In this document: positions 1 through 64,000 of the stretch, piece after piece
How the letters are laid out: every line of letters starts with the position of its first letter
How positions within the stretch are numbered: the stretch's first letter is position 1
IMG/VR virus record: IMGVR_UViG_3300037462_000828
Span: 32,001-96,000 of that record
DNA from: a virus
DNA length: 64,000 nucleotides
Strand: one strand, 5' to 3'
Notes under the pieces: generated by a model
Seen by the model: only the letters and a program-made list of their open reading frames with translations
Told to the model about the DNA's origin: nothing
Database searches by the model: none
Translations under genes and position numbers: made by a program

Positions 1-293
1 GCCGCCGCGTACTCTTTGCGGGCCCGAACGCGCCCCCAGCCCTGGCGGCCGCCGAGCCGAGAGCGGGCGAGCCGCTCGGCCGCGACGGCGGCCAGCGTGT
101 CGGCGTGGCCCTCGAACTCGCACACGTGCATCTCGGCCTCGGCGTAGTCGCCGAGCAGCGCCGTGCGGGCCTCGGGGGCGAGCGGATCGCCCCGGTCGTA
201 GAGACGGCTCGCGAGCGCCGTGGCGCGCGCAATCGCCTCGGCGAGGTCGGCGGGTCGGGCGTTCGGGTCGGCGGAAACGTTGGTCGCGGTCAT
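1..293 (-). CDS. hypothetical early protein (partial, runs off window start; MTATNVSADPNARPADLAE...)
   Basis: ATG at 293 preceded by AGAAAGACAAGGGGAC, which is shared with the gene starting at 3507; open frame to window edge. Confidence 0.6.
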   Translation of the reverse strand, partial: MTATNVSADPNARPADLAEAIARATALASRLYDRGDPLAPEARTALLGDYAEAEMHVCEFEGHADTLAAVAAERLARSRLGGRQGWGRVRARKEYAA

Positions 294-329
294 TGTCCCC
301 TTGTCTTTCTGGCGGCGTCGGCGCCGCCC

Positions 330-372
330 CTCACGCGGCAAAGCCCCCGGGCGCTTGCGCACGCGGGGGCGG
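330..372 (-). repeat. class A structured intergenic repeat copy 1 (GC hairpin with GCAA loop + TTTGCCGCGTGAG)
   Basis: 43 bp identical to 13734-13776. Confidence 0.85.
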
Positions 373-390
373 CAGAGGGGCGGGCGTTCG

Positions 391-663
391 TTAGGCAGTC
401 GAAAATCGGTCGAGCTCGTAGCCGTGCGCCTTCGCGGCCAGTTCGGCGAGTGAGTAAGCTTTTTCTCGCAGGGTCGAGGTGGGCGCGTTCCGGCCGATTT
501 CGGCGCGGAAGCACGAGTAGAGCCGGCCGCTACCGAGGTAGGTGACCTCGACGATGGCGGAGCGAGCAGAGCGACGCTCGAAGGTGGCCCACGCGAGCAA
601 ACGAACGGGGGCCGACTTGGGAGCTACGCCGGGGGAGCGGAGGGTTTCGGGGCAGGTCGTCAT
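391..663 (-). CDS. hypothetical protein
   Basis: ORF bounded by class A repeats; ATG at 663. Confidence 0.55.
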   Translation of the reverse strand: MTTCPETLRSPGVAPKSAPVRLLAWATFERRSARSAIVEVTYLGSGRLYSCFRAEIGRNAPTSTLREKAYSLAELAAKAHGYELDRFSTA

Positions 664-671
664 GTGGGCTT

Positions 672-714
672 CTAACGCCCGAAGCCCCAGGCTTGCGCTC
701 TGGGGCGGGGGCGG
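672..714 (-). repeat. class A structured intergenic repeat copy 2
   Basis: GCCCCAGAGC-GCAA-GCCTGGGGC-TTCGGGCGTTAG; near-identical to 13994-14036. Confidence 0.85.
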
Positions 715-731
715 CAGGAGAGGTGGTCGAG

Positions 732-950
732 TCACGTTTTGAACGTGATTGCGCGCATTGAGCCGATCCGTTGGCTGCTTCCCCGCCGCACGACGCCACG
801 CACAGGGAAGCGCACCATGACCTCGGCGCCAGGCTCGAGCCCAAGGAGCCGAGCGTAGTTTTGCGCCGCTTCCTTCGCTTTTTCAGCGGGCGAACGAACC
901 CAATAGCCGACCCGCGAAACGAGCACTTCAAACGAACGTAGTTGCGCCAT
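732..950 (-). CDS. hypothetical protein (MAQLRSFEV...)
   Basis: RBS GGAGGGTGAGACG-ATG, near-identical to that of the gene starting at 13961. Confidence 0.6.
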   Translation of the reverse strand: MAQLRSFEVLVSRVGYWVRSPAEKAKEAAQNYARLLGLEPGAEVMVRFPVRGVVRRGSSQRIGSMRAITFKT

Positions 951-984
951 CGTCTCACCCTCCGCTGCGCCCTCGGCGCCGCCT

Positions 985-1032
985 CTCACGCGCCGAAGCC
1001 CCAGGCCCGGGGGAGGGCTCTGGGGCTCGGCG
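985..1032 (-). repeat. class A structured intergenic repeat copy 3
   Basis: CGCCGA-GCCCCAG...CTGGGGC-T-TCGGCG-CGTGAG hairpin. Confidence 0.75.
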
Positions 1033-1045
1033 GATAGCGGGGCGC

Positions 1046-1351
1046 TCAGACGGCGGAGCACTCCCACGCGCCGTAGTAATACGACCCGCTCTCGACGCCG
1101 CGGCGCGAGACGGGGCCGCCGTCGGGAACGAACACGAGCCGGTCGGCCCGCTCTTCGGCGGGGATTTTCGACACTTGGTAGACGTCCAGCCGACGTAGCT
1201 CGATGGTCGACGACGCGTGCAGCGCCAGTGCGGCCGCGTCGAAGGCGGCCTTGCCGAGGCCGGAGGCGGCGCGAATGGCCTTGACTTGGGTCGTCTCGGT
1301 GACCGAGGAGCGGACGGAGCGCAGGGCAGAGAGGACGGCGGCGGTGTTCAT
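1046..1351 (-). CDS. hypothetical protein (MNTAAVL...)
   Basis: ORF directly downstream of class B promoter. Confidence 0.6.
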   Translation of the reverse strand: MNTAAVLSALRSVRSSVTETTQVKAIRAASGLGKAAFDAAALALHASSTIELRRLDVYQVSKIPAEERADRLVFVPDGGPVSRRGVESGSYYYGAWECSAV

Positions 1352-1375
1352 GGGGCCTCGGTAGTTCTCGCCGGC

Positions 1376-1427
1376 GGTCTCGCCCGCCGACAACTAGAAC
1401 ATACGTCCGAGTGGCGGACTTGTAAAG
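1376..1427 (-). promoter_or_regulatory. class B sigma70-type promoter/operator + conserved leader
   Basis: TTTACA-N17-TATGTT, dyad in spacer, leader GTTGTCGGCGGGCGAGACC. Confidence 0.8.
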
Positions 1428-1428
1428 G

Positions 1429-1719
1429 TCAAATCGACATCGGCTCGACCGTCCAGGCGCCCGACGAGTCGGGGGAGGCCTCGGCCGGGTCGGGCGCGGC
1501 GGGCCAGTAGCAGAGGGCGTGGCCGGCGAGGCAGACGGTCGCGGTCGCGCCGGCGCGGGCGAGGGCCCGGGCGGCCGCCATCGCGGCGCCCTCGTCGCCG
1601 CCGGAGGGCTCGACGCGGGGGCGGCCCCCGGGACCGCAAAGCCGAACGGTGTAGGCCGGCGCGGGGGCCGGCGCGGGGCGCCCGAGGCGGCGGGCGAGTC
1701 GTCGTACGAGTGCGAGCAT
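1429..1719 (-). CDS. hypothetical protein
   Basis: ORF fits the minus-strand gene tiling. Confidence 0.45.
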   Translation of the reverse strand: MLALVRRLARRLGRPAPAPAPAYTVRLCGPGGRPRVEPSGGDEGAAMAAARALARAGATATVCLAGHALCYWPAAPDPAEASPDSSGAWTVEPMSI

Positions 1720-1803
1720 GGTCCCTAGTTCTTCCCGAGCCCGCCCCCTCCCCCGGCGGGCCCTTCCTGCGGTTGCTATACTACGCCCCCCCCCGGGAGC
1801 GCT

Positions 1804-2244
1804 TCAGTCGGCCCAGGCCCGGGCGCCCCACCCCCGGGCGCGCGCGGCCCGCACGAGGGCGGGGATCATCTGCGACCGGGGCGTTACCTTCGGGCCGCGC
1901 TTGCGGTACTGCGGCGATCGCTCTTGCGGGTGCTCGCGGCAGAGCCGCGAGAGCGCGGCGCCGTCGGCGGCGGTCAGCCGGTAGTCGAGCCGCGCGACGT
2001 CGCCGGCCGGGCGGTCGACGGGGTCGAGGGGCCAGCGCTCGGCGGCGGCCGACCGGACGAGCAGCCCGAGCAGGAACGATTCGCTCGCGCCGAGGGCGGC
2101 CGCGAGTTCGGCGAGGCGCCGGCGGTCGCCCGCCTCGAGTTCGCAGGTCGAGTGCGTCTTCGTGCCCTCGCTCGCCGGGGCGCGCGCGCGGCCCCGGCCG
2201 CCGGCTCTCGAGAGGGTTTTCGGGTCGCTTCGGTCGTCGGTCAT
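1804..2244 (-). CDS. putative tandem ribbon-helix-helix (CopG/MetJ-like) DNA-binding protein
   Basis: two strand-helix-helix-like segments (STCELEAGDRRRLAELAAALGASESFLLGLLVR; LDYRLTAADGAALSRL...SQMIPALVR). Confidence 0.45.
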   Translation of the reverse strand: MTDDRSDPKTLSRAGGRGRARAPASEGTKTHSTCELEAGDRRRLAELAAALGASESFLLGLLVRSAAAERWPLDPVDRPAGDVARLDYRLTAADGAALSRLCREHPQERSPQYRKRGPKVTPRSQMIPALVRAARARGWGARAWAD

Positions 2245-2274
2245 GATCGGGGGCGGGCCTCCTGCCCGTCGGTC

Positions 2275-2302
2275 AACCTACGCCCCTATGGCGTAGGGTC
2301 AA
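2275..2302 (-). promoter_or_regulatory. class B promoter with perfect operator dyad
   Basis: TTGACC-N16-TAGGTT; CCTACGCC-ATAGG-GGCGTAGG. Confidence 0.8.
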
Positions 2303-2312
2303 GGCCCCGCCC

Positions 2313-2523
2313 CTAGCGACCGCGGCCGGGCCCGAGCACGAGCGGCATCCGGGCGGCCGCCTCGCGGCGGGCGGCGTTGGCGGCGCGTCGTGCGGCGTCG
2401 GCGCGGCGCGAGGCCTCGAGGCTGCGCATCGCGACGCGGATCGCCTCGGCGCCGAGGTCGAGCTTGGCGAGGGTCGGGGAAGGGGCGGGGAACATGCTGC
2501 TAACGGCGGTACGGGTCGACATG
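2313..2523 (-). CDS. hypothetical protein (MSTRTAVSS...)
   Basis: ATG in the ACCCCATG start context shared by several early genes. Confidence 0.45.
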
Positions 2524-2578
2524 GGGTTCGTTGGTCTCAAACCTAACGAACGGCCCGGGCCGCCCGGGCCCGTAGGGG

Positions 2579-3106
2579 CTAATCGACGAGGGCCGGCGGC
2601 GCCGGGTCGGCCGGGGGCGGCTCGTCGCGGGGGCAACGCCCGGCGCATTGGCCAAAAACGAGCGGGCTGCCCCCGCTCGCGATCCACCGAAGCGGCCCCG
2701 GGTCGCTCTGCCCCCAATGGCTCGGCGGCTTGAGCAGGCACCGGGCGGCGGGCGAGACCAGTTCGAGCCGAAGCCGGTTGCGCGAGCGGCGCACGCCGTC
2801 GAGGCCTTCGGGGTCGGCCGGCTGTACGCGGCTAGGGCACGCGGCGCGGTCGGTCGGGGGCGGCTCGCCCTCGAGAACCTCGCACGCGGCGATCGCGGCG
2901 ATCGCGGCGTCGGGGCCGACGAGGGCGACGAAAAGCTGCGCCGCGCCGAACGCGTCGGCGCCCTCCTCGAGGGTCTCGCCCGAAGGAACGTCGCGCCAGT
3001 CGATGACCGAACCGCGCCCGGCCGTCACGCGCGGGCCGTGAAGCACGGCGCCGGCGAGCAGGTGCCGCGCCGCGCGCCGAACGGCCGCGAAGGTCTCGGC
3101 GCTCAC
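2579..3106 (-). CDS. hypothetical protein
   Basis: GTG start overlaps upstream stop; normal amino-acid composition. Confidence 0.5.
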   Translation of the reverse strand: MSAETFAAVRRAARHLLAGAVLHGPRVTAGRGSVIDWRDVPSGETLEEGADAFGAAQLFVALVGPDAAIAAIAACEVLEGEPPPTDRAACPSRVQPADPEGLDGVRRSRNRLRLELVSPAARCLLKPPSHWGQSDPGPLRWIASGGSPLVFGQCAGRCPRDEPPPADPAPPALVD

Positions 3107-3507
3107 GTCGCCGACTCCGAGCGGAGCGTCGGAGGGCAGGGTTCGGACGGGCGCCCCTCGGGGGGCGGCGCGCGCCAGCCGTCGCAAGGGGCGCCGTCCT
3201 CGTAGCGGGCGAGCACGCGCCCCGTGCGACGGTCGAACGCCTCGACGACGCCCGAGCGGTCGAGGCTCTCGGCGAACGCGTCGACGACGACCTCGGCGCG
3301 GCCCTCGTCGGTGCCGGGCCAGCCCCCGTCGAGTTCGACCTTGTAGTCGGTCCCCGCGTCGCCCCCGGTCGTCTCGGTCACGCGCAGGCCGTAGCGCGGA
3401 AGGCGCGCGTAGAGGTCGGCCCGTAGGCTGTCCTCGCGGCTTACCTCGGCGAGGTCGGCGGCCTCGGCCGCGAGGCGCTCGCGCTCGTAGGAAACGGTGC
3501 TTGTCAT
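3103..3507 (-). CDS. hypothetical protein (MTSTVSYERE...)
   Basis: AGAAAGACAAGGGGAC-ATG shared with the gene at 293. Confidence 0.6.
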   Translation of the reverse strand: MTSTVSYERERLAAEAADLAEVSREDSLRADLYARLPRYGLRVTETTGGDAGTDYKVELDGGWPGTDEGRAEVVVDAFAESLDRSGVVEAFDRRTGRVLARYEDGAPCDGWRAPPPEGRPSEPCPPTLRSESAT

Positions 3508-3549
3508 GTCCCCTTGTCTTTCTCTGCGGGTCGGCTTCGGCGCCGACCC

Positions 3550-3594
3550 CTCACGCGGCAATGCCCCCGGGCGCCTTGCGGGGCGCGGGGGCGG
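3550..3594 (-). repeat. class A structured intergenic repeat copy 4
   Basis: GCCCCCG...GCAA...CGGGGGC-ATTGCCGCGTGAG. Confidence 0.8.
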
Positions 3595-3599
3595 TCAGG

Positions 3600-3917
3600 T
3601 CAGGCGGCGACGTCGCAACGGAACGCGTCGGCGCCAGAGGTCAGGTGACCGAGAACGGTGCGGCGAATCGCGTCGAACGCCTTGCCGGCCTCCGTGGGCG
3701 GGAACATGTCGGCCCCGCCGGACAGCCCGTACGTCCACCCGCCCGCGCGGTAACGCACCTGCCAGCCCTCGGCGCCGCTCTTGCGGCTGGCGGCGGCGGT
3801 GCGCGTCTGTCGGGCGCAGACGATGAGCACGAAATCGAACCGAGGCATCGCCTTGGCGGCGAGCGCCACATCCCAAACCTTCGCCGAAATCGCCGCCTGA
3901 ATCTCCGCTTTCGTCAT
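3600..3917 (-). CDS. hypothetical protein (MTKAEIQAAI...)
   Basis: between class B promoter and class A repeat; AAGGA RBS. Confidence 0.65.
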   Translation of the reverse strand: MTKAEIQAAISAKVWDVALAAKAMPRFDFVLIVCARQTRTAAASRKSGAEGWQVRYRAGGWTYGLSGGADMFPPTEAGKAFDAIRRTVLGHLTSGADAFRCDVAA

Positions 3918-3942
3918 GGGGTCTGGTTCCTTTTTGCCGCCG

Positions 3943-3993
3943 GGTCTCGCCCGCCGACAACGAGAACCTACGACCTAGTGTCGTAGTTGTAAA
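3943..3993 (-). promoter_or_regulatory. class B promoter/operator + conserved leader
   Basis: TTTACA-N17-TAGGTT; CTACGAC-ACTAG-GTCGTAG perfect dyad. Confidence 0.85.
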
Positions 3994-4631
3994 GGCCCGT
4001 CCGGTCGATTATTGCCGAGGGCCTCGGCGGGCGAGCGCCCGAGCCACCAACCCGGCGACGTGCCGTCGGGCCGGTAGAGGGCCATGACGTCGGCGAAGAT
4101 GGGCGTAGGTACGAGCCCCCCGACGGTCTCCCAATCGCCGCGGCGGGCGGCCTCGCGCACGGCGGTCGAACTCGCGGCCGGGGGCTGAGGCAGGTGAAAA
4201 TACCGATAGCCCTTGCGCCCAACGATGATCGGCGGGGCGAGCGCGCAGAGTTCGGCCCAGTAGGCCTCGCCCCAGGTCGGCCCCCGCTCGTACGTGTCGG
4301 CGCCGACCGCGAACCGAAGGGCCCAGTCGGTGTGCTCGGCGAGCAAGTGCTTGACCGTGCGGAGCGTCAGGCTCTCGCCGCCGAGCCGGCCCTCGACGTC
4401 GCTCACCTCGGCGCGGGGCACCCAAGCGAAGGCCTTGCGGGCCATCGCGAGGCGGGCCTCGAAGGGGGCGAGGCTCTTGCCGGCCTGCTGGTAGCACGGC
4501 ACGACGAGCACGCGGTCGACCTCGCCCGAGAGGGCGATGCTCGCGGCGGCGACGACGTGCCCGACGTGGGTCGGGTCGAGTGAGCCGCCGTAGAGGGCGA
4601 CGCGCGTCGGGCGGGGAGAGGGGGGCGTCAT
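3975..4631 (-). CDS. nadD: nicotinate/nicotinamide-nucleotide adenylyltransferase (NadD family)
   Basis: YGGSLDPTHVGH (HxGH motif), R..M, S.TL.T, VGAD and SST.VR motifs. Confidence 0.85.
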   Translation of the reverse strand: MTPPSPRPTRVALYGGSLDPTHVGHVVAAASIALSGEVDRVLVVPCYQQAGKSLAPFEARLAMARKAFAWVPRAEVSDVEGRLGGESLTLRTVKHLLAEHTDWALRFAVGADTYERGPTWGEAYWAELCALAPPIIVGRKGYRYFHLPQPPAASSTAVREAARRGDWETVGGLVPTPIFADVMALYRPDGTSPGWWLGRSPAEALGNNRPDGPLQLRH

Positions 4632-5004
4632 GGCCGGAGCCTGGCGCGCCGCCGGGGCGGGCCGCGCGCCGGGGGCCGCTACCGCGCGGCGCCGAGGCAC
4701 CACGCGACGAGCCGGTCGTGCTCCTCGGCGGCGGGCCCCTCGATCGAGACCGTACGCGCGAGCGCGTCGGCGGCCGCCCCCGGGGGCGCGCCGTCTCCGC
4801 CGCCGAAGCGCTTGGTCGACGGCGGCTCGTCCTCGCCCCCGGCCGGCGGGGGGTCGGAGCGGGGCGCCGCCGGGAAGGCCTGGCGGTAGGGCCCCGGCGG
4901 GGGGTCGGAGCGGGGCGCCGCAGGCCGAGGCCGGGCCCGCGGTGGCTTGGCGGCGCCGAGGCCGCACAGGGCCGCGAGGGCGGCGAGGGGCGAACGGCGC
5001 ACGG

Positions 5005-5643
5005 CTACGCCCCCTCGGCCGGCGCGGGCGGCAGGTTGCAGATGACGACGTAGGCCCGAACGGGGTGCTTGGTCTTGAGGTTTCGAAACCCAATCATCGC
5101 GCGCCGGAAAACGTCGCGGTCGACCGAAACGTCGACGCGCCAGCCGGCGGCGTCGTCGCTTTGAAAGACGAGCCGCGCGCGCCGGCGCCACGAAGCGCCA
5201 TGGCACGCGCCGAAGTCGTAGTCGGGCTCGCGCGCCTCGACGAGCGTAAAGGGTTCGGCCGCATCGCCTCGTTCGCCCGCAACGCTTGCGAACCGCGCGA
5301 GGGCCCCGGCGAGCGCCCCCGACTGCTCGGCCGACGATAGGGCGGTGGCGGCAAGCGCGAGCGGCCGCGCGTCCTCGGCCTCGCGGCACCGGGCCTCGAA
5401 ATAGGAGGCCTTGGTCGCGAGCAGCCAGACGAGCACGCGGTCGCCGACGCCCGCGGCCGTATCGGTCGGCTCGACGGCGAAGCGCTCGACGTGGTCGGGC
5501 CACCAGCGGGGGCACGCGACGCGGAGCGCCCAATGGTCGACCGGGTCGCGCTCGACGGTAAAATCTGCGGCCCGCACGTCGGTGCGCGTCGGCCGGGCGG
5601 AAAGCACGCGGTCGACGACGAGGTCGGCGAAGGTCTTGGCCAT
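5005..5643 (-). CDS. hypothetical protein (MAKTFADLVV...)
   Basis: ATG overlaps upstream stop. Confidence 0.55.
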   Translation of the reverse strand: MAKTFADLVVDRVLSARPTRTDVRAADFTVERDPVDHWALRVACPRWWPDHVERFAVEPTDTAAGVGDRVLVWLLATKASYFEARCREAEDARPLALAATALSSAEQSGALAGALARFASVAGERGDAAEPFTLVEAREPDYDFGACHGASWRRRARLVFQSDDAAGWRVDVSVDRDVFRRAMIGFRNLKTKHPVRAYVVICNLPPAPAEGA

Positions 5644-6332
5644 CAGCCGACCCCGAGAAGCGCGATCGACGCGCCGTAGCGGCGCACGGCCTCGGAGCAA
5701 CCGTCGCGGTCGTCGGCGATGCGCGCGCGGAGCACGCGGCGCAGGCCCTCGAGGTCGGCGGCGAGCCCGATCGGGCGGTTGTCGACGCAGAATACCTCGC
5801 GCTCGGCGCCAGACAAAAACGTCGCGCCGATCGACGAAGGCCGGACGAAAAAGCCGACCGTCGGGCCGTCGCGCTCGATGCTTAGGGCGAGGTCGGGACG
5901 CTTGGCGAGCCCGGGGGCGAAGGCGAGTTTTGCCGCCTCGAGAAGGCGGCCGGTCTTGTACGGGTCGAGGGGGGCCTGGTCGTCGGTCATGGTTGGTTTC
6001 TCCGCCGAGGGGTACGGCCCGCCTCGGCCGGCGCGTAAGGGCTTTTTCGGGAAGGGCAGCGGAATCGTTCGGGCGGCGGGGTCGCCGGGCGGGGCGCCCT
6101 CGGCCATCGCGTCGAGCGCGTCGGCGAGGGCGTCGTCCTCGGTGTCGAAGAGGTCGGGCCGCCCGCGCCCCGTCGGCAAACTGCGGGCGTGGGCGCCGAC
6201 GAGAAGCTGCCCGAGGCGCAGCGCGGGACAGGCGAGCCACGCGGCGAGCAGGGCCTCGACGACGAGGCGCTTTTGCGCGGGCTCGGCGGCGCGCCCCGGG
6301 GGCGGCCCGGGGAAGTGGCGCGGCGGGCTCAT
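5643..6332 (-). CDS. hypothetical protein with probable internal start at 5990
   Basis: one open frame; class C promoter at 6013-6039 precedes in-frame ATG 5990. Confidence 0.5.
   Translation of the reverse strand: MSPPRHFPGPPPGRAAEPAQKRLVVEALLAAWLACPALRLGQLLVGAHARSLPTGRGRPDLFDTEDDALADALDAMAEGAPPGDPAARTIPLPFPKKPLRAGRGGPYPSAEKPTMTDDQAPLDPYKTGRLLEAAKLAFAPGLAKRPDLALSIERDGPTVGFFVRPSSIGATFLSGAEREVFCVDNRPIGLAADLEGLRRVLRARIADDRDGCSEAVRRYGASIALLGVG
6013..6039 (-). promoter_or_regulatory. class C promoter motif
   Basis: CTTAC-N16-GCCGTA. Confidence 0.65.
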
Positions 6333-6790
6333 CCGAACGGGCAGCTCTCGGGCGCTGGCTCGACGCCGAGTTCGTCGCACGCGTCAAGGATGGCCTGGTG
6401 TTGGCAGCACGCTTCGGTAAACCGGGCCGTGGCCGCTTGGGCCGACCGGTCGGCCTCCTCGGCGTCGCGGCCCGAACGCTTGGCGAGGTTGGCGACGAGG
6501 TCGAGTACGGCGAGCAGCGGCTCGTCGTTGCGATCGGATCCCCACGCGTGCGCAACGCCCGACGCGACGATCGCCGGGCCCTGCTCGTCCTCGGGGCAAT
6601 GGCCATCGAACGTTTCGACCAGTTCGGCGACGTACTGGCCCGACGAGCCCGGCGCCCCCGGGTCGAGCAGCCGAAGCTCGAACGAGCGCCCCGTGTAGGC
6701 CGACTCAACGGCGCGCTCGAGCACGGCGATGGCCTTGCCGAGGCCGCGCACCCGGCCCTCGACGGGGGCCGTTCGGTAGGCGGGTATCAT
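6329..6790 (-). CDS. hypothetical protein (MIPAYRTAP...)
   Basis: ATGA overlaps with both neighbours. Confidence 0.55.
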   Translation of the reverse strand: MIPAYRTAPVEGRVRGLGKAIAVLERAVESAYTGRSFELRLLDPGAPGSSGQYVAELVETFDGHCPEDEQGPAIVASGVAHAWGSDRNDEPLLAVLDLVANLAKRSGRDAEEADRSAQAATARFTEACCQHQAILDACDELGVEPAPESCPFG

Positions 6791-7431
6791 GGCGCGGCCT
6801 CGGGCGTGCGCGGCAGGACGGCGGTCCTCCCGGCGGCGTACGTCGCGGCCTTCGCCTCGCAGCGGCCGGCAAGGTAGCGCGCCGCCTCGTCGAGGGCGGA
6901 GAGCGAGCCGTCGTTGCGCACGACGACGTCGAAGATCGCGTCGGGCAGATCGCCGAGTTCGCGCTCGCTTTGGTGCGCGCCGGCGTCGCCCGCGAGCCCG
7001 GCCCCGGGCCGGACGATCCGAACGAGCAGGGCGCCGACGTCGGCGAACGCGAAGAGTTCGTTTTGAAAGCGCGCGTCGTCGAAGACGAGAAGGCCCGCGC
7101 CGCCGGCGGGCTCGTCGGCCTCGGCCATGCGGCGGGCGGCGTCGATCCAGACCCGCGGGTAGATCTGCCGGCCGACCTCGGTGCCGAGCTTCTGAAGCGC
7201 CTCGCGCGGCGTCAGGCACGTGCCGTCGGCGCGGGGGAAGCGCGGGTCGGGCCGGTTTCTCGCCTCGCTCGGGCCGTAGAGCTGCGCGTGCGAGAAGCCG
7301 AAGACAATCGCCGCCGCTTGCTTGAGCGGCGCCGCGAACGACGACCGAAGAAAGCCGTGGTTGCGTACGAGGGCGGTCGCGAGCGTGCTTTTGCCGGCGC
7401 CGGCGGCACCGGACAAGAGAATGACCTTCAT
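6787..7431 (-). CDS. deoxynucleoside monophosphate kinase
   Basis: GAAGAGKST P-loop, SFA.PLK, TPREALQKLGTEVGR, DDARFQNE, HQSE motifs. Confidence 0.9.
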   Translation of the reverse strand: MKVILLSGAAGAGKSTLATALVRNHGFLRSSFAAPLKQAAAIVFGFSHAQLYGPSEARNRPDPRFPRADGTCLTPREALQKLGTEVGRQIYPRVWIDAARRMAEADEPAGGAGLLVFDDARFQNELFAFADVGALLVRIVRPGAGLAGDAGAHQSERELGDLPDAIFDVVVRNDGSLSALDEAARYLAGRCEAKAATYAAGRTAVLPRTPEAAP

Positions 7432-7679
7432 GACTTGAACCTCACCCTTTCGTTGACGGCCGCGAGCACGCTCGCGACCAGCGGCCAGAACCCGCGCGCG
7501 GGGTAGGCCATGACCTCGAACCGTTCGTCGACGCCGGTGACCAGGCACCGGCCGCGGCACGCCTGGGGCATCGCCTCGCCCGGGTCGCGCGCGCCGACGC
7601 CCTCGATTTCGGCCTCGCCGAGCACTTCGTCGAGGGCCTCGACGCCGCCGGGCCGCAGAATGACTTTGACGATGATCAT
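7428..7679 (-). CDS. hypothetical protein
   Basis: small ORF in operon tiling. Confidence 0.5.
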   Translation of the reverse strand: MIIVKVILRPGGVEALDEVLGEAEIEGVGARDPGEAMPQACRGRCLVTGVDERFEVMAYPARGFWPLVASVLAAVNERVRFKS

Positions 7680-7692
7680 CTCGCGTGGCCTT

Positions 7693-8613
7693 TCAAAACT
7701 CTAGAACTTCGTTGACCGGCTCGGCCGCGCGCGGCCGCAGCGGCGCGGGCCGGTAGCCTGCTGTTACGACGACCTCGAGCACGTCGCCGCGCGCGTCGGC
7801 GTCCGCGGCGATCGAGCGGGGGGCGGGCAGGGGCTCGACCCGAAACGGGTGCCCGGCGTACCAGCCCGTGACCTTCTCGGTCAGACCGTTCGAGGCCATG
7901 ACCTTCGCGCCCCGGCCGGCGGCGGCGCGCAGGGCCGCGGCGAGCCGCGCTTGGTCCTTGTCGCCGAACCCCTCGGCGGTGTACGCGGTGAACGATTTCT
8001 TGCCCGGCGGCGCGTCGTAGGGCGGGTCAGCGTAGACGAAATCGCCGGCCCGCGCCGCCGCGACGGTCGCGTCGAACGGGCAGCAGACGAGTTCGGCGCG
8101 CGTGCGGCGCAGGGCGTCGGAGCAGGCGTAAAGGTTCGCCTCGCCGAGGTCGGGGGGGAGCCGCTTTTTCCCCCAGGGCGTGTTCATCCGGCCGTCCCCC
8201 TTGTTGACCCGATAGAGCCCGTTGTAGCAAAGCCGGTTGAGGAAGATCATCCGGCCGGCGACCTCGCCCGGCTCGAGCGCATCGGGGTCGAGAGCGCGCG
8301 CGGCGTAGTAGTCGGCCTCGGCGATGACAACCCCCTCGGGGGCGAAGCGGCGGAAGGCGTTGGCGACGCCCGAGGGGTCGTCGCGCACGGCCTCGTAGGT
8401 CGTGACGAGTTCTCTGTTCGCGTCGGCGAGCAGGGGGCGCCGGCCGTCGAGCCGGCCCTGCGCGGCGAGCTCCCAAAAGAGGGCGCCCCCGCCGAGGAAG
8501 GGCTCGACGTAGCGGCCGCGCCAGCCACCGCGCGGCAGGCGCGCGAGGAGCGACGGCATGAGGCCGCGCTTGCCGCCGGGCCAGCGCAGGAAGGGCTCGG
8601 GGCGGGCGGTCAT
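7693..8613 (-). CDS. dam: Dam-family (D12 class) N6-adenine DNA methyltransferase
   Basis: RWPGGK, YVEPFLGGGA, YNGLYRVN, DPPY motifs. Confidence 0.92.
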   Translation of the reverse strand: MTARPEPFLRWPGGKRGLMPSLLARLPRGGWRGRYVEPFLGGGALFWELAAQGRLDGRRPLLADANRELVTTYEAVRDDPSGVANAFRRFAPEGVVIAEADYYAARALDPDALEPGEVAGRMIFLNRLCYNGLYRVNKGDGRMNTPWGKKRLPPDLGEANLYACSDALRRTRAELVCCPFDATVAAARAGDFVYADPPYDAPPGKKSFTAYTAEGFGDKDQARLAAALRAAAGRGAKVMASNGLTEKVTGWYAGHPFRVEPLPAPRSIAADADARGDVLEVVVTAGYRPAPLRPRAAEPVNEVLEF

Positions 8614-8864
8614 TCGGGCGCGCCGACGTTCTTGCACTGCTCGGTTCGCTCGCGCTCGACCTCTTCGAGCGCGCCGCGGGCGCAGCGCAGGGCGGTCTTG
8701 AGCCGGTCGACGGCCAGGCGGGCGCGCTTGACGCGTTCGGCGGCGCTCGGGTGAACGCGCTTGTGCGTTCGGTTGACGACGTCTAGATCGCGGCTCGCCA
8801 AGAACGCCGCGCTGGCCGCGCGACCGGCGAGTTCCGACGCGTTTGGGTTCGGGTCTGGTTTCAC
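8610..8864 (-). CDS. hypothetical protein
   Basis: GTGA/ATGA overlaps with neighbours. Confidence 0.5.
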   Translation of the reverse strand: MKPDPNPNASELAGRAASAAFLASRDLDVVNRTHKRVHPSAAERVKRARLAVDRLKTALRCARGALEEVERERTEQCKNVGAPE

Positions 8865-9613
8865 GCAGCCTTCTTTCTCGAGGCCTTGGGCTTCGGGGCG
8901 CGCTTGGCTTTCGGCTCGGCCGGGCGCGCGACCCGATCGGCGAGCACCTCGTGCGGGGCGACGACGATGACCTTGACGCGCGCGCCGAAGTGCGCCGCGT
9001 CGACGCGGCGGATCGGGTTGAACCCGGCGATGCGTCGGTCGTCGGGAAACGCCCACCCGTTGAGCCCGTCCCCGATCGCCTTGAACACGTTGTCGAGATC
9101 GGCGTTGTCGGCGGCAAGCGTTACGTCGGCCTCGACGAAGTAGCGCGCGCGGGGGTCACGCCAGCCGCCGGGGGGCCAGCCCGAGAAGGCCATCGCGGCG
9201 GCGGCCGACGCGCGCACGGCGGCCTCGTAGTCGAGCGTGCGCTTCGGCGTGTAGGTGAGCGACCCGCCGCGCACGACCCGCGGGCGCTCTTTGGCGACGG
9301 GGCGCGCCTCGACGACGAAGTCGAGCGTGGCCAATCCCAGGCCGAGAGCACGGGCTTGCTTGTGGAGGCCGGCGCGCTCGTAGGTCGGGGCCCAGTCGCC
9401 GAGCGGCCAGGCGAACCGAGGATCGGTCGACGCGCGCAGGGCGGGCACGCCGGGCGGCGGGGCGGGCTTGGCTGGCCGGCGTCGTCGCTTGCCATTCGCG
9501 CCGCCCTTGCGGGCCCGCGGCGGCCCCTTGGCAGGCGCCGCCTTGGCCGGACGGGCCGGAGGGCGGCCGCCGGTCAAGAGGGCCGCGGCGGCGTCGCCGT
9601 GGCTCTTGCGCAC
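8861..9613 (-). CDS. rusA: RusA-family Holliday junction resolvase with N-terminal extension
   Basis: PVAKERPR, YTPKRT.DYE, DLDNVFKAIGDGLNG.AFPDDR.I. Confidence 0.85.
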   Translation of the reverse strand: MRKSHGDAAAALLTGGRPPARPAKAAPAKGPPRARKGGANGKRRRRPAKPAPPPGVPALRASTDPRFAWPLGDWAPTYERAGLHKQARALGLGLATLDFVVEARPVAKERPRVVRGGSLTYTPKRTLDYEAAVRASAAAAMAFSGWPPGGWRDPRARYFVEADVTLAADNADLDNVFKAIGDGLNGWAFPDDRRIAGFNPIRRVDAAHFGARVKVIVVAPHEVLADRVARPAEPKAKRAPKPKASRKKAA

Positions 9614-9645
9614 GGCCTCGACGAGATGAAGGGAAGGTGGGCGCC

Positions 9646-10152
9646 TCACGGCCGGCGCCCCCGAGCCGCCGACACAAAAACGGGGCTGGCCGCGCGTCGC
9701 TTTTCGTCGTCGATGCGCCGGCCCTGGCGCGCTCGGTAGTTGAGGCGCTCGATCAGCCGGTCGAGTTCGGCCACGCCTTCGAGCACGTCGGCGAGTCGGA
9801 CCTTGCCGCCGTGCTTGTCGTCGGCGTCGACGTCTCTTAGCCGGTGCCCCATCATCTCGAGCCACGCCCCCGTAGGCAGGCCGTCGGCGAGGGCGAAGAT
9901 CTCCTCGAGTACGGCGGCGTCGACCGGGACCGTCGGACGGCCGAGGAACGGGTCGGCGATGATTTCGCGCAGGCCAGGAGGGTAGAGCTCGGCCTCGGCC
10001 TCGCGCGCGAGGTGCCGTACCTGGGCCATCGTCTCGGGCTTCGGCTGCGGGCCGGGCGGCGAGACCCGGCCCACGCCGTGGCAGACGTCGCAAGGCACCT
10101 CGGCCTTGTGACCTTTGCCGCCGCAAAACTGGCAAGCGACGAGGGCGGTCAC
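9646..10152 (-). CDS. protein with DnaJ-type CxxCxGxG zinc finger
   Basis: CQFCGGKG and CDVCHGVG. Confidence 0.55.
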   Translation of the reverse strand: MTALVACQFCGGKGHKAEVPCDVCHGVGRVSPPGPQPKPETMAQVRHLAREAEAELYPPGLREIIADPFLGRPTVPVDAAVLEEIFALADGLPTGAWLEMMGHRLRDVDADDKHGGKVRLADVLEGVAELDRLIERLNYRARQGRRIDDEKRRAASPVFVSAARGRRP

Positions 10153-10403
10153 GACAGCCTCCGGTTTGCCCGGTAGACGATCCACCGGCGGTGCCGAGAC
10201 GAGCCGCCCTCCCAAAACGGGTAGCTCATCGCGTCGATCCAGTGCACCGACGCCCACTCGGCCCGGCCCCGTAGCCGGCGCTTCGCCGCGGCCAAGGCCG
10301 ACCGGAAGCGACGGTACACGCGCGGCAGCGTCGCGCCGTCGACGGCGACGCGCCAGCGGCCAAGGCCGCGGCGCGAGCACGAGAGTTTCGCGCGGCCGCT
10401 CAT
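10149..10403 (-). CDS. hypothetical protein
   Basis: overlapping start/stop tiling. Confidence 0.45.
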   Translation of the reverse strand: MSGRAKLSCSRRGLGRWRVAVDGATLPRVYRRFRSALAAAKRRLRGRAEWASVHWIDAMSYPFWEGGSSRHRRWIVYRANRRLS

Positions 10404-10615
10404 GCGGGCACCGCCGAGACTTCGCAGAGGCGCGCCCGGCGATCGCGGGCTCGGCGCACGATCTGGCAGATGCGGGCCGCCGTTACCCCGAGTTCGGCCG
10501 CCACCTCGACCTGTTTCTTGCCGCCCTCGACGGCGGCGAGAACGCGCGCGTCGCGCTCGATCGCCTCGGCGACGGTCGACGGGCGCGGGCAGGCCATGCT
10601 GAGGGGCGCGCTCAT
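10400..10615 (-). CDS. small helix-turn-helix protein
   Basis: GKKQVEVAAELGVTAARICQIV HTH pattern. Confidence 0.7.
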   Translation of the reverse strand: MSAPLSMACPRPSTVAEAIERDARVLAAVEGGKKQVEVAAELGVTAARICQIVRRARDRRARLCEVSAVPA

Positions 10616-10887
10616 CGGACGACCTCGTAGACAACGGCGCCGCCGGCGGTGCGCTCGCCGCGGCAGGTCGACCCGCACGGGACGACGCGGCCCGGGCCGC
10701 GCGGGGGGCGCAGCCGCGACTCGACGGCGCTTAGCCAAACGCCGCCGCCCGCGTCCTCGTAGAGGTTGCGCGGCGCGCTCGGGCTCGACGCCCGAAGGCG
10801 CCCCCCGGACGGGGGGAGTCGTAGCCCCCGGGCCCTCGGGCAACGTAGAACCGCGGCGCCTCGGCGCCCCTTCTCGCTCTCGACCAT
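10612..10887 (-). CDS. hypothetical protein
   Basis: follows class C promoter and AAGGAG RBS. Confidence 0.45.
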   Translation of the reverse strand: MVESEKGRRGAAVLRCPRARGLRLPPSGGRLRASSPSAPRNLYEDAGGGVWLSAVESRLRPPRGPGRVVPCGSTCRGERTAGGAVVYEVVR

Positions 10888-10936
10888 ATCGACCGCTCCT
10901 TTGCCGGCGCGCCCGCGCGCGCCCTCCGGTAAGGGT

Positions 10937-10963
10937 GACGGCCGACCGGGGGCGGCGCGTAAG
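10937..10963 (-). promoter_or_regulatory. class C promoter motif
   Basis: CTTAC-N16-GCCGTC. Confidence 0.55.
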
Positions 10964-11120
10964 GGCGCAAGCGCCCGGGCACCGACGAAACTCTACGGCC
11001 CGGCGGGTCGCTCGCCTCGCCGCCGGCCGAAGGGGGCCGGGCTCGGCGGCGGACGACAAAACGCCGACGCCCCGAGTCAGCGCTCGGGGCGTCGCGCAGG
11101 CGGCGGTGTCTCCCGGGCCG

Positions 11121-11523
11121 CTAGCCCGGGCTTGAGACGAGGGGCGTGACGTCGATCGTCGGCGCGTCGTGGTCGTCGTCGGGCTCGTCGGTCGTGCGGA
11201 ACGGCGGCGGCGCGATCGCGTTTGCCGCGGCGTGAAGCGGCGAGAGCCCGCAAAACGTGCGCTCGTTGCGCGGCACGTCGTCGTCATGGCGCCCGACCGT
11301 AATCGACGGTGACTTGGCGCGCGCCTCGGCGATGAGGGCGTCGCTCTGCCGCGAGAGCCGGGCGGCGCGCGCCGCTTCGGCCTCTGCCAGTTTGCGCCAC
11401 CAGCGCGCCTCGCCCCGGGCGAAGAGCAGCGCGCGCTCGGCGGCGACGCGCCGGCGGCGGTCGTCGAGCACGACGGCGAAAAGACCCCAGAGCACGAAAA
11501 ACGCAAGGCCGACGTAGATCATG
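11121..11523 (-). CDS. membrane-anchored hypothetical protein
   Basis: N-terminal hydrophobic helix IYVGLAFFVLWGLFAVVL. Confidence 0.6.
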
Positions 11524-11575
11524 GTTCCCAACCTTCCCTCTTGCGGGGGCGCCGAGCGCGCCCGCGTCTTTTGCC

Positions 11576-11601
11576 AACGGCCGCGCGGCGCGGCCCCTAA
11601 G
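11576..11601 (-). promoter_or_regulatory. class C promoter motif
   Basis: CTTAG-N15-GCCGTT. Confidence 0.7.
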
Positions 11602-11607
11602 TGCGTC

Positions 11608-11886
11608 TCAGCGATCGGCCTCGACGGCCGCGAGGGCCGCCTCGCGCGTCGGGTAGTACCCGTTTTTCGACCCGGGCAGATTGTCGTAGGCGTGGTGCGG
11701 GCACGGGCTGCCGCCGCCCCCGAAGAACTCGGCGCGCCAGGCGCCGACGAACAGCCCGTCGGCGGACGAGACGACCCAGTACGTTCGGCCGTCGGCGCGG
11801 GCGTAGACCTCGCCGGTTGACCAGTCGCGGAAGACCTTCGTGCCGGACGCGGGCGCCGACGCGTGGTCGCATTTCGTTGCCTTCAT
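11608..11886 (-). CDS. hypothetical protein (MKATKCDH...)
   Basis: ATG fused to the end of a class A repeat (GCGTT-ATG). Confidence 0.6.
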   Translation of the reverse strand: MKATKCDHASAPASGTKVFRDWSTGEVYARADGRTYWVVSSADGLFVGAWRAEFFGGGGSPCPHHAYDNLPGSKNGYYPTREAALAAVEADR

Positions 11887-11935
11887 AACGCCCGAAGCCC
11901 CCGGGCGCCGGTCAAGGCACGCGGGGGCCGGGCGT
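11886..11935 (-). repeat. class A structured intergenic repeat copy 5
   Basis: ACGCCCG-GCCCCCG...CGGGGGC-TT-CGGGCGT long bulged hairpin. Confidence 0.8.
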
Positions 11936-11948
11936 CGGGCGGGATCGG

Positions 11949-12248
11949 TCAGAAGGCCTTGCCCTCGACGATAAGGATCGTTTCGTCGGCGACCCGGTCA
12001 ACTTCCTCGGCGAGGTCGCTCCCGTCGGCCTCGACGGAGCCGCACGGGTGCACGACCAACTCGCCCACCGTCGGGCCGTCCGCTCCCTCTTTGCGAAGCA
12101 AAACCGCGAAGCGAGGCGACCGGGCGGCGCGCGCGTCGGCCTCGGGGTCCCAGCCGACGCGCGCGGTGGCGCCGATCTTGGCGGCGGCGAGCACAACGGC
12201 GATGAGGCTATCTTTGGCGACGCGGGTAGGCTTGGAAACGGTCGACAT
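11949..12248 (-). CDS. hypothetical protein
   Basis: AGGAG RBS, ACCCCCATG start. Confidence 0.65.
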   Translation of the reverse strand: MSTVSKPTRVAKDSLIAVVLAAAKIGATARVGWDPEADARAARSPRFAVLLRKEGADGPTVGELVVHPCGSVEADGSDLAEEVDRVADETILIVEGKAF

Positions 12249-12482
12249 GGGGGTCTATCTCCTGCGCGGTTCGGGGGGGGTGTCGGTTCAGGTCAGGCCG
12301 GGGTCGTAGGCGGAGACCCACGCGTCGGCGCCGGCTTCGTCCCACGGTCGGCCGAGAAAGGCCGCGTCGCGCTCCGTCCGGTAGGCGCCGAGGGCCTCGG
12401 CCTCTTCGGGCGACTCGCGGTGGCTCACGTCGTCAATCGGGTCGTAGGTCGTCACGGTCGGCTGCTCGTTCGGTTCGTCGGG

Positions 12483-12533
12483 GGTCTTGCCCGCCGACAA
12501 CCAAAACCTACGACCGAGTGCCGTACTTGTAAA
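12483..12533 (-). promoter_or_regulatory. class B promoter/operator + conserved leader
   Basis: TTTACA-N17-TAGGTT; TACGGC-ACTCG-GTCGTA. Confidence 0.85.
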
Positions 12534-12622
12534 GGGGGCGCCCGTGCGATTGTTGCGGCGAGGCTTCTTTCGGCCCTGGCGTCGCTACCGCGTCGAGGCG
12601 ATTCCCGGGCCGGCGAGCGAGG

Positions 12623-13066
12623 TCAAGGGCTGGGCGTCTCGCCCCCGCCCCCGGTATCCCAACCAAGCAAGAACCGCCCGACAGGAGGGCGGGGCGGGAC
12701 GACTACCTGCCGCAGTTCCCACTCGGGCGCGGCCGTAACGTCGATCTGGTCGACGACCTGACGGGCGATCTCGCCCGCCTCCCTCAGGTAGATCGTGGCA
12801 TCGAAGCGCAGCCATATGGCCCTCTCGGGCCCCAGCCTGGGGAGAGAGAGACGGGCGATCGATCGGTCGGCCCAGCCGACACGCCGAGTAGCGTCGGCCA
12901 ACTTCTCGATCGCCCAGGCCCTCGCCGGCCCGGTCTCCCGGCCGCGCACCTCGCGTTCCAGAGATGCCGCAGAGCACCTCGCGAGGTGCTCTTGGGCACA
13001 CTCGATCATTCCCGCGGCGTGGAGCCGCAACTCCCAAATCTCCGGCCAGTTCTTGTCGTGTTGCAT
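12623..13066 (-). CDS. hypothetical protein
   Basis: GAGGAG RBS; normal composition. Confidence 0.6.
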   Translation of the reverse strand: MQHDKNWPEIWELRLHAAGMIECAQEHLARCSAASLEREVRGRETGPARAWAIEKLADATRRVGWADRSIARLSLPRLGPERAIWLRFDATIYLREAGEIARQVVDQIDVTAAPEWELRQVVVPPRPPVGRFLLGWDTGGGGETPSP

Positions 13067-13177
13067 CTTCTCTCCTCGCCGGCATCGCCGGCATCGCCGG
13101 ATGTCGTGGTTGCGGCCGAGCCGCGCCGTCGAGGCCCCACGCGGGGGCGCCGGCGGCGGGGAGCGCCCGCGCTCGGG

Positions 13178-13723
13178 TCAGCCGAGGCGGGGGATCAGCG
13201 CGTTGACCGACTCCCACACCAGCGCGGCCGGGGCGTAAAAACGCACGGGCTCGCCGACCGAGCCCCGACGGCGGTCGACCCGCACGCCGGCGTCGCGCAG
13301 GGCGACGAGCAGGGCGCGCGAGTGGCTCGCCGCGTCGCGGGCGGCGTAGTCGATCGCGTCCGATAGGCTCGGCGTCGACGCGCCCCACGGCGCTTGCTCC
13401 TTCAGCCCGCACCACGCGGCGATCTCGGGCCACTCGGCCCAGCCGCGGCCGGCGCGCCAACGGCCGGCGAGGACAACGAGCGTGTACGCGAGGCCGAGCC
13501 CCTCGTAGTCGACGCCGCCTCGGCCGGGCCCGAGGTCGGCGAGGGCGTCGCCGTCGTCGGTCGCGTGGTAGTCGTCGACCGTGCAGATAAAAAAGTCGTT
13601 GACGCACCCGGTGTCGCGCAAGGCGATCATCGCCTCGGCGCGCTCGGCGGCCGAGGCCGGGCGGCCCTCTCGGATGTGGGTCAGGGGAACGTCGCGCCAG
13701 CTGGGGTTCTTGGTCTTCGGCAT
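13178..13723 (-). CDS. hypothetical protein (MPKTKNPSW...)
   Basis: starts 10 nt after a class A repeat. Confidence 0.65.
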   Translation of the reverse strand: MPKTKNPSWRDVPLTHIREGRPASAAERAEAMIALRDTGCVNDFFICTVDDYHATDDGDALADLGPGRGGVDYEGLGLAYTLVVLAGRWRAGRGWAEWPEIAAWCGLKEQAPWGASTPSLSDAIDYAARDAASHSRALLVALRDAGVRVDRRRGSVGEPVRFYAPAALVWESVNALIPRLG

Positions 13724-13733
13724 GGGGTGGTCT

Positions 13734-13776
13734 CTCACGCGGCAAAGCCCCCGGGCGCTTGCGCACGCGGGGGCGG
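13734..13776 (-). repeat. class A structured intergenic repeat copy 6
   Basis: identical to 330-372. Confidence 0.85.
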
Positions 13777-13793
13777 TTCAAAGGGTCGGGCGG

Positions 13794-13961
13794 CTATTGC
13801 GCGCGTGTAAAAAGAACGATGTTGTCGAGCCGCGTGACGGCTCGCCAGGGCTTCGGGGTCTGCCCAGGATAGCCACGGAACCGGCGAAGCGTTGGGCGTG
13901 CCTGCAAAATTATGCCGGCGTCCGCGTCGTGCCAAACCAAAAGCCGAGTCGTTCGCTTCAT
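13794..13961 (-). CDS. small hypothetical protein (MKRTTRLLVWHD...)
   Basis: GGAGGGTAAGACG-ATG; flanked by two class A repeats; lower GC. Confidence 0.55.
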   Translation of the reverse strand: MKRTTRLLVWHDADAGIILQARPTLRRFRGYPGQTPKPWRAVTRLDNIVLFTRAQ

Positions 13962-13993
13962 CGTCTTACCCTCCGAAGCGCCATCGGGCGCCC

Positions 13994-14036
13994 CTAACGC
14001 CCGAAGCCCCAGGCTTTCGCTCTGTGGCGGGGCGTC
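13994..14036 (-). repeat. class A structured intergenic repeat copy 7
   Basis: as 672-714 but loop GAAA instead of GCAA. Confidence 0.85.
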
Positions 14037-14059
14037 GGTCGGGCCCCCCGGCCCGCCTT

Positions 14060-14182
14060 TCAGAAGTCGTCGTCTTCGTCGGCGTCGTAGGTCCCGAGGC
14101 CCTGAAGGCTCTCGTCGAGGGCCTTCCAAGCCTCGATCTCTTTGAGGCTCTTTTCGGCGCGTTCTTTTTCGGAGGCGTTCAT
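14060..14182 (-). CDS. 40-aa acidic peptide (MNASEKERAEK...YDADEDDDF)
   Basis: below ORF-track cutoff; between class B promoter and class A repeat; ACCCCATG start. Confidence 0.6.
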   Translation of the reverse strand: MNASEKERAEKSLKEIEAWKALDESLQGLGTYDADEDDDF

Positions 14183-14211
14183 GGGGTCGGTCTCTTTCGT
14201 TCGGCGGCGGC

Positions 14212-14262
14212 GGTCTCGCCCGCCGACAACGAGAACCTACGACCGAGTGGCGTACTTGTAAA
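14212..14262 (-). promoter_or_regulatory. class B promoter/operator + conserved leader
   Basis: TTTACA-N17-TAGGTT; TACGCC-ACTCG-GTCGTA. Confidence 0.85.
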
Positions 14263-14272
14263 GGCCTGCCGA

Positions 14273-14728
14273 TCAAAAAGGCAAATCGAGGCCGAAAAAC
14301 CACGTCAGCGGCAGGGCCGACCCCTTGCCGTGGTTGCAGTCGCCGCAGGCGGGGGCGACGTTGCTCGGGTCGTTCGGCCCGCCTGCGGCGAGGGGGTAGA
14401 CGTGCTCGAGTTCGAGGGGCACGCCAGAGGCGCCGCACCACCCGCAGCGGTGACCGAAGAGGTCGAGCAGGCCCCGCCAGTCGGCCGCCGCGAGCGTGCC
14501 GCCGACGCCCGCGCGCCGGGCCCGCGCGCCGGCCCGCGTGACCTGCTTTCGCTCGAGGTACTTCGCCTTGTGCTTGCGCTCGGAGGCGACCACTTGGCCG
14601 GTCTTGCAGGCCTTGCAGCGCGAATCGAGGCCGTCGTAGGTTCCCGCCTTGCGGTGAAAGGGCCCGGCCCCGCCGCATTGCCTACACGCCTTCGTCGGGA
14701 CCGCCGCCACCGCGCACGCTGCCGTCAT
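14273..14728 (-). CDS. HNH endonuclease
   Basis: CGWCG...ELEHVYPLAAGGPNDPSNVAPACGDCNHGKG; N-terminal CxxC...CKAC. Confidence 0.9.
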   Translation of the reverse strand: MTAACAVAAVPTKACRQCGGAGPFHRKAGTYDGLDSRCKACKTGQVVASERKHKAKYLERKQVTRAGARARRAGVGGTLAAADWRGLLDLFGHRCGWCGASGVPLELEHVYPLAAGGPNDPSNVAPACGDCNHGKGSALPLTWFFGLDLPF

Positions 14729-15273
14729 GCCCGAAGGCAACGGCCGAACCCGACGGCGGCTAAGGGCGGCCGACGAAGAACGGCGCCGAGCGCCTCGGCG
14801 GCGGCGCGTACGAGCGGGTGCGCCGCGAGCGCCTCGAGCGCCTCGGGGTCGGCCGCCGCGGTCTCGACGCGCTCGCCGGGGGCGGGGCGCTCGCCCTCGT
14901 AGACCGCGCCGAGCTTGACGAGCACGCGGGCGAGCGAGCCGCGGTGGCACCGCTCGGGCCCCGGGCAGTGGCAGAGCAGCGTCACCTCGGGCCGGGCGAG
15001 CAGCGCGGCGAAGGGGCCCCGGTCGGCCCGGTAGCGGGCGCGGAGCTCGGCGAGGTAGGCGGCCTCGTAGCGGGCCCAATCGGCGTCGGCCTCGGCCGAC
15101 GAGCGGCGCTGGCGGCGCCGGGCGAGGTACGGCCGGAGGAGCCCCCACGACGGGGCGAAGACGACGCCAAGCGGGTGAGCCCCGGCCCTCGAGACGTCGA
15201 GCCCGTCCTCGGCCCGGTAGGCGCCGACGCGGCCCGTAAAGACGCGGCAGGGGGCCGGGGCGGCTTCGGCCAT
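14725..15273 (-). CDS. DUF488-family protein
   Basis: FAPSW.LL...W..Y...Y..EL...VTLLCHC...CHR pattern. Confidence 0.7.
   Translation of the reverse strand: MAEAAPAPCRVFTGRVGAYRAEDGLDVSRAGAHPLGVVFAPSWGLLRPYLARRRQRRSSAEADADWARYEAAYLAELRARYRADRGPFAALLARPEVTLLCHCPGPERCHRGSLARVLVKLGAVYEGERPAPGERVETAAADPEALEALAAHPLVRAAAEALGAVLRRPPLAAVGFGRCLRA
14739..14764 (-). promoter_or_regulatory. class C promoter motif
   Basis: CTTAG-N15-GCCGTT, 10 nt before the HNH ATG. Confidence 0.7.
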
Positions 15274-15281
15274 CGGTCGGC

Positions 15282-15605
15282 CTACCGGTAGCGGGCGGCG
15301 CGGAGGGCGTCGACCGTAAACCAAGACCCCTTGCGCTCCGGCCCGATCACATAGGCGAGCCCGGCGACGTCGCGGCCCGGGTCGGGCACGTGGTGGTCGA
15401 GCGCGTAGCCGGCCGCGACGAGGTCGCCGAGCCGGCGCGCGGGGTAGATGCTCATGCGCGCCGGCTCGCCGCCGATATGCACGACGGCGCACGTCGCTCC
15501 GTGGTCGGCGAGCACCCACGAGAGAAGTTCGCCGAGCGACGTCGACCCCTCGCGCCACGACCGGACGGGCTCGGGCGCTCGACCGGCCCGCGCGGTCGGC
15601 GTCAC
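15282..15605 (-). CDS. hypothetical protein
   Basis: GTGA overlap with upstream gene. Confidence 0.5.
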   Translation of the reverse strand: MTPTARAGRAPEPVRSWREGSTSLGELLSWVLADHGATCAVVHIGGEPARMSIYPARRLGDLVAAGYALDHHVPDPGRDVAGLAYVIGPERKGSWFTVDALRAARYR

Positions 15606-16432
15606 GCCCCGCCCCCCGGGAACGCACGCACGCGCAGGTGCTCGGGCCACTCGTCGGGGTCGCCGCCCTTAGGGTGCTTGGCTCCGTTCGCCTTGGCCCA
15701 GGGCGAACCCAACTGCTTAACAAACACGTCGGCGCCGGCAAGGTAGCCCGCGTGGACCGCCGCGTCGAACCACGCCATTTCCGTCGGCCGCGCGCCGGGC
15801 CCGCTCTCGCCCCCGACGATGAGCCAGTCGACGCCGTCGATGCTCACGTTCGTCAGGTCGCCGAGCAGGGGCTCGGCCGAGACGAAGCGCACGGCGGCGG
15901 GCGCGTGGCGCAAGTGCGTGATGCGTCCGGCGACGGCGGCCGACTCGACCGATGTACCGAGCCAGACGTTCGGGAGCGGCCAGCCGGGCCACGCCTCGTT
16001 GCCGGGAACGCGGCGGCGCACCTCGCCGACGAACTCCGGCGACTCGAAGAGGTCCGACGCGCGCGCGGGCCGCTTGGTCAAGACTTGGTAGGTATGGCGC
16101 GGCGTCGCCGCCATCGTCGCGAACGCCTCGTGCAAGACCTCGGGCGGCACGTCTTCGTGAAAGGTGTCGCTCAGCGAGTTGACGAAGATGCGCCGCGGCT
16201 CGCGCCACGACATCGGCGTGCGGAAAAACTTCGGCACGGGGCGGACCTCGCCGGTCCAGACCGGGCCCTTTTTGCCGAGGCGCACGAGCCCGGCGTAGGG
16301 CAGGCCCTCGGCGTTGAACCGGTAGGCATGGCGCTCGGCGTAGCAGTGCTCGCAGCCGGCGCTCACGCGCGAGCAGCCGCGCAAAAAATTCCACGTCGCG
16401 TCGGTCCACTCGATCTTCGACTGGTCAGCCAT
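15602..16432 (-). CDS. phage Gp37/Gp68 family protein (DUF5131, three-Cys motif)
   Basis: SKIEWTDATWN..GC.RVSAGC.HCYA, IFVNSLSD.FH, LTKRP, SAEPLL, IVGGESG, FVKQLG. Confidence 0.92.
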   Translation of the reverse strand: MADQSKIEWTDATWNFLRGCSRVSAGCEHCYAERHAYRFNAEGLPYAGLVRLGKKGPVWTGEVRPVPKFFRTPMSWREPRRIFVNSLSDTFHEDVPPEVLHEAFATMAATPRHTYQVLTKRPARASDLFESPEFVGEVRRRVPGNEAWPGWPLPNVWLGTSVESAAVAGRITHLRHAPAAVRFVSAEPLLGDLTNVSIDGVDWLIVGGESGPGARPTEMAWFDAAVHAGYLAGADVFVKQLGSPWAKANGAKHPKGGDPDEWPEHLRVRAFPGGGA

Positions 16433-17138
16433 CGGCGCACACCTCGTAGTAGTAGGCCTTGATCGCCTCGGCGCACGCCGTCGGCCGGAGGTGGTCCTCG
16501 ACGCCCGAGCCCCGAAGGCCAGGCGCGAGGTTGAGGTCGGTCGCGAACATCGCGCCCCAATACGAGACCGCGAGGTCGATCGCGAGAAGCGGCGACTTGT
16601 AGATCCGCATGAGGTGCTCGCAGAGCGCGTCGACCGACGGCGGCAGGGTCGTCGCCTCGACCTTGATCTCGTCCGTGCCGACGTTCGAGCGCCAGTCGCC
16701 GGGGCTCCGGTAGCGGAGCACGAACCCGAGCGCGCCGACGCGGAGCCAGCGCACCGACTCGCCGCCCGTCGCCGGGTGCGGGACGAACTCGGCCCAGCAC
16801 TCGTGGCCGAGCACGCCGGCGAGCGACCCGAGGCGCTTGCCGAGCCCCTGATGCATCGTCTCGTCTTCGTAGACGACGACGCGCTCGCCGAGGCCGACGC
16901 GCGACCGGCCCGAGGCCGGGTGATGCTGCTCGCGGCCGATGCCCCAGCGCGGTACGCCGCCGCCGGTGAGCGGGAAGCGCTCGAAGGCGCAGGCAAGCGC
17001 GTTGAGTTGCTCGCGCCGCGTCGGGAAGTCGTCGCGGGTATTGCGCCGCCAGACCGGTACGCCGGGCCCCCGCCGGTCGAGCATACAATCGTAGTAGTCG
17101 GTGTAGGGGTACGGCGCGAGCGCCAGGGGGCCGGTCAT
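16425..17138 (-). CDS. putative divergent ATP-grasp-like protein
   Basis: DWRSNVG and LLAIDL...FATDLNLAPGL resemble the RimK-type ATP-grasp C-terminal motifs. Confidence 0.45.
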   Translation of the reverse strand: MTGPLALAPYPYTDYYDCMLDRRGPGVPVWRRNTRDDFPTRREQLNALACAFERFPLTGGGVPRWGIGREQHHPASGRSRVGLGERVVVYEDETMHQGLGKRLGSLAGVLGHECWAEFVPHPATGGESVRWLRVGALGFVLRYRSPGDWRSNVGTDEIKVEATTLPPSVDALCEHLMRIYKSPLLAIDLAVSYWGAMFATDLNLAPGLRGSGVEDHLRPTACAEAIKAYYYEVCADG

Positions 17139-17452
17139 CGGAGCCCCCCGGGGCGCCACGTCGCCGGGCGCTGCGCGCGACACGTCGAGCCGAACGACCA
17201 GCGCCCCGGGCACTCGACGGGCAGGATCGCTTTCCCCCCGCCGGGCGCGTCGTAGGCGAGCGTGCACGAGACGTAGCCGTCGCCGTCCGTGTCGTAGTCG
17301 GCGCAGACGGCGCGCGCGCCCTCGATCCCGGTCTGCTCGGCGAACGCGCGGGCCTCGCGCGCGGCGGCGTCGCCGGCGGGGCGCACCGCGACGACGAGCG
17401 CGACGAGAGCGGCCACGCAGAAAAACAAGATCGAGCCTTCTTTGACGTTCAC
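17135..17452 (-). CDS. membrane-anchored/secreted protein with DxDxDG motif
   Basis: N-terminal TM helix; CADYDTDGDGYVSC. Confidence 0.6.
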   Translation of the reverse strand: MNVKEGSILFFCVAALVALVVAVRPAGDAAAREARAFAEQTGIEGARAVCADYDTDGDGYVSCTLAYDAPGGGKAILPVECPGRWSFGSTCRAQRPATWRPGGLR

Positions 17453-17600
17453 GAGAACCTCCAGAACGAGGGGCGGCCATCGGGGCGGCCGAAGACAATC
17501 GACGTGGCGGTGCCCACGGCCAGCGCGGCGAGCGCGCCCGCGGCGAGGGCCGAGAGGAAGGCCGAGGCCGCACAGGCCCCGGCGAGAAGGGCGGCGCGCT

Positions 17601-17885
17601 TCATCGTTGGTCGGCCCCGTAGCCGACCGCGCCGCTGGGCACGGAGGCGCGAATGCCGCGCGCGACAGCCTCGAGAGCCCCGGCGACCCGGAGCGCCGCC
17701 TCGTCGCCGACCTCGGATCGAGCCTTGCCGGGCGAGAGCGCGACGCAGTCGGGCGGGTCGCCGAGCGCGCCGTGCTCGAGCCGAAGGTCGGCCGATCCGT
17801 TCACGGGGCAGACCGTGACGACGACGCGCGGCCGCTCGAGAGTCACGCTCACCGAGCGTTCGAAGGTCAAGCGCGGCTCGCTCAC
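17601..17885 (-). CDS. hypothetical protein
   Basis: GTGA overlap. Confidence 0.45.
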   Translation of the reverse strand: MSEPRLTFERSVSVTLERPRVVVTVCPVNGSADLRLEHGALGDPPDCVALSPGKARSEVGDEAALRVAGALEAVARGIRASVPSGAVGYGADQR

Positions 17886-18529
17886 GGCGCGCTCCCGGCC
17901 GGCGCGCGGCCCTCTTCTTTGGCGGCGTAGTCGGCGAGGGAGTAGCCCGCCGGGTACCGCGCGGCGAGTTTCGCTTGGTTGGCGGCCATCGCCGCGGTCA
18001 GGCTCGAGCCGCACCACGCGAGGCCGTGGGCGACGAGCGCGACGACGCGGCCGACCGCGTCGAACACGTCTTCGCGGGTTACGTCGTTGCCCGCCGAGAG
18101 TAGGTCGCCCGCGACGGCCATCACGCGCGCGAAGAGACCGGCCGGCACGAGCACGACGGCGTTGCGCACGGCCGCCGGCGGAACGTCCGAGGCCGCGCAC
18201 CAATCATCGGCCCGGACGGTCAGGTCGCCGACGCACGCGCTAAGCGGCACGCCGATCGCCTCGGCGAGGTAGGCGCAATACCAAAGCACGTCGCCCGACT
18301 CGTCGTTGAGGCGATCGAGGTCGACGGGCCGGCCGTGAAAGGCCGACTTTTTGATGACACCGAAGAGTTCGCCCGCCTCGCCGGCGAGGCTCGAGGCGCC
18401 GTAGAAAAACCGGTAGGTCATCGGCTTCGGCTCGCGCGACTGACCCGAGCGCGTCATCGCCTCGGCTTGGTACGCGTCGAGTTCGGCCGCGTCGGCGGCG
18501 ACGCGCGGGGGCTGCGGGGTGGTCGTCAT
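17882..18529 (-). CDS. MazG-like nucleotide pyrophosphohydrolase
   Basis: LAGEAGEL...KK..FHG....ESGDVLWY and N.AKL..RYP.GY motifs. Confidence 0.85.
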   Translation of the reverse strand: MTTTPQPPRVAADAAELDAYQAEAMTRSGQSREPKPMTYRFFYGASSLAGEAGELFGVIKKSAFHGRPVDLDRLNDESGDVLWYCAYLAEAIGVPLSACVGDLTVRADDWCAASDVPPAAVRNAVVLVPAGLFARVMAVAGDLLSAGNDVTREDVFDAVGRVVALVAHGLAWCGSSLTAAMAANQAKLAARYPAGYSLADYAAKEEGRAPAGSAP

Positions 18530-18745
18530 TTCGTCGGGGTCCTTTCGTAATGCTTGCACGTGTCGCCCGGCGCGCGGGCTTTGCCGTAGAGCCGCTCGAC
18601 GGGGCCGTCGAACCAAAACCCGTGCGACTGAACTTTCGGCCGGTGCGTCGCGTCGAGCGAATAGCAGGCGCCGCCGGCGGGCCCGCTCGCGAGGTAGTGC
18701 GCGCAGCCCGAGCAGAGGCGCGGGGGCGGCGCGGCGATGGGGAGG

Positions 18746-19585
18746 CTAGCGCCTGGCACGGGCGCCCCCCTTGCTCGGGGCCTTCGCCGCGGCCGGGGCC
18801 GGCGCGCGCGCCGCGCCGTAGGGGCGCCAGACGGGCACCCCGAGGCCGCGCGCGGCGCGCACGGTGTACTCGGTCCCGTTGCCGCCCGGCAGGGCGACAA
18901 CGAGGTGCGGGCGCACGGAGGCGAGCATCATGTCGTTGCGCTCGAGGGGGGCGCGCCGCCCGGCGCGGTCGTAGTCGGCTTGCGTGACCGGAAAGCGCAA
19001 CCGCTGGTCTTGCGGAACGCCGCGCGCGTCGGCCCAGGCGTCGGCGAGTCGGTCGGCGCCCTCGGCCGCGCCGTGGGCGAGAACGGGACGAAAGCGCGGG
19101 GGGAACTGGAGCGCTCGGTAGGCGCCGGCGACGACGCGGTCGCACGCGAGGGCCGCGCCGGCGAGGTCGTCGTAGGCGCGGCCGCCCGTCACGACCCAGC
19201 GCACCTCGTCGACCCAATCGGTCGGGCGCGGGTACGGCACGAGCGGGGCCATCGCGGCGTGGTTCGGCGCCATCGACCACGATCGCAGGAGCGCCGAGAC
19301 GACGCAATCCTCCGCGACGGCGCGCACGAACGGAGATCCGCCGCGCGCGCCGAACGGAACGAGGCCGCCCTTGCCGTCGGTCCAGGCCTCGAAGAGGTTC
19401 CCGCGCTCGTCATCGACGAAGACGATCTCGCGCAGGCCCGTCGTCAAAAACGACGCGTACTGCTCGGCCGCCTGCGTGTTGGATCGCCCGGCGTACGCCA
19501 TCGCCGGGCGCCCGGGCGCGAAGGCGACAAGCGCGCGCCCGCGCACGTATTCGTCGGTAGGAGTCTCCTCGATAGATGGGGTCAC
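18746..19585 (-). CDS. YspA/DUF2493 SLOG-family protein with N-terminal extra domain
   Basis: VTGGRAY, HGAAEGAD, AP..RN..ML, LPGGNGT..TV..AR..GVPV. Confidence 0.85.
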   Translation of the reverse strand: MTPSIEETPTDEYVRGRALVAFAPGRPAMAYAGRSNTQAAEQYASFLTTGLREIVFVDDERGNLFEAWTDGKGGLVPFGARGGSPFVRAVAEDCVVSALLRSWSMAPNHAAMAPLVPYPRPTDWVDEVRWVVTGGRAYDDLAGAALACDRVVAGAYRALQFPPRFRPVLAHGAAEGADRLADAWADARGVPQDQRLRFPVTQADYDRAGRRAPLERNDMMLASVRPHLVVALPGGNGTEYTVRAARGLGVPVWRPYGAARAPAPAAAKAPSKGGARARR

Positions 19586-19635
19586 GCGGTCGGCCTTTCG
19601 TTCGTTGCGCGGCGCCGTTCGCCGCTGGTAGTTCG

Positions 19636-19662
19636 AACGGCCGGCGCGCGCCCCGCGTTAAG
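19636..19662 (-). promoter_or_regulatory. class C promoter motif
   Basis: CTTAA-N16-GCCGTT. Confidence 0.7.
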
Positions 19663-19993
19663 CGCGCCCGGTTCTTTTTGCCGAGCTCGGCCCGGGCGCG
19701 CAGGCCGGCGACGACCTCGGCGAGGGCCTCGCGCAAGAGCGTCTCTTCGACCGGCGTTCGGTCGTCGAGCCGTAGAAAATCGGTCGCATCCCATCCCGAC
19801 GCCGCGTCGAACGACGTCGCGATGCCGTCGCACACGAAGCGCACGGCCTCGTCTTTCGAGAACGCCGCGCCCTTCGGCTTGCGTCGGCCCGCACGGTCGG
19901 GCTCCGGCCGCTCGACCGCGGCGTTGAGGCAGTCGACGCACGTAACCTCGAGTTCGACCTCGTCCTCGCTCCGGTAGCACTGTGCGCAGTGGC

Positions 19994-20560
19994 TCACGAG
20001 AGCCTCGGCGCCGAGACGGGCGGCAGGGGGCCGACGGGGGCGCCGGGCCAGCGGCCGTCGCGGCCGAACGCCTCGACCTTGCGGTCGTAGATGGCCGCCT
20101 GCGCGTCGAGCGCGACGCGCTCGCGCTGCCCGTGGGGCAGGGCGACGAGGGCCCCCCGGTCGACCTCGTAGGCCGCCTCGCCGCCCGAGCGCGCCCACCA
20201 CGCGGCGAGCGCCGCGGCGAGGTCGCCGTAGGCCGCCGGGCCGAACTCGCCGCGGGGCGCCATCTCGAGGGCGGCGTCGGCGCACGCGGCCGGAAGGGGC
20301 ACGGGGCGGCAGGGGTGGAACGCCGCCGGCACGTCGGCGACGAGTACGTCGGCCGCGCCCTCGGCGAGCGCCGCGGCGAGCGCGTGCTCGTCGACGAAGA
20401 GCCGCCCCGCGCCCCCGCGCCACGCCGGCACGTAGAGGGCGCGGGCGTAGCCGAGGCTCGGCTCGTAGGCCCACGCGTCGTAGGCTAGCGCCGCGGGCGC
20501 GATCGCTTCGAGCACGGCCGAACAAGCGCGGGCGTCGCCCGCGCGCATTGTCGTCGTCAT
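19994..20560 (-). CDS. hypothetical protein
   Basis: downstream of class B promoter, purine-rich RBS. Confidence 0.6.
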   Translation of the reverse strand: MTTTMRAGDARACSAVLEAIAPAALAYDAWAYEPSLGYARALYVPAWRGGAGRLFVDEHALAAALAEGAADVLVADVPAAFHPCRPVPLPAACADAALEMAPRGEFGPAAYGDLAAALAAWWARSGGEAAYEVDRGALVALPHGQRERVALDAQAAIYDRKVEAFGRDGRWPGAPVGPLPPVSAPRLS

Positions 20561-20626
20561 AGAGCCTTCCCTTTACTTCCGCGCGGTCCCTGCGCGTCGC
20601 GCCGGCCCGGTGCCGACGCGCTATCA

Positions 20627-20654
20627 AACCTACGCCACTTGGGCGCGATGTAAA
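20627..20654 (-). promoter_or_regulatory. class B promoter/operator
   Basis: TTTACA-N16-TAGGTT; CGCC-CAAGT-GGCGTA. Confidence 0.7.
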
Positions 20655-20926
20655 GGGGGTCTCGAGGCGATCGGTCTAAATCGAGGTCACGCGGCCCGCC
20701 GCCGCGGCGACGAGCAAGGCGTTGCGGGCCCGGGCGCCGCCGTCGAGGGCGGCCGCGCTCGGGCCGCCGCCCGGGCCCGGACGGTAGGCGCCGGCCTCGG
20801 CGTAAAACCGGACGGCCCGGGCGTAGGCGTCGCGCTGGGCCCGGAGGCGGTTGCACTCGGCGGCGAGCTGACGGACGAGCGGCGGCTCGTCGGCCTCGCC
20901 CCCGGCGCCCCCGCCGCCCTCGGTCG

Positions 20927-21238
20927 TCACGACCGACCGCCGCCGCCGTGCCCGGCGACCGCGCGGGCGAGGGCGTCGAGCCCGGCCGGGCGAAGGGCGG
21001 CGCCGAGCGCGGTCTCGAGCGCCGCGGCTTGGCCCGCGAGCGCCCGGCCCCGGGCGGCCGACGCGCCAAGGCCCGCCGCGTCGGCGGCGCGGGCCGCTTC
21101 GGCGAGAACGCGCCGGGCCTCGGCGACAAGGTCGCGGGCGAAGCCGACGGCCTCGCGGCTCTCGTCGAGGCCGTCGAGGGCGGCTTGGCCGGTCGGGGGG
21201 AGGGGGGTTGAGGGGGGCATGAGAAGTAGCGTGGCCAT
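20927..21238 (-). CDS. hypothetical protein, first gene of the leftward arm
   Basis: ATG 9 nt after class C -10 box. Confidence 0.5.
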   Translation of the reverse strand: MATLLLMPPSTPLPPTGQAALDGLDESREAVGFARDLVAEARRVLAEAARAADAAGLGASAARGRALAGQAAALETALGAALRPAGLDALARAVAGHGGGGRS

Positions 21239-21247
21239 GGCTCTTTC

Positions 21248-21361
21248 TACGGCGGGAGGGGCGCCGAGATAAGCGACCCCCGGCGCGCCGTCTACGGGCC
21301 TGGCGGCGCCCCCCGTGGAAAACTGCCCCGTGTGGCTTATTGCGACGCCGCGTCGGCCGTT
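21248..21361. promoter_or_regulatory. divergent pair of class C promoters at the strand switch
   Basis: minus: CTTAT-N15-GCCGTA (21273-21248); plus: CTTAT-N15-GCCGTT (21336-21361). Confidence 0.75.
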
Positions 21362-21428
21362 GGCTCGAAACGAGCCGCCTCGCGCGCCGCTCGCGCCCGC
21401 CCCTCCCCCTAGCCCCGAGCCCGACCGT

Positions 21429-22274
21429 ATGTCCCAGACCGCCCCGGCCCCCGTACCCGCCCTCTGCCTCGTTCCCCCCCCGCCTCCCGCCCGCGCGCCG
21501 CTCCGGTCGGGCGTGCGCCCCTCGACCCCGCCGCGCGCTAGAGCCGAGCGCGTGCCCCCCGCCGCCCCCGCCCCCGTCGCCGACCCGCGGTCGATCGCGA
21601 CGGCCGAAGCCTGCGTCGGCTGCGGCCGCCCGCGCGGCGGGCCGCCGATCGCCGACCCGCGGGTACCGGCCGAGCAAACGAGCGCCTTTTGGCACTGCCC
21701 CCGGTGCCTCGCGCCGAGCTTCAAAACGCGGGCCGCGAAGCGTATTTTGGCCGAGGAGATCGTGCGCGTCGCCGACCGGGGGGAGGGCACGCTGCTCGGG
21801 CTCGCGGCCGAGGTGGCGGGGCACCTCGCCGAGCAGACCGTGCGCCGGCGGGCGCGCGCGGTCGGGGTCGGGGTCAACCCCCCGGCCTGGTCGGCGTACG
21901 AGGGGGGGCCTCACCGATGGTTCGTCGCGGCGGGTCGGCTGCTCTTGCCCTTCGTCGAGACCCACCGCACGTGGGCCGAACTCGAGGCATGGGCGGCCGA
22001 CCAGGGCTGGACGACCGAGGACGTGCGCGAACTCGTCGCGTGGCTCGCCAAAAAGGGCGACGCCGCGTACGTGCGCGAGGCCGGCCCGAGGCTGCCGCCC
22101 TGGGACGAAAAAGAACTCGGGCCCGACACGCGCGACGGGCACCCCCGGTGGTGGGTCGTCGCGACGCCCGACGACGACCCCGAGCCCGCCGCCGACGCGA
22201 CCCCGGCGTGGGCCGCTTCGCTCGGCCCGGCCGCCTTGGCGGGCGCCGGCCACGCGCCGCGGGGGGGCCGCTAG
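21429..22274 (+). CDS. hypothetical protein with CxxC...CxxC
   Basis: CVGC and CPRC; first gene of the rightward arm. Confidence 0.55.
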   Translation: MSQTAPAPVPALCLVPPPPPARAPLRSGVRPSTPPRARAERVPPAAPAPVADPRSIATAEACVGCGRPRGGPPIADPRVPAEQTSAFWHCPRCLAPSFKTRAAKRILAEEIVRVADRGEGTLLGLAAEVAGHLAEQTVRRRARAVGVGVNPPAWSAYEGGPHRWFVAAGRLLLPFVETHRTWAELEAWAADQGWTTEDVRELVAWLAKKGDAAYVREAGPRLPPWDEKELGPDTRDGHPRWWVVATPDDDPEPAADATPAWAASLGPAALAGAGHAPRGGR

Positions 22275-22561
22275 GTGCCGACCCGGAGGCTCCCGGCGCC
22301 GCCGCCCTCGGCGCGCGACGCGATGCTCGCGCGCTGGCGCGAGCAGGACAGGCAGCGGGCGCGGGACCAACGCCGGCGAAGCCGATCGGGCGCCGCGTCG
22401 CGCCCGAGCGCCGACCCGACCCACCCGCTCGGGGCCGCGCGCGTCGCCGAGCGCGCGGCGGCGCGGGCTGCGGCCCTCGCGGCGCTTGAGCCGCCGCCGG
22501 CCGACCTCTCCGAGCTTTGCGCCGACGGCGAGGCCCCGATCTGGGGCGCGCTCTACGGCGG

Positions 22562-22588
22562 CTAAACGACGCGCCCGCCCCGGCCGTA
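22562..22588 (+). promoter_or_regulatory. class C promoter motif
   Basis: CTAAA-N16-GCCGTA, ATG 10 nt later. Confidence 0.7.
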
Positions 22589-22598
22589 CCCCCGAACG

Positions 22599-23174
22599 AT
22601 GACCTCCTCCGCTACGCCCTACCCCCCCGCCGAAAGCCGCAAGCACCTTCACCCCGGCCGCTACGAGGCCCACGACAACGGCGGCGGCTTCGAGAGCGGC
22701 CGCCTCCTCGACGCCGTCACCCACTTCGCCGCGGCCCTTCAGGTCGGCGGCGTGCGCCTGCGCGCCGCCTGCCCGAGGCGCTACACCGCCCTGACCGGCG
22801 CGGCCGCCGCGGGCCCGGTCGTGCCCGCCGCCGAACTCTACCTCGAAGGCCCGGGCGGCGCCGAGGGCGCGATCGCGGTCGTACTCCTTCCCGCCTCCGA
22901 CGCCGACGTTGCCTACGCCGTCGCGTGGCTCGGCGAGCACGCCCGTCGGGCCGACGAGGCGCGCCGCCAGGCGCTCGTCTACGGCTTCGCGCGCCCGGGC
23001 GGCGAGGGCGACTGGCTCCGCGCCTCGGCCGAGGTCTCGCTCGCCCCGCCCCCGATGCGCGCGGCCGAAAACAGTCACGTGCGCTTCGTCGCCGACGGGC
23101 TCGCCCCCGACCCGGCCGACGCGCTGCCCCCGACCGAGCGGGCGCCCTCGAGCGCCGCCCGGGGGGCCGCCTAG
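22599..23174 (+). CDS. hypothetical protein
   Basis: follows class C promoter. Confidence 0.6.
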   Translation: MTSSATPYPPAESRKHLHPGRYEAHDNGGGFESGRLLDAVTHFAAALQVGGVRLRAACPRRYTALTGAAAAGPVVPAAELYLEGPGGAEGAIAVVLLPASDADVAYAVAWLGEHARRADEARRQALVYGFARPGGEGDWLRASAEVSLAPPPMRAAENSHVRFVADGLAPDPADALPPTERAPSSAARGAA

Positions 23175-23621
23175 TGCCCCGCGCCGTGCTCGTCACGTGG
23201 GCCGCGGCGGGCGGCGTCGGCCGCACCGCGGTCGTCGTATCGCGCCCCCGCGGCGGTCGCGCCGAGGTCGCGCGCCGGGCCCTCGCCGCTTCGTCGATGG
23301 CCGCCGACCTGCCGGGCTACCCGACGCACCTCTGCCGGCTCGCGCCCGCCGAGGTCTCGGTCGACGGGCGGCCCTACCGCGTCCGCTTCGACGGCGACGT
23401 GCGCCACGCCGGCCTTCGCCTCGAGCCGACGCCGTGACCGCCGCCCGCGCCCTCTACGCCCTCGGCGCGCTGCTTGTCGCCGCGCGCCGCGCCGCCTCCG
23501 AACTGCGCGCCGGCCGGGGCTTCGGCCCCCTCGCCGGGCTCGCGCGCTGGCCCTGAAAACAACTGCGCCCCGGTCTCGCGGGAACGAGCCGGGGCGCCAC
23601 GACAACGAAGGAAGTAGGTCT

Positions 23622-24152
23622 ATGACACGAAACGCACAGGATTGTCAACGGCCGAGCCGGTTTTGCATGGTGACGAGATTCGTTTTTTCGCCGTCCCTGG
23701 CCCGTCTCAGCGGCGAGGCATTCCGCCTCTGGTTCAACGCATTTGGCTTTTGCTACGAGATCGATTCGCACGGGCGCGTACCCGTCGCGTCCCTTCGCGC
23801 CGTGTCTGTCGCCCGTCGGGTCAAAGCGGCGGCGGCGGAGTTGTGCCGCGCCGGCCTGTGGCTGCGTGAGCGTGACGAATACGTCATCGCGGACTTTGCG
23901 ACTTGGTCGAGGCCGTACGACGACGCCGCGAAAGATCCGGACCTTCGCCCCGGCCGACGATACGACGTACTGGCGCGCGACGGGTTCGCTTGCCGGTACT
24001 GCGGCCGCAAGGCCCCCGAGGTGACGCTGCACGTCGATCACGTCGTGCCCCGAGCCAAGGGCGGCTCGGACGACCCGAGCAACCTCGTTGCGGCCTGCTC
24101 CGCGTGCAACCAAGGCAAAGGCGTCAAGAGCCTCGAGGGGGCCGTCTCGTGA
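23622..24152 (+). CDS. HNH endonuclease with Rep-like N-terminal domain
   Basis: RYDVLARDGFACRYCG...LHVDHVVP...GG.DDPSNLVAAC..CN.GK. Confidence 0.9.
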   Translation: MTRNAQDCQRPSRFCMVTRFVFSPSLARLSGEAFRLWFNAFGFCYEIDSHGRVPVASLRAVSVARRVKAAAAELCRAGLWLRERDEYVIADFATWSRPYDDAAKDPDLRPGRRYDVLARDGFACRYCGRKAPEVTLHVDHVVPRAKGGSDDPSNLVAACSACNQGKGVKSLEGAVS

Positions 24153-25378
24153 GCGGCGAGCCCTGGATCGCGCTCTCGGTCAAGTCGAAGCGGCACCCGA
24201 AGGTCGCGCCGCTGAGCGACGCTGCCTACCGGGTCTGGATCGCCTCGCTGCTCTACTGCCGCGAGTACACGACCGACGGCGTCGTCACGCCGGACAAGAT
24301 CCGCGACCTGATGGCCGAGGTAACGACGTGCCGCCGGCCGGCGAAGCTCATCGACGAACTATGCGCTCTCGGCCGCTGGGTGGCCAAGCCGGGCGGCGGC
24401 TGGAGCGTGCGCAACTACGCGTCGTGGCAGCAGACGCGCGAAGAGATCCGAGCCGACAGCACCGGGGCGGCCGGGCGTATGCGCGCCAAGCGGGCGCGCG
24501 ACGCGGCGAAGGGCGTCGCCGAGCCGCCGCCGCCCCCCCGGGCGCCGCTCGAAAGCGGGGTGTTTCCGTCCGAAAACGCCGCGATTACCGCCGGTAAATC
24601 GGCGGAAAATCCTGAGAAAATCGCCGAGTTTTCGGCCGAAAATCTCGGCAAAAGTTGCCCAACCAAAAACGTGCCACACGCTGTTTTTGGCTCCAAAGCC
24701 GCTTCCGTTACGGGCGTAACCTCGCGTGCGCCTTCGCGTGAGCCCGCGTCAGATCTTAGATCTCTAGATCGAGAGAGTAGAGAAGAAGAGATCCAATCCC
24801 CCCCCCTACCCCCCGCCGTGCCGGCCGAGTCGTCGGCCGGGGCCCGGGGCCCGGGGGGGGGAGGGGGTTTGCCGGTCGAGGGTTCCAAGCCGGTCGGCCC
24901 GACGCCGGGCCACGGCGGGGCCGTCCCGGCCCAGACCGCCGCCGGACGGCCCGGCGCCTACCCCCCGGCCGGCGAGGGCCGCCAAGGGGCGCCTACGGCC
25001 GACCCGGCCCCCCTGCTCGCCGGGAGCCTCGGCCCGAGCGCGGCGGCGATCCTCGCCGCCCTCGAGGCCTGCCCGGCGCTCGCCGAGATCGCCCGGCCGG
25101 CGCTCGCCCAACAGCTCGCCGCCCACGTCGACGGCGGCTCGAAACGGCTCTCGTGGGTGCTCGCCGCCATCGCCAAGGCCGGCAAGACGGCCGCGACCGA
25201 CAACGCGACCGACCAGCCCATGCCGGCCCGAACCCTCGGGCGGTTCGTCGAGGGGGCCGTCGCGAGGTGCGGCGACCCGGCCCAGACCGCGGTGGCGAAG
25301 CCCGGCGGTGCAGCCCCGTGGCGCCCAGGCGGCGGCGCGCCGTACCACGCCCCCCCCAAAACCAAGATGAGCGCCTGA
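24149..25378 (+). CDS. phage replication initiator protein
   Basis: W...HPK...LSD.A...W...L.YC....TDG N-terminal domain, low-complexity centre, directly upstream of dnaB. Confidence 0.7.
   Translation: MSGEPWIALSVKSKRHPKVAPLSDAAYRVWIASLLYCREYTTDGVVTPDKIRDLMAEVTTCRRPAKLIDELCALGRWVAKPGGGWSVRNYASWQQTREEIRADSTGAAGRMRAKRARDAAKGVAEPPPPPRAPLESGVFPSENAAITAGKSAENPEKIAEFSAENLGKSCPTKNVPHAVFGSKAASVTGVTSRAPSREPASDLRSLDRESREEEIQSPPLPPAVPAESSAGARGPGGGGGLPVEGSKPVGPTPGHGGAVPAQTAAGRPGAYPPAGEGRQGAPTADPAPLLAGSLGPSAAAILAALEACPALAEIARPALAQQLAAHVDGGSKRLSWVLAAIAKAGKTAATDNATDQPMPARTLGRFVEGAVARCGDPAQTAVAKPGGAAPWRPGGGAPYHAPPKTKMSA
24565..24800. other. putative replication origin inside the initiator gene
   Basis: AT-richer island with GAAAA(T/C) repeats and an AGATC cluster. 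Confidence 0.5.
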
Positions 25379-25379
25379 C

Positions 25380-28028
25380 ATGACCCAACCCATGCTCTCG
25401 CCCGGCGGCCGCGTGCCCCCGCACGATCTCGATGCAGAGTCGGCCGTTCTCTCGGCCGTGATGCTCGAGCCCAAGGCGCTCGGCCGCGTCGCGCCGATCC
25501 TGCGCGCCGGCCCCGAGTCGTTCTACTCGCCGGCGAACCGGCGCATCTACGAGGCCTGCGTCGCGCTCGCCAAGGTCGGCACGCCGATCGACGTGGTCAC
25601 GGTCGCCGGCTGGCTCAAGGATCGCGAGCGTCTCGCCGAGGTCGGCGGCGTGCCGTACCTCGGCGCGATCGTCGACTCGGTGCCGAGCGTCGCGAACCTC
25701 GAGGCGTACGCCAAGCGCGTCGCCGACAAGAAAAAAAAGCGCGACATGATCGCCCTGCTCCGGGCGATGGCGGCCGAGGGCTACGACGACGAGGGCGACG
25801 CCGACGCGTGGTGCTCGACCGTCGCGCACGCCGCCTCGCGCGTCGCTTCCGAGGGCGTCAAGAGCCGTTCGCGCAAGCTCTTCGACGTAGCCAAGGGCGT
25901 TTTCGAAGACCTGAGCGCCGGCAAAAAGACGGGCGTGCCGACCGGATACGCGGTCTTCGACCGAGCGACGAGCGGGGGGCCGCGGCCGGGCGATCTTATC
26001 GTCGTCGCGGGCCGACCCGGCATGGGTAAGGCGCAGCCCCTCGAGGCCCCCGTCCTGACCCCGACGGGGTGGCGTCCGATGGGCGACCTTCGCGTCGGCG
26101 ACCGAGTCGTCGGCGCCGACGGGCGTCCGTGCTTCGTTACGGGCGTTTTCCCCCAGGGCGAGAAGGACGTCTACCGTGTTGTCGTCGACGACGGGTCGTC
26201 GGCCGAATGCTGCGACGACCACCTGTGGCTGACCCGCACGAAGGCCGACCGCAAGGCCAGCCGCGTCGGGACGGTCAAGACGCTTTCGGAGGTGCGGCGT
26301 CGCCTGCGCGTTGGCGCCCACGCGAACCACAGCCTGCCGTTCGTGGGGCCCGTCGAGTTCGACGCGCCAGCCGAACTCGCCCTCGACCCGTACGTGCTCG
26401 GCGTCTACCTCGGCGACGGATCGTACGAGGGCCAGAACAGCGTGTCGATCCATACGCCGCAGGTCGACGTGCAAGAGCGCGTCGCCGAGCGCCTGCCCGT
26501 GGGCGATCAGACGTCGCCGATGGAACTCGGCGTGCGGATCAAGAGCCGGGTATTTTCACGCGGCGGGTCGAGCACGGCGAACGCGCTTCGGGCGCTCGGC
26601 CTCGCCGGCCTCGAGGCGCACGAAAAGTTCATTCCGCCGTCGTACCTGAGGGGCACCGTCGAGCAGCGATGGTGGCTGCTGCGCGGCCTCTGCGACACCG
26701 ACGGGTACGTCACCGACCCGAGCGGCAAGTCGATCGAGTACACGACGGCCTCGCCAGCGCTGCGCGACGGCGTGACCGAACTCGCGCGATCGCTCGGCGG
26801 TCGCGTGTCGTGCGTCGAGAAGCGCCCGACATACGAGTACCTCGGCGAGAAGCGCGAGGGGCGACTCTGCTACCGCCTCAACGTTGCGTTCCCCGCCGGC
26901 GGCGCCACGCCGGTGGCCGCGATCAAGCACCTGATCAAGTGGCGACCCTCCCCTTCGCGCGTCACCGAGCGGTACGTCGAGCGCGTCGAGTTCGTTGGGC
27001 GCAAAGCGTGCCAGTGCATCGCCGTTTCCGCGCCCGACCATCTCTACGTCACCGAAGGGTTTTTGGTCACGCACAATACGGCTTGGACGATGGGCGCCGT
27101 CGCCGGCGCGTGGCTCGACGAGACGTTCGCCGAGCAGTCGGCGTCGCTCTTTTTCACGCTCGAGATGCCGGCCGCGCAAATCGCCCTGCGGCACCTCTGT
27201 TCGGAGACCGGCGTCAGCATCGGCGACATGCGCAAGGGCCGGCTCGGGGCCTACCGGCGCGACCCGTTCGACCGGGGCGAGCACCCGACGGACGGCTGGG
27301 CGCTCCTGACCGAGCAGATGTCGTGGCTCGCGCAGAGCGACGCGCCGGTGTGGCTCTATGACCAGTCGGGCGTGACGATCGAGGGGGTCTGCGCCGAGGC
27401 CCGGCGCGTCGCCGCCGAGGCGGCCGCCGAGCGCGAGCCCGACGTGCCTGCTCAGATCGACGCCTACGGCAACGTCGTCGCGCCGGGTCGCAAGGGCCGA
27501 CCGCGTAAACTCCGCGTTATCGCGGTCGACTACATCGGGCTCGTCGAGGAGCAGGCGAGCCGCTCGCGGTCGGAAACGCGCGAGCAGCAGGTCGCGCTCG
27601 TGACGCGCACGCTCAAGAACCTGGCGAAAGAACTCGACTGCGTCGTCTACGCCCTCTCGCAACTCAACCGCACCGTCGAGCAGCGCGCCGACAAGCGCCC
27701 CCTCATGAGCGACCTGCGCGAGTCGGGGGCCATCGAGCAGGACGCGGACATGGTCGCCATGCTCTACCGCGACGAATACTACAACGGCGACGACGAGCTT
27801 ACGGTCGACGCGGCCGAGGGAAGCGAGGCGTTTCTGCGCGGCGAGCGCGAGGTCAAGGCGTCGAACCGCAACATCGCCGAAGTGCTTATTCGCAAGTTCC
27901 GCAACGGCGAGACGCAGGGCCTTTACATGCTGTTTCACGGGCCGACGACCAGCTTTTCGAGCCTGCGCGACCACCCCCTCTTGCGCGCGATGCCCCGCCG
28001 CGACGACGAAGATGGCGAGGCCGCTTAA
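25380..28028 (+). CDS. dnaB: replicative DNA helicase DnaB containing an intein
   Basis: PPHDLDAESAVL, GRPGMGK/T Walker A split by intein, VDYIGL, LSQLNR, DLRESGAIEQDAD, KFRNGE. Confidence 0.96.
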   Translation: MTQPMLSPGGRVPPHDLDAESAVLSAVMLEPKALGRVAPILRAGPESFYSPANRRIYEACVALAKVGTPIDVVTVAGWLKDRERLAEVGGVPYLGAIVDSVPSVANLEAYAKRVADKKKKRDMIALLRAMAAEGYDDEGDADAWCSTVAHAASRVASEGVKSRSRKLFDVAKGVFEDLSAGKKTGVPTGYAVFDRATSGGPRPGDLIVVAGRPGMGKAQPLEAPVLTPTGWRPMGDLRVGDRVVGADGRPCFVTGVFPQGEKDVYRVVVDDGSSAECCDDHLWLTRTKADRKASRVGTVKTLSEVRRRLRVGAHANHSLPFVGPVEFDAPAELALDPYVLGVYLGDGSYEGQNSVSIHTPQVDVQERVAERLPVGDQTSPMELGVRIKSRVFSRGGSSTANALRALGLAGLEAHEKFIPPSYLRGTVEQRWWLLRGLCDTDGYVTDPSGKSIEYTTASPALRDGVTELARSLGGRVSCVEKRPTYEYLGEKREGRLCYRLNVAFPAGGATPVAAIKHLIKWRPSPSRVTERYVERVEFVGRKACQCIAVSAPDHLYVTEGFLVTHNTAWTMGAVAGAWLDETFAEQSASLFFTLEMPAAQIALRHLCSETGVSIGDMRKGRLGAYRRDPFDRGEHPTDGWALLTEQMSWLAQSDAPVWLYDQSGVTIEGVCAEARRVAAEAAAEREPDVPAQIDAYGNVVAPGRKGRPRKLRVIAVDYIGLVEEQASRSRSETREQQVALVTRTLKNLAKELDCVVYALSQLNRTVEQRADKRPLMSDLRESGAIEQDADMVAMLYRDEYYNGDDELTVDAAEGSEAFLRGEREVKASNRNIAEVLIRKFRNGETQGLYMLFHGPTTSFSSLRDHPLLRAMPRRDDEDGEAA
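26031..27077 (+). mobile_element. intein with LAGLIDADG homing endonuclease (349 aa, Ala1, class 3)
   Basis: begins AQPLEAPVLTPTGW, LGVYLGDG and LRGLCDTDG, ends VTHN/T. Confidence 0.93.
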
Positions 28029-28049
28029 CGCGCCGGCCGGGCGGCCGTT
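28024..28049 (+). promoter_or_regulatory. class C promoter motif
   Basis: CTTAA-N15-GCCGTT overlapping the dnaB stop. Confidence 0.7.
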
Positions 28050-28094
28050 GACCTTGGGCGAAGGGCCCGCCGAGCGCGGGCCGGAAAGGCACCA

Positions 28095-29603
28095 ATGTTT
28101 ACCGACATGGCAAAGAGGGCGCGCGTCGAGGCGTGGGCCGCGGGCCTGCCGAAGGGGGCCGTCGTACTCGCCTCGGGCACGACCGAGGACGCGGCGGCCG
28201 ACCTCGGAAGCGAGATCGCTCGGGCCGTCGCGGCGTCGGGCCGCATGGTCACGACATGGTCGATCTCCCCGCGCGACGCGCAACTCGACCCGGTCGACGT
28301 CCGGCGCTACGCGCGCTCGTCGCGCAAGACGATCGTCTGCGTCCTCGACCCGGCGCGCGCGGCGCCCTCGGGCCTCGAGCACGAGGCCGACGCGCACCTC
28401 GCCGACGGCGCCGACCTCGTCGTCGTCAAGAGCCGCACCGGGCAGGTCGGCCCCTTGCCGCCCGCCGAGACGACGGCGCCCGAGGGGCCGGCCGAACTCG
28501 CGGCGCGTATGAAGCGCCTCGCGGCCGTCGCGACCGACGGCCCGTGGGTCATCGCGGGCGTGCTCGGCGACGAACCACCCGACGCCGACGGGCGCGCGCG
28601 CGTCAAGTGCGACTGGCACCCGCCCGCGGCGAAGCTCTACGACGAACTCTCCGTCGGCTCGCGCTTGCCGGTCGACGGCGACGACGGCCTCTTCGTCTGC
28701 CGGGGCATGACGGGCCCGAACCGGGCCAACAACGCCGCGTTCCTCGCGGCGTGCCGCGAGGGCGTACCCGCGCTTTGCGCGGCGCTTGTGCGTGCGCTCA
28801 AAGAGGGGTCGGAGTCGCGCGCCCTTCGGGCTCAACTCAAGGATCAACTCGACCAGGCGTCGGCCGCGCACGAGGCGGAGATACGAGCCATCGACGAGGC
28901 GCTCGAGGCGTCGGCGACCGTCGGGGGTGCGTTCGATAGCCCGGTCGCCGGGCACCCCGAGATCATTCGCGAGATCGTCGCCGAACGCAACGCGGCGCGC
29001 GCCGACAACGCGGCCCTGCGCGCCGAACTCGCCGCCGTGCGCCTCACCGAGGCGAACCTGCGCGAGGCGCTGACCGACCTCCGCGTTTCGTCGCAAGCGA
29101 TCGCCTCGACCTACGACCACGACGCCGACGCCGTCAGCGATTGGAACTATCTCGGCCGCGACATCAACGCCGCCGGCAAGGCGCTCGCCTACGTGCCGGG
29201 CCCCGACGCCGAGCGCCCGGCCCCCGTGCCCGCGATCGACGTGCTGCGCAAGATCGCCGGTCTCTTCGAAGGGGGCGACCTCGCGTTCGTTCGGGAGCAC
29301 GCCAAGGGCGACGACGAGGCCGCTGGCTTCGCCAAGGCGATCGCGATGGCCGTCGAGTGGGCGCGCCTCGCGCTCGCCGGCGTCGAACGACCGATCCCCC
29401 ACGTCTTGCTCGAGGTCGAGGCGGCGATGGATCGGGCCCGCGCCGACCTGGACGCTCACGCGCTCGGGAGAGGGGCTCTCGACGCTGTTGCCGCGGGCGC
29501 CCAAGACCCCGACGCGGCCGTCTTTCAGGCGGCGAAGCGGGTCGTCTACGCCGAGCGCGTACTCGCCGCGGCTGGTTCGGTCGGCAAGGAAGGCGGCGCG
29601 TGA
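28095..29603 (+). CDS. multidomain protein with Ead/Ea22-like segment and coiled coil
   Basis: ATDGPW...NAAFLAACR pattern. Confidence 0.55.
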   Translation: MFTDMAKRARVEAWAAGLPKGAVVLASGTTEDAAADLGSEIARAVAASGRMVTTWSISPRDAQLDPVDVRRYARSSRKTIVCVLDPARAAPSGLEHEADAHLADGADLVVVKSRTGQVGPLPPAETTAPEGPAELAARMKRLAAVATDGPWVIAGVLGDEPPDADGRARVKCDWHPPAAKLYDELSVGSRLPVDGDDGLFVCRGMTGPNRANNAAFLAACREGVPALCAALVRALKEGSESRALRAQLKDQLDQASAAHEAEIRAIDEALEASATVGGAFDSPVAGHPEIIREIVAERNAARADNAALRAELAAVRLTEANLREALTDLRVSSQAIASTYDHDADAVSDWNYLGRDINAAGKALAYVPGPDAERPAPVPAIDVLRKIAGLFEGGDLAFVREHAKGDDEAAGFAKAIAMAVEWARLALAGVERPIPHVLLEVEAAMDRARADLDAHALGRGALDAVAAGAQDPDAAVFQAAKRVVYAERVLAAAGSVGKEGGA

Positions 29604-30118
29604 CGGCCGACAAGCGCGTCGCCGTCCGGGTCGACGCCATTACGCCAGGCCCGTTCTCGGGCGAGCGCGTCTGGGCCGTTGCGTCGGCCGACGGCGGCGA
29701 GCCCATCGTCGGGATCGCCCCGACGGCGTGGTGTCACGACGGCAACCTCGTCAACGCGACCGCGATCGAAGGCGACGCGCCCGAGGGCTTCGTTGACGTC
29801 TCCCTGCCCGTTGGCCAAGGGTGCTGCGACGTCTATCGCGTCCCGGCCGATCGCGTCGTTCCCCGACCCGGGTCGGCCGGCGCACTCTCGGCCGAGGTCG
29901 CCCGGCTGCGGGCCGAGAACGATCGGCTGCGCGACCTACTCGACCGCGCCGGCGAGACGCTTTCGATCGCCCGCGGGGCGTGCCAGGACGCGAGCCTTCA
30001 GCCCGGCGATCGGTACGGTACGGCGGTCGCGCGCATCGACCGCCTCTTCGACGAGTTCAGCGCGAGCCCCGACAAGCGCCGCGGACCCTTACGGGTCGGC
30101 GGGGGCGGCCGTTGGTAG
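29600..30118 (+). CDS. hypothetical protein
   Basis: GTGA overlap. Confidence 0.55.
   Translation: MTADKRVAVRVDAITPGPFSGERVWAVASADGGEPIVGIAPTAWCHDGNLVNATAIEGDAPEGFVDVSLPVGQGCCDVYRVPADRVVPRPGSAGALSAEVARLRAENDRLRDLLDRAGETLSIARGACQDASLQPGDRYGTAVARIDRLFDEFSASPDKRRGPLRVGGGGRW
30088..30113 (+). promoter_or_regulatory. class C promoter motif
   Basis: CTTAC-N15-GCCGTT; 30086-30120 matches 37154-37188 at 34/35 nt. Confidence 0.75.
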
Positions 30119-30133
30119 GGGTAGGAGGCTACG

Positions 30134-30751
30134 ATGCTCGAACCGAAACCACGCCGACCCGCCAAAGACCCTACGCCCTCGCGCCCGACAGCGGCGATCC
30201 GCCGGGGCGGCCGCCTTACCCGCAACGACGGCGTTTCCCTTCGCCGCTACCCTCGGGGCGGCGGCCGATTCTTTTTCGTGAGCGCACTCGGCCGTATCGC
30301 CGGGCGATCGTCGGTCGTCGTCGACTTTTTCGACGTCATGGCCGACGCGCGCGCCCGCCTCGAGGCGGGTTGCGTGCTCTTTGTTCTCGACCGGCCAGGG
30401 CCCGACGGCCTGCCCGAGGCGTGCGCGGTCGCCGCCCGGGCGTGGGGCTACGGCCGCGCCGAGGCGGTCTACCTCAACCCGGGCGGCTCCGGCGCCGTCG
30501 GCTACGTCGACCCGGTCGTCGCCGTCGGGCGCAGGGGCGCCCTCGCGCGGGCGTCGCGCATCGTCGCCGCCTGGGGGGATGCGTCGAGCGCCGCCCTATC
30601 GTTCCACGACCTCTGGGCCGAGGGCCGCCCCGTTGGCGCGATGGCCCTCGGCCCCCGCGGCGAGCCCGTCAAGCCGGCCGACGCGCCGACCCCGGGCGCC
30701 GGTCCCGTGCCGTTTCTCGACGACTTCGGGGGCGCCCGTGGCGGCGCGTAA
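30134..30751 (+). CDS. hypothetical protein
   Basis: AGGAGG RBS after class C promoter. Confidence 0.55.
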   Translation: MLEPKPRRPAKDPTPSRPTAAIRRGGRLTRNDGVSLRRYPRGGGRFFFVSALGRIAGRSSVVVDFFDVMADARARLEAGCVLFVLDRPGPDGLPEACAVAARAWGYGRAEAVYLNPGGSGAVGYVDPVVAVGRRGALARASRIVAAWGDASSAALSFHDLWAEGRPVGAMALGPRGEPVKPADAPTPGAGPVPFLDDFGGARGGA

Positions 30752-30949
30752 GCGAGGCAAGGCCGAGTGCGTGCTCGACGCGGCGCGCCACGTGCGCATG
30801 GCCGAGCACGCGCTCCAGGGCGTCGCCGATACGATCCTTTCGGCCGGGTCGAGCCGATCGCCGGAAACCGAAGAGGAGTGCCTGCGCGACGCGGCGCTAC
30901 GCATTCGCCTAGCCCTTAGCGACTTGGCGGCCGAGAAAAAGGCCCCCCG

Positions 30950-31513
30950 ATGACGAGCCCGAGCCTACCCGATCTTGTCGACCTCGCGCGCGAGGTGCTC
31001 GGCGTGCGAGCCGTCAAGTGGCGCAACGCCGACAAGTTTACGCTTCATCATATCCCCCGCTACGGCGCGGGGCACGACAGCCGCAAGCGCGTCGTCGAGT
31101 CGGGCCTCTCCCGCGAGGATCTCGCCGCGCGCGTGCTTGAGGCGGCCGACCGAAGCGCCGTCGAAGCCGTGGCCAGCGTAAACTGGGCGCGCGATGCGCT
31201 CGACGTGCTTGTCGCTCGGCACCGAAAAGAATCGGAGGCCGCGTCGGCGGCTATCGACGAGCGACGGGCCGAGGCGAAGCGCCTCTACAACCTACGCGCC
31301 CGCGTGCGCGACGAACTCGGCGTCGGCCCCGGCGACGAGGAGGCCGACCCGCCGCCCTACGCGGCGCCCGCCGAAGGCGTTCCGGGCCGCGAGCGTTGCC
31401 GCCCCCGTCACGGGTCGTGCGGCAAGACGTGGCCGCATAGCGGCGGCTGCAACGCAAGCGCCGGGCCCTTCGCCGGCCAGCCCTACCCGCCCGGGGGCGA
31501 CGACGATGGCTAG
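30950..31513 (+). CDS. hypothetical protein
   Basis: ATGA overlap. Confidence 0.55.
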   Translation: MTSPSLPDLVDLAREVLGVRAVKWRNADKFTLHHIPRYGAGHDSRKRVVESGLSREDLAARVLEAADRSAVEAVASVNWARDALDVLVARHRKESEAASAAIDERRAEAKRLYNLRARVRDELGVGPGDEEADPPPYAAPAEGVPGRERCRPRHGSCGKTWPHSGGCNASAGPFAGQPYPPGGDDDG

Positions 31514-31862
31514 GCGCGGCCTTCGCCTGGGGCCGACGGCGCGCCCGCTCGGCATTCAAATCTGCTCGAGCGACGACGACCGCGCCATCCTGTCGAAGGG
31601 GCACCACGACCCCGACGTTTTCATGGCGCAGGCGCGCGCCGACGGCTTCGACCTCGCGTGGGCCCGGCTCGGGCAGCCGAAGCACGTCTGGTACCGGGCC
31701 GTGCCGAAGCACCCGGGCAGCGGCGATACGAGCTACGTCGAGGTCGCGCCCCGGTCGCGGGGCGCCTTCGCGGCGACCGTCGCGTGGGAGACCTACGACG
31801 CGGGCGACCTCTACGGCATTCCGATGCCGCCCGTCGGCGGCTGGGAGACTCTCGATGTCTAA
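31506..31862 (+). CDS. hypothetical protein
   Basis: overlapping tiling. Confidence 0.55.
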   Translation: MARRGLRLGPTARPLGIQICSSDDDRAILSKGHHDPDVFMAQARADGFDLAWARLGQPKHVWYRAVPKHPGSGDTSYVEVAPRSRGAFAATVAWETYDAGDLYGIPMPPVGGWETLDV

Positions 31863-32232
31863 CACGAACAAGGTATCGATGTTTGCGGGCCTCGACGCGC
31901 TTCTCGAAGGCAAAGCGGCCGACGCGGCGGCGCTCTTCGCCTCGGCGCTCGGCGGCGTGTGGCCGCCCCGCCGCGCGCTCAAGCTGGCGCTGTGGGGGGT
32001 CGAACGGGCGATCGACTACGACGCGGCGCGCGCCGCGGGCGCCGAGCCGCTGCAAGCGGCGGTGCGCGCCGGAATGCCTACGTTCCGCGCCGGCGTGCTC
32101 GAGGCCCGCCGCGCCGCCGTGCCGCGCGCCCGGCTCGACGACTGGGCCGTGCGCCTCGCCGCGGCCGCCGACGATCCCCTGGCCGACGCGCTGGCCGTCA
32201 TCGCTTCGCTCGAGAGCGCGGCCGATGCGTAG
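31855..32232 (+). CDS. hypothetical protein
   Basis: overlapping tiling, GGAG RBS. Confidence 0.55.
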   Translation: MSNTNKVSMFAGLDALLEGKAADAAALFASALGGVWPPRRALKLALWGVERAIDYDAARAAGAEPLQAAVRAGMPTFRAGVLEARRAAVPRARLDDWAVRLAAAADDPLADALAVIASLESAADA

Positions 32233-32933
32233 CCGCCCCCGAGGCCGCGTGCGCCGGCCGCTCTTCGCCGGCCCGGGCCGGGCGGCGCTCGCGGCCGCCG
32301 CGCGCGGGGCAACGCCGCCCCTTCGGGCCTGCGCCGCCGCCTTCGTCGTCGCGGCCGTCGAGCGCGACGAGGCCCGGGGGCTCCCGATCTGGGCCTGCCC
32401 CGGGGCCGAGGACGACCGCGCCGAGGGCCTCTGCCGGCTCGGCTACCTCGAGCGCGTCGAGGGCCGGCGCTACCGCCCGACGCCCGCCGGCGTGGCCTTC
32501 GCCGACCCCTTCCGCTCGCTTCCCCTCTGGCGCGGCCGCGGGCCGGGCACCCTGCGCTGGGTCGACCTCGCCCGGGCCTTGCGCGACGCTGCGCTGCGCC
32601 TCGTACGTACGCCCCCCACGCCCCGAGACGACCGGCCGTGACCGACGCCGAGCGAGAGGGCGAGGCCCTCGAGATTGCCTTCGAGGCGTTCGCCGCCTCG
32701 CTCGCGCACCCGCCGGCCGCCGAGGACATGTGGCGCCTGCTCTCCGAGCGCGAGCGGGGAGCGCTGATCGACGTCGCCCGCGCCGCCAGGCGCGTCGTCG
32801 AGGCCCGGCTCGAAAATCAGATCGCCGCGCTCGAGGAACACCTATCCGCCCTGCTCACGCCCGCGAACGAGAACGCCGTCGGCCTGCCGACGTTTCTTTT
32901 GCCAGGACCAGACGGCCGAACGCGCCGACGCCC

Positions 32934-32959
32934 CTTACGGCCCGGCTGCGTCGGCCGTT
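32934..32959 (+). promoter_or_regulatory. class C promoter motif
   Basis: CTTAC-N15-GCCGTT, 11 nt before ATG 32971. Confidence 0.75.
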
Positions 32960-32970
32960 TGGATCGGGGC

Positions 32971-33534
32971 ATGACCGACCCCGAACAGCTCGACCGCATC
33001 GAACACAAACTCGACGTTTTGCTCGCCCACCTCGGCATCGGGCCCGGGGGCCGTCGCGCCCCGGCCGGCGGGGGAGGAGGCGGGCAGCAGGGGCCCGAGC
33101 CGCCCGCGAGCGACGCCGACCTCAACGGCCCGCGTGGCAACCCCGAGGTGCGCTTCGACCCGAAGCGTTGGGAGGGCCAAAGCTACAAGGGCCGAACGTT
33201 TTCGGAGTGCGACCCCGACTACCTCGACATGCTCGCCGAGACGTTCGAATACTTCGCGCGCAAAGAAGACGGCGAGGGCGCCGTCGACAAGAACGGCGGC
33301 CCCAAGAGCCGCTGGACGCGCCTCGACGCCGCGAGAGCGCGAGGCTGGGCCCAGCGCCTGCGCGGGGGCTCGGCGGCCCGCCAGGCCGGCCCTCGCGGCG
33401 GCGATCGCGCACCGCGACCTCAGGCCGCCCAACGCCGCCCGGCGCCGCCGCCTCCCGCCGACTTCGAGCCGCCGCAGGGCGATCCGTTCGGCGGCGGCGG
33501 GGCCTTCGGGGAAGACGATGACATTCCGTTCTGA
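32971..33534 (+). CDS. protein with SSB-like acidic C-terminal tail (frame open from 32638)
   Basis: ends GDPFGGGGAFGEDDDIPF; central YKGRTFSECDPDYLDML. Confidence 0.65.
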   Translation: MTDPEQLDRIEHKLDVLLAHLGIGPGGRRAPAGGGGGGQQGPEPPASDADLNGPRGNPEVRFDPKRWEGQSYKGRTFSECDPDYLDMLAETFEYFARKEDGEGAVDKNGGPKSRWTRLDAARARGWAQRLRGGSAARQAGPRGGDRAPRPQAAQRRPAPPPPADFEPPQGDPFGGGGAFGEDDDIPF

Positions 33535-33687
33535 TCCCCCGAACGGTTCGACCGGCTGGTCGCTCGCCGACCGCGTGGCCCTTCTCGCGGGCCGGGCGGT
33601 CGGCTTTCTGGCGTTCCCCTTCGTCGCCCTCTACTCGGACGCCGGCCGCGCGCTGATTCTCGGCCGACCGAAACCGCCGCCCCCGCG

Positions 33688-33713
33688 CTAAAGACTCGCC
33701 CCCGCCGGCCGCT
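33688..33713 (+). promoter_or_regulatory. class C promoter motif (variant)
   Basis: CTAAA-N15-GCCGCT, ATG 10 nt later. Confidence 0.55.
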
Positions 33714-33723
33714 ACCTAGCGGC

Positions 33724-34215
33724 ATGGCAGACGAAACGAAACAGGAAGCGGCGCCCGTCGACCTGACGGCCGCCCGGGCGAGGCATTCGGCAGCAACGCC
33801 GGGCCCGTGGCGCTGGTACGGCAACACCGGCACGCAGAACGCGTACCTCGCGACCGAGGCCGCCGGCCTGCGCTGGAAGGTGGCCGCCGCGGAGCGGTCG
33901 GCCTCGGAGGAAAAAGCGCGCGCCGACCGACTCGCGGCCGAGAACGCCGCCCTTCGCTCGAAGCCCTTCGAGGCCGACGGCCTGCCGCCGTACGCCGAGA
34001 TCGCGGCCGCCTACGAGAAGGGCTACGGCATTCGAGAGCGCGCCGAAAACCACGCCGACCTTCGCAACGGGCTCGAGGCCGCCGTCGACCTCGCGACCGA
34101 GCGCCTGCGCTGCCGCCTCGGCGCCCTCGCGTTCGACCTCGAGGTGCTCGCCGCCGAGGGTGGGAGCGCCGCCGACCTCGTCGAGAAGATGCGCGCGCGG
34201 GGGCACCTGCCGTGA
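33724..34215 (+). CDS. Ead/Ea22-like protein
   Basis: AATPGPW motif followed by coiled coil. Confidence 0.55.
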   Translation: MADETKQEAAPVDLTAARARHSAATPGPWRWYGNTGTQNAYLATEAAGLRWKVAAAERSASEEKARADRLAAENAALRSKPFEADGLPPYAEIAAAYEKGYGIRERAENHADLRNGLEAAVDLATERLRCRLGALAFDLEVLAAEGGSAADLVEKMRARGHLP

Positions 34216-34886
34216 CCGCCCCCCGACGCTGGACGCCCGAGGAAGACCTCGTGCTCGAGAGGGACTGGGGGACGTACAACGTCGAGACGATCGCCGAGCG
34301 CCTCGGCCGAACCCCCTACGGGGTTCAGGCCCGCGTCGACAAGCTGCGCCTCGGCGGCCGGCTGCGCGGCCGCACGACGCTCGCCGCCTTCGCGTCCGCG
34401 CTCGGGCAGCAGCCGCACCGGGTCAAGCGGGCCGCGAAGTTCCTCGGCATTCCCCTGCCGCGCGCGGCCAAGGGCTCGCAGCGGAGCCGGTCGAAAAAGG
34501 GCGTTCGGCCGCGGCGCGCCTTCGCGCTCGAGCCGCGCCAGTGCGAAGCGCTCGAGGCCTTTTTCCGGTCGCACCCCGACGGGCAAAACGTCGGCGGCGT
34601 CGGCCCCTACTACACCGACGAGCAGTCGTGGGAGGGCCGCCCCGGCGGCTGCGCCGACTGCGGTACGACCGAGCGGCGACACAAGGCGCGCGGTCTTTGC
34701 GACCGCTGCGACAAGCGCGCGCGCGACCGGGCCGCCGCCGCCGCGTCGTGGGCCGACGCGCCCGGCGGCGCGTGCCCCGCCTGCCGCGAGACGCGCTACC
34801 TTCGTCAGCCGAGCGGCCTGTGCGGCGGCTGTAGCTTTCGCCGCGAGCGCAAGGGCCGCACGTACGCCCGGGCGGCCGAGCCATGA
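34212..34886 (+). CDS. Myb/HTH-like DNA-binding protein with C-terminal zinc fingers
   Basis: WTPEEDLVL...IAERLGRT...V; CADCG...HKARGLCDRC. Confidence 0.65.
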   Translation: MTAPRRWTPEEDLVLERDWGTYNVETIAERLGRTPYGVQARVDKLRLGGRLRGRTTLAAFASALGQQPHRVKRAAKFLGIPLPRAAKGSQRSRSKKGVRPRRAFALEPRQCEALEAFFRSHPDGQNVGGVGPYYTDEQSWEGRPGGCADCGTTERRHKARGLCDRCDKRARDRAAAAASWADAPGGACPACRETRYLRQPSGLCGGCSFRRERKGRTYARAAEP

Positions 34887-35656
34887 CGGCCCCCCCGCCG
34901 CCGCCCGCCCGGGCGTGGAAGCCCGCCGAAGACGAAAAACTCCTCGCGTCGTGGGCCGTCGCCCGCCCCGGCCCGATCGCGAGCCGGCTCGGCCGTCGCC
35001 TGGCCGACGTCGTCGCGCGCGCCCGCGCGCTCGGGCTCGACGTTCCCGGCCCGCCGAAGCGCCTGCGCCGGTGGTCGGAGGCCGACGACATCGCCCTCGA
35101 GAGGGACTGGACGTTTTTCGAACTCCACACCATCGCCGCGCGCCTCGGGCGCAGCATTCCCTCGGTGCAAAAGCGCGCGCAGCACCTCAAACTCGGCGGC
35201 ACGATGCGCGGCCGGCGCTCGCTCGTCGCCTTCGCGCGGGCCACGGGGTACAGCGAGAAGCGCGTGCGCACCGCGGTGCGCGCCCTCGGCCTGCGCCTTC
35301 CCCGCTGCGCCCGCGCCGCGGCCGGCGCGGCGCGGCATAGCCGCCGAGGGGGCCGCCGGTGGTACGCTCTCGAGGAAGAGCACGAGCGTACCCTGCTCGC
35401 CTTCCTCGCCTCGTACCCCGACGGCGAGCGCATCCGAGTGCCCCGCCGCGCGCCGCCCGGGGCGTCGCCGCGGCCGGTCGGCCCGAGCTGGGCGCCGTGG
35501 CCCGGCCAAGCCTGCCCCGGCCCGGGCGGCGACGCCGCCTGCGCGACGCCCGACCGCGAGCACTTCTCCGGCGGCCGGTGCCGGCCCTGCTACTACCGGG
35601 CCTACCGCGCCGCCCGCGCGGCGCGCGCCGAGGGGGAGGCCGCCCGTGTGGCGTGA
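34883..35656 (+). CDS. Myb/HTH-like DNA-binding protein, paralog of upstream gene
   Basis: two WxxxED repeats; ERDW...TIAARLGRS. Confidence 0.65.
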   Translation: MTAPPPPPARAWKPAEDEKLLASWAVARPGPIASRLGRRLADVVARARALGLDVPGPPKRLRRWSEADDIALERDWTFFELHTIAARLGRSIPSVQKRAQHLKLGGTMRGRRSLVAFARATGYSEKRVRTAVRALGLRLPRCARAAAGAARHSRRGGRRWYALEEEHERTLLAFLASYPDGERIRVPRRAPPGASPRPVGPSWAPWPGQACPGPGGDAACATPDREHFSGGRCRPCYYRAYRAARAARAEGEAARVA

Positions 35657-36146
35657 CCTGCGCGCCGACATCGCTAGCCTCTTCGACGGCTGTCGCGCCC
35701 CCGGGCTCGCCGACGCCGAGGCCCGGCTCGAGCGGCTCGGCCGTCTCGCCGCCGCGCGCGCGAGCCGCCAGGCCGAGCGGCGCGCCGAGCGCCTTCGCCT
35801 CGACCCGGCCTACGCCGCCCGGAGGCGGGCCGTCGTCGCCGCGAGCAAGGCGCGCGCCGAGGGGCGCGACCCCGGGGCCTACCGGCCACGCGGCGGGCCC
35901 GTGCCGGCCCCGGCCGAGCGCCGCCGGGCCCACGCCGCGTGGGGGCCCGGGCGCCCCGCCTGCGCCGGCTGCGGCGGCACGGCCCGGGCCCACAAGGCGC
36001 GCGGGCTCTGTACCGCGTGCTACGCCCCCGCCGAGACCTTCGGGGGCCCCGAGGCTTATCGCGCCGCCGAGCGCGCCCGTATCTGTTCGGTGCGGGCGCG
36101 GGCCCGCGCGCCGTTGACGACGCAACTACGGAGAGACCCACCGTGA
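35646..36146 (+). CDS. zinc-finger protein
   Basis: CAGCG...HKARGLCTACY. Confidence 0.5.
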   Translation: MWRDLRADIASLFDGCRAPGLADAEARLERLGRLAAARASRQAERRAERLRLDPAYAARRRAVVAASKARAEGRDPGAYRPRGGPVPAPAERRRAHAAWGPGRPACAGCGGTARAHKARGLCTACYAPAETFGGPEAYRAAERARICSVRARARAPLTTQLRRDPP

Positions 36147-36324
36147 TGAACAACTCAAAGACCGGCCCCGCCGCGCCCGAAGACCTGGCCGACCTGCGGC
36201 GACGCGCCGCGAAGGCCCGCCAACTATCCGCCGATTTCGATGCCCTCGCCTGCAATCTCGAGGCCCGTGTCGCGGCGCGCGAAGCGGCGAACCGCGGCGA
36301 CGAGGCGGCCGCGCCGGAGGGCCT

Positions 36325-36894
36325 ATGATCGATCTGGCGAGCCTGCGCGTCGAGGCCGCCCGTCTCGCCCGCCGGGCGCCGCGGCACGTACGGGCCGACG
36401 CCGAGGCGGAGATCGTCGCCGCGGGCCTGGCCGGCGCGCCGCTCTCGGGCGTCATTCGCGCCATGCTACGCCCCGGACGCGGCGCCTACGGGTCGATGCT
36501 CGCGCCCCCGCAGAGCGCGCCCGACGAAGAGGCGCCGCCGCCCGACCCCGAGCGCGCCGAGGCCGAAGCCGAGCAAGACGCCCGCCTGGCCGCCGCGCTG
36601 GCGTCGGCGCCCCTTAGCGGCTTCGAGCGCGCCGTCGTCGAACGGATGCTCGGCGGGTCGACCGTCGCCGCCGCCGCGGCCGCCTGGGGGCGCACCCAAT
36701 CGGCCGGCACCTACGCGTGGCAGCGCGCGTGCGATCTCGCCGCCGGTCGTCGGCTGAGGGGCGGGCCTCGGAGGGCCGAACGCCGCTCGGGCTCCGGCGC
36801 GCCGCCCCGGGCCCCGCGTGCGGCGGCGCCGCCGAGCCCGGGGTTCGTCGACTGGTCGAACGTCGATTACCTCTTTGCCAAGAGGTCGGCGTGA
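36325..36894 (+). CDS. sigma-70 region 4-like HTH protein
   Basis: LSGFERAVVERMLGGSTVAAAAAAWGRTQS..TY...RA. Confidence 0.45.
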   Translation: MIDLASLRVEAARLARRAPRHVRADAEAEIVAAGLAGAPLSGVIRAMLRPGRGAYGSMLAPPQSAPDEEAPPPDPERAEAEAEQDARLAAALASAPLSGFERAVVERMLGGSTVAAAAAAWGRTQSAGTYAWQRACDLAAGRRLRGGPRRAERRSGSGAPPRAPRAAAPPSPGFVDWSNVDYLFAKRSA

Positions 36895-37155
36895 GCGCGG
36901 AGCCCGATTTCGCCCCGCGCACGGGCTCGGTCGCCGAAGCCCTGCGCCGACTCGACCCGGCCGCGGGGTGGCGCTACGCCGGCCCCGCGGCCGGCGGGTA
37001 CGAGCGCTTCACGCGCGCCGACGGCGGCCTGATCGACATCGATCTCCACACGGCGTGCGCCGCCCAGTCGGCCGAGGAGGTCGCGGCTTACGTCGCGGCC
37101 AAGGCCGACGAGTGGTCCGAGCGAGGCGGCCCGATCGGGTAGGCGGCGAAGGCCC

Positions 37156-37181
37156 CTTACGGGCCGGCGGGGGCGGCCGTT
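37156..37181 (+). promoter_or_regulatory. class C promoter motif
   Basis: CTTAC-N15-GCCGTT. Confidence 0.75.
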
Positions 37182-37222
37182 GGTAGGGTACGAGGGGCCC
37201 GCGATGCCAAGGGCCCCGGGAG

Positions 37223-37579
37223 GTGCCCTTGTTTGCTGACTACGACGTCCTTGCTGCCATTGCGGCCGGTCGCCCGGGCCGTACGCCCCGGCCCGTGGTC
37301 TCCGACCACGCCGTCAAGCGCTTCGTTCAGCGCATTCGACCGAGCGCCGCGTACGAGGCCGCGCGCGAGATGATCGAGCGGGCGCTCGACTCGGCCGTTC
37401 GAATGCGGCGCCGGCCGGGCGAGGCGCTCGATCTCTGGTGGGTGCCCGACCCGTCGTTTCTTCTCGCCGTCAAGGCCGACCCGTCGGGGGCTCCGACGGT
37501 CGTCACCGTCCTGCCGCCCGAGTGGCAGACGAGCGGGACGTGCCAGCGCGTGCTCGGCCTCGCCGGGGGTGACCTTTGA
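37223..37579 (+). CDS. putative BECR/RelE-like fold protein (DUF4258-like)
   Basis: SDHAVKRF..RI ... VVTVL. Confidence 0.5.
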   Translation: MPLFADYDVLAAIAAGRPGRTPRPVVSDHAVKRFVQRIRPSAAYEAAREMIERALDSAVRMRRRPGEALDLWWVPDPSFLLAVKADPSGAPTVVTVLPPEWQTSGTCQRVLGLAGGDL

Positions 37580-38202
37580 GCGCCGCCCGGCCGCCCGCGT
37601 TCGGCACGCAGGCCTACCGCCGCGCCTACCTACGCCGTCTCGAGGCGCTCTGGGCGCGCCGGCCCGACGTGACGCTGAGCGCCCTTCATCTCGAGGCGTC
37701 GCGCGCGGTCGTGCTCGCCCGGCTCGAGAACCGCCCGGCGCCCGAGGGCATGTCGGGTAGTTGCGACCCGGTCGAGCATGACGAAAAGATGCTCGAGATC
37801 CTCGCGTGGTACCTCGACAGTGGCGCCGAGCGCGGGGCCCGGGACAAGCCGCCCGGGGCTGCCCCGGCGCACAAGGCCCCGGCGTTCTCGTCTCGCGCTG
37901 TCAGCGCCCGATTGACGCGTGCAGGCCTCACGAAGCGAACCGCGGGCCGCCATTCTTCGGGCGACTTTTACGTCGGCGCCGCGGCGCGGTGGACGTTGCC
38001 CAAAGGCTCTCCGCCCACGATCGACATCTGCATCTGCCCGTCCGAGGGCGGGGCCGAGTCAAGGATGCTCTGCCACGAAAAAGCCGTCCGCGTGCTTGAG
38101 AGCGCTGGCTATACGCTAGGCAAGAACAAGCCGCCCGATGGCCTTCACGGCTTCGGCCGTATTTGGGTCATCGGCCCCCAGGTCGCCGAGGCGGCTCCGT
38201 GA
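37576..38202 (+). CDS. hypothetical protein
   Basis: overlapping tiling. Confidence 0.5.
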   Translation: MSAARPPAFGTQAYRRAYLRRLEALWARRPDVTLSALHLEASRAVVLARLENRPAPEGMSGSCDPVEHDEKMLEILAWYLDSGAERGARDKPPGAAPAHKAPAFSSRAVSARLTRAGLTKRTAGRHSSGDFYVGAAARWTLPKGSPPTIDICICPSEGGAESRMLCHEKAVRVLESAGYTLGKNKPPDGLHGFGRIWVIGPQVAEAAP

Positions 38203-38738
38203 ACCCCCGCCGCCGGCGCGTCGCGCGCCACCGCCGAGCCGCCGCCCGCGAGCGCCGCGCGCTCTTCGGCTGGCTCCGGGCGAATGCCCGCGGGTGGGGG
38301 CCCGTCCTCGCCCGAGGCGATATGTACTACGAGCTCTGCCGCACGACCCGGTGCGATTGCTGCGCCGCCGAGTACGACCCCGAACTCGCCGTGCCCCCGA
38401 GCGAGGCCGGCTGGGTCGGCGAGCGCTGCCCCGCGTGCTGGGCCGACTACAAGGGCCCGCGCCCGGTCCCCTGCCAAGGCTGCCCCGGCGCGGGCCGCTG
38501 CTACCGCCGCGCGGGCGAGGTCGCCGAGGCGTTCGGCCTGCCTTTGCCGGCCGACTACGCCGTCTTGGTCTGCGATACGTGCGGCGCGAAGAAGTGCGAG
38601 AGCGTCGACGAAATGCGCGCCCTCGCGCGCGTCGTCTACGCGGCCGCGCGCCTCGCCGGCCGCCAGGTGCGCATGGTCTTTTACGAGCTTCCGAGCGGCG
38701 AAACCGTTCGGATACCCGCGGAGTGGGTGAAGCGATGA
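38199..38738 (+). CDS. Cys-rich hypothetical protein
   Basis: multiple CxxC pairs. Confidence 0.5.
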   Translation: MNPRRRRVARHRRAAARERRALFGWLRANARGWGPVLARGDMYYELCRTTRCDCCAAEYDPELAVPPSEAGWVGERCPACWADYKGPRPVPCQGCPGAGRCYRRAGEVAEAFGLPLPADYAVLVCDTCGAKKCESVDEMRALARVVYAAARLAGRQVRMVFYELPSGETVRIPAEWVKR

Positions 38739-38913
38739 GCGGAAAACGAAACCTTCCGTCGGGCCTGTCGACGCTCGACATTTGCTGTTCGTCGTGCGGA
38801 AACCCCGCCGACGTGATACGCGCGTGCTGTCCCGAGCCGTGGGCCTGCGTGCGCAACCCCGCCGGCCGGGCCTACGCCCGGGCCGCGCACGAAGCGCGCA
38901 AGGCGGGGGCGTC

Positions 38914-40575
38914 GTGACCTCGAGAGGCAATGCGCGCCGCCGGCTGTCGCCCGCCATGGTTGCAACCCTTTTGCGCGTCGGCGCCGGCGGTAGGAAGGGC
39001 ACGTCGGATTGGTTCTGGCGAGACATGAAGCCTCTAGCTTCTAGAGGGCTCGTCGAGCGCAAAGACCCGCCGCACCCGGCCTGCAAACTCAACTTTGGCA
39101 GCGCCACTATCTACAGGCTCACGGCGCTTGGCAAAAGGGCGGTCGCCGGCTACGCAAAAGGGGTCGCGCCCGCCGACGAACTCGCCCAAGCGCGGGCCGA
39201 CCTCGCCGCGATGACGGCGCGGGCCGAGGCCGCCGAAGAGCGAGCCGCGCGCCTCGAGCGATCGGAGTCTACGGCCCTCGCGATGCTGAGCCGTTCGGTC
39301 GAAGCGAGGGCCGAACTCGAGCGATACCGATACGACGTCGAACGGGCGCTGCGGTCGGCGCTCGCGATCGAAGAATGGGACGAAGCCGTCGGCGCCGTCG
39401 GGTACGTCAAGCGCCTGCGCGAGGGGCACGGCACGCAGGCCGACGCGTGGCTCGCCTGGGGCCGCGACGCGCTTACGCGTCACGACGTCAAGCGGACGGG
39501 GGTCGAGGCCCGCGACTGGCCGAACCGAAGCGGCGAGGCCGTGCGGGACGAGATCGGGTTTCTCGTCGGCGAGGCCGATGGAGCGTGGGGGTTTGCCTAC
39601 CACGAGAAAACGAAGCGGTTGGAGGTCGAGGGGCGCGAGACGAACCTCAAGAGAGAGAAGCGTTGCCTTGCGCTCGCCCTCGAGATGCTTCGCAGCGATC
39701 GCGACCTGCGGCGCGAGGAAGCCAACGACTACTCGCGCGCCATTTGCTTCGAGACGACGTGCCTCGGTTGCGCCCGCCTGCTCGAGCAAATGCACACGCT
39801 CGAGGACGGGCCGAACGGGCGCAACCCGTGGCGCGATCGGGCCGCGCGCTGGAAGGCGTTCGCCGCCAAGGCGTGGCGCGAGAACGTCGCTATGGCCCGG
39901 GGCCTTCAGGGGGCGTACGAGCTCAACGCGCGCACCGCGGGGGCTCGCTACCGGGCCGAGAACGCGGCGGGCCGGTGGAAGGCCCTTGCGCGCGCGATGC
40001 GCAAGGGCGCGGCCACGAGCTGGTGGCTCGTCGGCGAAAGCCTCGGCGCCGCCGCCCGCGCCGAGGACGACGCGCATTGGGCACGAGAAGAGGCCGAGCG
40101 CCGGGGCGCTCACCTCGTCGAGGCCCGGCGCGAACTCGCCGCCGCGCGCCGCGACTACGACCGTTGGGCCGCCGAGAAGAACGCGGGGCGCCGACACTTG
40201 GCGGCGCGGCTTACGAGCGCCCTCGCCGGCGCCGCGCGCGCCGAGGCGTCGGCGAACGAGGCCCGCCGGGAGGCCGCCCGCGCGCACGCCGTGCTCGGGG
40301 CGCCGCCGGCGTCGCTGCTCTCCGCGGAGCAGAGCGGCGCGTCGTGGCACGGCCTCCGCGCCGAGGTCGCCGAACTCGGCCGGCAGTTTTGGTGGGCGCT
40401 CGGGTGCTGCTCGTTCGACCCGACCGACGCCGAGTCGACGGCCAAGTACCGCGCGATCGCCGACGAGGCCCGCGAGCGGCTCGTCGCCCTCGGCTACTGG
40501 GTCGACGGCCGGCGCCTCTCGCCCGAGCAGGTGGCCGCCTGGCGCGCGGGCTCCGGCGAACAAGAGGGCGGGTAG
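38914..40575 (+). CDS. long coiled-coil protein with possible N-terminal winged helix
   Basis: LASRGLVE...YRLTALGK; heptad-rich body. Confidence 0.55.
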   Translation: MTSRGNARRRLSPAMVATLLRVGAGGRKGTSDWFWRDMKPLASRGLVERKDPPHPACKLNFGSATIYRLTALGKRAVAGYAKGVAPADELAQARADLAAMTARAEAAEERAARLERSESTALAMLSRSVEARAELERYRYDVERALRSALAIEEWDEAVGAVGYVKRLREGHGTQADAWLAWGRDALTRHDVKRTGVEARDWPNRSGEAVRDEIGFLVGEADGAWGFAYHEKTKRLEVEGRETNLKREKRCLALALEMLRSDRDLRREEANDYSRAICFETTCLGCARLLEQMHTLEDGPNGRNPWRDRAARWKAFAAKAWRENVAMARGLQGAYELNARTAGARYRAENAAGRWKALARAMRKGAATSWWLVGESLGAAARAEDDAHWAREEAERRGAHLVEARRELAAARRDYDRWAAEKNAGRRHLAARLTSALAGAARAEASANEARREAARAHAVLGAPPASLLSAEQSGASWHGLRAEVAELGRQFWWALGCCSFDPTDAESTAKYRAIADEARERLVALGYWVDGRRLSPEQVAAWRAGSGEQEGG

Positions 40576-41036
40576 TGTACGCCATCGCCTGGCTCGTCGG
40601 CGCCCTCGCCCGGCGCCGGCGGGCAACCCCCGCCCCGGCCGAGGTGCCTACGGTGCGCCTGCCCGACCCCTTCCCGCCGGACGCCCCCGCGCGGGCCCCC
40701 GGCGGGCCCTACCGGGCGCCGCCCGCCCGGCCCCCGACCGAGCCCGTCCCGGGCGCCCCCGGCCCCGCCTCGGGGCGCCCGGGGCCGGCGGTCCACCCGA
40801 CGTGGTGGCGATCGTTTTGGGCGCTCGCCGCCGAGGGCCGGGTCAACGGCTTCGACCCCGACCGGGCCCGGGCGGTGCTCGCCGAGCACGACGCGGCGAC
40901 CCTCGCCGACCGGGAGGCCGTCCGCGCCTTCGAGGCGGCCGCCGCCGAGGCCGAGCGCTTTCAGTTCGTCGGGCCCGCCGAGCGGGGGCGCCTCGCGTTT
41001 CGCTACACGGTCCACCGATCGCTGATGGCGCTCTAA
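40575..41036 (+). CDS. hypothetical protein
   Basis: overlapping tiling; GGPYRAP motif. Confidence 0.5.
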   Translation: MYAIAWLVGALARRRRATPAPAEVPTVRLPDPFPPDAPARAPGGPYRAPPARPPTEPVPGAPGPASGRPGPAVHPTWWRSFWALAAEGRVNGFDPDRARAVLAEHDAATLADREAVRAFEAAAAEAERFQFVGPAERGRLAFRYTVHRSLMAL

Positions 41037-41059
41037 ACCTTCGGGCCGCCCGGGCCGTA
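41033..41059 (+). promoter_or_regulatory. class C promoter motif
   Basis: CTAAA-N16-GCCGTA. Confidence 0.7.
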
Positions 41060-41106
41060 CCCTACCGCCGAGCCCGCGGGGGAGGCCCGGGGCGCGAAAG
41101 GTACCG

Positions 41107-41718
41107 ATGATCGAGACGACGACCGACCTACACGCAACCAAGCGCGTCACCGTACCCGAGGCCGAAAAGGTGCTTGGCCCGAAGAGGGCGACCGGATTCG
41201 ACTGGCAGCCTTCCTCCGTCGAACTGGCGCGCTTCTGGTCGCGAGTGCCCGAAGTCGCCGACCCGGACGCGTGCCGCCCGTTTTCGGGGCGCCTCGTTCG
41301 CGGCTACGGGCAGTTCGACTACCGCGGCCGCGGCATCCCGTCGCACCGGTTCGCGCTCTGGGCTTCCGAGCTAAAGGGCCCGCTGCCGCCGAGGGCCATT
41401 TGCGCGCTCCACGATTGCGACAACCCGCCGTGCTGCAACCCGCGGCATTTGAAGTGGGGGACGCAAAAGAAGAACGCCGCGGACCGCGACGCGCGCGGTC
41501 GCGGCAAGGTCCCTTCGGTCGCGACAAGGCTGGCCTCGCCCAGCGGCGTCGTGCGAGGGGGGCGGCACGGCTCAGCGAAGCTTACCGCCGATCGCGTCGA
41601 AGACGCGAAAGCGATGATCGCGCGCGGCATGAGCTTCGGGGACGTGGCGGTGTTCATGGGCGTCAGCAGGGGAACGATCCACAGGGCAGTGACGGGAAGG
41701 ACGTGGTCCAATGGCTGA
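41107..41718 (+). CDS. free-standing HNH homing endonuclease
   Basis: RFWSRV..., GYG, SHR, LHDCDNPPCCNPRHLKWGT..N..D, C-terminal HTH. Confidence 0.9.
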   Translation: MIETTTDLHATKRVTVPEAEKVLGPKRATGFDWQPSSVELARFWSRVPEVADPDACRPFSGRLVRGYGQFDYRGRGIPSHRFALWASELKGPLPPRAICALHDCDNPPCCNPRHLKWGTQKKNAADRDARGRGKVPSVATRLASPSGVVRGGRHGSAKLTADRVEDAKAMIARGMSFGDVAVFMGVSRGTIHRAVTGRTWSNG

Positions 41719-43180
41719 GACGAAGAGGTTGACGGTACCGGCCGCCGAAGAGGTTCTAGGGCTGTATTTCGGCGTCCTTGACTACGGTTTTGTCGGTTTG
41801 GTTGACTATCTCGGCGGCGACCCGTCGGTCGTGCGGGCCGCCCGCGTCTCGTACGGCGCCGGCACGCGCAAAACGAGCGATGACGCGGGCCTTATCGACT
41901 ACCTGCGACGGCACGCGCACACAACACCGACCGAGATGATCGAGGTCGTCCTACATATGGCGATGCCGATGTTCGTCGCCCGGCAGTGGATAAGGACGCG
42001 CACCGCGAGCGTCAACGAATACTCGGGCCGCTACAGCCTGATGCCGCTCGTCTTCTACACCCCCCCGGCCGACCAACTTCGGCCTCAGTCGACGACGAAC
42101 AAGCAAGGCCGCGGGGGCGAGGCGCTCGACGCCGCCCGGTACGAGGCGGCCGCCGCCGCCTGGAACGACGGGCGCGACCGCGCCGTCGACGCCTACCTCG
42201 ACTTGACCGAGGGCGACGTCGCCCGCGAACTCGCGCGCATCGACCTGCCGCTCTCGACCTACACCCAGTGGTACTGGAAGATCGACCTTCACAACTTGCT
42301 CAAGATGATGACCCTCCGGGTCGACCCGCACGCCCAGTGGGAAACGCGCCAGTACGCCGAGGTCGTCGCCGGCATCGCCCGGCGCGTCGCCCCCCTCTCC
42401 TACGAGGCGTGGGTCGAGCACGACGTCGCCGGCGTTCGGTTCGGCGCGCGCGAGCGCGAGGCCCTTCGCCTCATGCTCGAGGGCGTCGCCGTCGGCACGG
42501 TCGAGGCCGCCCGAGAGGCGGGGCTCTCGGGCCGGTCGCGCGACGAGTTTTTCGCCAAACTCAAGCCGCGCCCGCGCCCCGACTTCCGCGTCGACCCCGC
42601 CGGCGGATTGCCGCCCGAGCACTTCGCCGAGCGCTTCGAGCGCCTCAACGCCGAGGCCGTCGCCGCGAGCAAGTACCGGCGCGGGATCGGCGCGCCCGAA
42701 AACGCGTTCGAGTTGATCACGCCCGAAGGCTTCGAGGCGCCCGCGGCGCCGGCGCCGAGCGAGGCCGCCGCGACGGAAGAGCCGGCCGGCGCCGTGCCCG
42801 CCGACTTCGATGCCGCCCTCGACGCGCTCGACCGGTGCCTTAGCGCCGAGGACAAGGCCGCTCTCCGCGCGCGTGGCTACGTGCCGTTTCATGCGACGAT
42901 CGGCCGCTGGATACGCAACGCGTGGGGCCTCTGGTCGACGCCGGGCGGCCCGCTCAAAGAGCACCTCGCCTCGCTCGGCCTGACGCACCCCGACGACATG
43001 AGCGGCGTCGTGCTCGCCGCCTACGTCGCGCGCCTGCGCGGCACCGGGTTCGACCTCCCCGCCGCCGTCGCCCGCTACCGGCGGTTTTGGGAGGCGCCCC
43101 GGTCGGGCCACGACCCCGAGTTGATGGCCGCCGTCGCCGACGTCGGGCCCGAGGCCGGGCCGCACGGGGGCGCGTCGTGA
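41711..43180 (+). CDS. thyX: FAD-dependent thymidylate synthase ThyX with C-terminal extra domain
   Basis: RAARVSY, H.TP.E, ARQWIRTRTASVNEYSGRY, ARELARIDLP, HAQWE.R. Confidence 0.93.
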   Translation: MAETKRLTVPAAEEVLGLYFGVLDYGFVGLVDYLGGDPSVVRAARVSYGAGTRKTSDDAGLIDYLRRHAHTTPTEMIEVVLHMAMPMFVARQWIRTRTASVNEYSGRYSLMPLVFYTPPADQLRPQSTTNKQGRGGEALDAARYEAAAAAWNDGRDRAVDAYLDLTEGDVARELARIDLPLSTYTQWYWKIDLHNLLKMMTLRVDPHAQWETRQYAEVVAGIARRVAPLSYEAWVEHDVAGVRFGAREREALRLMLEGVAVGTVEAAREAGLSGRSRDEFFAKLKPRPRPDFRVDPAGGLPPEHFAERFERLNAEAVAASKYRRGIGAPENAFELITPEGFEAPAAPAPSEAAATEEPAGAVPADFDAALDALDRCLSAEDKAALRARGYVPFHATIGRWIRNAWGLWSTPGGPLKEHLASLGLTHPDDMSGVVLAAYVARLRGTGFDLPAAVARYRRFWEAPRSGHDPELMAAVADVGPEAGPHGGAS

Positions 43181-44118
43181 GCGCGGGCAAGCACCACGGC
43201 TGGCGGCAAAGCGGCGCTACCGGGCAGTGGGCCCTCGTGGGCGACGACGCGAAGGTGTTCGTGGCGCGCCTCGGCGACGGCCGCGTTCGGCTCATCGTAC
43301 GCAAGGCGTGCGACGGCGAGGGGGCGCTACTTACGCCCGAGCAGTTCGCGTTCTTCGGCCGCATGGGGTTTCCGTCCGAGCCCGGCCCGCCCCCGCCGGG
43401 CGCCGAGGAGCCGGTCGTGATCGAGCCGGAGACCTACGCCTCGGCGCTCGCCCACTTGTCCGAGTGCCACGCGGCGCTTCCGCCGTGGCACGGCCCCCCG
43501 AACCCCTCGCTCCTCGACCGCGTCAAGGCGGCCGCCGCGCGACTCGAGACGCACGAGGCCGATCTGGCCGAGGCGTCCGGCGCGCTCATGCTGCCGCTCC
43601 CCGAGCCAGGGTCGGTCGAGGCGAAGCTCCTGCGCGCCAACGGCATCCTACGCCGCGAGCGCGACACGCTCCGTGACCTAACCCGCAAACTTGGCTTCCC
43701 CTTCGCCGACTACGACAAGCCGCGCGAGGACGACGGGGTCGTACCCCGCGACGCGTGCGAGGCGCGCATCGACCGGTTGCTCGGGTACGAGTCTGAGGGC
43801 GTCGCCGACGCGAACGCCCTTCGCGCCGCTCTCGCGGATATCAACCGGGCGATCCGCGACCTCGAGGCCCTCGCCGACGGCGGGACGGTCCACACGCGAC
43901 AAGCCCGCAAAAGGCTCGGCCATGCCGCTACGTCGATCGGCTACGCCCTCGCGCGCGCCGAGCGCCGCGCCGAGCGGTACACCGAGAGCGCGGCCGCCGA
44001 GAGCGAGGTCGCCGAGGTGCCGCCCGCCGTCGGCGTCGCTAGCCTCGCCGCCGACCTCGCCGCTCTGACGGAGCGGGTCGTCGACCTCGAGCAAAAGGCA
44101 AAGGAGCCCCGAACGTGA
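43177..44118 (+). CDS. hypothetical coiled-coil protein
   Basis: GTGA overlap. Confidence 0.55.
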   Translation: MSAGKHHGWRQSGATGQWALVGDDAKVFVARLGDGRVRLIVRKACDGEGALLTPEQFAFFGRMGFPSEPGPPPPGAEEPVVIEPETYASALAHLSECHAALPPWHGPPNPSLLDRVKAAAARLETHEADLAEASGALMLPLPEPGSVEAKLLRANGILRRERDTLRDLTRKLGFPFADYDKPREDDGVVPRDACEARIDRLLGYESEGVADANALRAALADINRAIRDLEALADGGTVHTRQARKRLGHAATSIGYALARAERRAERYTESAAAESEVAEVPPAVGVASLAADLAALTERVVDLEQKAKEPRT

Positions 44119-44816
44119 CCGCCATGCCCCCGCCCCTCTCGCTCGCCGGCGCGACCGACGAGCAACTCTGCGAACTATTTTTGGGCCCCGGCTCGTACCT
44201 GCTCTCGGCCCCCTGGCAGCCGCTCGAGATGCGCTTCGGATCGGGCTTTCTCGACGTCGCGAACCTCGACGTCGGCCTGCTCGACGCCGAGGCGTGCGCG
44301 GTCGCCATGGGCCGCGACCCGCGGTGGGGCGGGCACTCGGGCGACCGCGTCGTCTCGGTGCTCGAGCACTCGATCGTCGTCGGCGACCTCGTGCGCCGCG
44401 CGCGGCCGCGCGACATCCGGGCGCAGCTCGCCGGGTACCTGCACGACCTGCCCGAGTCGCTTCTGCGCGACATGCAATCGCCCTTCAAGCACCGGCGCGA
44501 GATGTGGTTCTATCGCTGCCTCGAGCGCCGCGTCGCCGCGCGCCAAGAGGCGGCGTTCGGCCTCTCCGTCGGCGCGTTCGAGAGCGAGGCGGTCAAGCGC
44601 GCCGACGAAATCGCTTGGATCTGCGAGATGCGCGACCTCGACATGGGCCCCGAGGGCGAGGCCTGGGCCGCCGACCGCTGCATCGATCTCCCGGCCGCCC
44701 GCTTCTACCCGATCGCGCCGCCCGATATCGAAGCGCTCGAACTTCGGTGGCTTCGCAAGGTCGCCGGCCTCTGCCGAGAACTCGGCGTGCGGCCGGCGAT
44801 TCGGGGGTTTCTGTGA
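44115..44816 (+). CDS. HD-domain phosphohydrolase (YfbR/YfdR-like 5'-deoxynucleotidase)
   Basis: SVLEHS, LHDLPE..L.D..SPFK, VKRAD. Confidence 0.85.
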   Translation: MTAMPPPLSLAGATDEQLCELFLGPGSYLLSAPWQPLEMRFGSGFLDVANLDVGLLDAEACAVAMGRDPRWGGHSGDRVVSVLEHSIVVGDLVRRARPRDIRAQLAGYLHDLPESLLRDMQSPFKHRREMWFYRCLERRVAARQEAAFGLSVGAFESEAVKRADEIAWICEMRDLDMGPEGEAWAADRCIDLPAARFYPIAPPDIEALELRWLRKVAGLCRELGVRPAIRGFL

Positions 44817-45517
44817 GCGCGGCGGCGGTCGACGCCGCGCGCGAAGCGCTCGCCGCGCGCTGCGCCGGCCCGCAGATCGACGGCGCGCTCTTTCGCGACC
44901 TCGGCGGCGGATCGTGGGTCGCCCTCTGCCCCGCGCGCTTCCCCGACTTCGGGTACGCCGAGCGGGAGGGCACGCGGCAAGACCTTGGCCTCCGGCGCGA
45001 GGCGTTCTACCTCGGCGGCCGCGAGGTCGAGAGCCCGCGCCTCGTCGCCTACCTCGCCCGCGACGCGGGGCCCGGCGCGCGGACCTACGGCTACGCCGGC
45101 CGGCGCTTTCGCCCGACGCCCTTCCCGACCCGCCTCGACGACCTGCGCCGCGAGACCGACTACCTCTGCGGCGCGCGCCCCGGCGCGCCGCTCTTCGACG
45201 CCTGCGTCGCGAACCTCTACGAGACCGGCCGCGACTCGGTCGGTTGGCACGCCGACGACGAGCCCGAGGTCGGCCCCCGCCCGCCCGACGCGACGCTCGT
45301 TGCGTCGATCTCGTTCGGCGCTCGCCGCCGCTTCCTCATTCGGCGCAAGGCCGACCACCGCGACCGGCACGTCTTCGCGCTCGGCGCGGGCGACCTGCTC
45401 GTCATGGGCGGCGCGTGCCAGCGCGATTGGGAGCACTCGGTGCCCAAGACAACGCGCCCGTGCGGCCCCCGCCTCAACCTGACCTTTCGCGTTCTCTCGC
45501 CCCAAGGATCGCCATGA
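44813..45517 (+). CDS. alkB: AlkB-family 2OG-Fe(II) dioxygenase (ALKBH2/3-like)
   Basis: NLY..GRDSVGWHADDE, SISFG, EHSVPK, RLNLTFR. Confidence 0.92.
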   Translation: MSAAAVDAAREALAARCAGPQIDGALFRDLGGGSWVALCPARFPDFGYAEREGTRQDLGLRREAFYLGGREVESPRLVAYLARDAGPGARTYGYAGRRFRPTPFPTRLDDLRRETDYLCGARPGAPLFDACVANLYETGRDSVGWHADDEPEVGPRPPDATLVASISFGARRRFLIRRKADHRDRHVFALGAGDLLVMGGACQRDWEHSVPKTTRPCGPRLNLTFRVLSPQGSP

Positions 45518-46407
45518 CCGACCCGAACACCCCGATCGCCACTCCCGACCCTACGGCTAGCCTGCTCGCGCTCGCGTGCCGGATGGCCCAACACCTCGGC
45601 TACTCGGTCGGCGTCGCCCGCGAGCCGAACGGCTACGGGGGTGTCGTTCGTATCGACCTGCCGACCGAAGGGGCCCTCGCCGACCAGCCGCCGACCCGCC
45701 GCGCGTCGTGGGTCGTCGGCGCCGCCCAACTGCCCGCGCTCGCCTTTTTGCCCGACCACGACGGGCCGCCCGACGAGGCCTCGGTTTTTGCGGCCGGCCG
45801 CCTGTGCGGCGCGTACGCCGCGATGTGGCCGGGGGAGCACGACGTGCCCCAAATCCTCGAGCGCGTGACGGCGAGCCACCGCGCCTTCGACCCGGTCGCT
45901 TGGGTCGTCGACAAGGGCTTTATCGACGAGCGGTGCGCGCTAGCCGCGACCGCCCTGCGCCTCGTCGGCGAGCCGTCGTCGGCGTGGCCCGATCGAGATT
46001 GGCGCGAAATCGGCCGCCTGCGCGACTGGCTCGGCGACGTCGCGCGGGGCCTCGGCCTCGCGGCGTGGCCCGGGCTAGGGGCGGCCGCGCGGGGCACCCG
46101 GGAGGCCTACGCGGCCCAGGCCGCCGTGCCGCGCGAGCCGGCGCCTGAACTCGGCGGCGCGCTCGAGTGCGTCGACGTCGCGGGCGTTCGCCTCTACGCG
46201 ATGGGCGCCGACGGCGTCGAGCCGGCGGTGATTTTGATCGACAGCCAAGAGTCGATCGATCTCGGCCTCGACGAGGCCGAGGCGGTCTTTCGCGAGGGCC
46301 TTCGCCTCGTCGCCGTCGCGCGCGCGGCCGCGGCGGGGCCCGCCGCCGGCTACGCGGTCGAGCGGGACGGCCTCGAGGCCGTCGTTTCCCTGAAGGGGTC
46401 GACGTGA
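45514..46407 (+). CDS. hypothetical protein
   Basis: ATGA overlap. Confidence 0.55.
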   Translation: MTDPNTPIATPDPTASLLALACRMAQHLGYSVGVAREPNGYGGVVRIDLPTEGALADQPPTRRASWVVGAAQLPALAFLPDHDGPPDEASVFAAGRLCGAYAAMWPGEHDVPQILERVTASHRAFDPVAWVVDKGFIDERCALAATALRLVGEPSSAWPDRDWREIGRLRDWLGDVARGLGLAAWPGLGAAARGTREAYAAQAAVPREPAPELGGALECVDVAGVRLYAMGADGVEPAVILIDSQESIDLGLDEAEAVFREGLRLVAVARAAAAGPAAGYAVERDGLEAVVSLKGST

Positions 46408-47264
46408 GGCCCGGCGCCTCGCCCGCGCGCCCCCGGGGCTACGACCCGGCCGCCGCTGCCGATTGGGGGGCGCGCGTCGCCGCGGCCGACCGGCGCGAGC
46501 GCGATCGGCTCGCTCGCGTCGAGGTCGACCCGTACACGGGCGTCGCTCGGGGCCCGGCGCCGGCCGAGACGACGGCTAGGACGCCCGGGGCTGTCGTCGA
46601 CCCGACCATCGGGCCGGGCCCCCGCGACCCGACGGTCGCCGCGCTCGCGAGAGCCGTCTCGGATCACGTCCTCGTCGGCGGCGCCGCCCTCTGCTCGTTC
46701 AACGACCTCTTTGGCCGCTACGTCGTATCGTCCAGCGACGCGCGGGTCGAGATTGAGGCGCGCCTACTCGACGACCCGGAGCGCGCGGCCTCGGTCGAGC
46801 CCATCGCCCGCGCCGCGGCGCTTCTCGTCGGAGGGTGCTCGAGCGTGATCCTCCCCGCCGACGTGGTGCTCTGCCGGGCCGGCGTCGACGAGCGCGGGTG
46901 CCCCGCGTGGCGCCTCGAGCCGTACCTCAAGCCAGCCGCGCCGGCGGTCGACGAGGCGGCGTTCCTGCGCTTGGTCAAGAGCGCGGTCCCCGTCGGCGTT
47001 CCGGTCGCGTGGGGTACCCACGGGCAACGGTTTCTGGCGGTCGCCCTCTCGGGCGCATTCCCCCATCAGCCGCAGACGATTGTCGAGGTCGAGCGCGAGG
47101 CCCTAGCCGACGGCGAGGGCCCGTTCACGGCGGCCGTGCTCATCGGCGACTTTTGCTTTCGGCGTCGAGCGACCCCGATGATCGACGGCGGCCTTCGGCT
47201 CGTGAGCCACCGTACGCGCGACGTGTGGGTCGTCGCGCATCTTCTCGCCAACGACTGGCCCTGA
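46404..47264 (+). CDS. hypothetical protein
   Basis: GTGA overlap. Confidence 0.55.
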   Translation: MRPGASPARPRGYDPAAAADWGARVAAADRRERDRLARVEVDPYTGVARGPAPAETTARTPGAVVDPTIGPGPRDPTVAALARAVSDHVLVGGAALCSFNDLFGRYVVSSSDARVEIEARLLDDPERAASVEPIARAAALLVGGCSSVILPADVVLCRAGVDERGCPAWRLEPYLKPAAPAVDEAAFLRLVKSAVPVGVPVAWGTHGQRFLAVALSGAFPHQPQTIVEVEREALADGEGPFTAAVLIGDFCFRRRATPMIDGGLRLVSHRTRDVWVVAHLLANDWP

Positions 47265-47579
47265 CCGAGCAGCGGCCGCGCGCGGGCAGGGGCGGGCCAT
47301 AGCGCGTCACGCTCGGGGCATGACTCCCCCCGACCCCGCGGGCGCCCCGGCCCGCGTCGACCCGCGCGACGCGCTCGAGCGCGCCCGCTCGCGCGTCGCC
47401 GAGCACCGCGGCGCGGCCCGCCGCCTGACCCTCGCCGCGGGCCGGCGCAGGGGCCGAGCCGCAAGCGCCCGCCTCGCCCGCGCGGCCGACCACCGCGCCC
47501 ACGCGAGCGAGCTCGCGGCCGTCGCGCGCGCCCTCGCCTTCGCGCTCGGCGCGGCCGACGGCGGCGACGGGGGCGCGTC

Positions 47580-48242
47580 GTGATCGCCGCCGCCGAGGTC
47601 TACGGCGGGCGCGGGTTCGACGCGCGGCACGCGGGGCAGCTCGCGTGGTACTTCGAAAAAGGCCTCGCTCGGGTCTACCCCAAGGCGATCGACTGCGAGC
47701 GGCACGGCCAGGGCTTGACGGAGTTCGGCACGGCGCCCGTCTACGAGCCGCCCGACCTCGACGAGGCCGCGCGGTTCGGCGCGATTGACCGGGCGCTCTA
47801 TCGCTGCTCGGACCTCGCCCGCGTCACGCTCGCGCTCGCCTACGGCGACGAGGGCGCCTACTGGGTCGGCCGCCCCCTCGGGTTCGACGACCGGCCCTGG
47901 GCCGTCGCCGCCCTGACCGAGCCCGCGCGCGAGGCGGCCGAGGCCCCCCAGACGCCCGAGTTCTGGCGCGCCGCCTTCCCCGCCTACGGCGGCGCCCCCC
48001 CCGGAGGCAACCGCCCCCGGGCCTGGGTGAGGGCTTTCGTCCCGGTGAGCCGCCGCAACGCCAAGGCCCGCGCCCTTGCCCTACGCGTGCGCCGCGCCGC
48101 CGAACTCTTGCTCGATGACGCGGAGGAACAGTTCGCCGTCGCTTACGACGTGCGCGACGCCAGCCTGCGCCAGATCAAGCGCGAGGGCCGGCGCGCGCAC
48201 GAGGCGCGCCCCTTCGTCTGCGTTCGGGTCGAGGGGGCCTAG
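47580..48242 (+). CDS. hypothetical protein
   Basis: GTGA overlap; normal composition. Confidence 0.55.
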   Translation: MIAAAEVYGGRGFDARHAGQLAWYFEKGLARVYPKAIDCERHGQGLTEFGTAPVYEPPDLDEAARFGAIDRALYRCSDLARVTLALAYGDEGAYWVGRPLGFDDRPWAVAALTEPAREAAEAPQTPEFWRAAFPAYGGAPPGGNRPRAWVRAFVPVSRRNAKARALALRVRRAAELLLDDAEEQFAVAYDVRDASLRQIKREGRRAHEARPFVCVRVEGA

Positions 48243-48246
48243 CTCC

Positions 48247-48528
48247 GTGGCGCGCGTTCCGAAGCACGCCCGCCCCCGCTGCGGGGCCCGCAAGCGCGAC
48301 GGGCGGCCTTGCGCGGCGCCGGTCGAGTGCGCCCCCGACGGGTCGCTGCGCCGCCGGTGCCGCAACCACGGCGGGGCCTCGACGGGCCCGCGGACAGCCG
48401 AGGGCCGGGCCCGGACGGGCGCCGCCGTCGCCGCACGCTGGGAGGCCTACCGAGCGCGAAAAGCGGCCGGAGGCGTTAACAAAGACGGCGCGCCGGCCGT
48501 AGCCACGAACAGAGGCGATTCGACATGA
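48247..48528 (+). CDS. HGGxSTG-domain protein
   Basis: RCGARKRDGRPC...RCRNHGGASTGPRTAEG. Confidence 0.85.
   Translation: MARVPKHARPRCGARKRDGRPCAAPVECAPDGSLRRRCRNHGGASTGPRTAEGRARTGAAVAARWEAYRARKAAGGVNKDGAPAVATNRGDST
48476..48501 (+). promoter_or_regulatory. class C promoter motif (variant)
   Basis: TTAAC-N15-GCCGTA. Confidence 0.55.
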
Positions 48529-49421
48529 TCGACGCGGAAACTAAGGAGAAACTTGTCGACCGACTGCGGGGCCGCCGCGTCGTGCTTTCGGTCATCGGAG
48601 GCAAAGACTCGGCGGCGGCCTCGCTCTACCTGCGCGACCTAGGCATCGACCACGACCGCGTGTTCGCCGACACCGGGTGGGAGTCGCCCGTTACGTACGA
48701 GTACCTGCGCGGCGACCTGACGCGCGCGCTCGGTCCGATCCACGAGGTGCGCGGTCGCTACACCCTGCCCGAACTCGTGCGGGCGAAGATGATGTTTCCG
48801 AGCCGCCGCATTCGCTTCTGCACGCAAGAACTCAAGGTCTTCCCGCTCGCCAAGTACGTCAAGTCGATCGATACCGAGACGGTCAACGCCGTCGGCGTGC
48901 GCGCGGCCGAGAGCCAGGCGCGCTCGCTCCTCGAGGAGTGGGAATGGTCCGACACCTTCGACTGCGACGTCTGGCGGCCGATCATCGCGTGGTCGGAGCA
49001 AGACGTGATCGACATTCACAAGAGGCACGGGCTCGCGCCGAACCCCCTCTACTTGCGAGGCGCCTCGCGCGTCGGGTGCTTCCCGTGCATCCACGCCAGC
49101 AAGAAAGAGATCGGCCTCATCGCCGACCTCGACCCGGCGCGCATTGACGAGATCCGGGCGCTTGAGGCCGAGGTGCAAGAGGGCGCTAGGGCCCGCTACG
49201 CGGCCAAGGGCGAGACCTTCGAAAGCAAGGGCTACTCGCCCCCGACCTTCTTTCAAAGCCCGCTTGGCGCTCGGCGCATGTGGTCGATCGACGAAGCCGT
49301 TACGTGGTCGCGCACGTCGCGCGGCGGCCGGCAACTCGAGATGTTCCGTGACCCGCACGACGGGTGCGTGCGCTGGGGCATGTGCGAGGCGGGGGCCGAC
49401 GACAAGGACGGCAACGCGTGA
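48525..49421 (+). CDS. phosphoadenosine phosphosulfate reductase-family (PP-loop) protein
   Basis: GGKDS, ADTGWE, RFCTQELK, GVRAAES.AR, NPLY..G.SRVGCFPC. Confidence 0.9.
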   Translation: MIDAETKEKLVDRLRGRRVVLSVIGGKDSAAASLYLRDLGIDHDRVFADTGWESPVTYEYLRGDLTRALGPIHEVRGRYTLPELVRAKMMFPSRRIRFCTQELKVFPLAKYVKSIDTETVNAVGVRAAESQARSLLEEWEWSDTFDCDVWRPIIAWSEQDVIDIHKRHGLAPNPLYLRGASRVGCFPCIHASKKEIGLIADLDPARIDEIRALEAEVQEGARARYAAKGETFESKGYSPPTFFQSPLGARRMWSIDEAVTWSRTSRGGRQLEMFRDPHDGCVRWGMCEAGADDKDGNA

Positions 49422-49743
49422 ACCCGTATCGCGCCCCCGTGCGCCCGCCTCTTCCGGCCCACAACCCCGACGAGGGGCCATGGCCCCGATGGCTCCCGTC
49501 GCGCGACCCGCTACACCAAGGCAAGGTGGTTTGCTGGGGCGCCGGGGCCTGCACGGGCCGGGGCGCTCGGCCCGAAGGAGATCGCTACTGCTGCGGCGCC
49601 GATTGGGGGCCCAAGCTAGCCACGACGCGGCCTGTCAAGCGAGGCCTAGTGGCTGCCGTCATGAATGTATGCCGCGCGCGAAAAGCGGCCGGGGCTCTTA
49701 CGACCGCCGAGGGTGCGGCCGTTGCCGAAGGCGAGGAACCGAC

Positions 49744-50256
49744 ATGCAGTGGCGAATAAGTGACCGAGCCGACCCCGAGGCGCGCGCCCTCGCGGATCGC
49801 CACTACAACCGGCAGAAGCCGGGCACGCCGCATTTCGTGCCGCCGGGGCGGTGCCTTGTGCTGGTTTGCGACAAGGCGTTCTGGGTCACGTCGTGGCCGT
49901 TCGCCGAGTACACCAAGCACGCGTGGGCCGGGGCGTGGGTCTGCTCCGCCTTTCGCAACGAGGGCGCGGGCCTCGCCTCGGCGCTCATCACCGACGCGGT
50001 GGCCGCGACCCGCTGGCGATGGCCCGACGTTCCGCCCGAGGGCATGATTACCTTCGTCAACCGGGCGAAGGTGCGCCACAAGCGCGACCCGGGCCGCTGC
50101 TACCGTCGCGCCGGCTTCGTCCCTTGCGGCGAAACTAAGGGCGGTCTCCTCGCCCTTCGGCTCGACCCGGGCGACATGCCGCCGGCCGCCGCGCCGATCG
50201 GATCGCAGGCGTCGCTCTTGTGGGTCGAAGCGCCCCCGGCCTCGGCGGGCACGTGA
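49744..50256 (+). CDS. putative Mom-like/GNAT-fold DNA-modification protein
   Basis: LADRHY.R, W.CSAFRNEG..LAS.LI, MITFV, PGRCY..AGF. Confidence 0.55.
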   Translation: MQWRISDRADPEARALADRHYNRQKPGTPHFVPPGRCLVLVCDKAFWVTSWPFAEYTKHAWAGAWVCSAFRNEGAGLASALITDAVAATRWRWPDVPPEGMITFVNRAKVRHKRDPGRCYRRAGFVPCGETKGGLLALRLDPGDMPPAAAPIGSQASLLWVEAPPASAGT

Positions 50257-50558
50257 GCGCCTACCGAACGGGCTACCGCCCCGACCCCGACCCCGAGCCG
50301 CCCGAGCCGAAGGCGCCGCCGCCGCCGCCGGCGAAGCCGCCGAGCCCCTACCCCGCCGCCCTCGCCCGCGCCGCGCGCCGCGTCCTGACGGCGGCGGCCG
50401 CGGCGACGGCTGCGTGCGCCGCCGTGCCGGCGGAGACGCTCGGGGCGATCGACCCGGCGACGGCCGTCGTCGCGTTCTTCTACGCCCTTTTGCTCGGCCG
50501 GCTGCTCGCCGGTCTTATCGTCGGGCCAGACCCGACCGTACCCGACGGTAGCCCATGA
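50253..50558 (+). CDS. small membrane protein
   Basis: two hydrophobic helices. Confidence 0.5.
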   Translation: MSAYRTGYRPDPDPEPPEPKAPPPPPAKPPSPYPAALARAARRVLTAAAAATAACAAVPAETLGAIDPATAVVAFFYALLLGRLLAGLIVGPDPTVPDGSP

Positions 50559-52069
50559 GCCGACCGACGACGCCCGAGCAAAAAGACGACGCCCGCCGCC
50601 GACGGGAGGCCTTCGCTGAGCGGTTCGGCGCGCGCCTCGACGCGTCGGGCATGACCGGCACCGCGCTCGCTGAGCGCGTCGGCGCGTCGACCCAATCGGT
50701 CTCGGCCTGGCGCTACGGCCGGTCGCTGCCCCGCGACGCCGCCCTCGCGCGGCTCGCCGCGGCGCTCGATTGCGACCCGGCCTGGCTCTCGGCCGCCGAC
50801 GTCGCGCCCCCGCCGCCGCCCAAGCCCGCGGCGCCGCCCCGGGCGCCCGCCCCCGCGCGCACGCCGCGCCGCGCGCTGCCACCGGCCCCTGCTCCGGCCC
50901 CCCGGGCCTCGCCCCGGGCCCGCGAGCCCTCCCTCGCGTGGCACGCCGACCTCGCGGCGCGCGAGGCCGACCATTGGGTCGCCCTGCTCGCCGCCCCCGA
51001 CCCGGCCCCCGTCGCCGCCGCCGCGCGGCGCGGGCTCGACGCGCGCCTCGATCGGCAACGCTCGGGCGACGACCTCGCCGAGGCCGCGGTCGCGTCGGCG
51101 CTCGCCTGCGTCGAACGGGGCGAGGGCGAGGACGCCGCCCGGTCGCTCGCGCGCGCCTTGCGCTTCGCCGACGTCGGCCGCCTTGCGCGCGCCGAGGCCC
51201 GGCGCGAGGTCGAGGCGACGCCGCCCGTCGACGCCGCGGGCTACGCCTGGGCCGACCGCGTGCTCGCGACGCGCCGGGCCTACGAGGCCGTTCGCAACCG
51301 CGTCGTCGCCGAAAACCGCGCGCTCTGCTACGCGCTGACGCGCCGCCTCGCGCGCGCCTCGGGCGTCGACCCCGACGACCTCGCCGCCGAGGCGATCGCC
51401 GGCCTCCTTCGCGCCGTCGAGCGCTACGAGCCCGGGCACGGTACGACGCTCGCGACCTACGCCCAGCACTGGGTGCGACACGCCGTCGACCGCAACCTCG
51501 GCCACTACCAAGACCTACGGCTGCCCGTCAACGCGGTCGACGACCTGACGCTCGTGCTCCGCGCCGACGAGGCGGGCGCCGCCCCGGCGCTCTCGGACGC
51601 GCGCGTCAAGCGCGTGCGCGAGGCGCACCGCGTGCGGCGTTTCGCCCGGCTCGACGCGCCGCACGCAGTACGCCTCGTCGGCGGGGGCGACACGGCCTTT
51701 ACGCTCGGCGATATGGTGGCCGACCCGGGGGCGTCGCCCGAAGAGCAGGCCATCGCGGCCGAGGAAGCCGCCGCCCTGCGCGCCGCGCTCGCTCGCCTTC
51801 CGGCAAGGCGCCGGCGCGTGCTCGAGGCGCGCTTCGGGCTCGACGGGCCCGAGCAGACCCTCAACGAGGTCGGCGCTCGCATGGGCGTCGGCCGCGAGCG
51901 CGCGCGGCAAATCGAGGTGCGGGCGCTCGCCGACCTCGCCGCCGAACTCGGGCGCTCGGGCGGCGTCGACCGCGGCGCCCGCCCCGAGGGCCGTCGCGTG
52001 CGCGCCCCCGCAAGCGACCCCATCGACGCCTTGGTCGACGCCGTCGTGCGCCGCCGGGAGGCCGCGTGA
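50555..52069 (+). CDS. sigma-70 family RNA polymerase sigma factor fused to an N-terminal XRE HTH
   Basis: XRE: LAERVGASTQSVSAWRYG..P; region 2: GLLRAVERYEP..G..LATYAQHWVRHAV; region 4: TLNEVGARMGVGRERARQIE..AL. Confidence 0.9.
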   Translation: MSRPTTPEQKDDARRRREAFAERFGARLDASGMTGTALAERVGASTQSVSAWRYGRSLPRDAALARLAAALDCDPAWLSAADVAPPPPPKPAAPPRAPAPARTPRRALPPAPAPAPRASPRAREPSLAWHADLAAREADHWVALLAAPDPAPVAAAARRGLDARLDRQRSGDDLAEAAVASALACVERGEGEDAARSLARALRFADVGRLARAEARREVEATPPVDAAGYAWADRVLATRRAYEAVRNRVVAENRALCYALTRRLARASGVDPDDLAAEAIAGLLRAVERYEPGHGTTLATYAQHWVRHAVDRNLGHYQDLRLPVNAVDDLTLVLRADEAGAAPALSDARVKRVREAHRVRRFARLDAPHAVRLVGGGDTAFTLGDMVADPGASPEEQAIAAEEAAALRAALARLPARRRRVLEARFGLDGPEQTLNEVGARMGVGRERARQIEVRALADLAAELGRSGGVDRGARPEGRRVRAPASDPIDALVDAVVRRREAA

Positions 52070-52680
52070 CCCACGCCGACCTCGTCGCGCGCGCCGCGCG
52101 CTGGCTTCACAACACCCTCCACCACCCGATCGTACTCGTCGAGATCGGATCGACCGGCGGCGAGAGCCCCGACGTTATCGGCTGGAAGACCGGGCACTCG
52201 ACGCTGATCGAATGCAAGGCGAGCCGTTCCGACTTTCTCGCCGACCGGAAGAAGCCCTTTCGGCTGATGCCCGACCTCGGCATGGGCCGGCTTCGCTGGT
52301 ACTGCGCGCCGCCCGGGGTCATCGCGCCGGCCGACCTGCCCGAGCGCTGGGGGCTCGTCGAGGCCCACGGCCGGTCGATGCGCGTCGTCGCCAAGGCGGG
52401 TCCGTACTACGAGGCGCTCTCGTTCGTCGCCCAAGTCAGCGAAACGCACCTGCTCATGAGCGCCGCGCAGCGCATCGCCGAGGGGTGGGGCCGGGCTCAA
52501 GTGGCCTACCCCCGCGTGCCCGAGGCCGGGCCCCCGCCGCCCCGGTGCCGGGCGTGCTTCGCCGAGGGGCGCCCGGCGCGCGGCCCCGCGTGCCACGCCT
52601 GCGGCCGGGCCCTCAGGCTCGAGCCCGACGACGAGGTTTCGGGCTTCGGAGGCGAGGGCCCTTTACAAGTCCGCCACTAG
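52066..52680 (+). CDS. PD-(D/E)XK nuclease-like protein (MmcB-like)
   Basis: ESPDVIGW, LIECKASRSDFLAD, ELP..WGL-like motif. Confidence 0.7.
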   Translation: MTHADLVARAARWLHNTLHHPIVLVEIGSTGGESPDVIGWKTGHSTLIECKASRSDFLADRKKPFRLMPDLGMGRLRWYCAPPGVIAPADLPERWGLVEAHGRSMRVVAKAGPYYEALSFVAQVSETHLLMSAAQRIAEGWGRAQVAYPRVPEAGPPPPRCRACFAEGRPARGPACHACGRALRLEPDDEVSGFGGEGPLQVRH

Positions 52681-52690
52681 GACGTATTGA
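52662..52690 (+). promoter_or_regulatory. class B promoter/operator, leaderless
   Basis: CTTTACAAGTCCGCCACTAGGACGTAT nearly identical to the copy at 1401-1427; ATG 6 nt after -10. Confidence 0.75.
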
Positions 52691-52696
52691 TAGGGC

Positions 52697-53716
52697 ATGA
52701 CCGACGTCGCTACCGCCGCCCCCGCCGCTACGCCCGAGACCGCGTGGGTTCACCCCTTCGAGATACTAGGCCTCGGCCGCGCCCCCTTCCGCTGCGTCGG
52801 CTTTCGGGTCGACGTCTACCAAGCGTGCCCGGGCGCGCCCGTTCAGCCCGCCGGGGCGTGCGACGTGTGCGGCGCCGGCCTCAAGTACGTCTACCTCGTC
52901 GCCGGCTCGGGCCCGGGCGACGCGGCGTTCCGGGTCGGGTGCGACTGCGTCGCCAAGACGGGCGACACCGAACTCGAGCAAGCCGCCCGGCGCGCGCGCC
53001 GCGCCGAGGCCGACCGCGAGGCGCGCGAGTACGCGCGCGGCAAGGCCGAGGCCCGGCGCGCCCTCGAGCGCGAGCAAGCCGCGGAGAACGCGGTTACGCA
53101 CCGCGCGATCATCGCCGAACTCGAGCGCCTCTGCGCCGCCACCGAGCGCGCCGATCGTGCCGCCCGCGTTCGCATCGAGGACGACTACAACGACCGCACG
53201 GCCAAGTCGTACAACCTCTGCCTCGAACTGCTCGGCGACCTGCGCGGCGGCCGGCGCGATCACGGCCCCGACGCGGGCGAGCGCGTCGCGGTCGACGCCG
53301 TGCGCCGCGCCGTCGACGCCCCCGCCTCGACGCACGTCGGGACGCCGGGCGTCCGGGCGAAGGGGCTCGTCTGCACCTACGAGGGCGTCGCCTACACGAC
53401 CTCGCCCGAGTCGTCGCCGTGGGGGCCCAAGGATCTCGTCAAACTGCTCGTCGCCGAGGGGCCGCACGCCGGGGCGTGGCTCCTCTGGTGGACGACGAGC
53501 GCGGCCCGCGTTGCCGACCCGGCCGCGCCCTACGGCGAGCGGCGCGTTGCGATCGGCGAGCGCGTCGTCGTCGCCGCGACCGTCGACCGGCACACCGACT
53601 ACAAGGGGTGCGCCCAGACCGAGGTCAAGCGGGCCGCGTTCGCCCTGCCGGCCGCCGCGCCCCCGCCCAAGGCCCCGCGCGCCCGCCGTGCCGCCGCCCG
53701 TCAGGTGGCGCCGTGA
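52697..53716 (+). CDS. protein with N-terminal Zn-binding domain and probable C-terminal OB fold
   Basis: CDVCG...VGCDC; HVG..G...VAATV..H..YKG..QT..KR. Confidence 0.55.
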   Translation: MTDVATAAPAATPETAWVHPFEILGLGRAPFRCVGFRVDVYQACPGAPVQPAGACDVCGAGLKYVYLVAGSGPGDAAFRVGCDCVAKTGDTELEQAARRARRAEADREAREYARGKAEARRALEREQAAENAVTHRAIIAELERLCAATERADRAARVRIEDDYNDRTAKSYNLCLELLGDLRGGRRDHGPDAGERVAVDAVRRAVDAPASTHVGTPGVRAKGLVCTYEGVAYTTSPESSPWGPKDLVKLLVAEGPHAGAWLLWWTTSAARVADPAAPYGERRVAIGERVVVAATVDRHTDYKGCAQTEVKRAAFALPAAAPPPKAPRARRAAARQVAP

Positions 53717-54036
53717 AGGCCTCGCGCGTCTGGTACCTCCTCACCCAAGCCGCCGGCTCGGCCGCGGTCGCCTCGGCCTCGGCGTCGCTTACCTGGGCGT
53801 GGCTCGGCGGCCCCTACGGCGGGCACCACGCCCTCGCCGCCCTCTGCGCCGCCTCGGGGGTAGGCGCGGCGTTCGCCGACTACCGGGCGGGCGTCGCGCG
53901 CCGCCGCGAGGCCCTCGCGCGCGAGGCCGACCTGCTCCGCGGCCGGCGCCGCGGGGGCCCGGTCGCGATCGGGTTGCGCCGCCTCGACCGCGAGCAGACC
54001 GTCGTCGACCGCCCCCGCCCGGCGCGTCAGGCCTAA
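53713..54036 (+). CDS. small membrane protein
   Basis: two hydrophobic segments. Confidence 0.45.
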   Translation: MKASRVWYLLTQAAGSAAVASASASLTWAWLGGPYGGHHALAALCAASGVGAAFADYRAGVARRREALAREADLLRGRRRGGPVAIGLRRLDREQTVVDRPRPARQA

Positions 54037-54059
54037 ACGGTCGGCTCGCCCGCGCCGTT
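54033..54059 (+). promoter_or_regulatory. class C promoter motif
   Basis: CTAAA-N16-GCCGTT, ATG 9 nt later. Confidence 0.75.
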
Positions 54060-54068
54060 ACCAAGACC

Positions 54069-54614
54069 ATGAAACCAACCCCTCCGACGAAAACGCCCTT
54101 CGCTTACGAGTCAGCCGAGGCCCCGCCGTGGTACGCGTGCACCGGGTGCGCGACCGGGCCGGGCGTCAAGCTCTGGCGACCCGCGCACGACGACGCGGGC
54201 GCCCTGTGCGCCGCGTGCGTCGAACGGCGCGCGGGCCTGCCGCCGGGGCTCATCGGGGACGACGGCCGGTCGCCGACGAAGCACGGCGACGAGACCGACC
54301 AGGTCGGGGGCCGCGTGCCCTACGTCCCGTGCGAAGACGGCGAGAGCGCGTGGGGGTACACCAGCGTGCCCGCCGAGGGCGTCGCGTGGTGGCACGCGCT
54401 GCCGACCCGCCCCGCCGAGTCCGGCGCCGCCGCTCGGGCCGCCGCCTTCGACCGTATGTGGGCATCCCTGAGCAAGACGGTCGACCAACTGGTCAACCTG
54501 CGCGACCGTTACGCGACCGTCCTCGGCGGCCCCGACCGCATCGGCCAACTCGAGGCCGCCGCCGCGAGGGCGTCGGCGAGCGCCTCGTACTGGGGTCGGG
54601 TGGCCGGCCAATGA
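54069..54614 (+). CDS. hypothetical Zn-binding protein
   Basis: CTGC...GVKLWR...CAAC; WGYTSVP.EG..WW. Confidence 0.6.
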   Translation: MKPTPPTKTPFAYESAEAPPWYACTGCATGPGVKLWRPAHDDAGALCAACVERRAGLPPGLIGDDGRSPTKHGDETDQVGGRVPYVPCEDGESAWGYTSVPAEGVAWWHALPTRPAESGAAARAAAFDRMWASLSKTVDQLVNLRDRYATVLGGPDRIGQLEAAAARASASASYWGRVAGQ

Positions 54615-55112
54615 GCGACCGACACCCCCGAGCCTGCCGCGCGCCCGGATGCCCGAGGCGCGCCCCGACCGGCCAGTTTCTGTGCCTAGGGTGCCAGCAC
54701 GGCGGGCGCCCGCCGAGGCGGCTCGGCGCCGACGCGTGGCGCAAGGCGGCGCGGGCCGCCATGCCGACGATCGAGGCGGCGCTCCTGCGCCCGGGCGACG
54801 ATTGGTCGGGGGCGGCGTACCGACGGCCGAGCGCCGACGAGGTCGCCCGCGCGGCCCGGCGCATCGCTCGGTGCGCGCGCGGCGCCGAATACGCGGCGGC
54901 CGACTCGCGGGGCCTCGGGGGGCTCGCGCCGTGAGCCCCGTTCGCAACTGGGAGCGCGAGTACGAAGACCGCGCGCCTTTCGTCAACCAGGGCGTCATCG
55001 ACAACGCCGAGGCCGAAGAGGCCCGCGAGGACGCCGAACCCCGCCAAGCGATGCACGAAAGCCTCGCGCTCGACCTCGATGTTTGGGACGAAGACGAGGA
55101 AGGCGGTGCGCC

Positions 55113-55487
55113 ATGAGTTGCTCGTGCGACAACCCGGCGAAGGTCTGGGATCGGTCGACGCAGGCCGCCCGCAAGACCTACGCCTGCGAGGAATGCCACC
55201 ACCCGATCGCCAAGGGCGAGACCTACGCGCGCGTCGGGGCGCTGCACGATGGCGGCTGGCAGACGTTGCGCTTCTGCCTCTTCTGCGACGCGCTCGCCCG
55301 CGAGGCCCTGTCGGCCGGTTTCTGCTACGAAGAGGTCGGCGCCCTCTACCCCGACCTGCTCGGTTGGCTCAACGATGGCGTTTACAAGCAAACGCCGAAC
55401 GGCTTCATGGCCGTTGATACTCTCTACCGCGAGGGCGACGCCGCGCTCTTGCGCGACCTTCACGGCGCCGAGGTTCGAGAGCGATGA
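55113..55487 (+). CDS. small Zn-binding phage protein
   Basis: ARK...CEEC...I.KGE.Y...CLFC. Confidence 0.6.
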   Translation: MSCSCDNPAKVWDRSTQAARKTYACEECHHPIAKGETYARVGALHDGGWQTLRFCLFCDALAREALSAGFCYEEVGALYPDLLGWLNDGVYKQTPNGFMAVDTLYREGDAALLRDLHGAEVRER

Positions 55488-56080
55488 CACGCACGCCGAA
55501 ACGCGCCGAGTCGACGCCGGTCAAGGCGTGGCTGACGATCGAGGGGTGGCACGGGTCGACGACGACCGAGGTCGCCCTCGTCGGTATGACGAAACACCGG
55601 TTTCGCATCCGGGCGCTCCGCCCGACGCGCCTCGCCGGCCGGGGCCGCGTGCTCGAGACCGGGCACGAGGCCCTCGTGCCGAAGACCGCCGTTCGTCAGG
55701 GTAGAAGCGGCGGGCTCTTCGCGCCGGGCGAACTGCCCGACAGGGTGCCGAGCGAGGCCTCGCCGGATCCGCCGTCGTCGCGCCGGCCGGGCTTCGATTG
55801 CTGCGACGGATGCACCGCGCCGGGGTGCGACGGCGCCGCCCGGGTCGGGTCGCTCAAGCCCGGCGAGTGCGGTAGTTGTGCCGTCATGGGGCAGCCGTGC
55901 GGAGACCATCGCGGTCGCCCGGGCCCGCCGAGGTGTACCGCGTGCTGGGACGAACTCGGCCCCGAGGACGACGATTCGGGCCGCTGCGCCGGATGCGCCC
56001 TCGTCGCCCTCGAGAGCGACCCGAACTTTTGCGGCGAGTGCAACGCGAGCCCGTGCTTGTGCGAGGAAGCCTGCCCATGA
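55484..56080 (+). CDS. Cys-rich hypothetical protein
   Basis: many CxxC pairs in the C-terminal half. Confidence 0.5.
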   Translation: MTRTPKRAESTPVKAWLTIEGWHGSTTTEVALVGMTKHRFRIRALRPTRLAGRGRVLETGHEALVPKTAVRQGRSGGLFAPGELPDRVPSEASPDPPSSRRPGFDCCDGCTAPGCDGAARVGSLKPGECGSCAVMGQPCGDHRGRPGPPRCTACWDELGPEDDDSGRCAGCALVALESDPNFCGECNASPCLCEEACP

Positions 56081-56385
56081 CCCCCGAGAAGGCCGTCGCT
56101 GCGTTCGCCGAGTGCGAGCGCCTACTCTTGTCACTGCGCGGCCCAATCGAGCCGCGCCGCATCGACCCCGGCGCGATCGCTGACGACGAGACGGAGGCGG
56201 CCGCGCACCTGCTTTGGCTCTGCCGCGAGGGCGCCCAACTCGCGCGGGCCGGACGCGAGCAAAAGGCCGGTCGCTGGCTTGGCTTCGTCCAAGGGGCGCT
56301 TTGGTTCGGTGGCCACGCGTGCGTCGGAGAGTTGAAGAACATGAACCGACCCGACGATCGGCCGCCGCAGGGCGCGGGCCGATGA
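56077..56385 (+). CDS. hypothetical protein
   Basis: HLLW...KAGRWLGFVQGALW motif seen in phage proteins. Confidence 0.6.
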   Translation: MTPEKAVAAFAECERLLLSLRGPIEPRRIDPGAIADDETEAAAHLLWLCREGAQLARAGREQKAGRWLGFVQGALWFGGHACVGELKNMNRPDDRPPQGAGR

Positions 56386-56644
56386 GCGCCGGCCCCGTCG
56401 CGAACGACGCGCAAGAGGCCTTCGTCGTTTCGTGCGAGCGGAGCGGCGTGTGGTGTGCGCTCGAGCCCGACGGCGCGTTCCCCGCCTCCGTGTACCGCTT
56501 GCGCGTCCGGGGCCCCGGCGGCGACACGTGCTGGGTCAACGTTCTGCCCGACGGCACGTGGTGCTCGCCGCGCGCCCCTTGGTGGGCCGAGCGCGCCTTC
56601 GGCGACGCCCACGCCGCGGCCCGCGCGGCCTCCGCGCGTCGGCG

Positions 56645-56670
56645 CTAAAGAACGGCGGCGCCGGGCCGTT
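56645..56670 (+). promoter_or_regulatory. class C promoter motif
   Basis: CTAAA-N15-GCCGTT. Confidence 0.7.
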
Positions 56671-56708
56671 GCAACGAGAGCGCGCCGGGCGCGCGGGAGG
56701 TTTCGAGG

Positions 56709-57383
56709 ATGAACGATCCGAACCGAGGGTTTGACCTGTGCGTGCGCCTCGCCCCGGGCGCGCCCCCGTCGTGGGAGGCCGCGGGGGCGACCGACGCGCC
56801 GGGCATCATGCGCCGCGCGATGGCGCGAGCGGCCGAGCTTCCGGCCGGCGGCTGGGTCGGCGCCTTCAGGGGCGACAAGGGCCTCGCGACCTACGAGAAG
56901 CACGCCGACGGGAGCGTCGAGGAGCGCGTCGCCTTGGGGGTCGAGGGCGTCGCGCGCGAGCCCCAGCCGTCGGGGACGCGCGAGGGGTACGGCTACACCG
57001 CCGGGCCGGCGCTCGAGGCCGACGGCCTCTACGTTTTTACCAACAGCAAGGGACACCGGATGACCGTCGGGGGCCGCGTCGCCGTCGGCGAGGGCCGCGA
57101 CTGGCGCGCCTTCGAGTACGCGGGGCCGACCCGCGGTTTCTGGCACCACGTCAAGCTCGATGCCGACCCGGTCTGGCCCGCCTACACGAGGCTTTTAGCC
57201 ATGAGCAACCTACGGTCCCTGTTCGACGTCTGGATCTACTACGAGCGCGGCCGAGGGGCCCGCGCCGACGACGCGCCGGCCCGACGAAGGCGCGCGCGCC
57301 GAGCGCTCGACCGCGCCATCGCGAGGGCGCAGCGCGGGTGGGTACGCGACGGCCTGGCGGCGATCGCCGAGGGTCGGCCTTGA
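56709..57383 (+). CDS. hypothetical protein
   Basis: GGAGG RBS after class C promoter. Confidence 0.6.
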   Translation: MNDPNRGFDLCVRLAPGAPPSWEAAGATDAPGIMRRAMARAAELPAGGWVGAFRGDKGLATYEKHADGSVEERVALGVEGVAREPQPSGTREGYGYTAGPALEADGLYVFTNSKGHRMTVGGRVAVGEGRDWRAFEYAGPTRGFWHHVKLDADPVWPAYTRLLAMSNLRSLFDVWIYYERGRGARADDAPARRRRARRALDRAIARAQRGWVRDGLAAIAEGRP

Positions 57384-57606
57384 TGGCGCCCGACGAAGAG
57401 GCCGCGCCGGCCTTCGGCATCGTCGTGCTCCGATCCGACGGGCGCTACCGGATGCTTCGCGTCGACCGGGTTCCGCTGGTCGGCTACCGCTGGGTCGACG
57501 ACCTCGGCTTCCCCTGGGAGACCGACGACGGCCTCGCGTGGTCGAGCCCGCTTCGCGCCGCGCGAGGGCTTCCGTCGACCGCCGAAACCCAAGAGTGGTG
57601 GCCCTG

Positions 57607-58338
57607 ATGGCCTCCCGACGCCGAGGCCCGGCCGCGGGCGACCCGAAGGTCGCCGTCGCCTACCTGCGCGTCTCGACCGACGAGCAGCACCTCGGGCCCG
57701 AGGCCCAGCGCGAGCAGATCGAGCGATGGGCCGCCGGCCGGGGCGTCCGGGTCGCCGCCTGGCACGTCGAGCACGTGTCGGGCGCCGCCCCGCTCGCCAA
57801 GCGTCGGGCGCTCGAGGCGGCCGTCGGCGAACTCGGGCCGCTCGGGGCCGGGCTTTTCGTCGTCGCCAAGCGCGACCGGCTCGCCCGCGACATGGTCGCC
57901 GCCGCGATGATCGAGGCGCTCGTTCGGCGGGCCGGGGCGCAGGTCGAGTCGGCCGACGGCGTCGGCTCGGGCGACGACCCGGGCGCGCAGTTGATGCGCG
58001 GCATCGTCGACCTGTTCGCCCAGTACGAGCGGGCGCTCATCCGGTACCGCACGAGCGCGGCGCTCGCGGTTAAGAAGGGCCGGGGCGAGCGCGTCGGTAC
58101 GGTGCCGTTCGGGTTCCGAGACAGGGGCGACGGCTTGCTCGAGACCGACGATCGGGAGCGGTCGGTCATCGTTCACGCGCTCACGCTCTCGGCCCGGGGG
58201 TTCGGGGTCGCGGCGATCGTCCGGTCGCTTCGGGAGCAGCAATACGTAGGTCGCACCAACCGATACCTGTCGGCTACCCAGGTAAGGCGCATTCTGGACG
58301 CCCACGCGACGAAGCCGAAAGAGGCTTCGCAAAAATAG
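57607..58338 (+). CDS. serine recombinase (resolvase catalytic domain + short recombinase DNA-binding domain)
   Basis: AYLRVSTDEQ, SG, KRDRLAR, FAQYER..I..RT, G.VPFGF. Confidence 0.92.
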   Translation: MASRRRGPAAGDPKVAVAYLRVSTDEQHLGPEAQREQIERWAAGRGVRVAAWHVEHVSGAAPLAKRRALEAAVGELGPLGAGLFVVAKRDRLARDMVAAAMIEALVRRAGAQVESADGVGSGDDPGAQLMRGIVDLFAQYERALIRYRTSAALAVKKGRGERVGTVPFGFRDRGDGLLETDDRERSVIVHALTLSARGFGVAAIVRSLREQQYVGRTNRYLSATQVRRILDAHATKPKEASQK

Positions 58339-58339
58339 G

Positions 58340-58359
58340 CACAGACCGGGCGGTCTGTG
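58340..58359 (+). terminator. hairpin after recombinase stop
   Basis: CACAGACC-GGGC-GGTCTGTG. Confidence 0.45.
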
Positions 58360-58481
58360 ATTGACCCGGCCGGCCTGCGCCTGGCCATCCTTGACCGCCG
58401 GTAAGTAAAACCATGCCCGATCGCTCCTTACTATACGCGCGCGAGCGCGTGCGCACGGGCGCGGGCACGCGCGCCCGGTCG

Positions 58482-58793
58482 TTACCACGACCCGGGCTCG
58501 TCTTCGCCGACGGCCACGGGCCGGCTCGCCGCCAGGTCGGTGATGGCCTGCGCGAGAGCGTAGGCCTTGGCCGTCGCCGACCGAAGGGCCTCTCCCGCCG
58601 CCCGCTTCGCCTCAAAGGCGGCTTGTTGCTCGCGCGTACGCCTCTCGGGCGTCGAGAGTAGGCTTAGCCCGGCCGCCCGGGCGGCGGCGATGGCCTCGCG
58701 TTCGACGGCCTCGGCTGCGTCGACCTCGTCGAGGGCGGCCCCGAGGGCGGTTTCGAGGTCGGCGCGGCGGGCTGCGTAGTCGGCGTCGGTCAT
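58482..58793 (-). CDS. small helical protein, leaderless
   Basis: only minus-strand gene in the right arm; ATG 6 nt after class B -10. Confidence 0.7.
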   Translation of the reverse strand: MTDADYAARRADLETALGAALDEVDAAEAVEREAIAAARAAGLSLLSTPERRTREQQAAFEAKRAAGEALRSATAKAYALAQAITDLAASRPVAVGEDEPGSW

Positions 58794-58799
58794 GTGCTC

Positions 58800-58828
58800 A
58801 ACCTACGCCGCAGTGGCGTACATGTCAA
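58800..58828 (-). promoter_or_regulatory. class B promoter/operator
   Basis: TTGACA-N17-TAGGTT; TACGCC-ACTGC-GGCGTA perfect dyad. Confidence 0.85.
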
Positions 58829-58876
58829 GGCCCTTGCCGCAGGCCCCCACTGACCGGGCCCATGCCAAGTTTAGGT

Positions 58877-58903
58877 CTAACGATCCGGCGCGGCCGCGAC
58901 GTT
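58877..58903 (+). promoter_or_regulatory. class C promoter motif (variant)
   Basis: CTAAC-N16-GACGTT, ATG 9 nt later. Confidence 0.55.
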
Positions 58904-58912
58904 TTCATGGGT

Positions 58913-59170
58913 ATGAACGCGACAACGAAGGCAGTGAACGACGGCTCGGCCACTTTCGCCCCCGGCGCCCGCCCTCGCGCCGCGGCCCTCGGCGCCGACG
59001 ACCTCGGCCGCCTCGCCCGCTACCACGCGGGCACGCGCGCCGGCCTCTACACCGAGCGCGCCGCCGCCGCCCTTCGCTTCCGAGCGGCTGGCCGGGTTGT
59101 CGCGGCGCTTGCCGCCGAGCGCGACTGCGCGGCCCTCGCCCCGTACGTCGCCGACGTGCTTTCCCTCTGA
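58913..59170 (+). CDS. hypothetical protein
   Basis: follows class C variant. Confidence 0.5.
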   Translation: MNATTKAVNDGSATFAPGARPRAAALGADDLGRLARYHAGTRAGLYTERAAAALRFRAAGRVVAALAAERDCAALAPYVADVLSL

Positions 59171-59240
59171 TCGCCAGACTGGCCGGCCGGCAACGGCCCC
59201 GTGCGGCCGGGGCGCCACGGCCACGGGGCACCCTGGGGGC

Positions 59241-59660
59241 ATGGCGATCGAAATCACTACCCACGTGGACGCCCCGTTTCCCGGCGTCGACCCGGCGGCG
59301 ATGGCCGCGGCGATGCGTCGAGAACTCGACGGGCCCGCCGCCGGCCTCGGCGCCGAGCCCGTGCCCCCGCCCGCCGACGACCTCGGCCCGCTCGCGGCCC
59401 TCGTTCACAAGATCCAGGCCATGCGCGCCGAGCTCGTCGGGCGCGTGCGCTCGGCGGCCGCGACCGCCCGCTGCGCCCGCGACCGCATCGCCTGCCGGGC
59501 CGGGGCCGCTGGCCTCGACGGTGACGCGAGCGAGCGCGCCCTGCTCGAGACGTCGCCCGACCACGTCGTCTTGGCCCAATCGCTCACGCGTGGCGATGCC
59601 TACAAAAACATGCTCGACGATCTCGACCGCCGGTTCGGCCTCGTCGGGGAGGCGCCCTGA
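59241..59660 (+). CDS. hypothetical protein
   Basis: normal composition. Confidence 0.5.
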   Translation: MAIEITTHVDAPFPGVDPAAMAAAMRRELDGPAAGLGAEPVPPPADDLGPLAALVHKIQAMRAELVGRVRSAAATARCARDRIACRAGAAGLDGDASERALLETSPDHVVLAQSLTRGDAYKNMLDDLDRRFGLVGEAP

Positions 59661-60220
59661 TGGGCTGGGCCCGTTCGGTCGGCCGCTGGGCCAAGGCCCC
59701 GGCGCCGCCCCGCCCGCTCTGCCGCCCGCCGAGCCGCTGGGTCTACTGGCTCAACGACGCGTTCGGCTGGCTCCGTGCCTACGCCGCCCCGGCCCGCGAC
59801 GCCCTGCCGATCGTCGGGGTACTCGCGCTCGTCGTCTGGACCGCCGTCGGCGTCGCCCTCGTCGCCCGCCTCGCCGGGGGCGCGCCTTGAGCGCCGCGAC
59901 CGCCGCGTGGCTCGGCGGGCTCGCCGCCGTCGTCGTCCTGCTCGTCGCCGACGCCGCGTCGTCGGCGCTCGCCGCGCTCGTCCCGAGCGACTGGGCCCCC
60001 GCCGCCCTCGGCGTCTCGTGGGTCGCCGTCGTCGGCGGCGCGACGGCCGCCATCGGCCGGACGCTCGACCGGCTCGAGGGCCGCCGGCCGTGAGGCGCTC
60101 GACCGCCTGGCGCGCCCTCGACGGGCTCGTCCTCGCCCTTTTGGTCGTCGGCCTCGGGCTCTGGGCCGCCGAGGTCGCCCTCGCCGTCGAGGCCTGGCTT
60201 TCTACCCTTCGGTGCGCCCG

Positions 60221-61438
60221 ATGACCCTCGCCGGCTACGTCAAGACCGCGACCCGACTCGTCACCCGCTACGCCCCCCTCGCCCGCGCGCTCGCCGACTC
60301 GATGCCGCGCCGGGGCGAGGGCCCGCTTCGCGGCGCGATGCGCCTCGCCGACTCGGCCGGCAAGGTCGCCGGCGCCTTCGGCCTGACCGACGACGCGAAG
60401 GGGGTCGCCGCCCACTTGCGCGCGCTCGGGCTCGAGCCGACCGGCAACGGCGATGCGCTCGTCGCCCTCTTCTGCGAAACGCCCCTGCGCGCCTCGCTCG
60501 ACGAGCGCAGCTACCACCTGACCGAGGACTTCGCGGTCGTATGCCTCCGGCACCCGACGGCCGGCGCGATGTACTTCGTCGAGTACCGCGGCGGGTCGAC
60601 GGGCCCCCAACTCTGGGGCGACGTCTGGGCGCCGCCCGGCTTCGACTTCGCGGCCGCCGCCGACGCGGCGTGGGCCGGCTTCGGCGGCCGCGCGTCCCTC
60701 TCGTTCGTCTGGAGCCCCCAGAACCACACCACGCGCCCCGTCTTTCCGCCAATGCCGCCCCCGGGCGCCCTCGCGGGCGAGGGCGCCGAGCGCCTCGACC
60801 GGTTCGTCGCCCGCCAGGCGAAGTTCGTCGCCGCCGGCGTCGCCCGCTGGCACCTCTTGCTCGGCCCCGCCGGCACGGGCAAGTCGACCTTCGCCGACCA
60901 TGCAGCCGGCCGGCTCGGCGGCCGCGTCCTGCGCGTCGACGGCGAGGCCTTGACGGGCGAAACGTCGTATCAACTCGGGCCCGCGCTCCGGGCGATGCGC
61001 CCCAACGCGCTTGTGCTCGACGACCTCGACCGCTCGGCCGACCTCGCCAAGGCGATGCCGCGCCTCTTGACAGCCGTGACCGACCTCCAAGCCGCGCGCC
61101 CTGACCTGACGGTCTACGTGACCGCCAACGCGATCGAGCGCCTCGCCCCGGTCGGGCCCGGCGGCGAGGTCGACGACGCGCTCGTCTCGCGCATCCACGA
61201 GATCCACGACTTCGCTCGGCCCGACGCCTCCGCGCGGGCGCGCGTGCTCGCCTCGTACCTCGAGGGGCTTCCGGATCGGCCCGACGGCGACGACCTCGCG
61301 CGCGTCGTCGCGGCGACCGACGGCCTTACCGAGCGCTACGTGCGCGACGCCGCCGTCGCGTTGCGGCACGACTCGGTCGACGACGTCGTCGCGATGATCC
61401 TCCGGCGCCGCGCGGTGCTTACGCGGGTGACCTCGTGA
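60221..61438 (+). CDS. AAA+ ATPase
   Basis: GPAGTGKS Walker A, LVLDDLD Walker B, VTAN sensor, SR finger. Confidence 0.88.
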   Translation: MTLAGYVKTATRLVTRYAPLARALADSMPRRGEGPLRGAMRLADSAGKVAGAFGLTDDAKGVAAHLRALGLEPTGNGDALVALFCETPLRASLDERSYHLTEDFAVVCLRHPTAGAMYFVEYRGGSTGPQLWGDVWAPPGFDFAAAADAAWAGFGGRASLSFVWSPQNHTTRPVFPPMPPPGALAGEGAERLDRFVARQAKFVAAGVARWHLLLGPAGTGKSTFADHAAGRLGGRVLRVDGEALTGETSYQLGPALRAMRPNALVLDDLDRSADLAKAMPRLLTAVTDLQAARPDLTVYVTANAIERLAPVGPGGEVDDALVSRIHEIHDFARPDASARARVLASYLEGLPDRPDGDDLARVVAATDGLTERYVRDAAVALRHDSVDDVVAMILRRRAVLTRVTS

Positions 61439-62037
61439 GCGCGCCCGCGTGCTTCGCACCGCCCGACGGGGTGCCCGTCGGCGAGCACCGCCGCGACGAG
61501 CGCGGCCGCTGCGAGCGGTGCGGCGACGAGCCGGCGCCCGTCGCCCCGTGCGCCCTGCCCCCGCCCGGCTGGTCGTGCGGCCGCGCCGGCGGGCACGAGG
61601 GTCCCTGCGCCGCCTCGCCGAGCGAGCCCGCGCCGAGGTCGTTTGGCGAAGCGATCCGTCGGGTCGGGGCCCGCCGCCGGCCGCCCCTTGCCGACTGGGC
61701 CGGCTGGGCCGGCTGGGCCGGCTGGGAGCGCCGGGCGGCGGTCGAAGGGGCTTGGTGGCTACAGTTGCCCGGGCCGCCGGCCGACCCCAACGGCGGCGAC
61801 CTCGTCGAGGTGGCGCCCGCTGTGATGTACAACGGCGCCGACCGGGGCGAGCCCGTCGTACTGCTCGAGATCGACGGGACGTGCGTCGTCAACGACACCG
61901 ACGCGTCCGTGCGGCCGCGCCTCTCGCCGGCGCAAGCGCGGGCCATGGCTCGGCTGCTCGAGGGCGCCGCCGACGAGGCCGAGCGCCGAGCGGCCGAGGT
62001 CGGCAACCCGACGGGCGGCACCGGCCTCGCGCGGTGA
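61435..62037 (+). CDS. hypothetical protein
   Basis: GTGA overlap; Cys/His-rich N-terminus; WAG repeat. Confidence 0.5.
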   Translation: MSAPACFAPPDGVPVGEHRRDERGRCERCGDEPAPVAPCALPPPGWSCGRAGGHEGPCAASPSEPAPRSFGEAIRRVGARRRPPLADWAGWAGWAGWERRAAVEGAWWLQLPGPPADPNGGDLVEVAPAVMYNGADRGEPVVLLEIDGTCVVNDTDASVRPRLSPAQARAMARLLEGAADEAERRAAEVGNPTGGTGLAR

Positions 62038-62107
62038 GGGCGCGCCGGGGGCGGGCAGGCTGACCGGGGAGAGGGGCCTACGCGCGCCCCGAGGACGACC
62101 CGACCCC

Positions 62108-62383
62108 ATGACCCCCCCGACCGACCCGCGCTGGGCGACCGCCCGCCGCGCCGCCCTCGCGTGGCTGCGCGCCCATTACCCGACCTACGCCGCCCGGCAC
62201 GAGGACTTCGTTCAGTCGGCGCTCGTCGCCCGCCTCGAGCGCGGCGACGCCTCGCCCCCGGCCGAGGCCGCTCTCGTCTCGGCCGTGCGCGACCGAGCCC
62301 GGGCGCTCTTTCGGACGACGAAGCGCCGGGGCCCGCACGTCTCGACCGAGCAGGCCTGGGGCGACCCTGGCGACGACGCCTGA
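62108..62383 (+). CDS. small protein, possibly sigma region 2-like
   Basis: HEDFVQSALV.RL...AL..AVRDRAR.LFR. Confidence 0.4.
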   Translation: MTPPTDPRWATARRAALAWLRAHYPTYAARHEDFVQSALVARLERGDASPPAEAALVSAVRDRARALFRTTKRRGPHVSTEQAWGDPGDDA

Positions 62384-62455
62384 TAGTCAAGCGATGCCGG
62401 GCACTTGCGAGCCGTTCGGGATACGCGGCCCATTGGTAGGTAGAGGCACCGGACG

Positions 62456-62740
62456 ATGAGCCACGACGAGACGACCGACGACGCCCTCGACCGCGCCGGC
62501 TTCGAGGGCCTGATGGCCTCGCTCGGCGTACGCCTCGACCTCGCCCGCCGCGACGCCGCCGTCGGGTTCGGCGGCGGCCCCGAGGTCGTCGCCGTCGTCG
62601 CCGTGCCGTGGGTCTGGAACGACCCCTCGGCTTGCCTCTGCCGCCTTCACGCGCTCTGCGAGGGTCCCGACGGCCTCTTCGTCGTCGCCCTCGACCGGCG
62701 CGTTCGCTACGCCCGCCTGCGCCGCTTCGACGCACACTAG
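62456..62740 (+). CDS. hypothetical protein
   Basis: GAGG RBS. Confidence 0.5.
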   Translation: MSHDETTDDALDRAGFEGLMASLGVRLDLARRDAAVGFGGGPEVVAVVAVPWVWNDPSACLCRLHALCEGPDGLFVVALDRRVRYARLRRFDAH

Positions 62741-62778
62741 GGGCGGCCCCTCGGGCCCGCCCGAGGAACCGACCGCCC

Positions 62779-63075
62779 ATGACGTCCCCCCGCCTCGCTC
62801 TCGCCCTCGTCGCCGCCCTTCTGCTCGCTCCCGCCCTCGGGTGCTCTGACGAGGACGCCTCCCCCGAGGGCTCGGCCGGCGCCGCGGCGTCGCCCCCGCC
62901 CGACCGCCTCGGCGTGTCCGCGGTCTACGACCCGGTCGGCGACATCTGGAGCTACTGCGACGTCTGGAACCACTGCACCCCCATCGGCGGCGAAGGCGGC
63001 CCCGCGCCGGCCCCGGGGCCCTCGCCCCCGCCGCCCCCTCCCCCGCCCTGCGGCCCCGTGCCGTACGGCTGCTAA
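62779..63075 (+). CDS. putative lipoprotein
   Basis: signal MTSPRLALALVAALLLAPALG-C lipobox. Confidence 0.7.
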   Translation: MTSPRLALALVAALLLAPALGCSDEDASPEGSAGAAASPPPDRLGVSAVYDPVGDIWSYCDVWNHCTPIGGEGGPAPAPGPSPPPPPPPPCGPVPYGC

Positions 63076-63084
63076 GACGACCCG

Positions 63085-63107
63085 GCCGGCGGCGCCCCCG
63101 CCGGCTT
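63085..63107 (+). terminator. hairpin after lipoprotein gene
   Basis: GCCGGCGG-CGCCC-CCGCCGGC-TT. Confidence 0.45.
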
Positions 63108-63600
63108 GCCCCCCGCGATGGGGGCGCCTGACGCGAGAGCTTCCCCGCACCTCGGGGCGGCCGAGACCGCAACGGGCGCCCTTGGGTAGCTGCCGGCCCG
63201 TCACCTCGGTCGCGCCGTCAAGGGCGCGCGGGGCTCGGGCCGCCGACGTGCGATTCGATTGGACGCGCGCCGGCCCCCCGCCGAAAGCCCCCGCGAGGGC
63301 GGCCGAGTAGTCGGGGGAGCGGTGACATCGTCGGCGCGCCTGGCCCCCGGGTCTCGCGCGTCAGCCCCTCGGGGGCAGGCCCCGCCCGGGCCATTACGGG
63401 CAGCCCCGGGCGCGGGGCAACTCTTGCCGACCCACCACGCGTGGGCACGGTAGCGAGGTCGCCCCGGCGGCCTCAGCCCCCCGCCGGCGCAAAGGCCGGC
63501 GGTCAACCCTTGAGGGCTCGGCAGGCCCTCCGCTGCCCTTCGCGTTGGGCAGTCAACCGGCGCCGCGAGCGATCGCGCGCCGTGCCGAATGCGTGGCCCC
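63108..63600 (+). ncRNA. candidate large structured non-coding RNA
   Basis: no credible ORF; nested helices 63128-35/63357-64, 63241-48/63329-36, 63435-50/63580-96 and several local hairpins; strand assumed from the adjacent tRNA-like element. Confidence 0.45.
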
Positions 63601-63613
63601 GGCATCGGGGCGG

Positions 63614-63695
63614 TCGCGCGGGTCGGTCGGTACCGAGCGTCGAGCCAGCGCGACGGCGCCCTCGAGCGAAGCGGGTTCGAGTCCCGCCGCGTGAG
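63614..63695 (+). tRNA. tRNA-like cloverleaf (non-canonical or pseudo-tRNA)
   Basis: acceptor TCGCGCG/CGCGTGA, D-like TCGGT/ACCGA, CGTCG/CGACG stem with 8-nt loop, long variable arm, T arm GCGGG-TTCGAGT-CCCGC. Confidence 0.55.
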
Positions 63696-63816
63696 CTAAC
63701 CCAAAAAAAGAGAAGGCCCGGGCGCTCGCCGCCCGGCCGCCCTCCCGGCGCCCCGATCGACGGGTAGCGAACCCGGGGGCACGGGCGGCCGGGCGGTGGC
63801 CCGGGCTGTTGCTGCG

Positions 63817-63843
63817 CTTAACCGCCGCCCGGCTCCGGACGTT
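63817..63843 (+). promoter_or_regulatory. class C promoter motif (variant)
   Basis: CTTAA-N16-GACGTT, ATG 9 nt later. Confidence 0.6.
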
Positions 63844-63852
63844 CCCCCGCGC

Positions 63853-64000
63853 ATGAGAAAGAGCGCGCAAGAAAGATTTTGGCCAAAGGTCGATCGGTCT
63901 GGCGGCCCGGATGCCTGCTGGCCCTGGCGCGCCACCGCGACCGACGACGGCTACGGTCTCTTCTGGGACGGCCGCCGCATGGCCAAGGCGCACCGGTTCG
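63853..64000 (+). CDS. HNH homing endonuclease (partial)
   Basis: MRKSAQERFWPKVDRSGGPDACWPW...DGYGLFW...AHR. Confidence 0.85.
   Translation, partial: MRKSAQERFWPKVDRSGGPDACWPWRATATDDGYGLFWDGRRMAKAHRF

Follow-up and report, generated by a model that had tools for sequence, protein, structure and literature searches.

The phage studied here is uncultured and has a GC content of 74%; its IMG/VR record (IMGVR_UViG_3300037462_000828) is 111,726 bp long and 87% complete, and the window analyzed is a stretch of 64,000 nt from that record. Within an early region of small genes, the window carries seven minus-strand copies of an intergenic element, class A, each lying 7-31 nt past a stop codon and 10-55 nt ahead of the next start, and each in the same orientation as the genes. 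The copies (c1 to c7), with the three genes bracketed by a copy on either side, are as follows:

330..372, minus strand: c1; hairpin 343-370 (-22.5 kcal/mol), tail UUUGCCGCGUGAG at 330-342; a second hairpin and ribosome-binding block follow, to 294
391-663, minus strand: cassette gene of 90 aa, GC3 0.78, separated by c2 from the gene at 732-950
672..714, minus strand: c2; hairpin 684-706 with a GCAA loop, tail UUCGGGCGUUAG
732-950, minus strand: cassette gene of 72 aa, GC3 0.66, separated by c2 from the gene at 391-663
985..1032, minus strand: c3; hairpin 998-1026, capped by a hexaloop; the tail, UUCGGCGCGUGAG, is a hybrid, and from there to 951 come another hairpin and the ribosome-binding site GGAGGGUGAGACG
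3550..3594, minus strand: c4; hairpin 3563-3592, tail AUUGCCGCGUGAG; behind the tail, down to 3508, lie a second hairpin and the ribosome-binding block also present at c1
11884..11935, minus strand: c5; hairpin 11897-11928, capped by a hexaloop; the next gene's start codon (11886-11884) lies in the tail, UUCGGGCGUUAUG
13734..13776, minus strand: c6; hairpin at 13747-13774; 43 bp are shared with c1 without a difference
13794..13961, minus strand: cassette gene g2 of 55 aa, GC3 0.68, between c7 and c6
13994..14036, minus strand: c7; hairpin 14006-14028, which has a GAAA loop and a single A.G mismatch; tail UUCGGGCGUUAG

The preliminary description had placed seven copies in stop-to-start gaps of the minus strand, and all seven are there: the tail pattern GGGGCWTYGS(N)GCGTKA has 7 matches in the window and 0 in 100 shuffles, and a covariance model scanned over the window scores the seven copies at 53-58 bits, with a runner-up match at 13.5 bits. 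A regular-expression search of the full 111,726-bp record returned no further tail-bearing copy. Two other claims of that description were also borne out, namely the 43-bp identity between distant copies (c1 and c6) and the ribosome-binding blocks shared between 294 and 3508 and between 948 and 13959; the genes behind these shared blocks are not paralogues. Rfam gave no match in the window at gathering scores and one chance match (E 0.36) in 1-15000, and across 185,579 species genomes the class A pattern retrieved only single generic hairpins and one unrelated repeat in a MAG.

Neither the cassette genes nor the genes next to class A copies match a known family, and the name "host-takeover genes" first given to the cassette genes is a guess. 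The GC3 of the three doubly bracketed genes (0.66-0.78) is atypically low relative to the 0.81-0.94 found elsewhere. For the 181-aa gene that follows c6, the only match was the gene itself, and geneC has the homologues P0003 and P0004. Searches of IMG/VR with a dNMP-kinase query, the D1 promoter pattern described below and a geneC alignment found no relatives.

Four D1 repeats, each a sigma70-like promoter (TTTACA-17-TATGTT), head the operons in which the class A copies lie:

1369..1428, minus strand: D1 repeat 1 (TTTACA-17-TATGTT), accompanied by a hairpin in the 5'UTR; its minus-strand operon reads gene 1351-1046, c3, gene 950-732, c2, gene 663-391, c1, next gene
3936..3995, minus strand: D1 repeat 2, heading gene 3917-3600, c4 and gene 3507-3103
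12476..12535, minus strand: D1 repeat 3, heading two small genes and then c5
14205..14264, minus strand: D1 repeat 4, heading a 40-aa gene at 14182-14060, c7, gene 13961-13794, c6 and gene 13723-13178

No sigma70 -35/-10 pair lies inside or beside any class A copy. An ECF-type promoter reading of the GCGTKA motif was rejected, the -35 not being conserved, and a T7-type phage RNA polymerase had no match in the record, but the control genomes gave no match either. Because c3, c2 and c1 stand in series with no promoter between them, they must be leaky or read through.

Each class A copy has a base stem of 7 bp; above it comes an upper stem, paired but variable, and behind the hairpin the conserved tail, UUYGS(S)GCGUKA. 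Hairpin energies range from -10 to -25 kcal/mol, and most copies have 9-12 bp in the hairpin proper. Sequence is conserved in the base stem and the tail but not in the upper stem or the loop. The earlier proposal that the stem interior varies with pairing retained agrees with what we find: pair 6 of the base stem is C-G, A-U or G-C across 23 family members with zero mismatches, the covariation score was reached by none of 500 shuffles, and the upper stems differ in sequence and, for most copies, have a better fold than their shuffles. The closing stem proposed at the same time is present in the copies, with the exception that the base stem of c7 contains the A.G mismatch, and the supposedly conserved GNRA loop had to be given up, as c3, c5 and the best fold of c4 have hexaloops. 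Copies are mosaic for stem type and tail type: the stem of c5 is of the CG type and its tail of the A2 type, and the tail of c3 is the hybrid one. In four copies the tail is followed by a second hairpin, similar to the one in the 5'UTR of the D1 promoters, and by a shared ribosome-binding block, one type behind c1 and c4 and another behind c3 and c7. A clear Shine-Dalgarno sequence is missing at c2 (where the AUG is at 663), c5 and c6, and an AUG falls within the tail itself in c5 and in the family members L021a, L029 and L057.

Since the hairpin is equally stable on the sense and antisense strands (10 against 10), the strand of class A is set only by its one-sided tail and by gene co-orientation, and the hairpin could also form at the DNA level; G.U pairs were uninformative as a strand call. 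Two further candidate features were dropped. Pairing between leader and tail adds 5-8 bp in c1, c2, c3, c5 and c7 and nothing in c4 and c6, and relatives lack compensation, so that this lower stem was not retained as a conserved part. An in-frame second stop in the tail occurs in 5 of the 7 copies (about p 0.045), but in only 9 of 20 in the wider family. No complement of the tail, such as a trans-acting partner would carry, was found elsewhere in the 112 kb at up to one mismatch.

Class A places a GC-rich hairpin on the sense strand directly downstream of a gene, as a terminator does; the U-rich tract of a canonical terminator is not found behind its stem. There are only two U in the first 8 nt of the tail in five copies and three in c1 and c6, and a terminator scan asking for 5 T in 8 flagged none of the seven. 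U tracts are poor or absent at the late-gene hairpins of the same phage as well. A search for RNA runs containing positions 200-10199 of the window listed none. In 72%-GC Streptomyces, Term-seq maps 3' ends to stable hairpins that have fewer than 3 U, and in GC-rich bacteria intrinsic terminators with few or no U have been described as "I-shaped", with HS-U-lack 3' ends (PMC8269248). Class A resembles these in having a stable GC hairpin just past a stop codon, in the 2-3 U of the 8 nt that follow and, if it does terminate transcription, in occupying non-terminal sites within operons with partial read-through. I-shaped terminators, in contrast, do not repeat a single sequence, nor is there a conserved tail behind them.

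The preliminary description had proposed looking for changes of gene content at the repeats, and three independent sources show such changes. L021 is about 90-95% identical to this phage on both flanks of the slot between c7 and c6; similarity ends right after the c7 tail and restarts at the first bases (5' edge) of c6, and the slot itself holds an intact, unrelated 69-aa ORF. L039 matches this phage up to position 1352 and is divergent beyond; it retains the two types of linker as well as the D1 promoter, with different ORFs between the linkers. The third source, the X2/X3 contigs, comes from one study assembled at k=31, in which repeats could give false joins; the L021 and L039 evidence is independent of it. 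There, a contig joins 13758 to 13996, with g2 missing and nothing matching it, and another joins 301 through a c4-like copy to 1046 (joints 301/3532 and 3592/1046), such that a single copy replaces c3, gene, c2, gene and c1 and the relative has two genes and two copies fewer. Parts of the window uncovered in X2-X5 were not counted as absence unless a contig joined across them. One end of a further joint, 3483/3963, falls within D1 repeat 2, and indels at 2624/2894, 5055/5349 and 8609/8861 in the same region of X2/X3 end at sites without a class A copy. Because gene content changes in this way in L021, L039 and X2/X3, the reading of the region as a cassette array split by a structured, PeSL-like repeat stands.

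Class A look-alikes occur in other phage contigs, between co-oriented genes and in one case directly behind a major-head-protein gene; some of these contigs have a GC content of 61-67%, and the look-alikes and their tail sequence are also found in phages without any protein in common with this one.

The closest known systems are the PeSLs of T4-type phages and the ESAS/SAS of cluster K mycobacteriophages. In T4-type phages, PeSLs (promoter-early stem-loops) form mobile cassettes with a regulatory function (Arbiol et al. 2010, PMC2839356; Comeau et al. 2014, PMC4122927), and their stem-loops serve both as terminators and as points of recombination (PMC2839356). Like them, class A is a repeated intergenic GC stem-loop followed by a Shine-Dalgarno sequence (other than at c2, c5 and c6) and a start, set between small genes of a plastic early region; in both, the indels and replacements of close relatives (here L021, L039 and X2/X3) end at the modules and the stem-loop is interpreted as a terminator or attenuator. 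Unlike PeSLs, class A has no promoter of its own, the promoter residing in a separate D1 repeat, one per operon; it has a conserved 3' tail, which PeSLs lack; and its phage, uncultured and of 74% GC, is not itself placed as T4-like. By analogy, the logic of class A is that of a PeSL-like system. SAS are 13-bp start-associated sequences (GGGATAGGAGCCC) located at start sites of cluster K mycobacteriophages and, as ESAS, extended by 17-bp inverted repeats upstream (Pope et al. 2011, PMC3203893). They share with class A a high-GC phage background, a single orientation of all copies and an imperfect inverted repeat with variable spacer just 5' of a conserved ribosome-binding and start-codon block. 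The similarity is one of layout alone, the sequences being unrelated and the SAS absent from class A, and whereas ESAS follow gene families across genomes, class A stays put while the genes between its copies change.

On balance, we lean toward class A being an mRNA hairpin, a leaky terminator and/or 3'-end stabilizer, coupled to a ribosome-binding linker and doubling as a short stretch of recombination homology. It would be a promoter-less intergenic module acting on early mRNA, its effect on DNA being a by-product. The hairpin would form in transcripts begun at the four D1 promoters and, with its poor U tract, would end part of them and/or block 3' exonucleases, so that promoter-proximal small genes may be expressed above distal ones, while the linker would give the next gene its translation start. 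As DNA, the copies amount to stretches of 45-90 bp that are nearly identical and lie dispersed among unrelated genes; they could offer short homology for recombination among co-infecting relatives or between copies, with the breakpoints described above as its observed trace. Single ORFs would in this way be inserted, deleted or replaced, landing in a ready-made expression context. Points against this explanation are the few U in the tails, the negative terminator scan, the leakiness or read-through required of three copies in series, the equal stability of the hairpin on both strands and the X2/X3 indels that end away from class A copies; a plain terminator also leaves the conservation of the tail across protein-unrelated phages unexplained.

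That conserved tail, for which a terminator has no requirement, is one argument for processing sites instead. There, a host or phage endoribonuclease would cut the long early transcripts within the tail, in the single-stranded stretch that separates the class A hairpin from the second one, the recombination role being unchanged. The upstream message would end in a protective hairpin and the downstream one would start with a hairpin, as the D1-like second hairpin of four copies suggests, or almost at the AUG, in keeping with the missing Shine-Dalgarno sequences and the tail-borne start codons. T7 early mRNAs are likewise cut between genes, at RNase III sites that are stems of about 20 bp with an internal loop, and the two systems share hairpins between successive early genes, host RNA polymerase and few strong promoters. 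Class A stems, however, are short for RNase III, because they mostly have 9-12 bp, rather than about two turns of dsRNA (about 20 bp), and are extended by leader-tail pairing only in some copies; an RNase III gene was not found in the record, nor was a trans RNA complementary to the tail. We regard processing as unlikely, if still a serious alternative. Conservation of base stem and tail with a free upper stem and loop, together with the clustering of copies in operons of one promoter family, would also suit an operator at which an RNA-binding phage or host protein (a translational repressor, antiterminator or similar) co-controls the neighboring genes. Yet the loop, the usual protein contact, is the part not conserved, no candidate protein was found, the neighboring genes have no known family, and look-alikes occur in phages with no common proteins, making an operator very improbable.

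Dedicated DNA sites, either attC-like folded single strands or REP-like targets of a Y1 transposase at which a site-specific enzyme cuts out or inserts cassettes, would account for the presence, absence and replacement of cassettes at the elements, and would fit the equal stability of the DNA hairpin on either strand and the GCGTTAG or GCGTTATG in some tails. Integron attC sites similarly are imperfect palindromes bordering promoter-less single-gene cassettes, and carry paired core sites, R' GTTRRRY and R'' RYYYAAC. Class A has no such core sites, integrase or fixed crossover point: GTT is missing from 4 of the 7 tails (c1, c3, c4 and c6 read GCGTGAG), the inverse core RYYYAAC is in no leader, breakpoints fall at either edge of the element and not at one fixed base, and the copies are mosaic, as expected from homologous exchange. 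Neither a tyrosine recombinase (PF00589, matched in 14 of 14 control genomes) nor a Y1 transposase (PF01797) was found in the 111,726-bp, 87%-complete record. With integrase, Y1 transposase and attC core sites all not found, the attC-like role raised in the preliminary description is unsupported, and we consider dedicated DNA sites scarcely credible. Improbable too, if a little less forbidding, is the idea that the module is a portable docking site common to unrelated high-GC phages, with its conserved tail targeted by a novel nuclease or recombination protein and small genes traded across lineages in an integron-like exchange without integrase. Were this so, the low-GC3 cassettes and the look-alikes in phage contigs of 61-67% GC would be traces of that traffic.

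In conclusion, comparison of sequences shows that single genes are gained, lost or swapped at class A modules in related phages, much like the PeSL cassettes of T4-type phages, with one slot seen in three states: a gene, another gene and none. The PeSL idea, that regulatory repeats serve as recombination linkers through which phages try new small genes, may thereby extend beyond T4-type coliphages and take in this uncultured phage of 74% GC, whose module is built differently.

Class A, the intergenic hairpin-plus-tail element, is present in all seven of the copies reported in the preliminary description, and a more divergent relative lies just outside the window.

330-372 (c1), 672-714 (c2), 985-1032 (c3), 3550-3594 (c4), 11884-11935 (c5), 13734-13776 (c6) and 13994-14036 (c7), minus strand: class A copies
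L001:270-330 (genome 31060-31120, just left of the window), minus strand: degenerate eighth relative, 15.5 bits with the covariance model

Read in the minus-strand sense, the base stem of each copy is 7 bp long, GCC(C/A)C(C/A)G...C(G/U)GGGGC, and carries above it a single-base bulge or mismatch, 2-5 bp of upper stem and a loop of 4-6 nt; a tail, UUYGS(S)GCGUKA, follows on the 3' side. The tail pattern matches seven times in the window and never in 100 shuffles, and a covariance model scores the seven copies at 53-58 bits, with the next best match in the window at 13.5 bits. No further tailed copy was found in the remainder of the 111,726-bp record, and class A matches no Rfam family. In the eighth relative, an inner stem of 8 bp, capped by an AAAA loop, sits inside GCCCGG/CCGGGC, and the tail, UUUUCCGCGUC (UUUU type), leads directly into an AUG. 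As previously noted, distant copies can be identical (c1 = c6 over 43 bp), and c1/c4 and c3/c7 each share a ribosome-binding-site (RBS) block; each pair also has a second hairpin in common, and the genes downstream of the shared blocks are unrelated.

Pairing in the stem is kept as its sequence varies, in agreement with the preliminary description. Among 23 family members chosen from the matches by eye (7 from this phage, 16 from other contigs), base-stem pair 6, both positions of which were left unconstrained in the search pattern, is G-C in nine, C-G in eight and A-U in six, with no mismatches, and covariation of this extent was reached by 0 of 500 shuffles. Although the upper stems vary in sequence and length, those of most members fold better than shuffles. 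The conserved GNRA loop proposed earlier holds for four or five of the seven copies and fails in the rest. The hairpin is equally stable on the opposite strand, so its strand is set only by the one-sided tail and by constant co-orientation with the genes.

Exact-pattern scans returned 5 viral, 82 metagenome and 68 genome loci with one match each, most of them high-GC hairpins of a generic type, AAGCCCCNG...CNGGGGCTT, and in no bacterial genome did these scans find class A as a repeat. True look-alikes carrying the same tail (L005, L007, L012/L074, L013/L033/L057/L077, L029, L030/L061, L032 and L047) sit between co-oriented genes in phage contigs; in L047 the gene on its 5' side encodes a major head protein, primase/helicase genes are present in L029 and L005, and only L007, among these contigs, has any protein in common with this phage. 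Two other groups of pattern matches were observed. Seven loci from one MAG labelled Parafilimonas (DASUGF01; L103, L108, L122, L128, L149, L152, L156) share one identical low-GC hairpin element, in most cases about 100 bp from the locus boundary and apparently close to contig ends, which has the look of an unrelated dispersed repeat at which the assembly breaks. In several Streptomyces species (L112, L121, L126, L131, L140, L157), a hairpin and its flank, GAAGCCCCCGATCACGGGGGAACAATCGGGGGCTTCGCGCGTGA, are conserved nearly base for base and are unrelated to the phage.

The window spans bases 32001-96000 of the IMG/VR virus record, which is linear and 87% complete by CheckV, with a GC content of about 74% throughout the phage DNA. 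Its genes include those for terminase, portal, protease, the major head protein and a MuF-like minor head protein, as well as an intein-bearing DnaB helicase, ThyX and a sigma factor that probably drives the phage's later promoters. From window position -7000 to about 23000, all genes are on the minus strand; this arm encodes a cytidylyltransferase-like protein, dNMP kinase, Dam methylase, RusA, HNH, DUF488, DUF5131 and MazG, and many of its small genes belong to no family.

1369-1428, 3936-3995, 12476-12535 and 14205-14264, minus strand: four copies of the D1 repeat, a sigma70-like promoter (TTTACA-17-TATGTT)
25392-28028: DnaB-type helicase, interrupted by a LAGLIDADG homing-endonuclease (intein-like) insert
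50555-52069: sigma factor of 504 aa with regions 2 and 4 and an N-terminal Cro/C1-type HTH domain

Each D1 copy is followed by a 5'UTR hairpin, a Shine-Dalgarno sequence and a small gene. Within D1, a dyad, TACGNC-N5-GNCGTA, extends across the -10 box and the spacer, and the predicted mRNA 5' end carries a GGCGG..CCGCC hairpin; the same promoter is present in contigs L021 and L039. In every D1 operon a class A copy comes after gene one or two, serially in operon 1 (c3, c2, c1) and operon 4 (c7, c6), beginning 7-31 nt past the stop codon and ending 10-55 nt ahead of the next start. The stretch from 4000 to 11500, with overlapping starts and stops and recognisable enzymes, contains none.

Comparison with close relatives places changes in gene content at these elements. 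L021 (1312 bp) shares about 90-95% identity with window 13571-14877 through the HNH gene, D1, a 40-aa gene and c7, up to the last base of the tail; similarity is then lost, to return at the first bases of c6, and an intact, unrelated 69-aa ORF with its AUG inside the tail occupies the interval. L039 (1050 bp) matches 1352-1609 at 88%, ending at the start codon behind D1, and beyond that match holds other ORFs separated by A2- and A1-type class A copies that carry the c3/c7 RBS block. A relative in runs X2 and X3 has a contig in which position 301 leads, across 17 new bases, into a c4-like copy (3532-3592), and this in turn, across 20 new bases, into position 1046; one copy therefore replaces c3, gene, c2, gene and c1. 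A second contig joins 13758, inside c6, to 13996, in the first bases of c7, and so lacks g2 (13794-13961), giving the c7-c6 slot three states with L021 included: g2, another gene or none. In a third, 303 other bases replace 3483-3963 (c4 and its preceding gene), with one joint end in D1. X2 and X3 are freshwater runs from one study, assembled with k=31, which means that repeats could have produced false joins. Against this stand the new bases seen at the joints and a depth close to zero across 535-1068, and the L021 and L039 evidence is independent of these contigs. Class A units and linkers make up about 4-5% of the 14 kb but account for 6-7 of about 20 well-supported joint ends. Joints also occur apart from class A (2624/2894, 5055/5349, 8609/8861, 9986/10067, 11990/12216), and c5 is simply conserved. 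One 84-aa gene (8610-8864; overlapping start and stop) is cleanly missing in X3 and X4 relatives (joint 8609/8861) with no class A copy nearby, so single-gene indels occur without repeats too.

The three genes with a class A copy on either side also differ in composition. Those at 732-950, 391-663 and 13794-13961 have GC3 values of 0.66, 0.78 and 0.68, respectively (GC 0.61-0.66), against 0.81-0.94 for all other genes in window 1-16400, and are the same three missing from the X2/X3 relative. Low GC3 and this absence fit recent entry from lower-GC phages; some look-alike modules lie in contigs of 61-67% GC, and homologues of the 90-aa gene at 391-663 occur in other metagenome contigs, with 66% and 59% identity.

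Gene content changes at the repeats in L021, L039 and X2/X3; this was one of the checks proposed in the preliminary description, and its outcome supports the cassette organization first suggested. Folded attC-like sites, also suggested for those cassettes, find no support, as neither an integrase nor a Y1 transposase was found in the 87%-complete record and the breakpoints share no fixed base. We favor exchange by general or phage-encoded homologous recombination, since breakpoints fall at either edge of the element, the copies are themselves mosaic for stem and tail types, neither of these enzymes was found, and the record encodes RusA and several homing endonucleases. A role in recombination follows from the breakpoints whether the hairpin terminates transcription or marks a site of processing.

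The class A hairpin plausibly acts on the mRNA, and we favor a leaky terminator and/or 3'-end stabilizer. Class A is placed where such elements are, and the hairpin starts far enough past the stop codon to fold while the ribosome terminates. Many of the 3' ends mapped in Streptomyces of 72% GC coincide with stable hairpins that have fewer than three U and show partial read-through (PMC8269248), and this phage's own late hairpins likewise lack good U tracts.

L160:15211-15280 (genome 111211-111280), plus strand: late hairpin of about 30 bp directly 3' of the major head protein gene (131-nt fold, -90 kcal/mol, z -5.96), with no U tract behind it

Another late hairpin, at L160:6085-6125 (plus strand; genome 102085-102125), lies past the stop codon of a 202-aa gene; its stem is GCCCCGG..CCGGGGC and its tail, UUCGCGCGUCG, resembles that of class A. 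This hairpin is preceded by an A tract, which places the canonical U tract on the other strand, where there is no gene. The early arm's most canonical terminator-like site is not a class A copy: a 12-bp minus-strand hairpin at 11065-11094, followed by GCGUUUUGUC, between genes 11121-11522 and 10612-10887. The main rival is cleavage of the transcript within the tail, at a point lying between the class A hairpin and the second one; it would account for the conserved tail that a leaky terminator or stabilizer leaves unexplained, and for copies that lack a Shine-Dalgarno sequence or carry an AUG in the tail. Under the favored terminator or stabilizer reading, D1 5'UTR and class A hairpins together would cap first-gene messages at both ends.

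Among known systems, the PeSLs of T4-type phages come closest; in these, promoter, stem-loop and Shine-Dalgarno motifs lie between orphan genes, the stem-loops terminate transcription, and recombination between PeSLs yields indels separating close relatives (PMC2839356, PMC4122927). Class A is like PeSL in its working and unlike it in having no promoter, a defining PeSL feature; here promoter and hairpin are carried together by a repeat of their own, D1, and class A consists of a terminator-like hairpin and a linker. The ESAS/SAS of cluster K mycobacteriophages are similar in layout, whereas their sequences differ and ESAS remain with their genes (PMC3203893). The point of interest in class A is its conserved tail.
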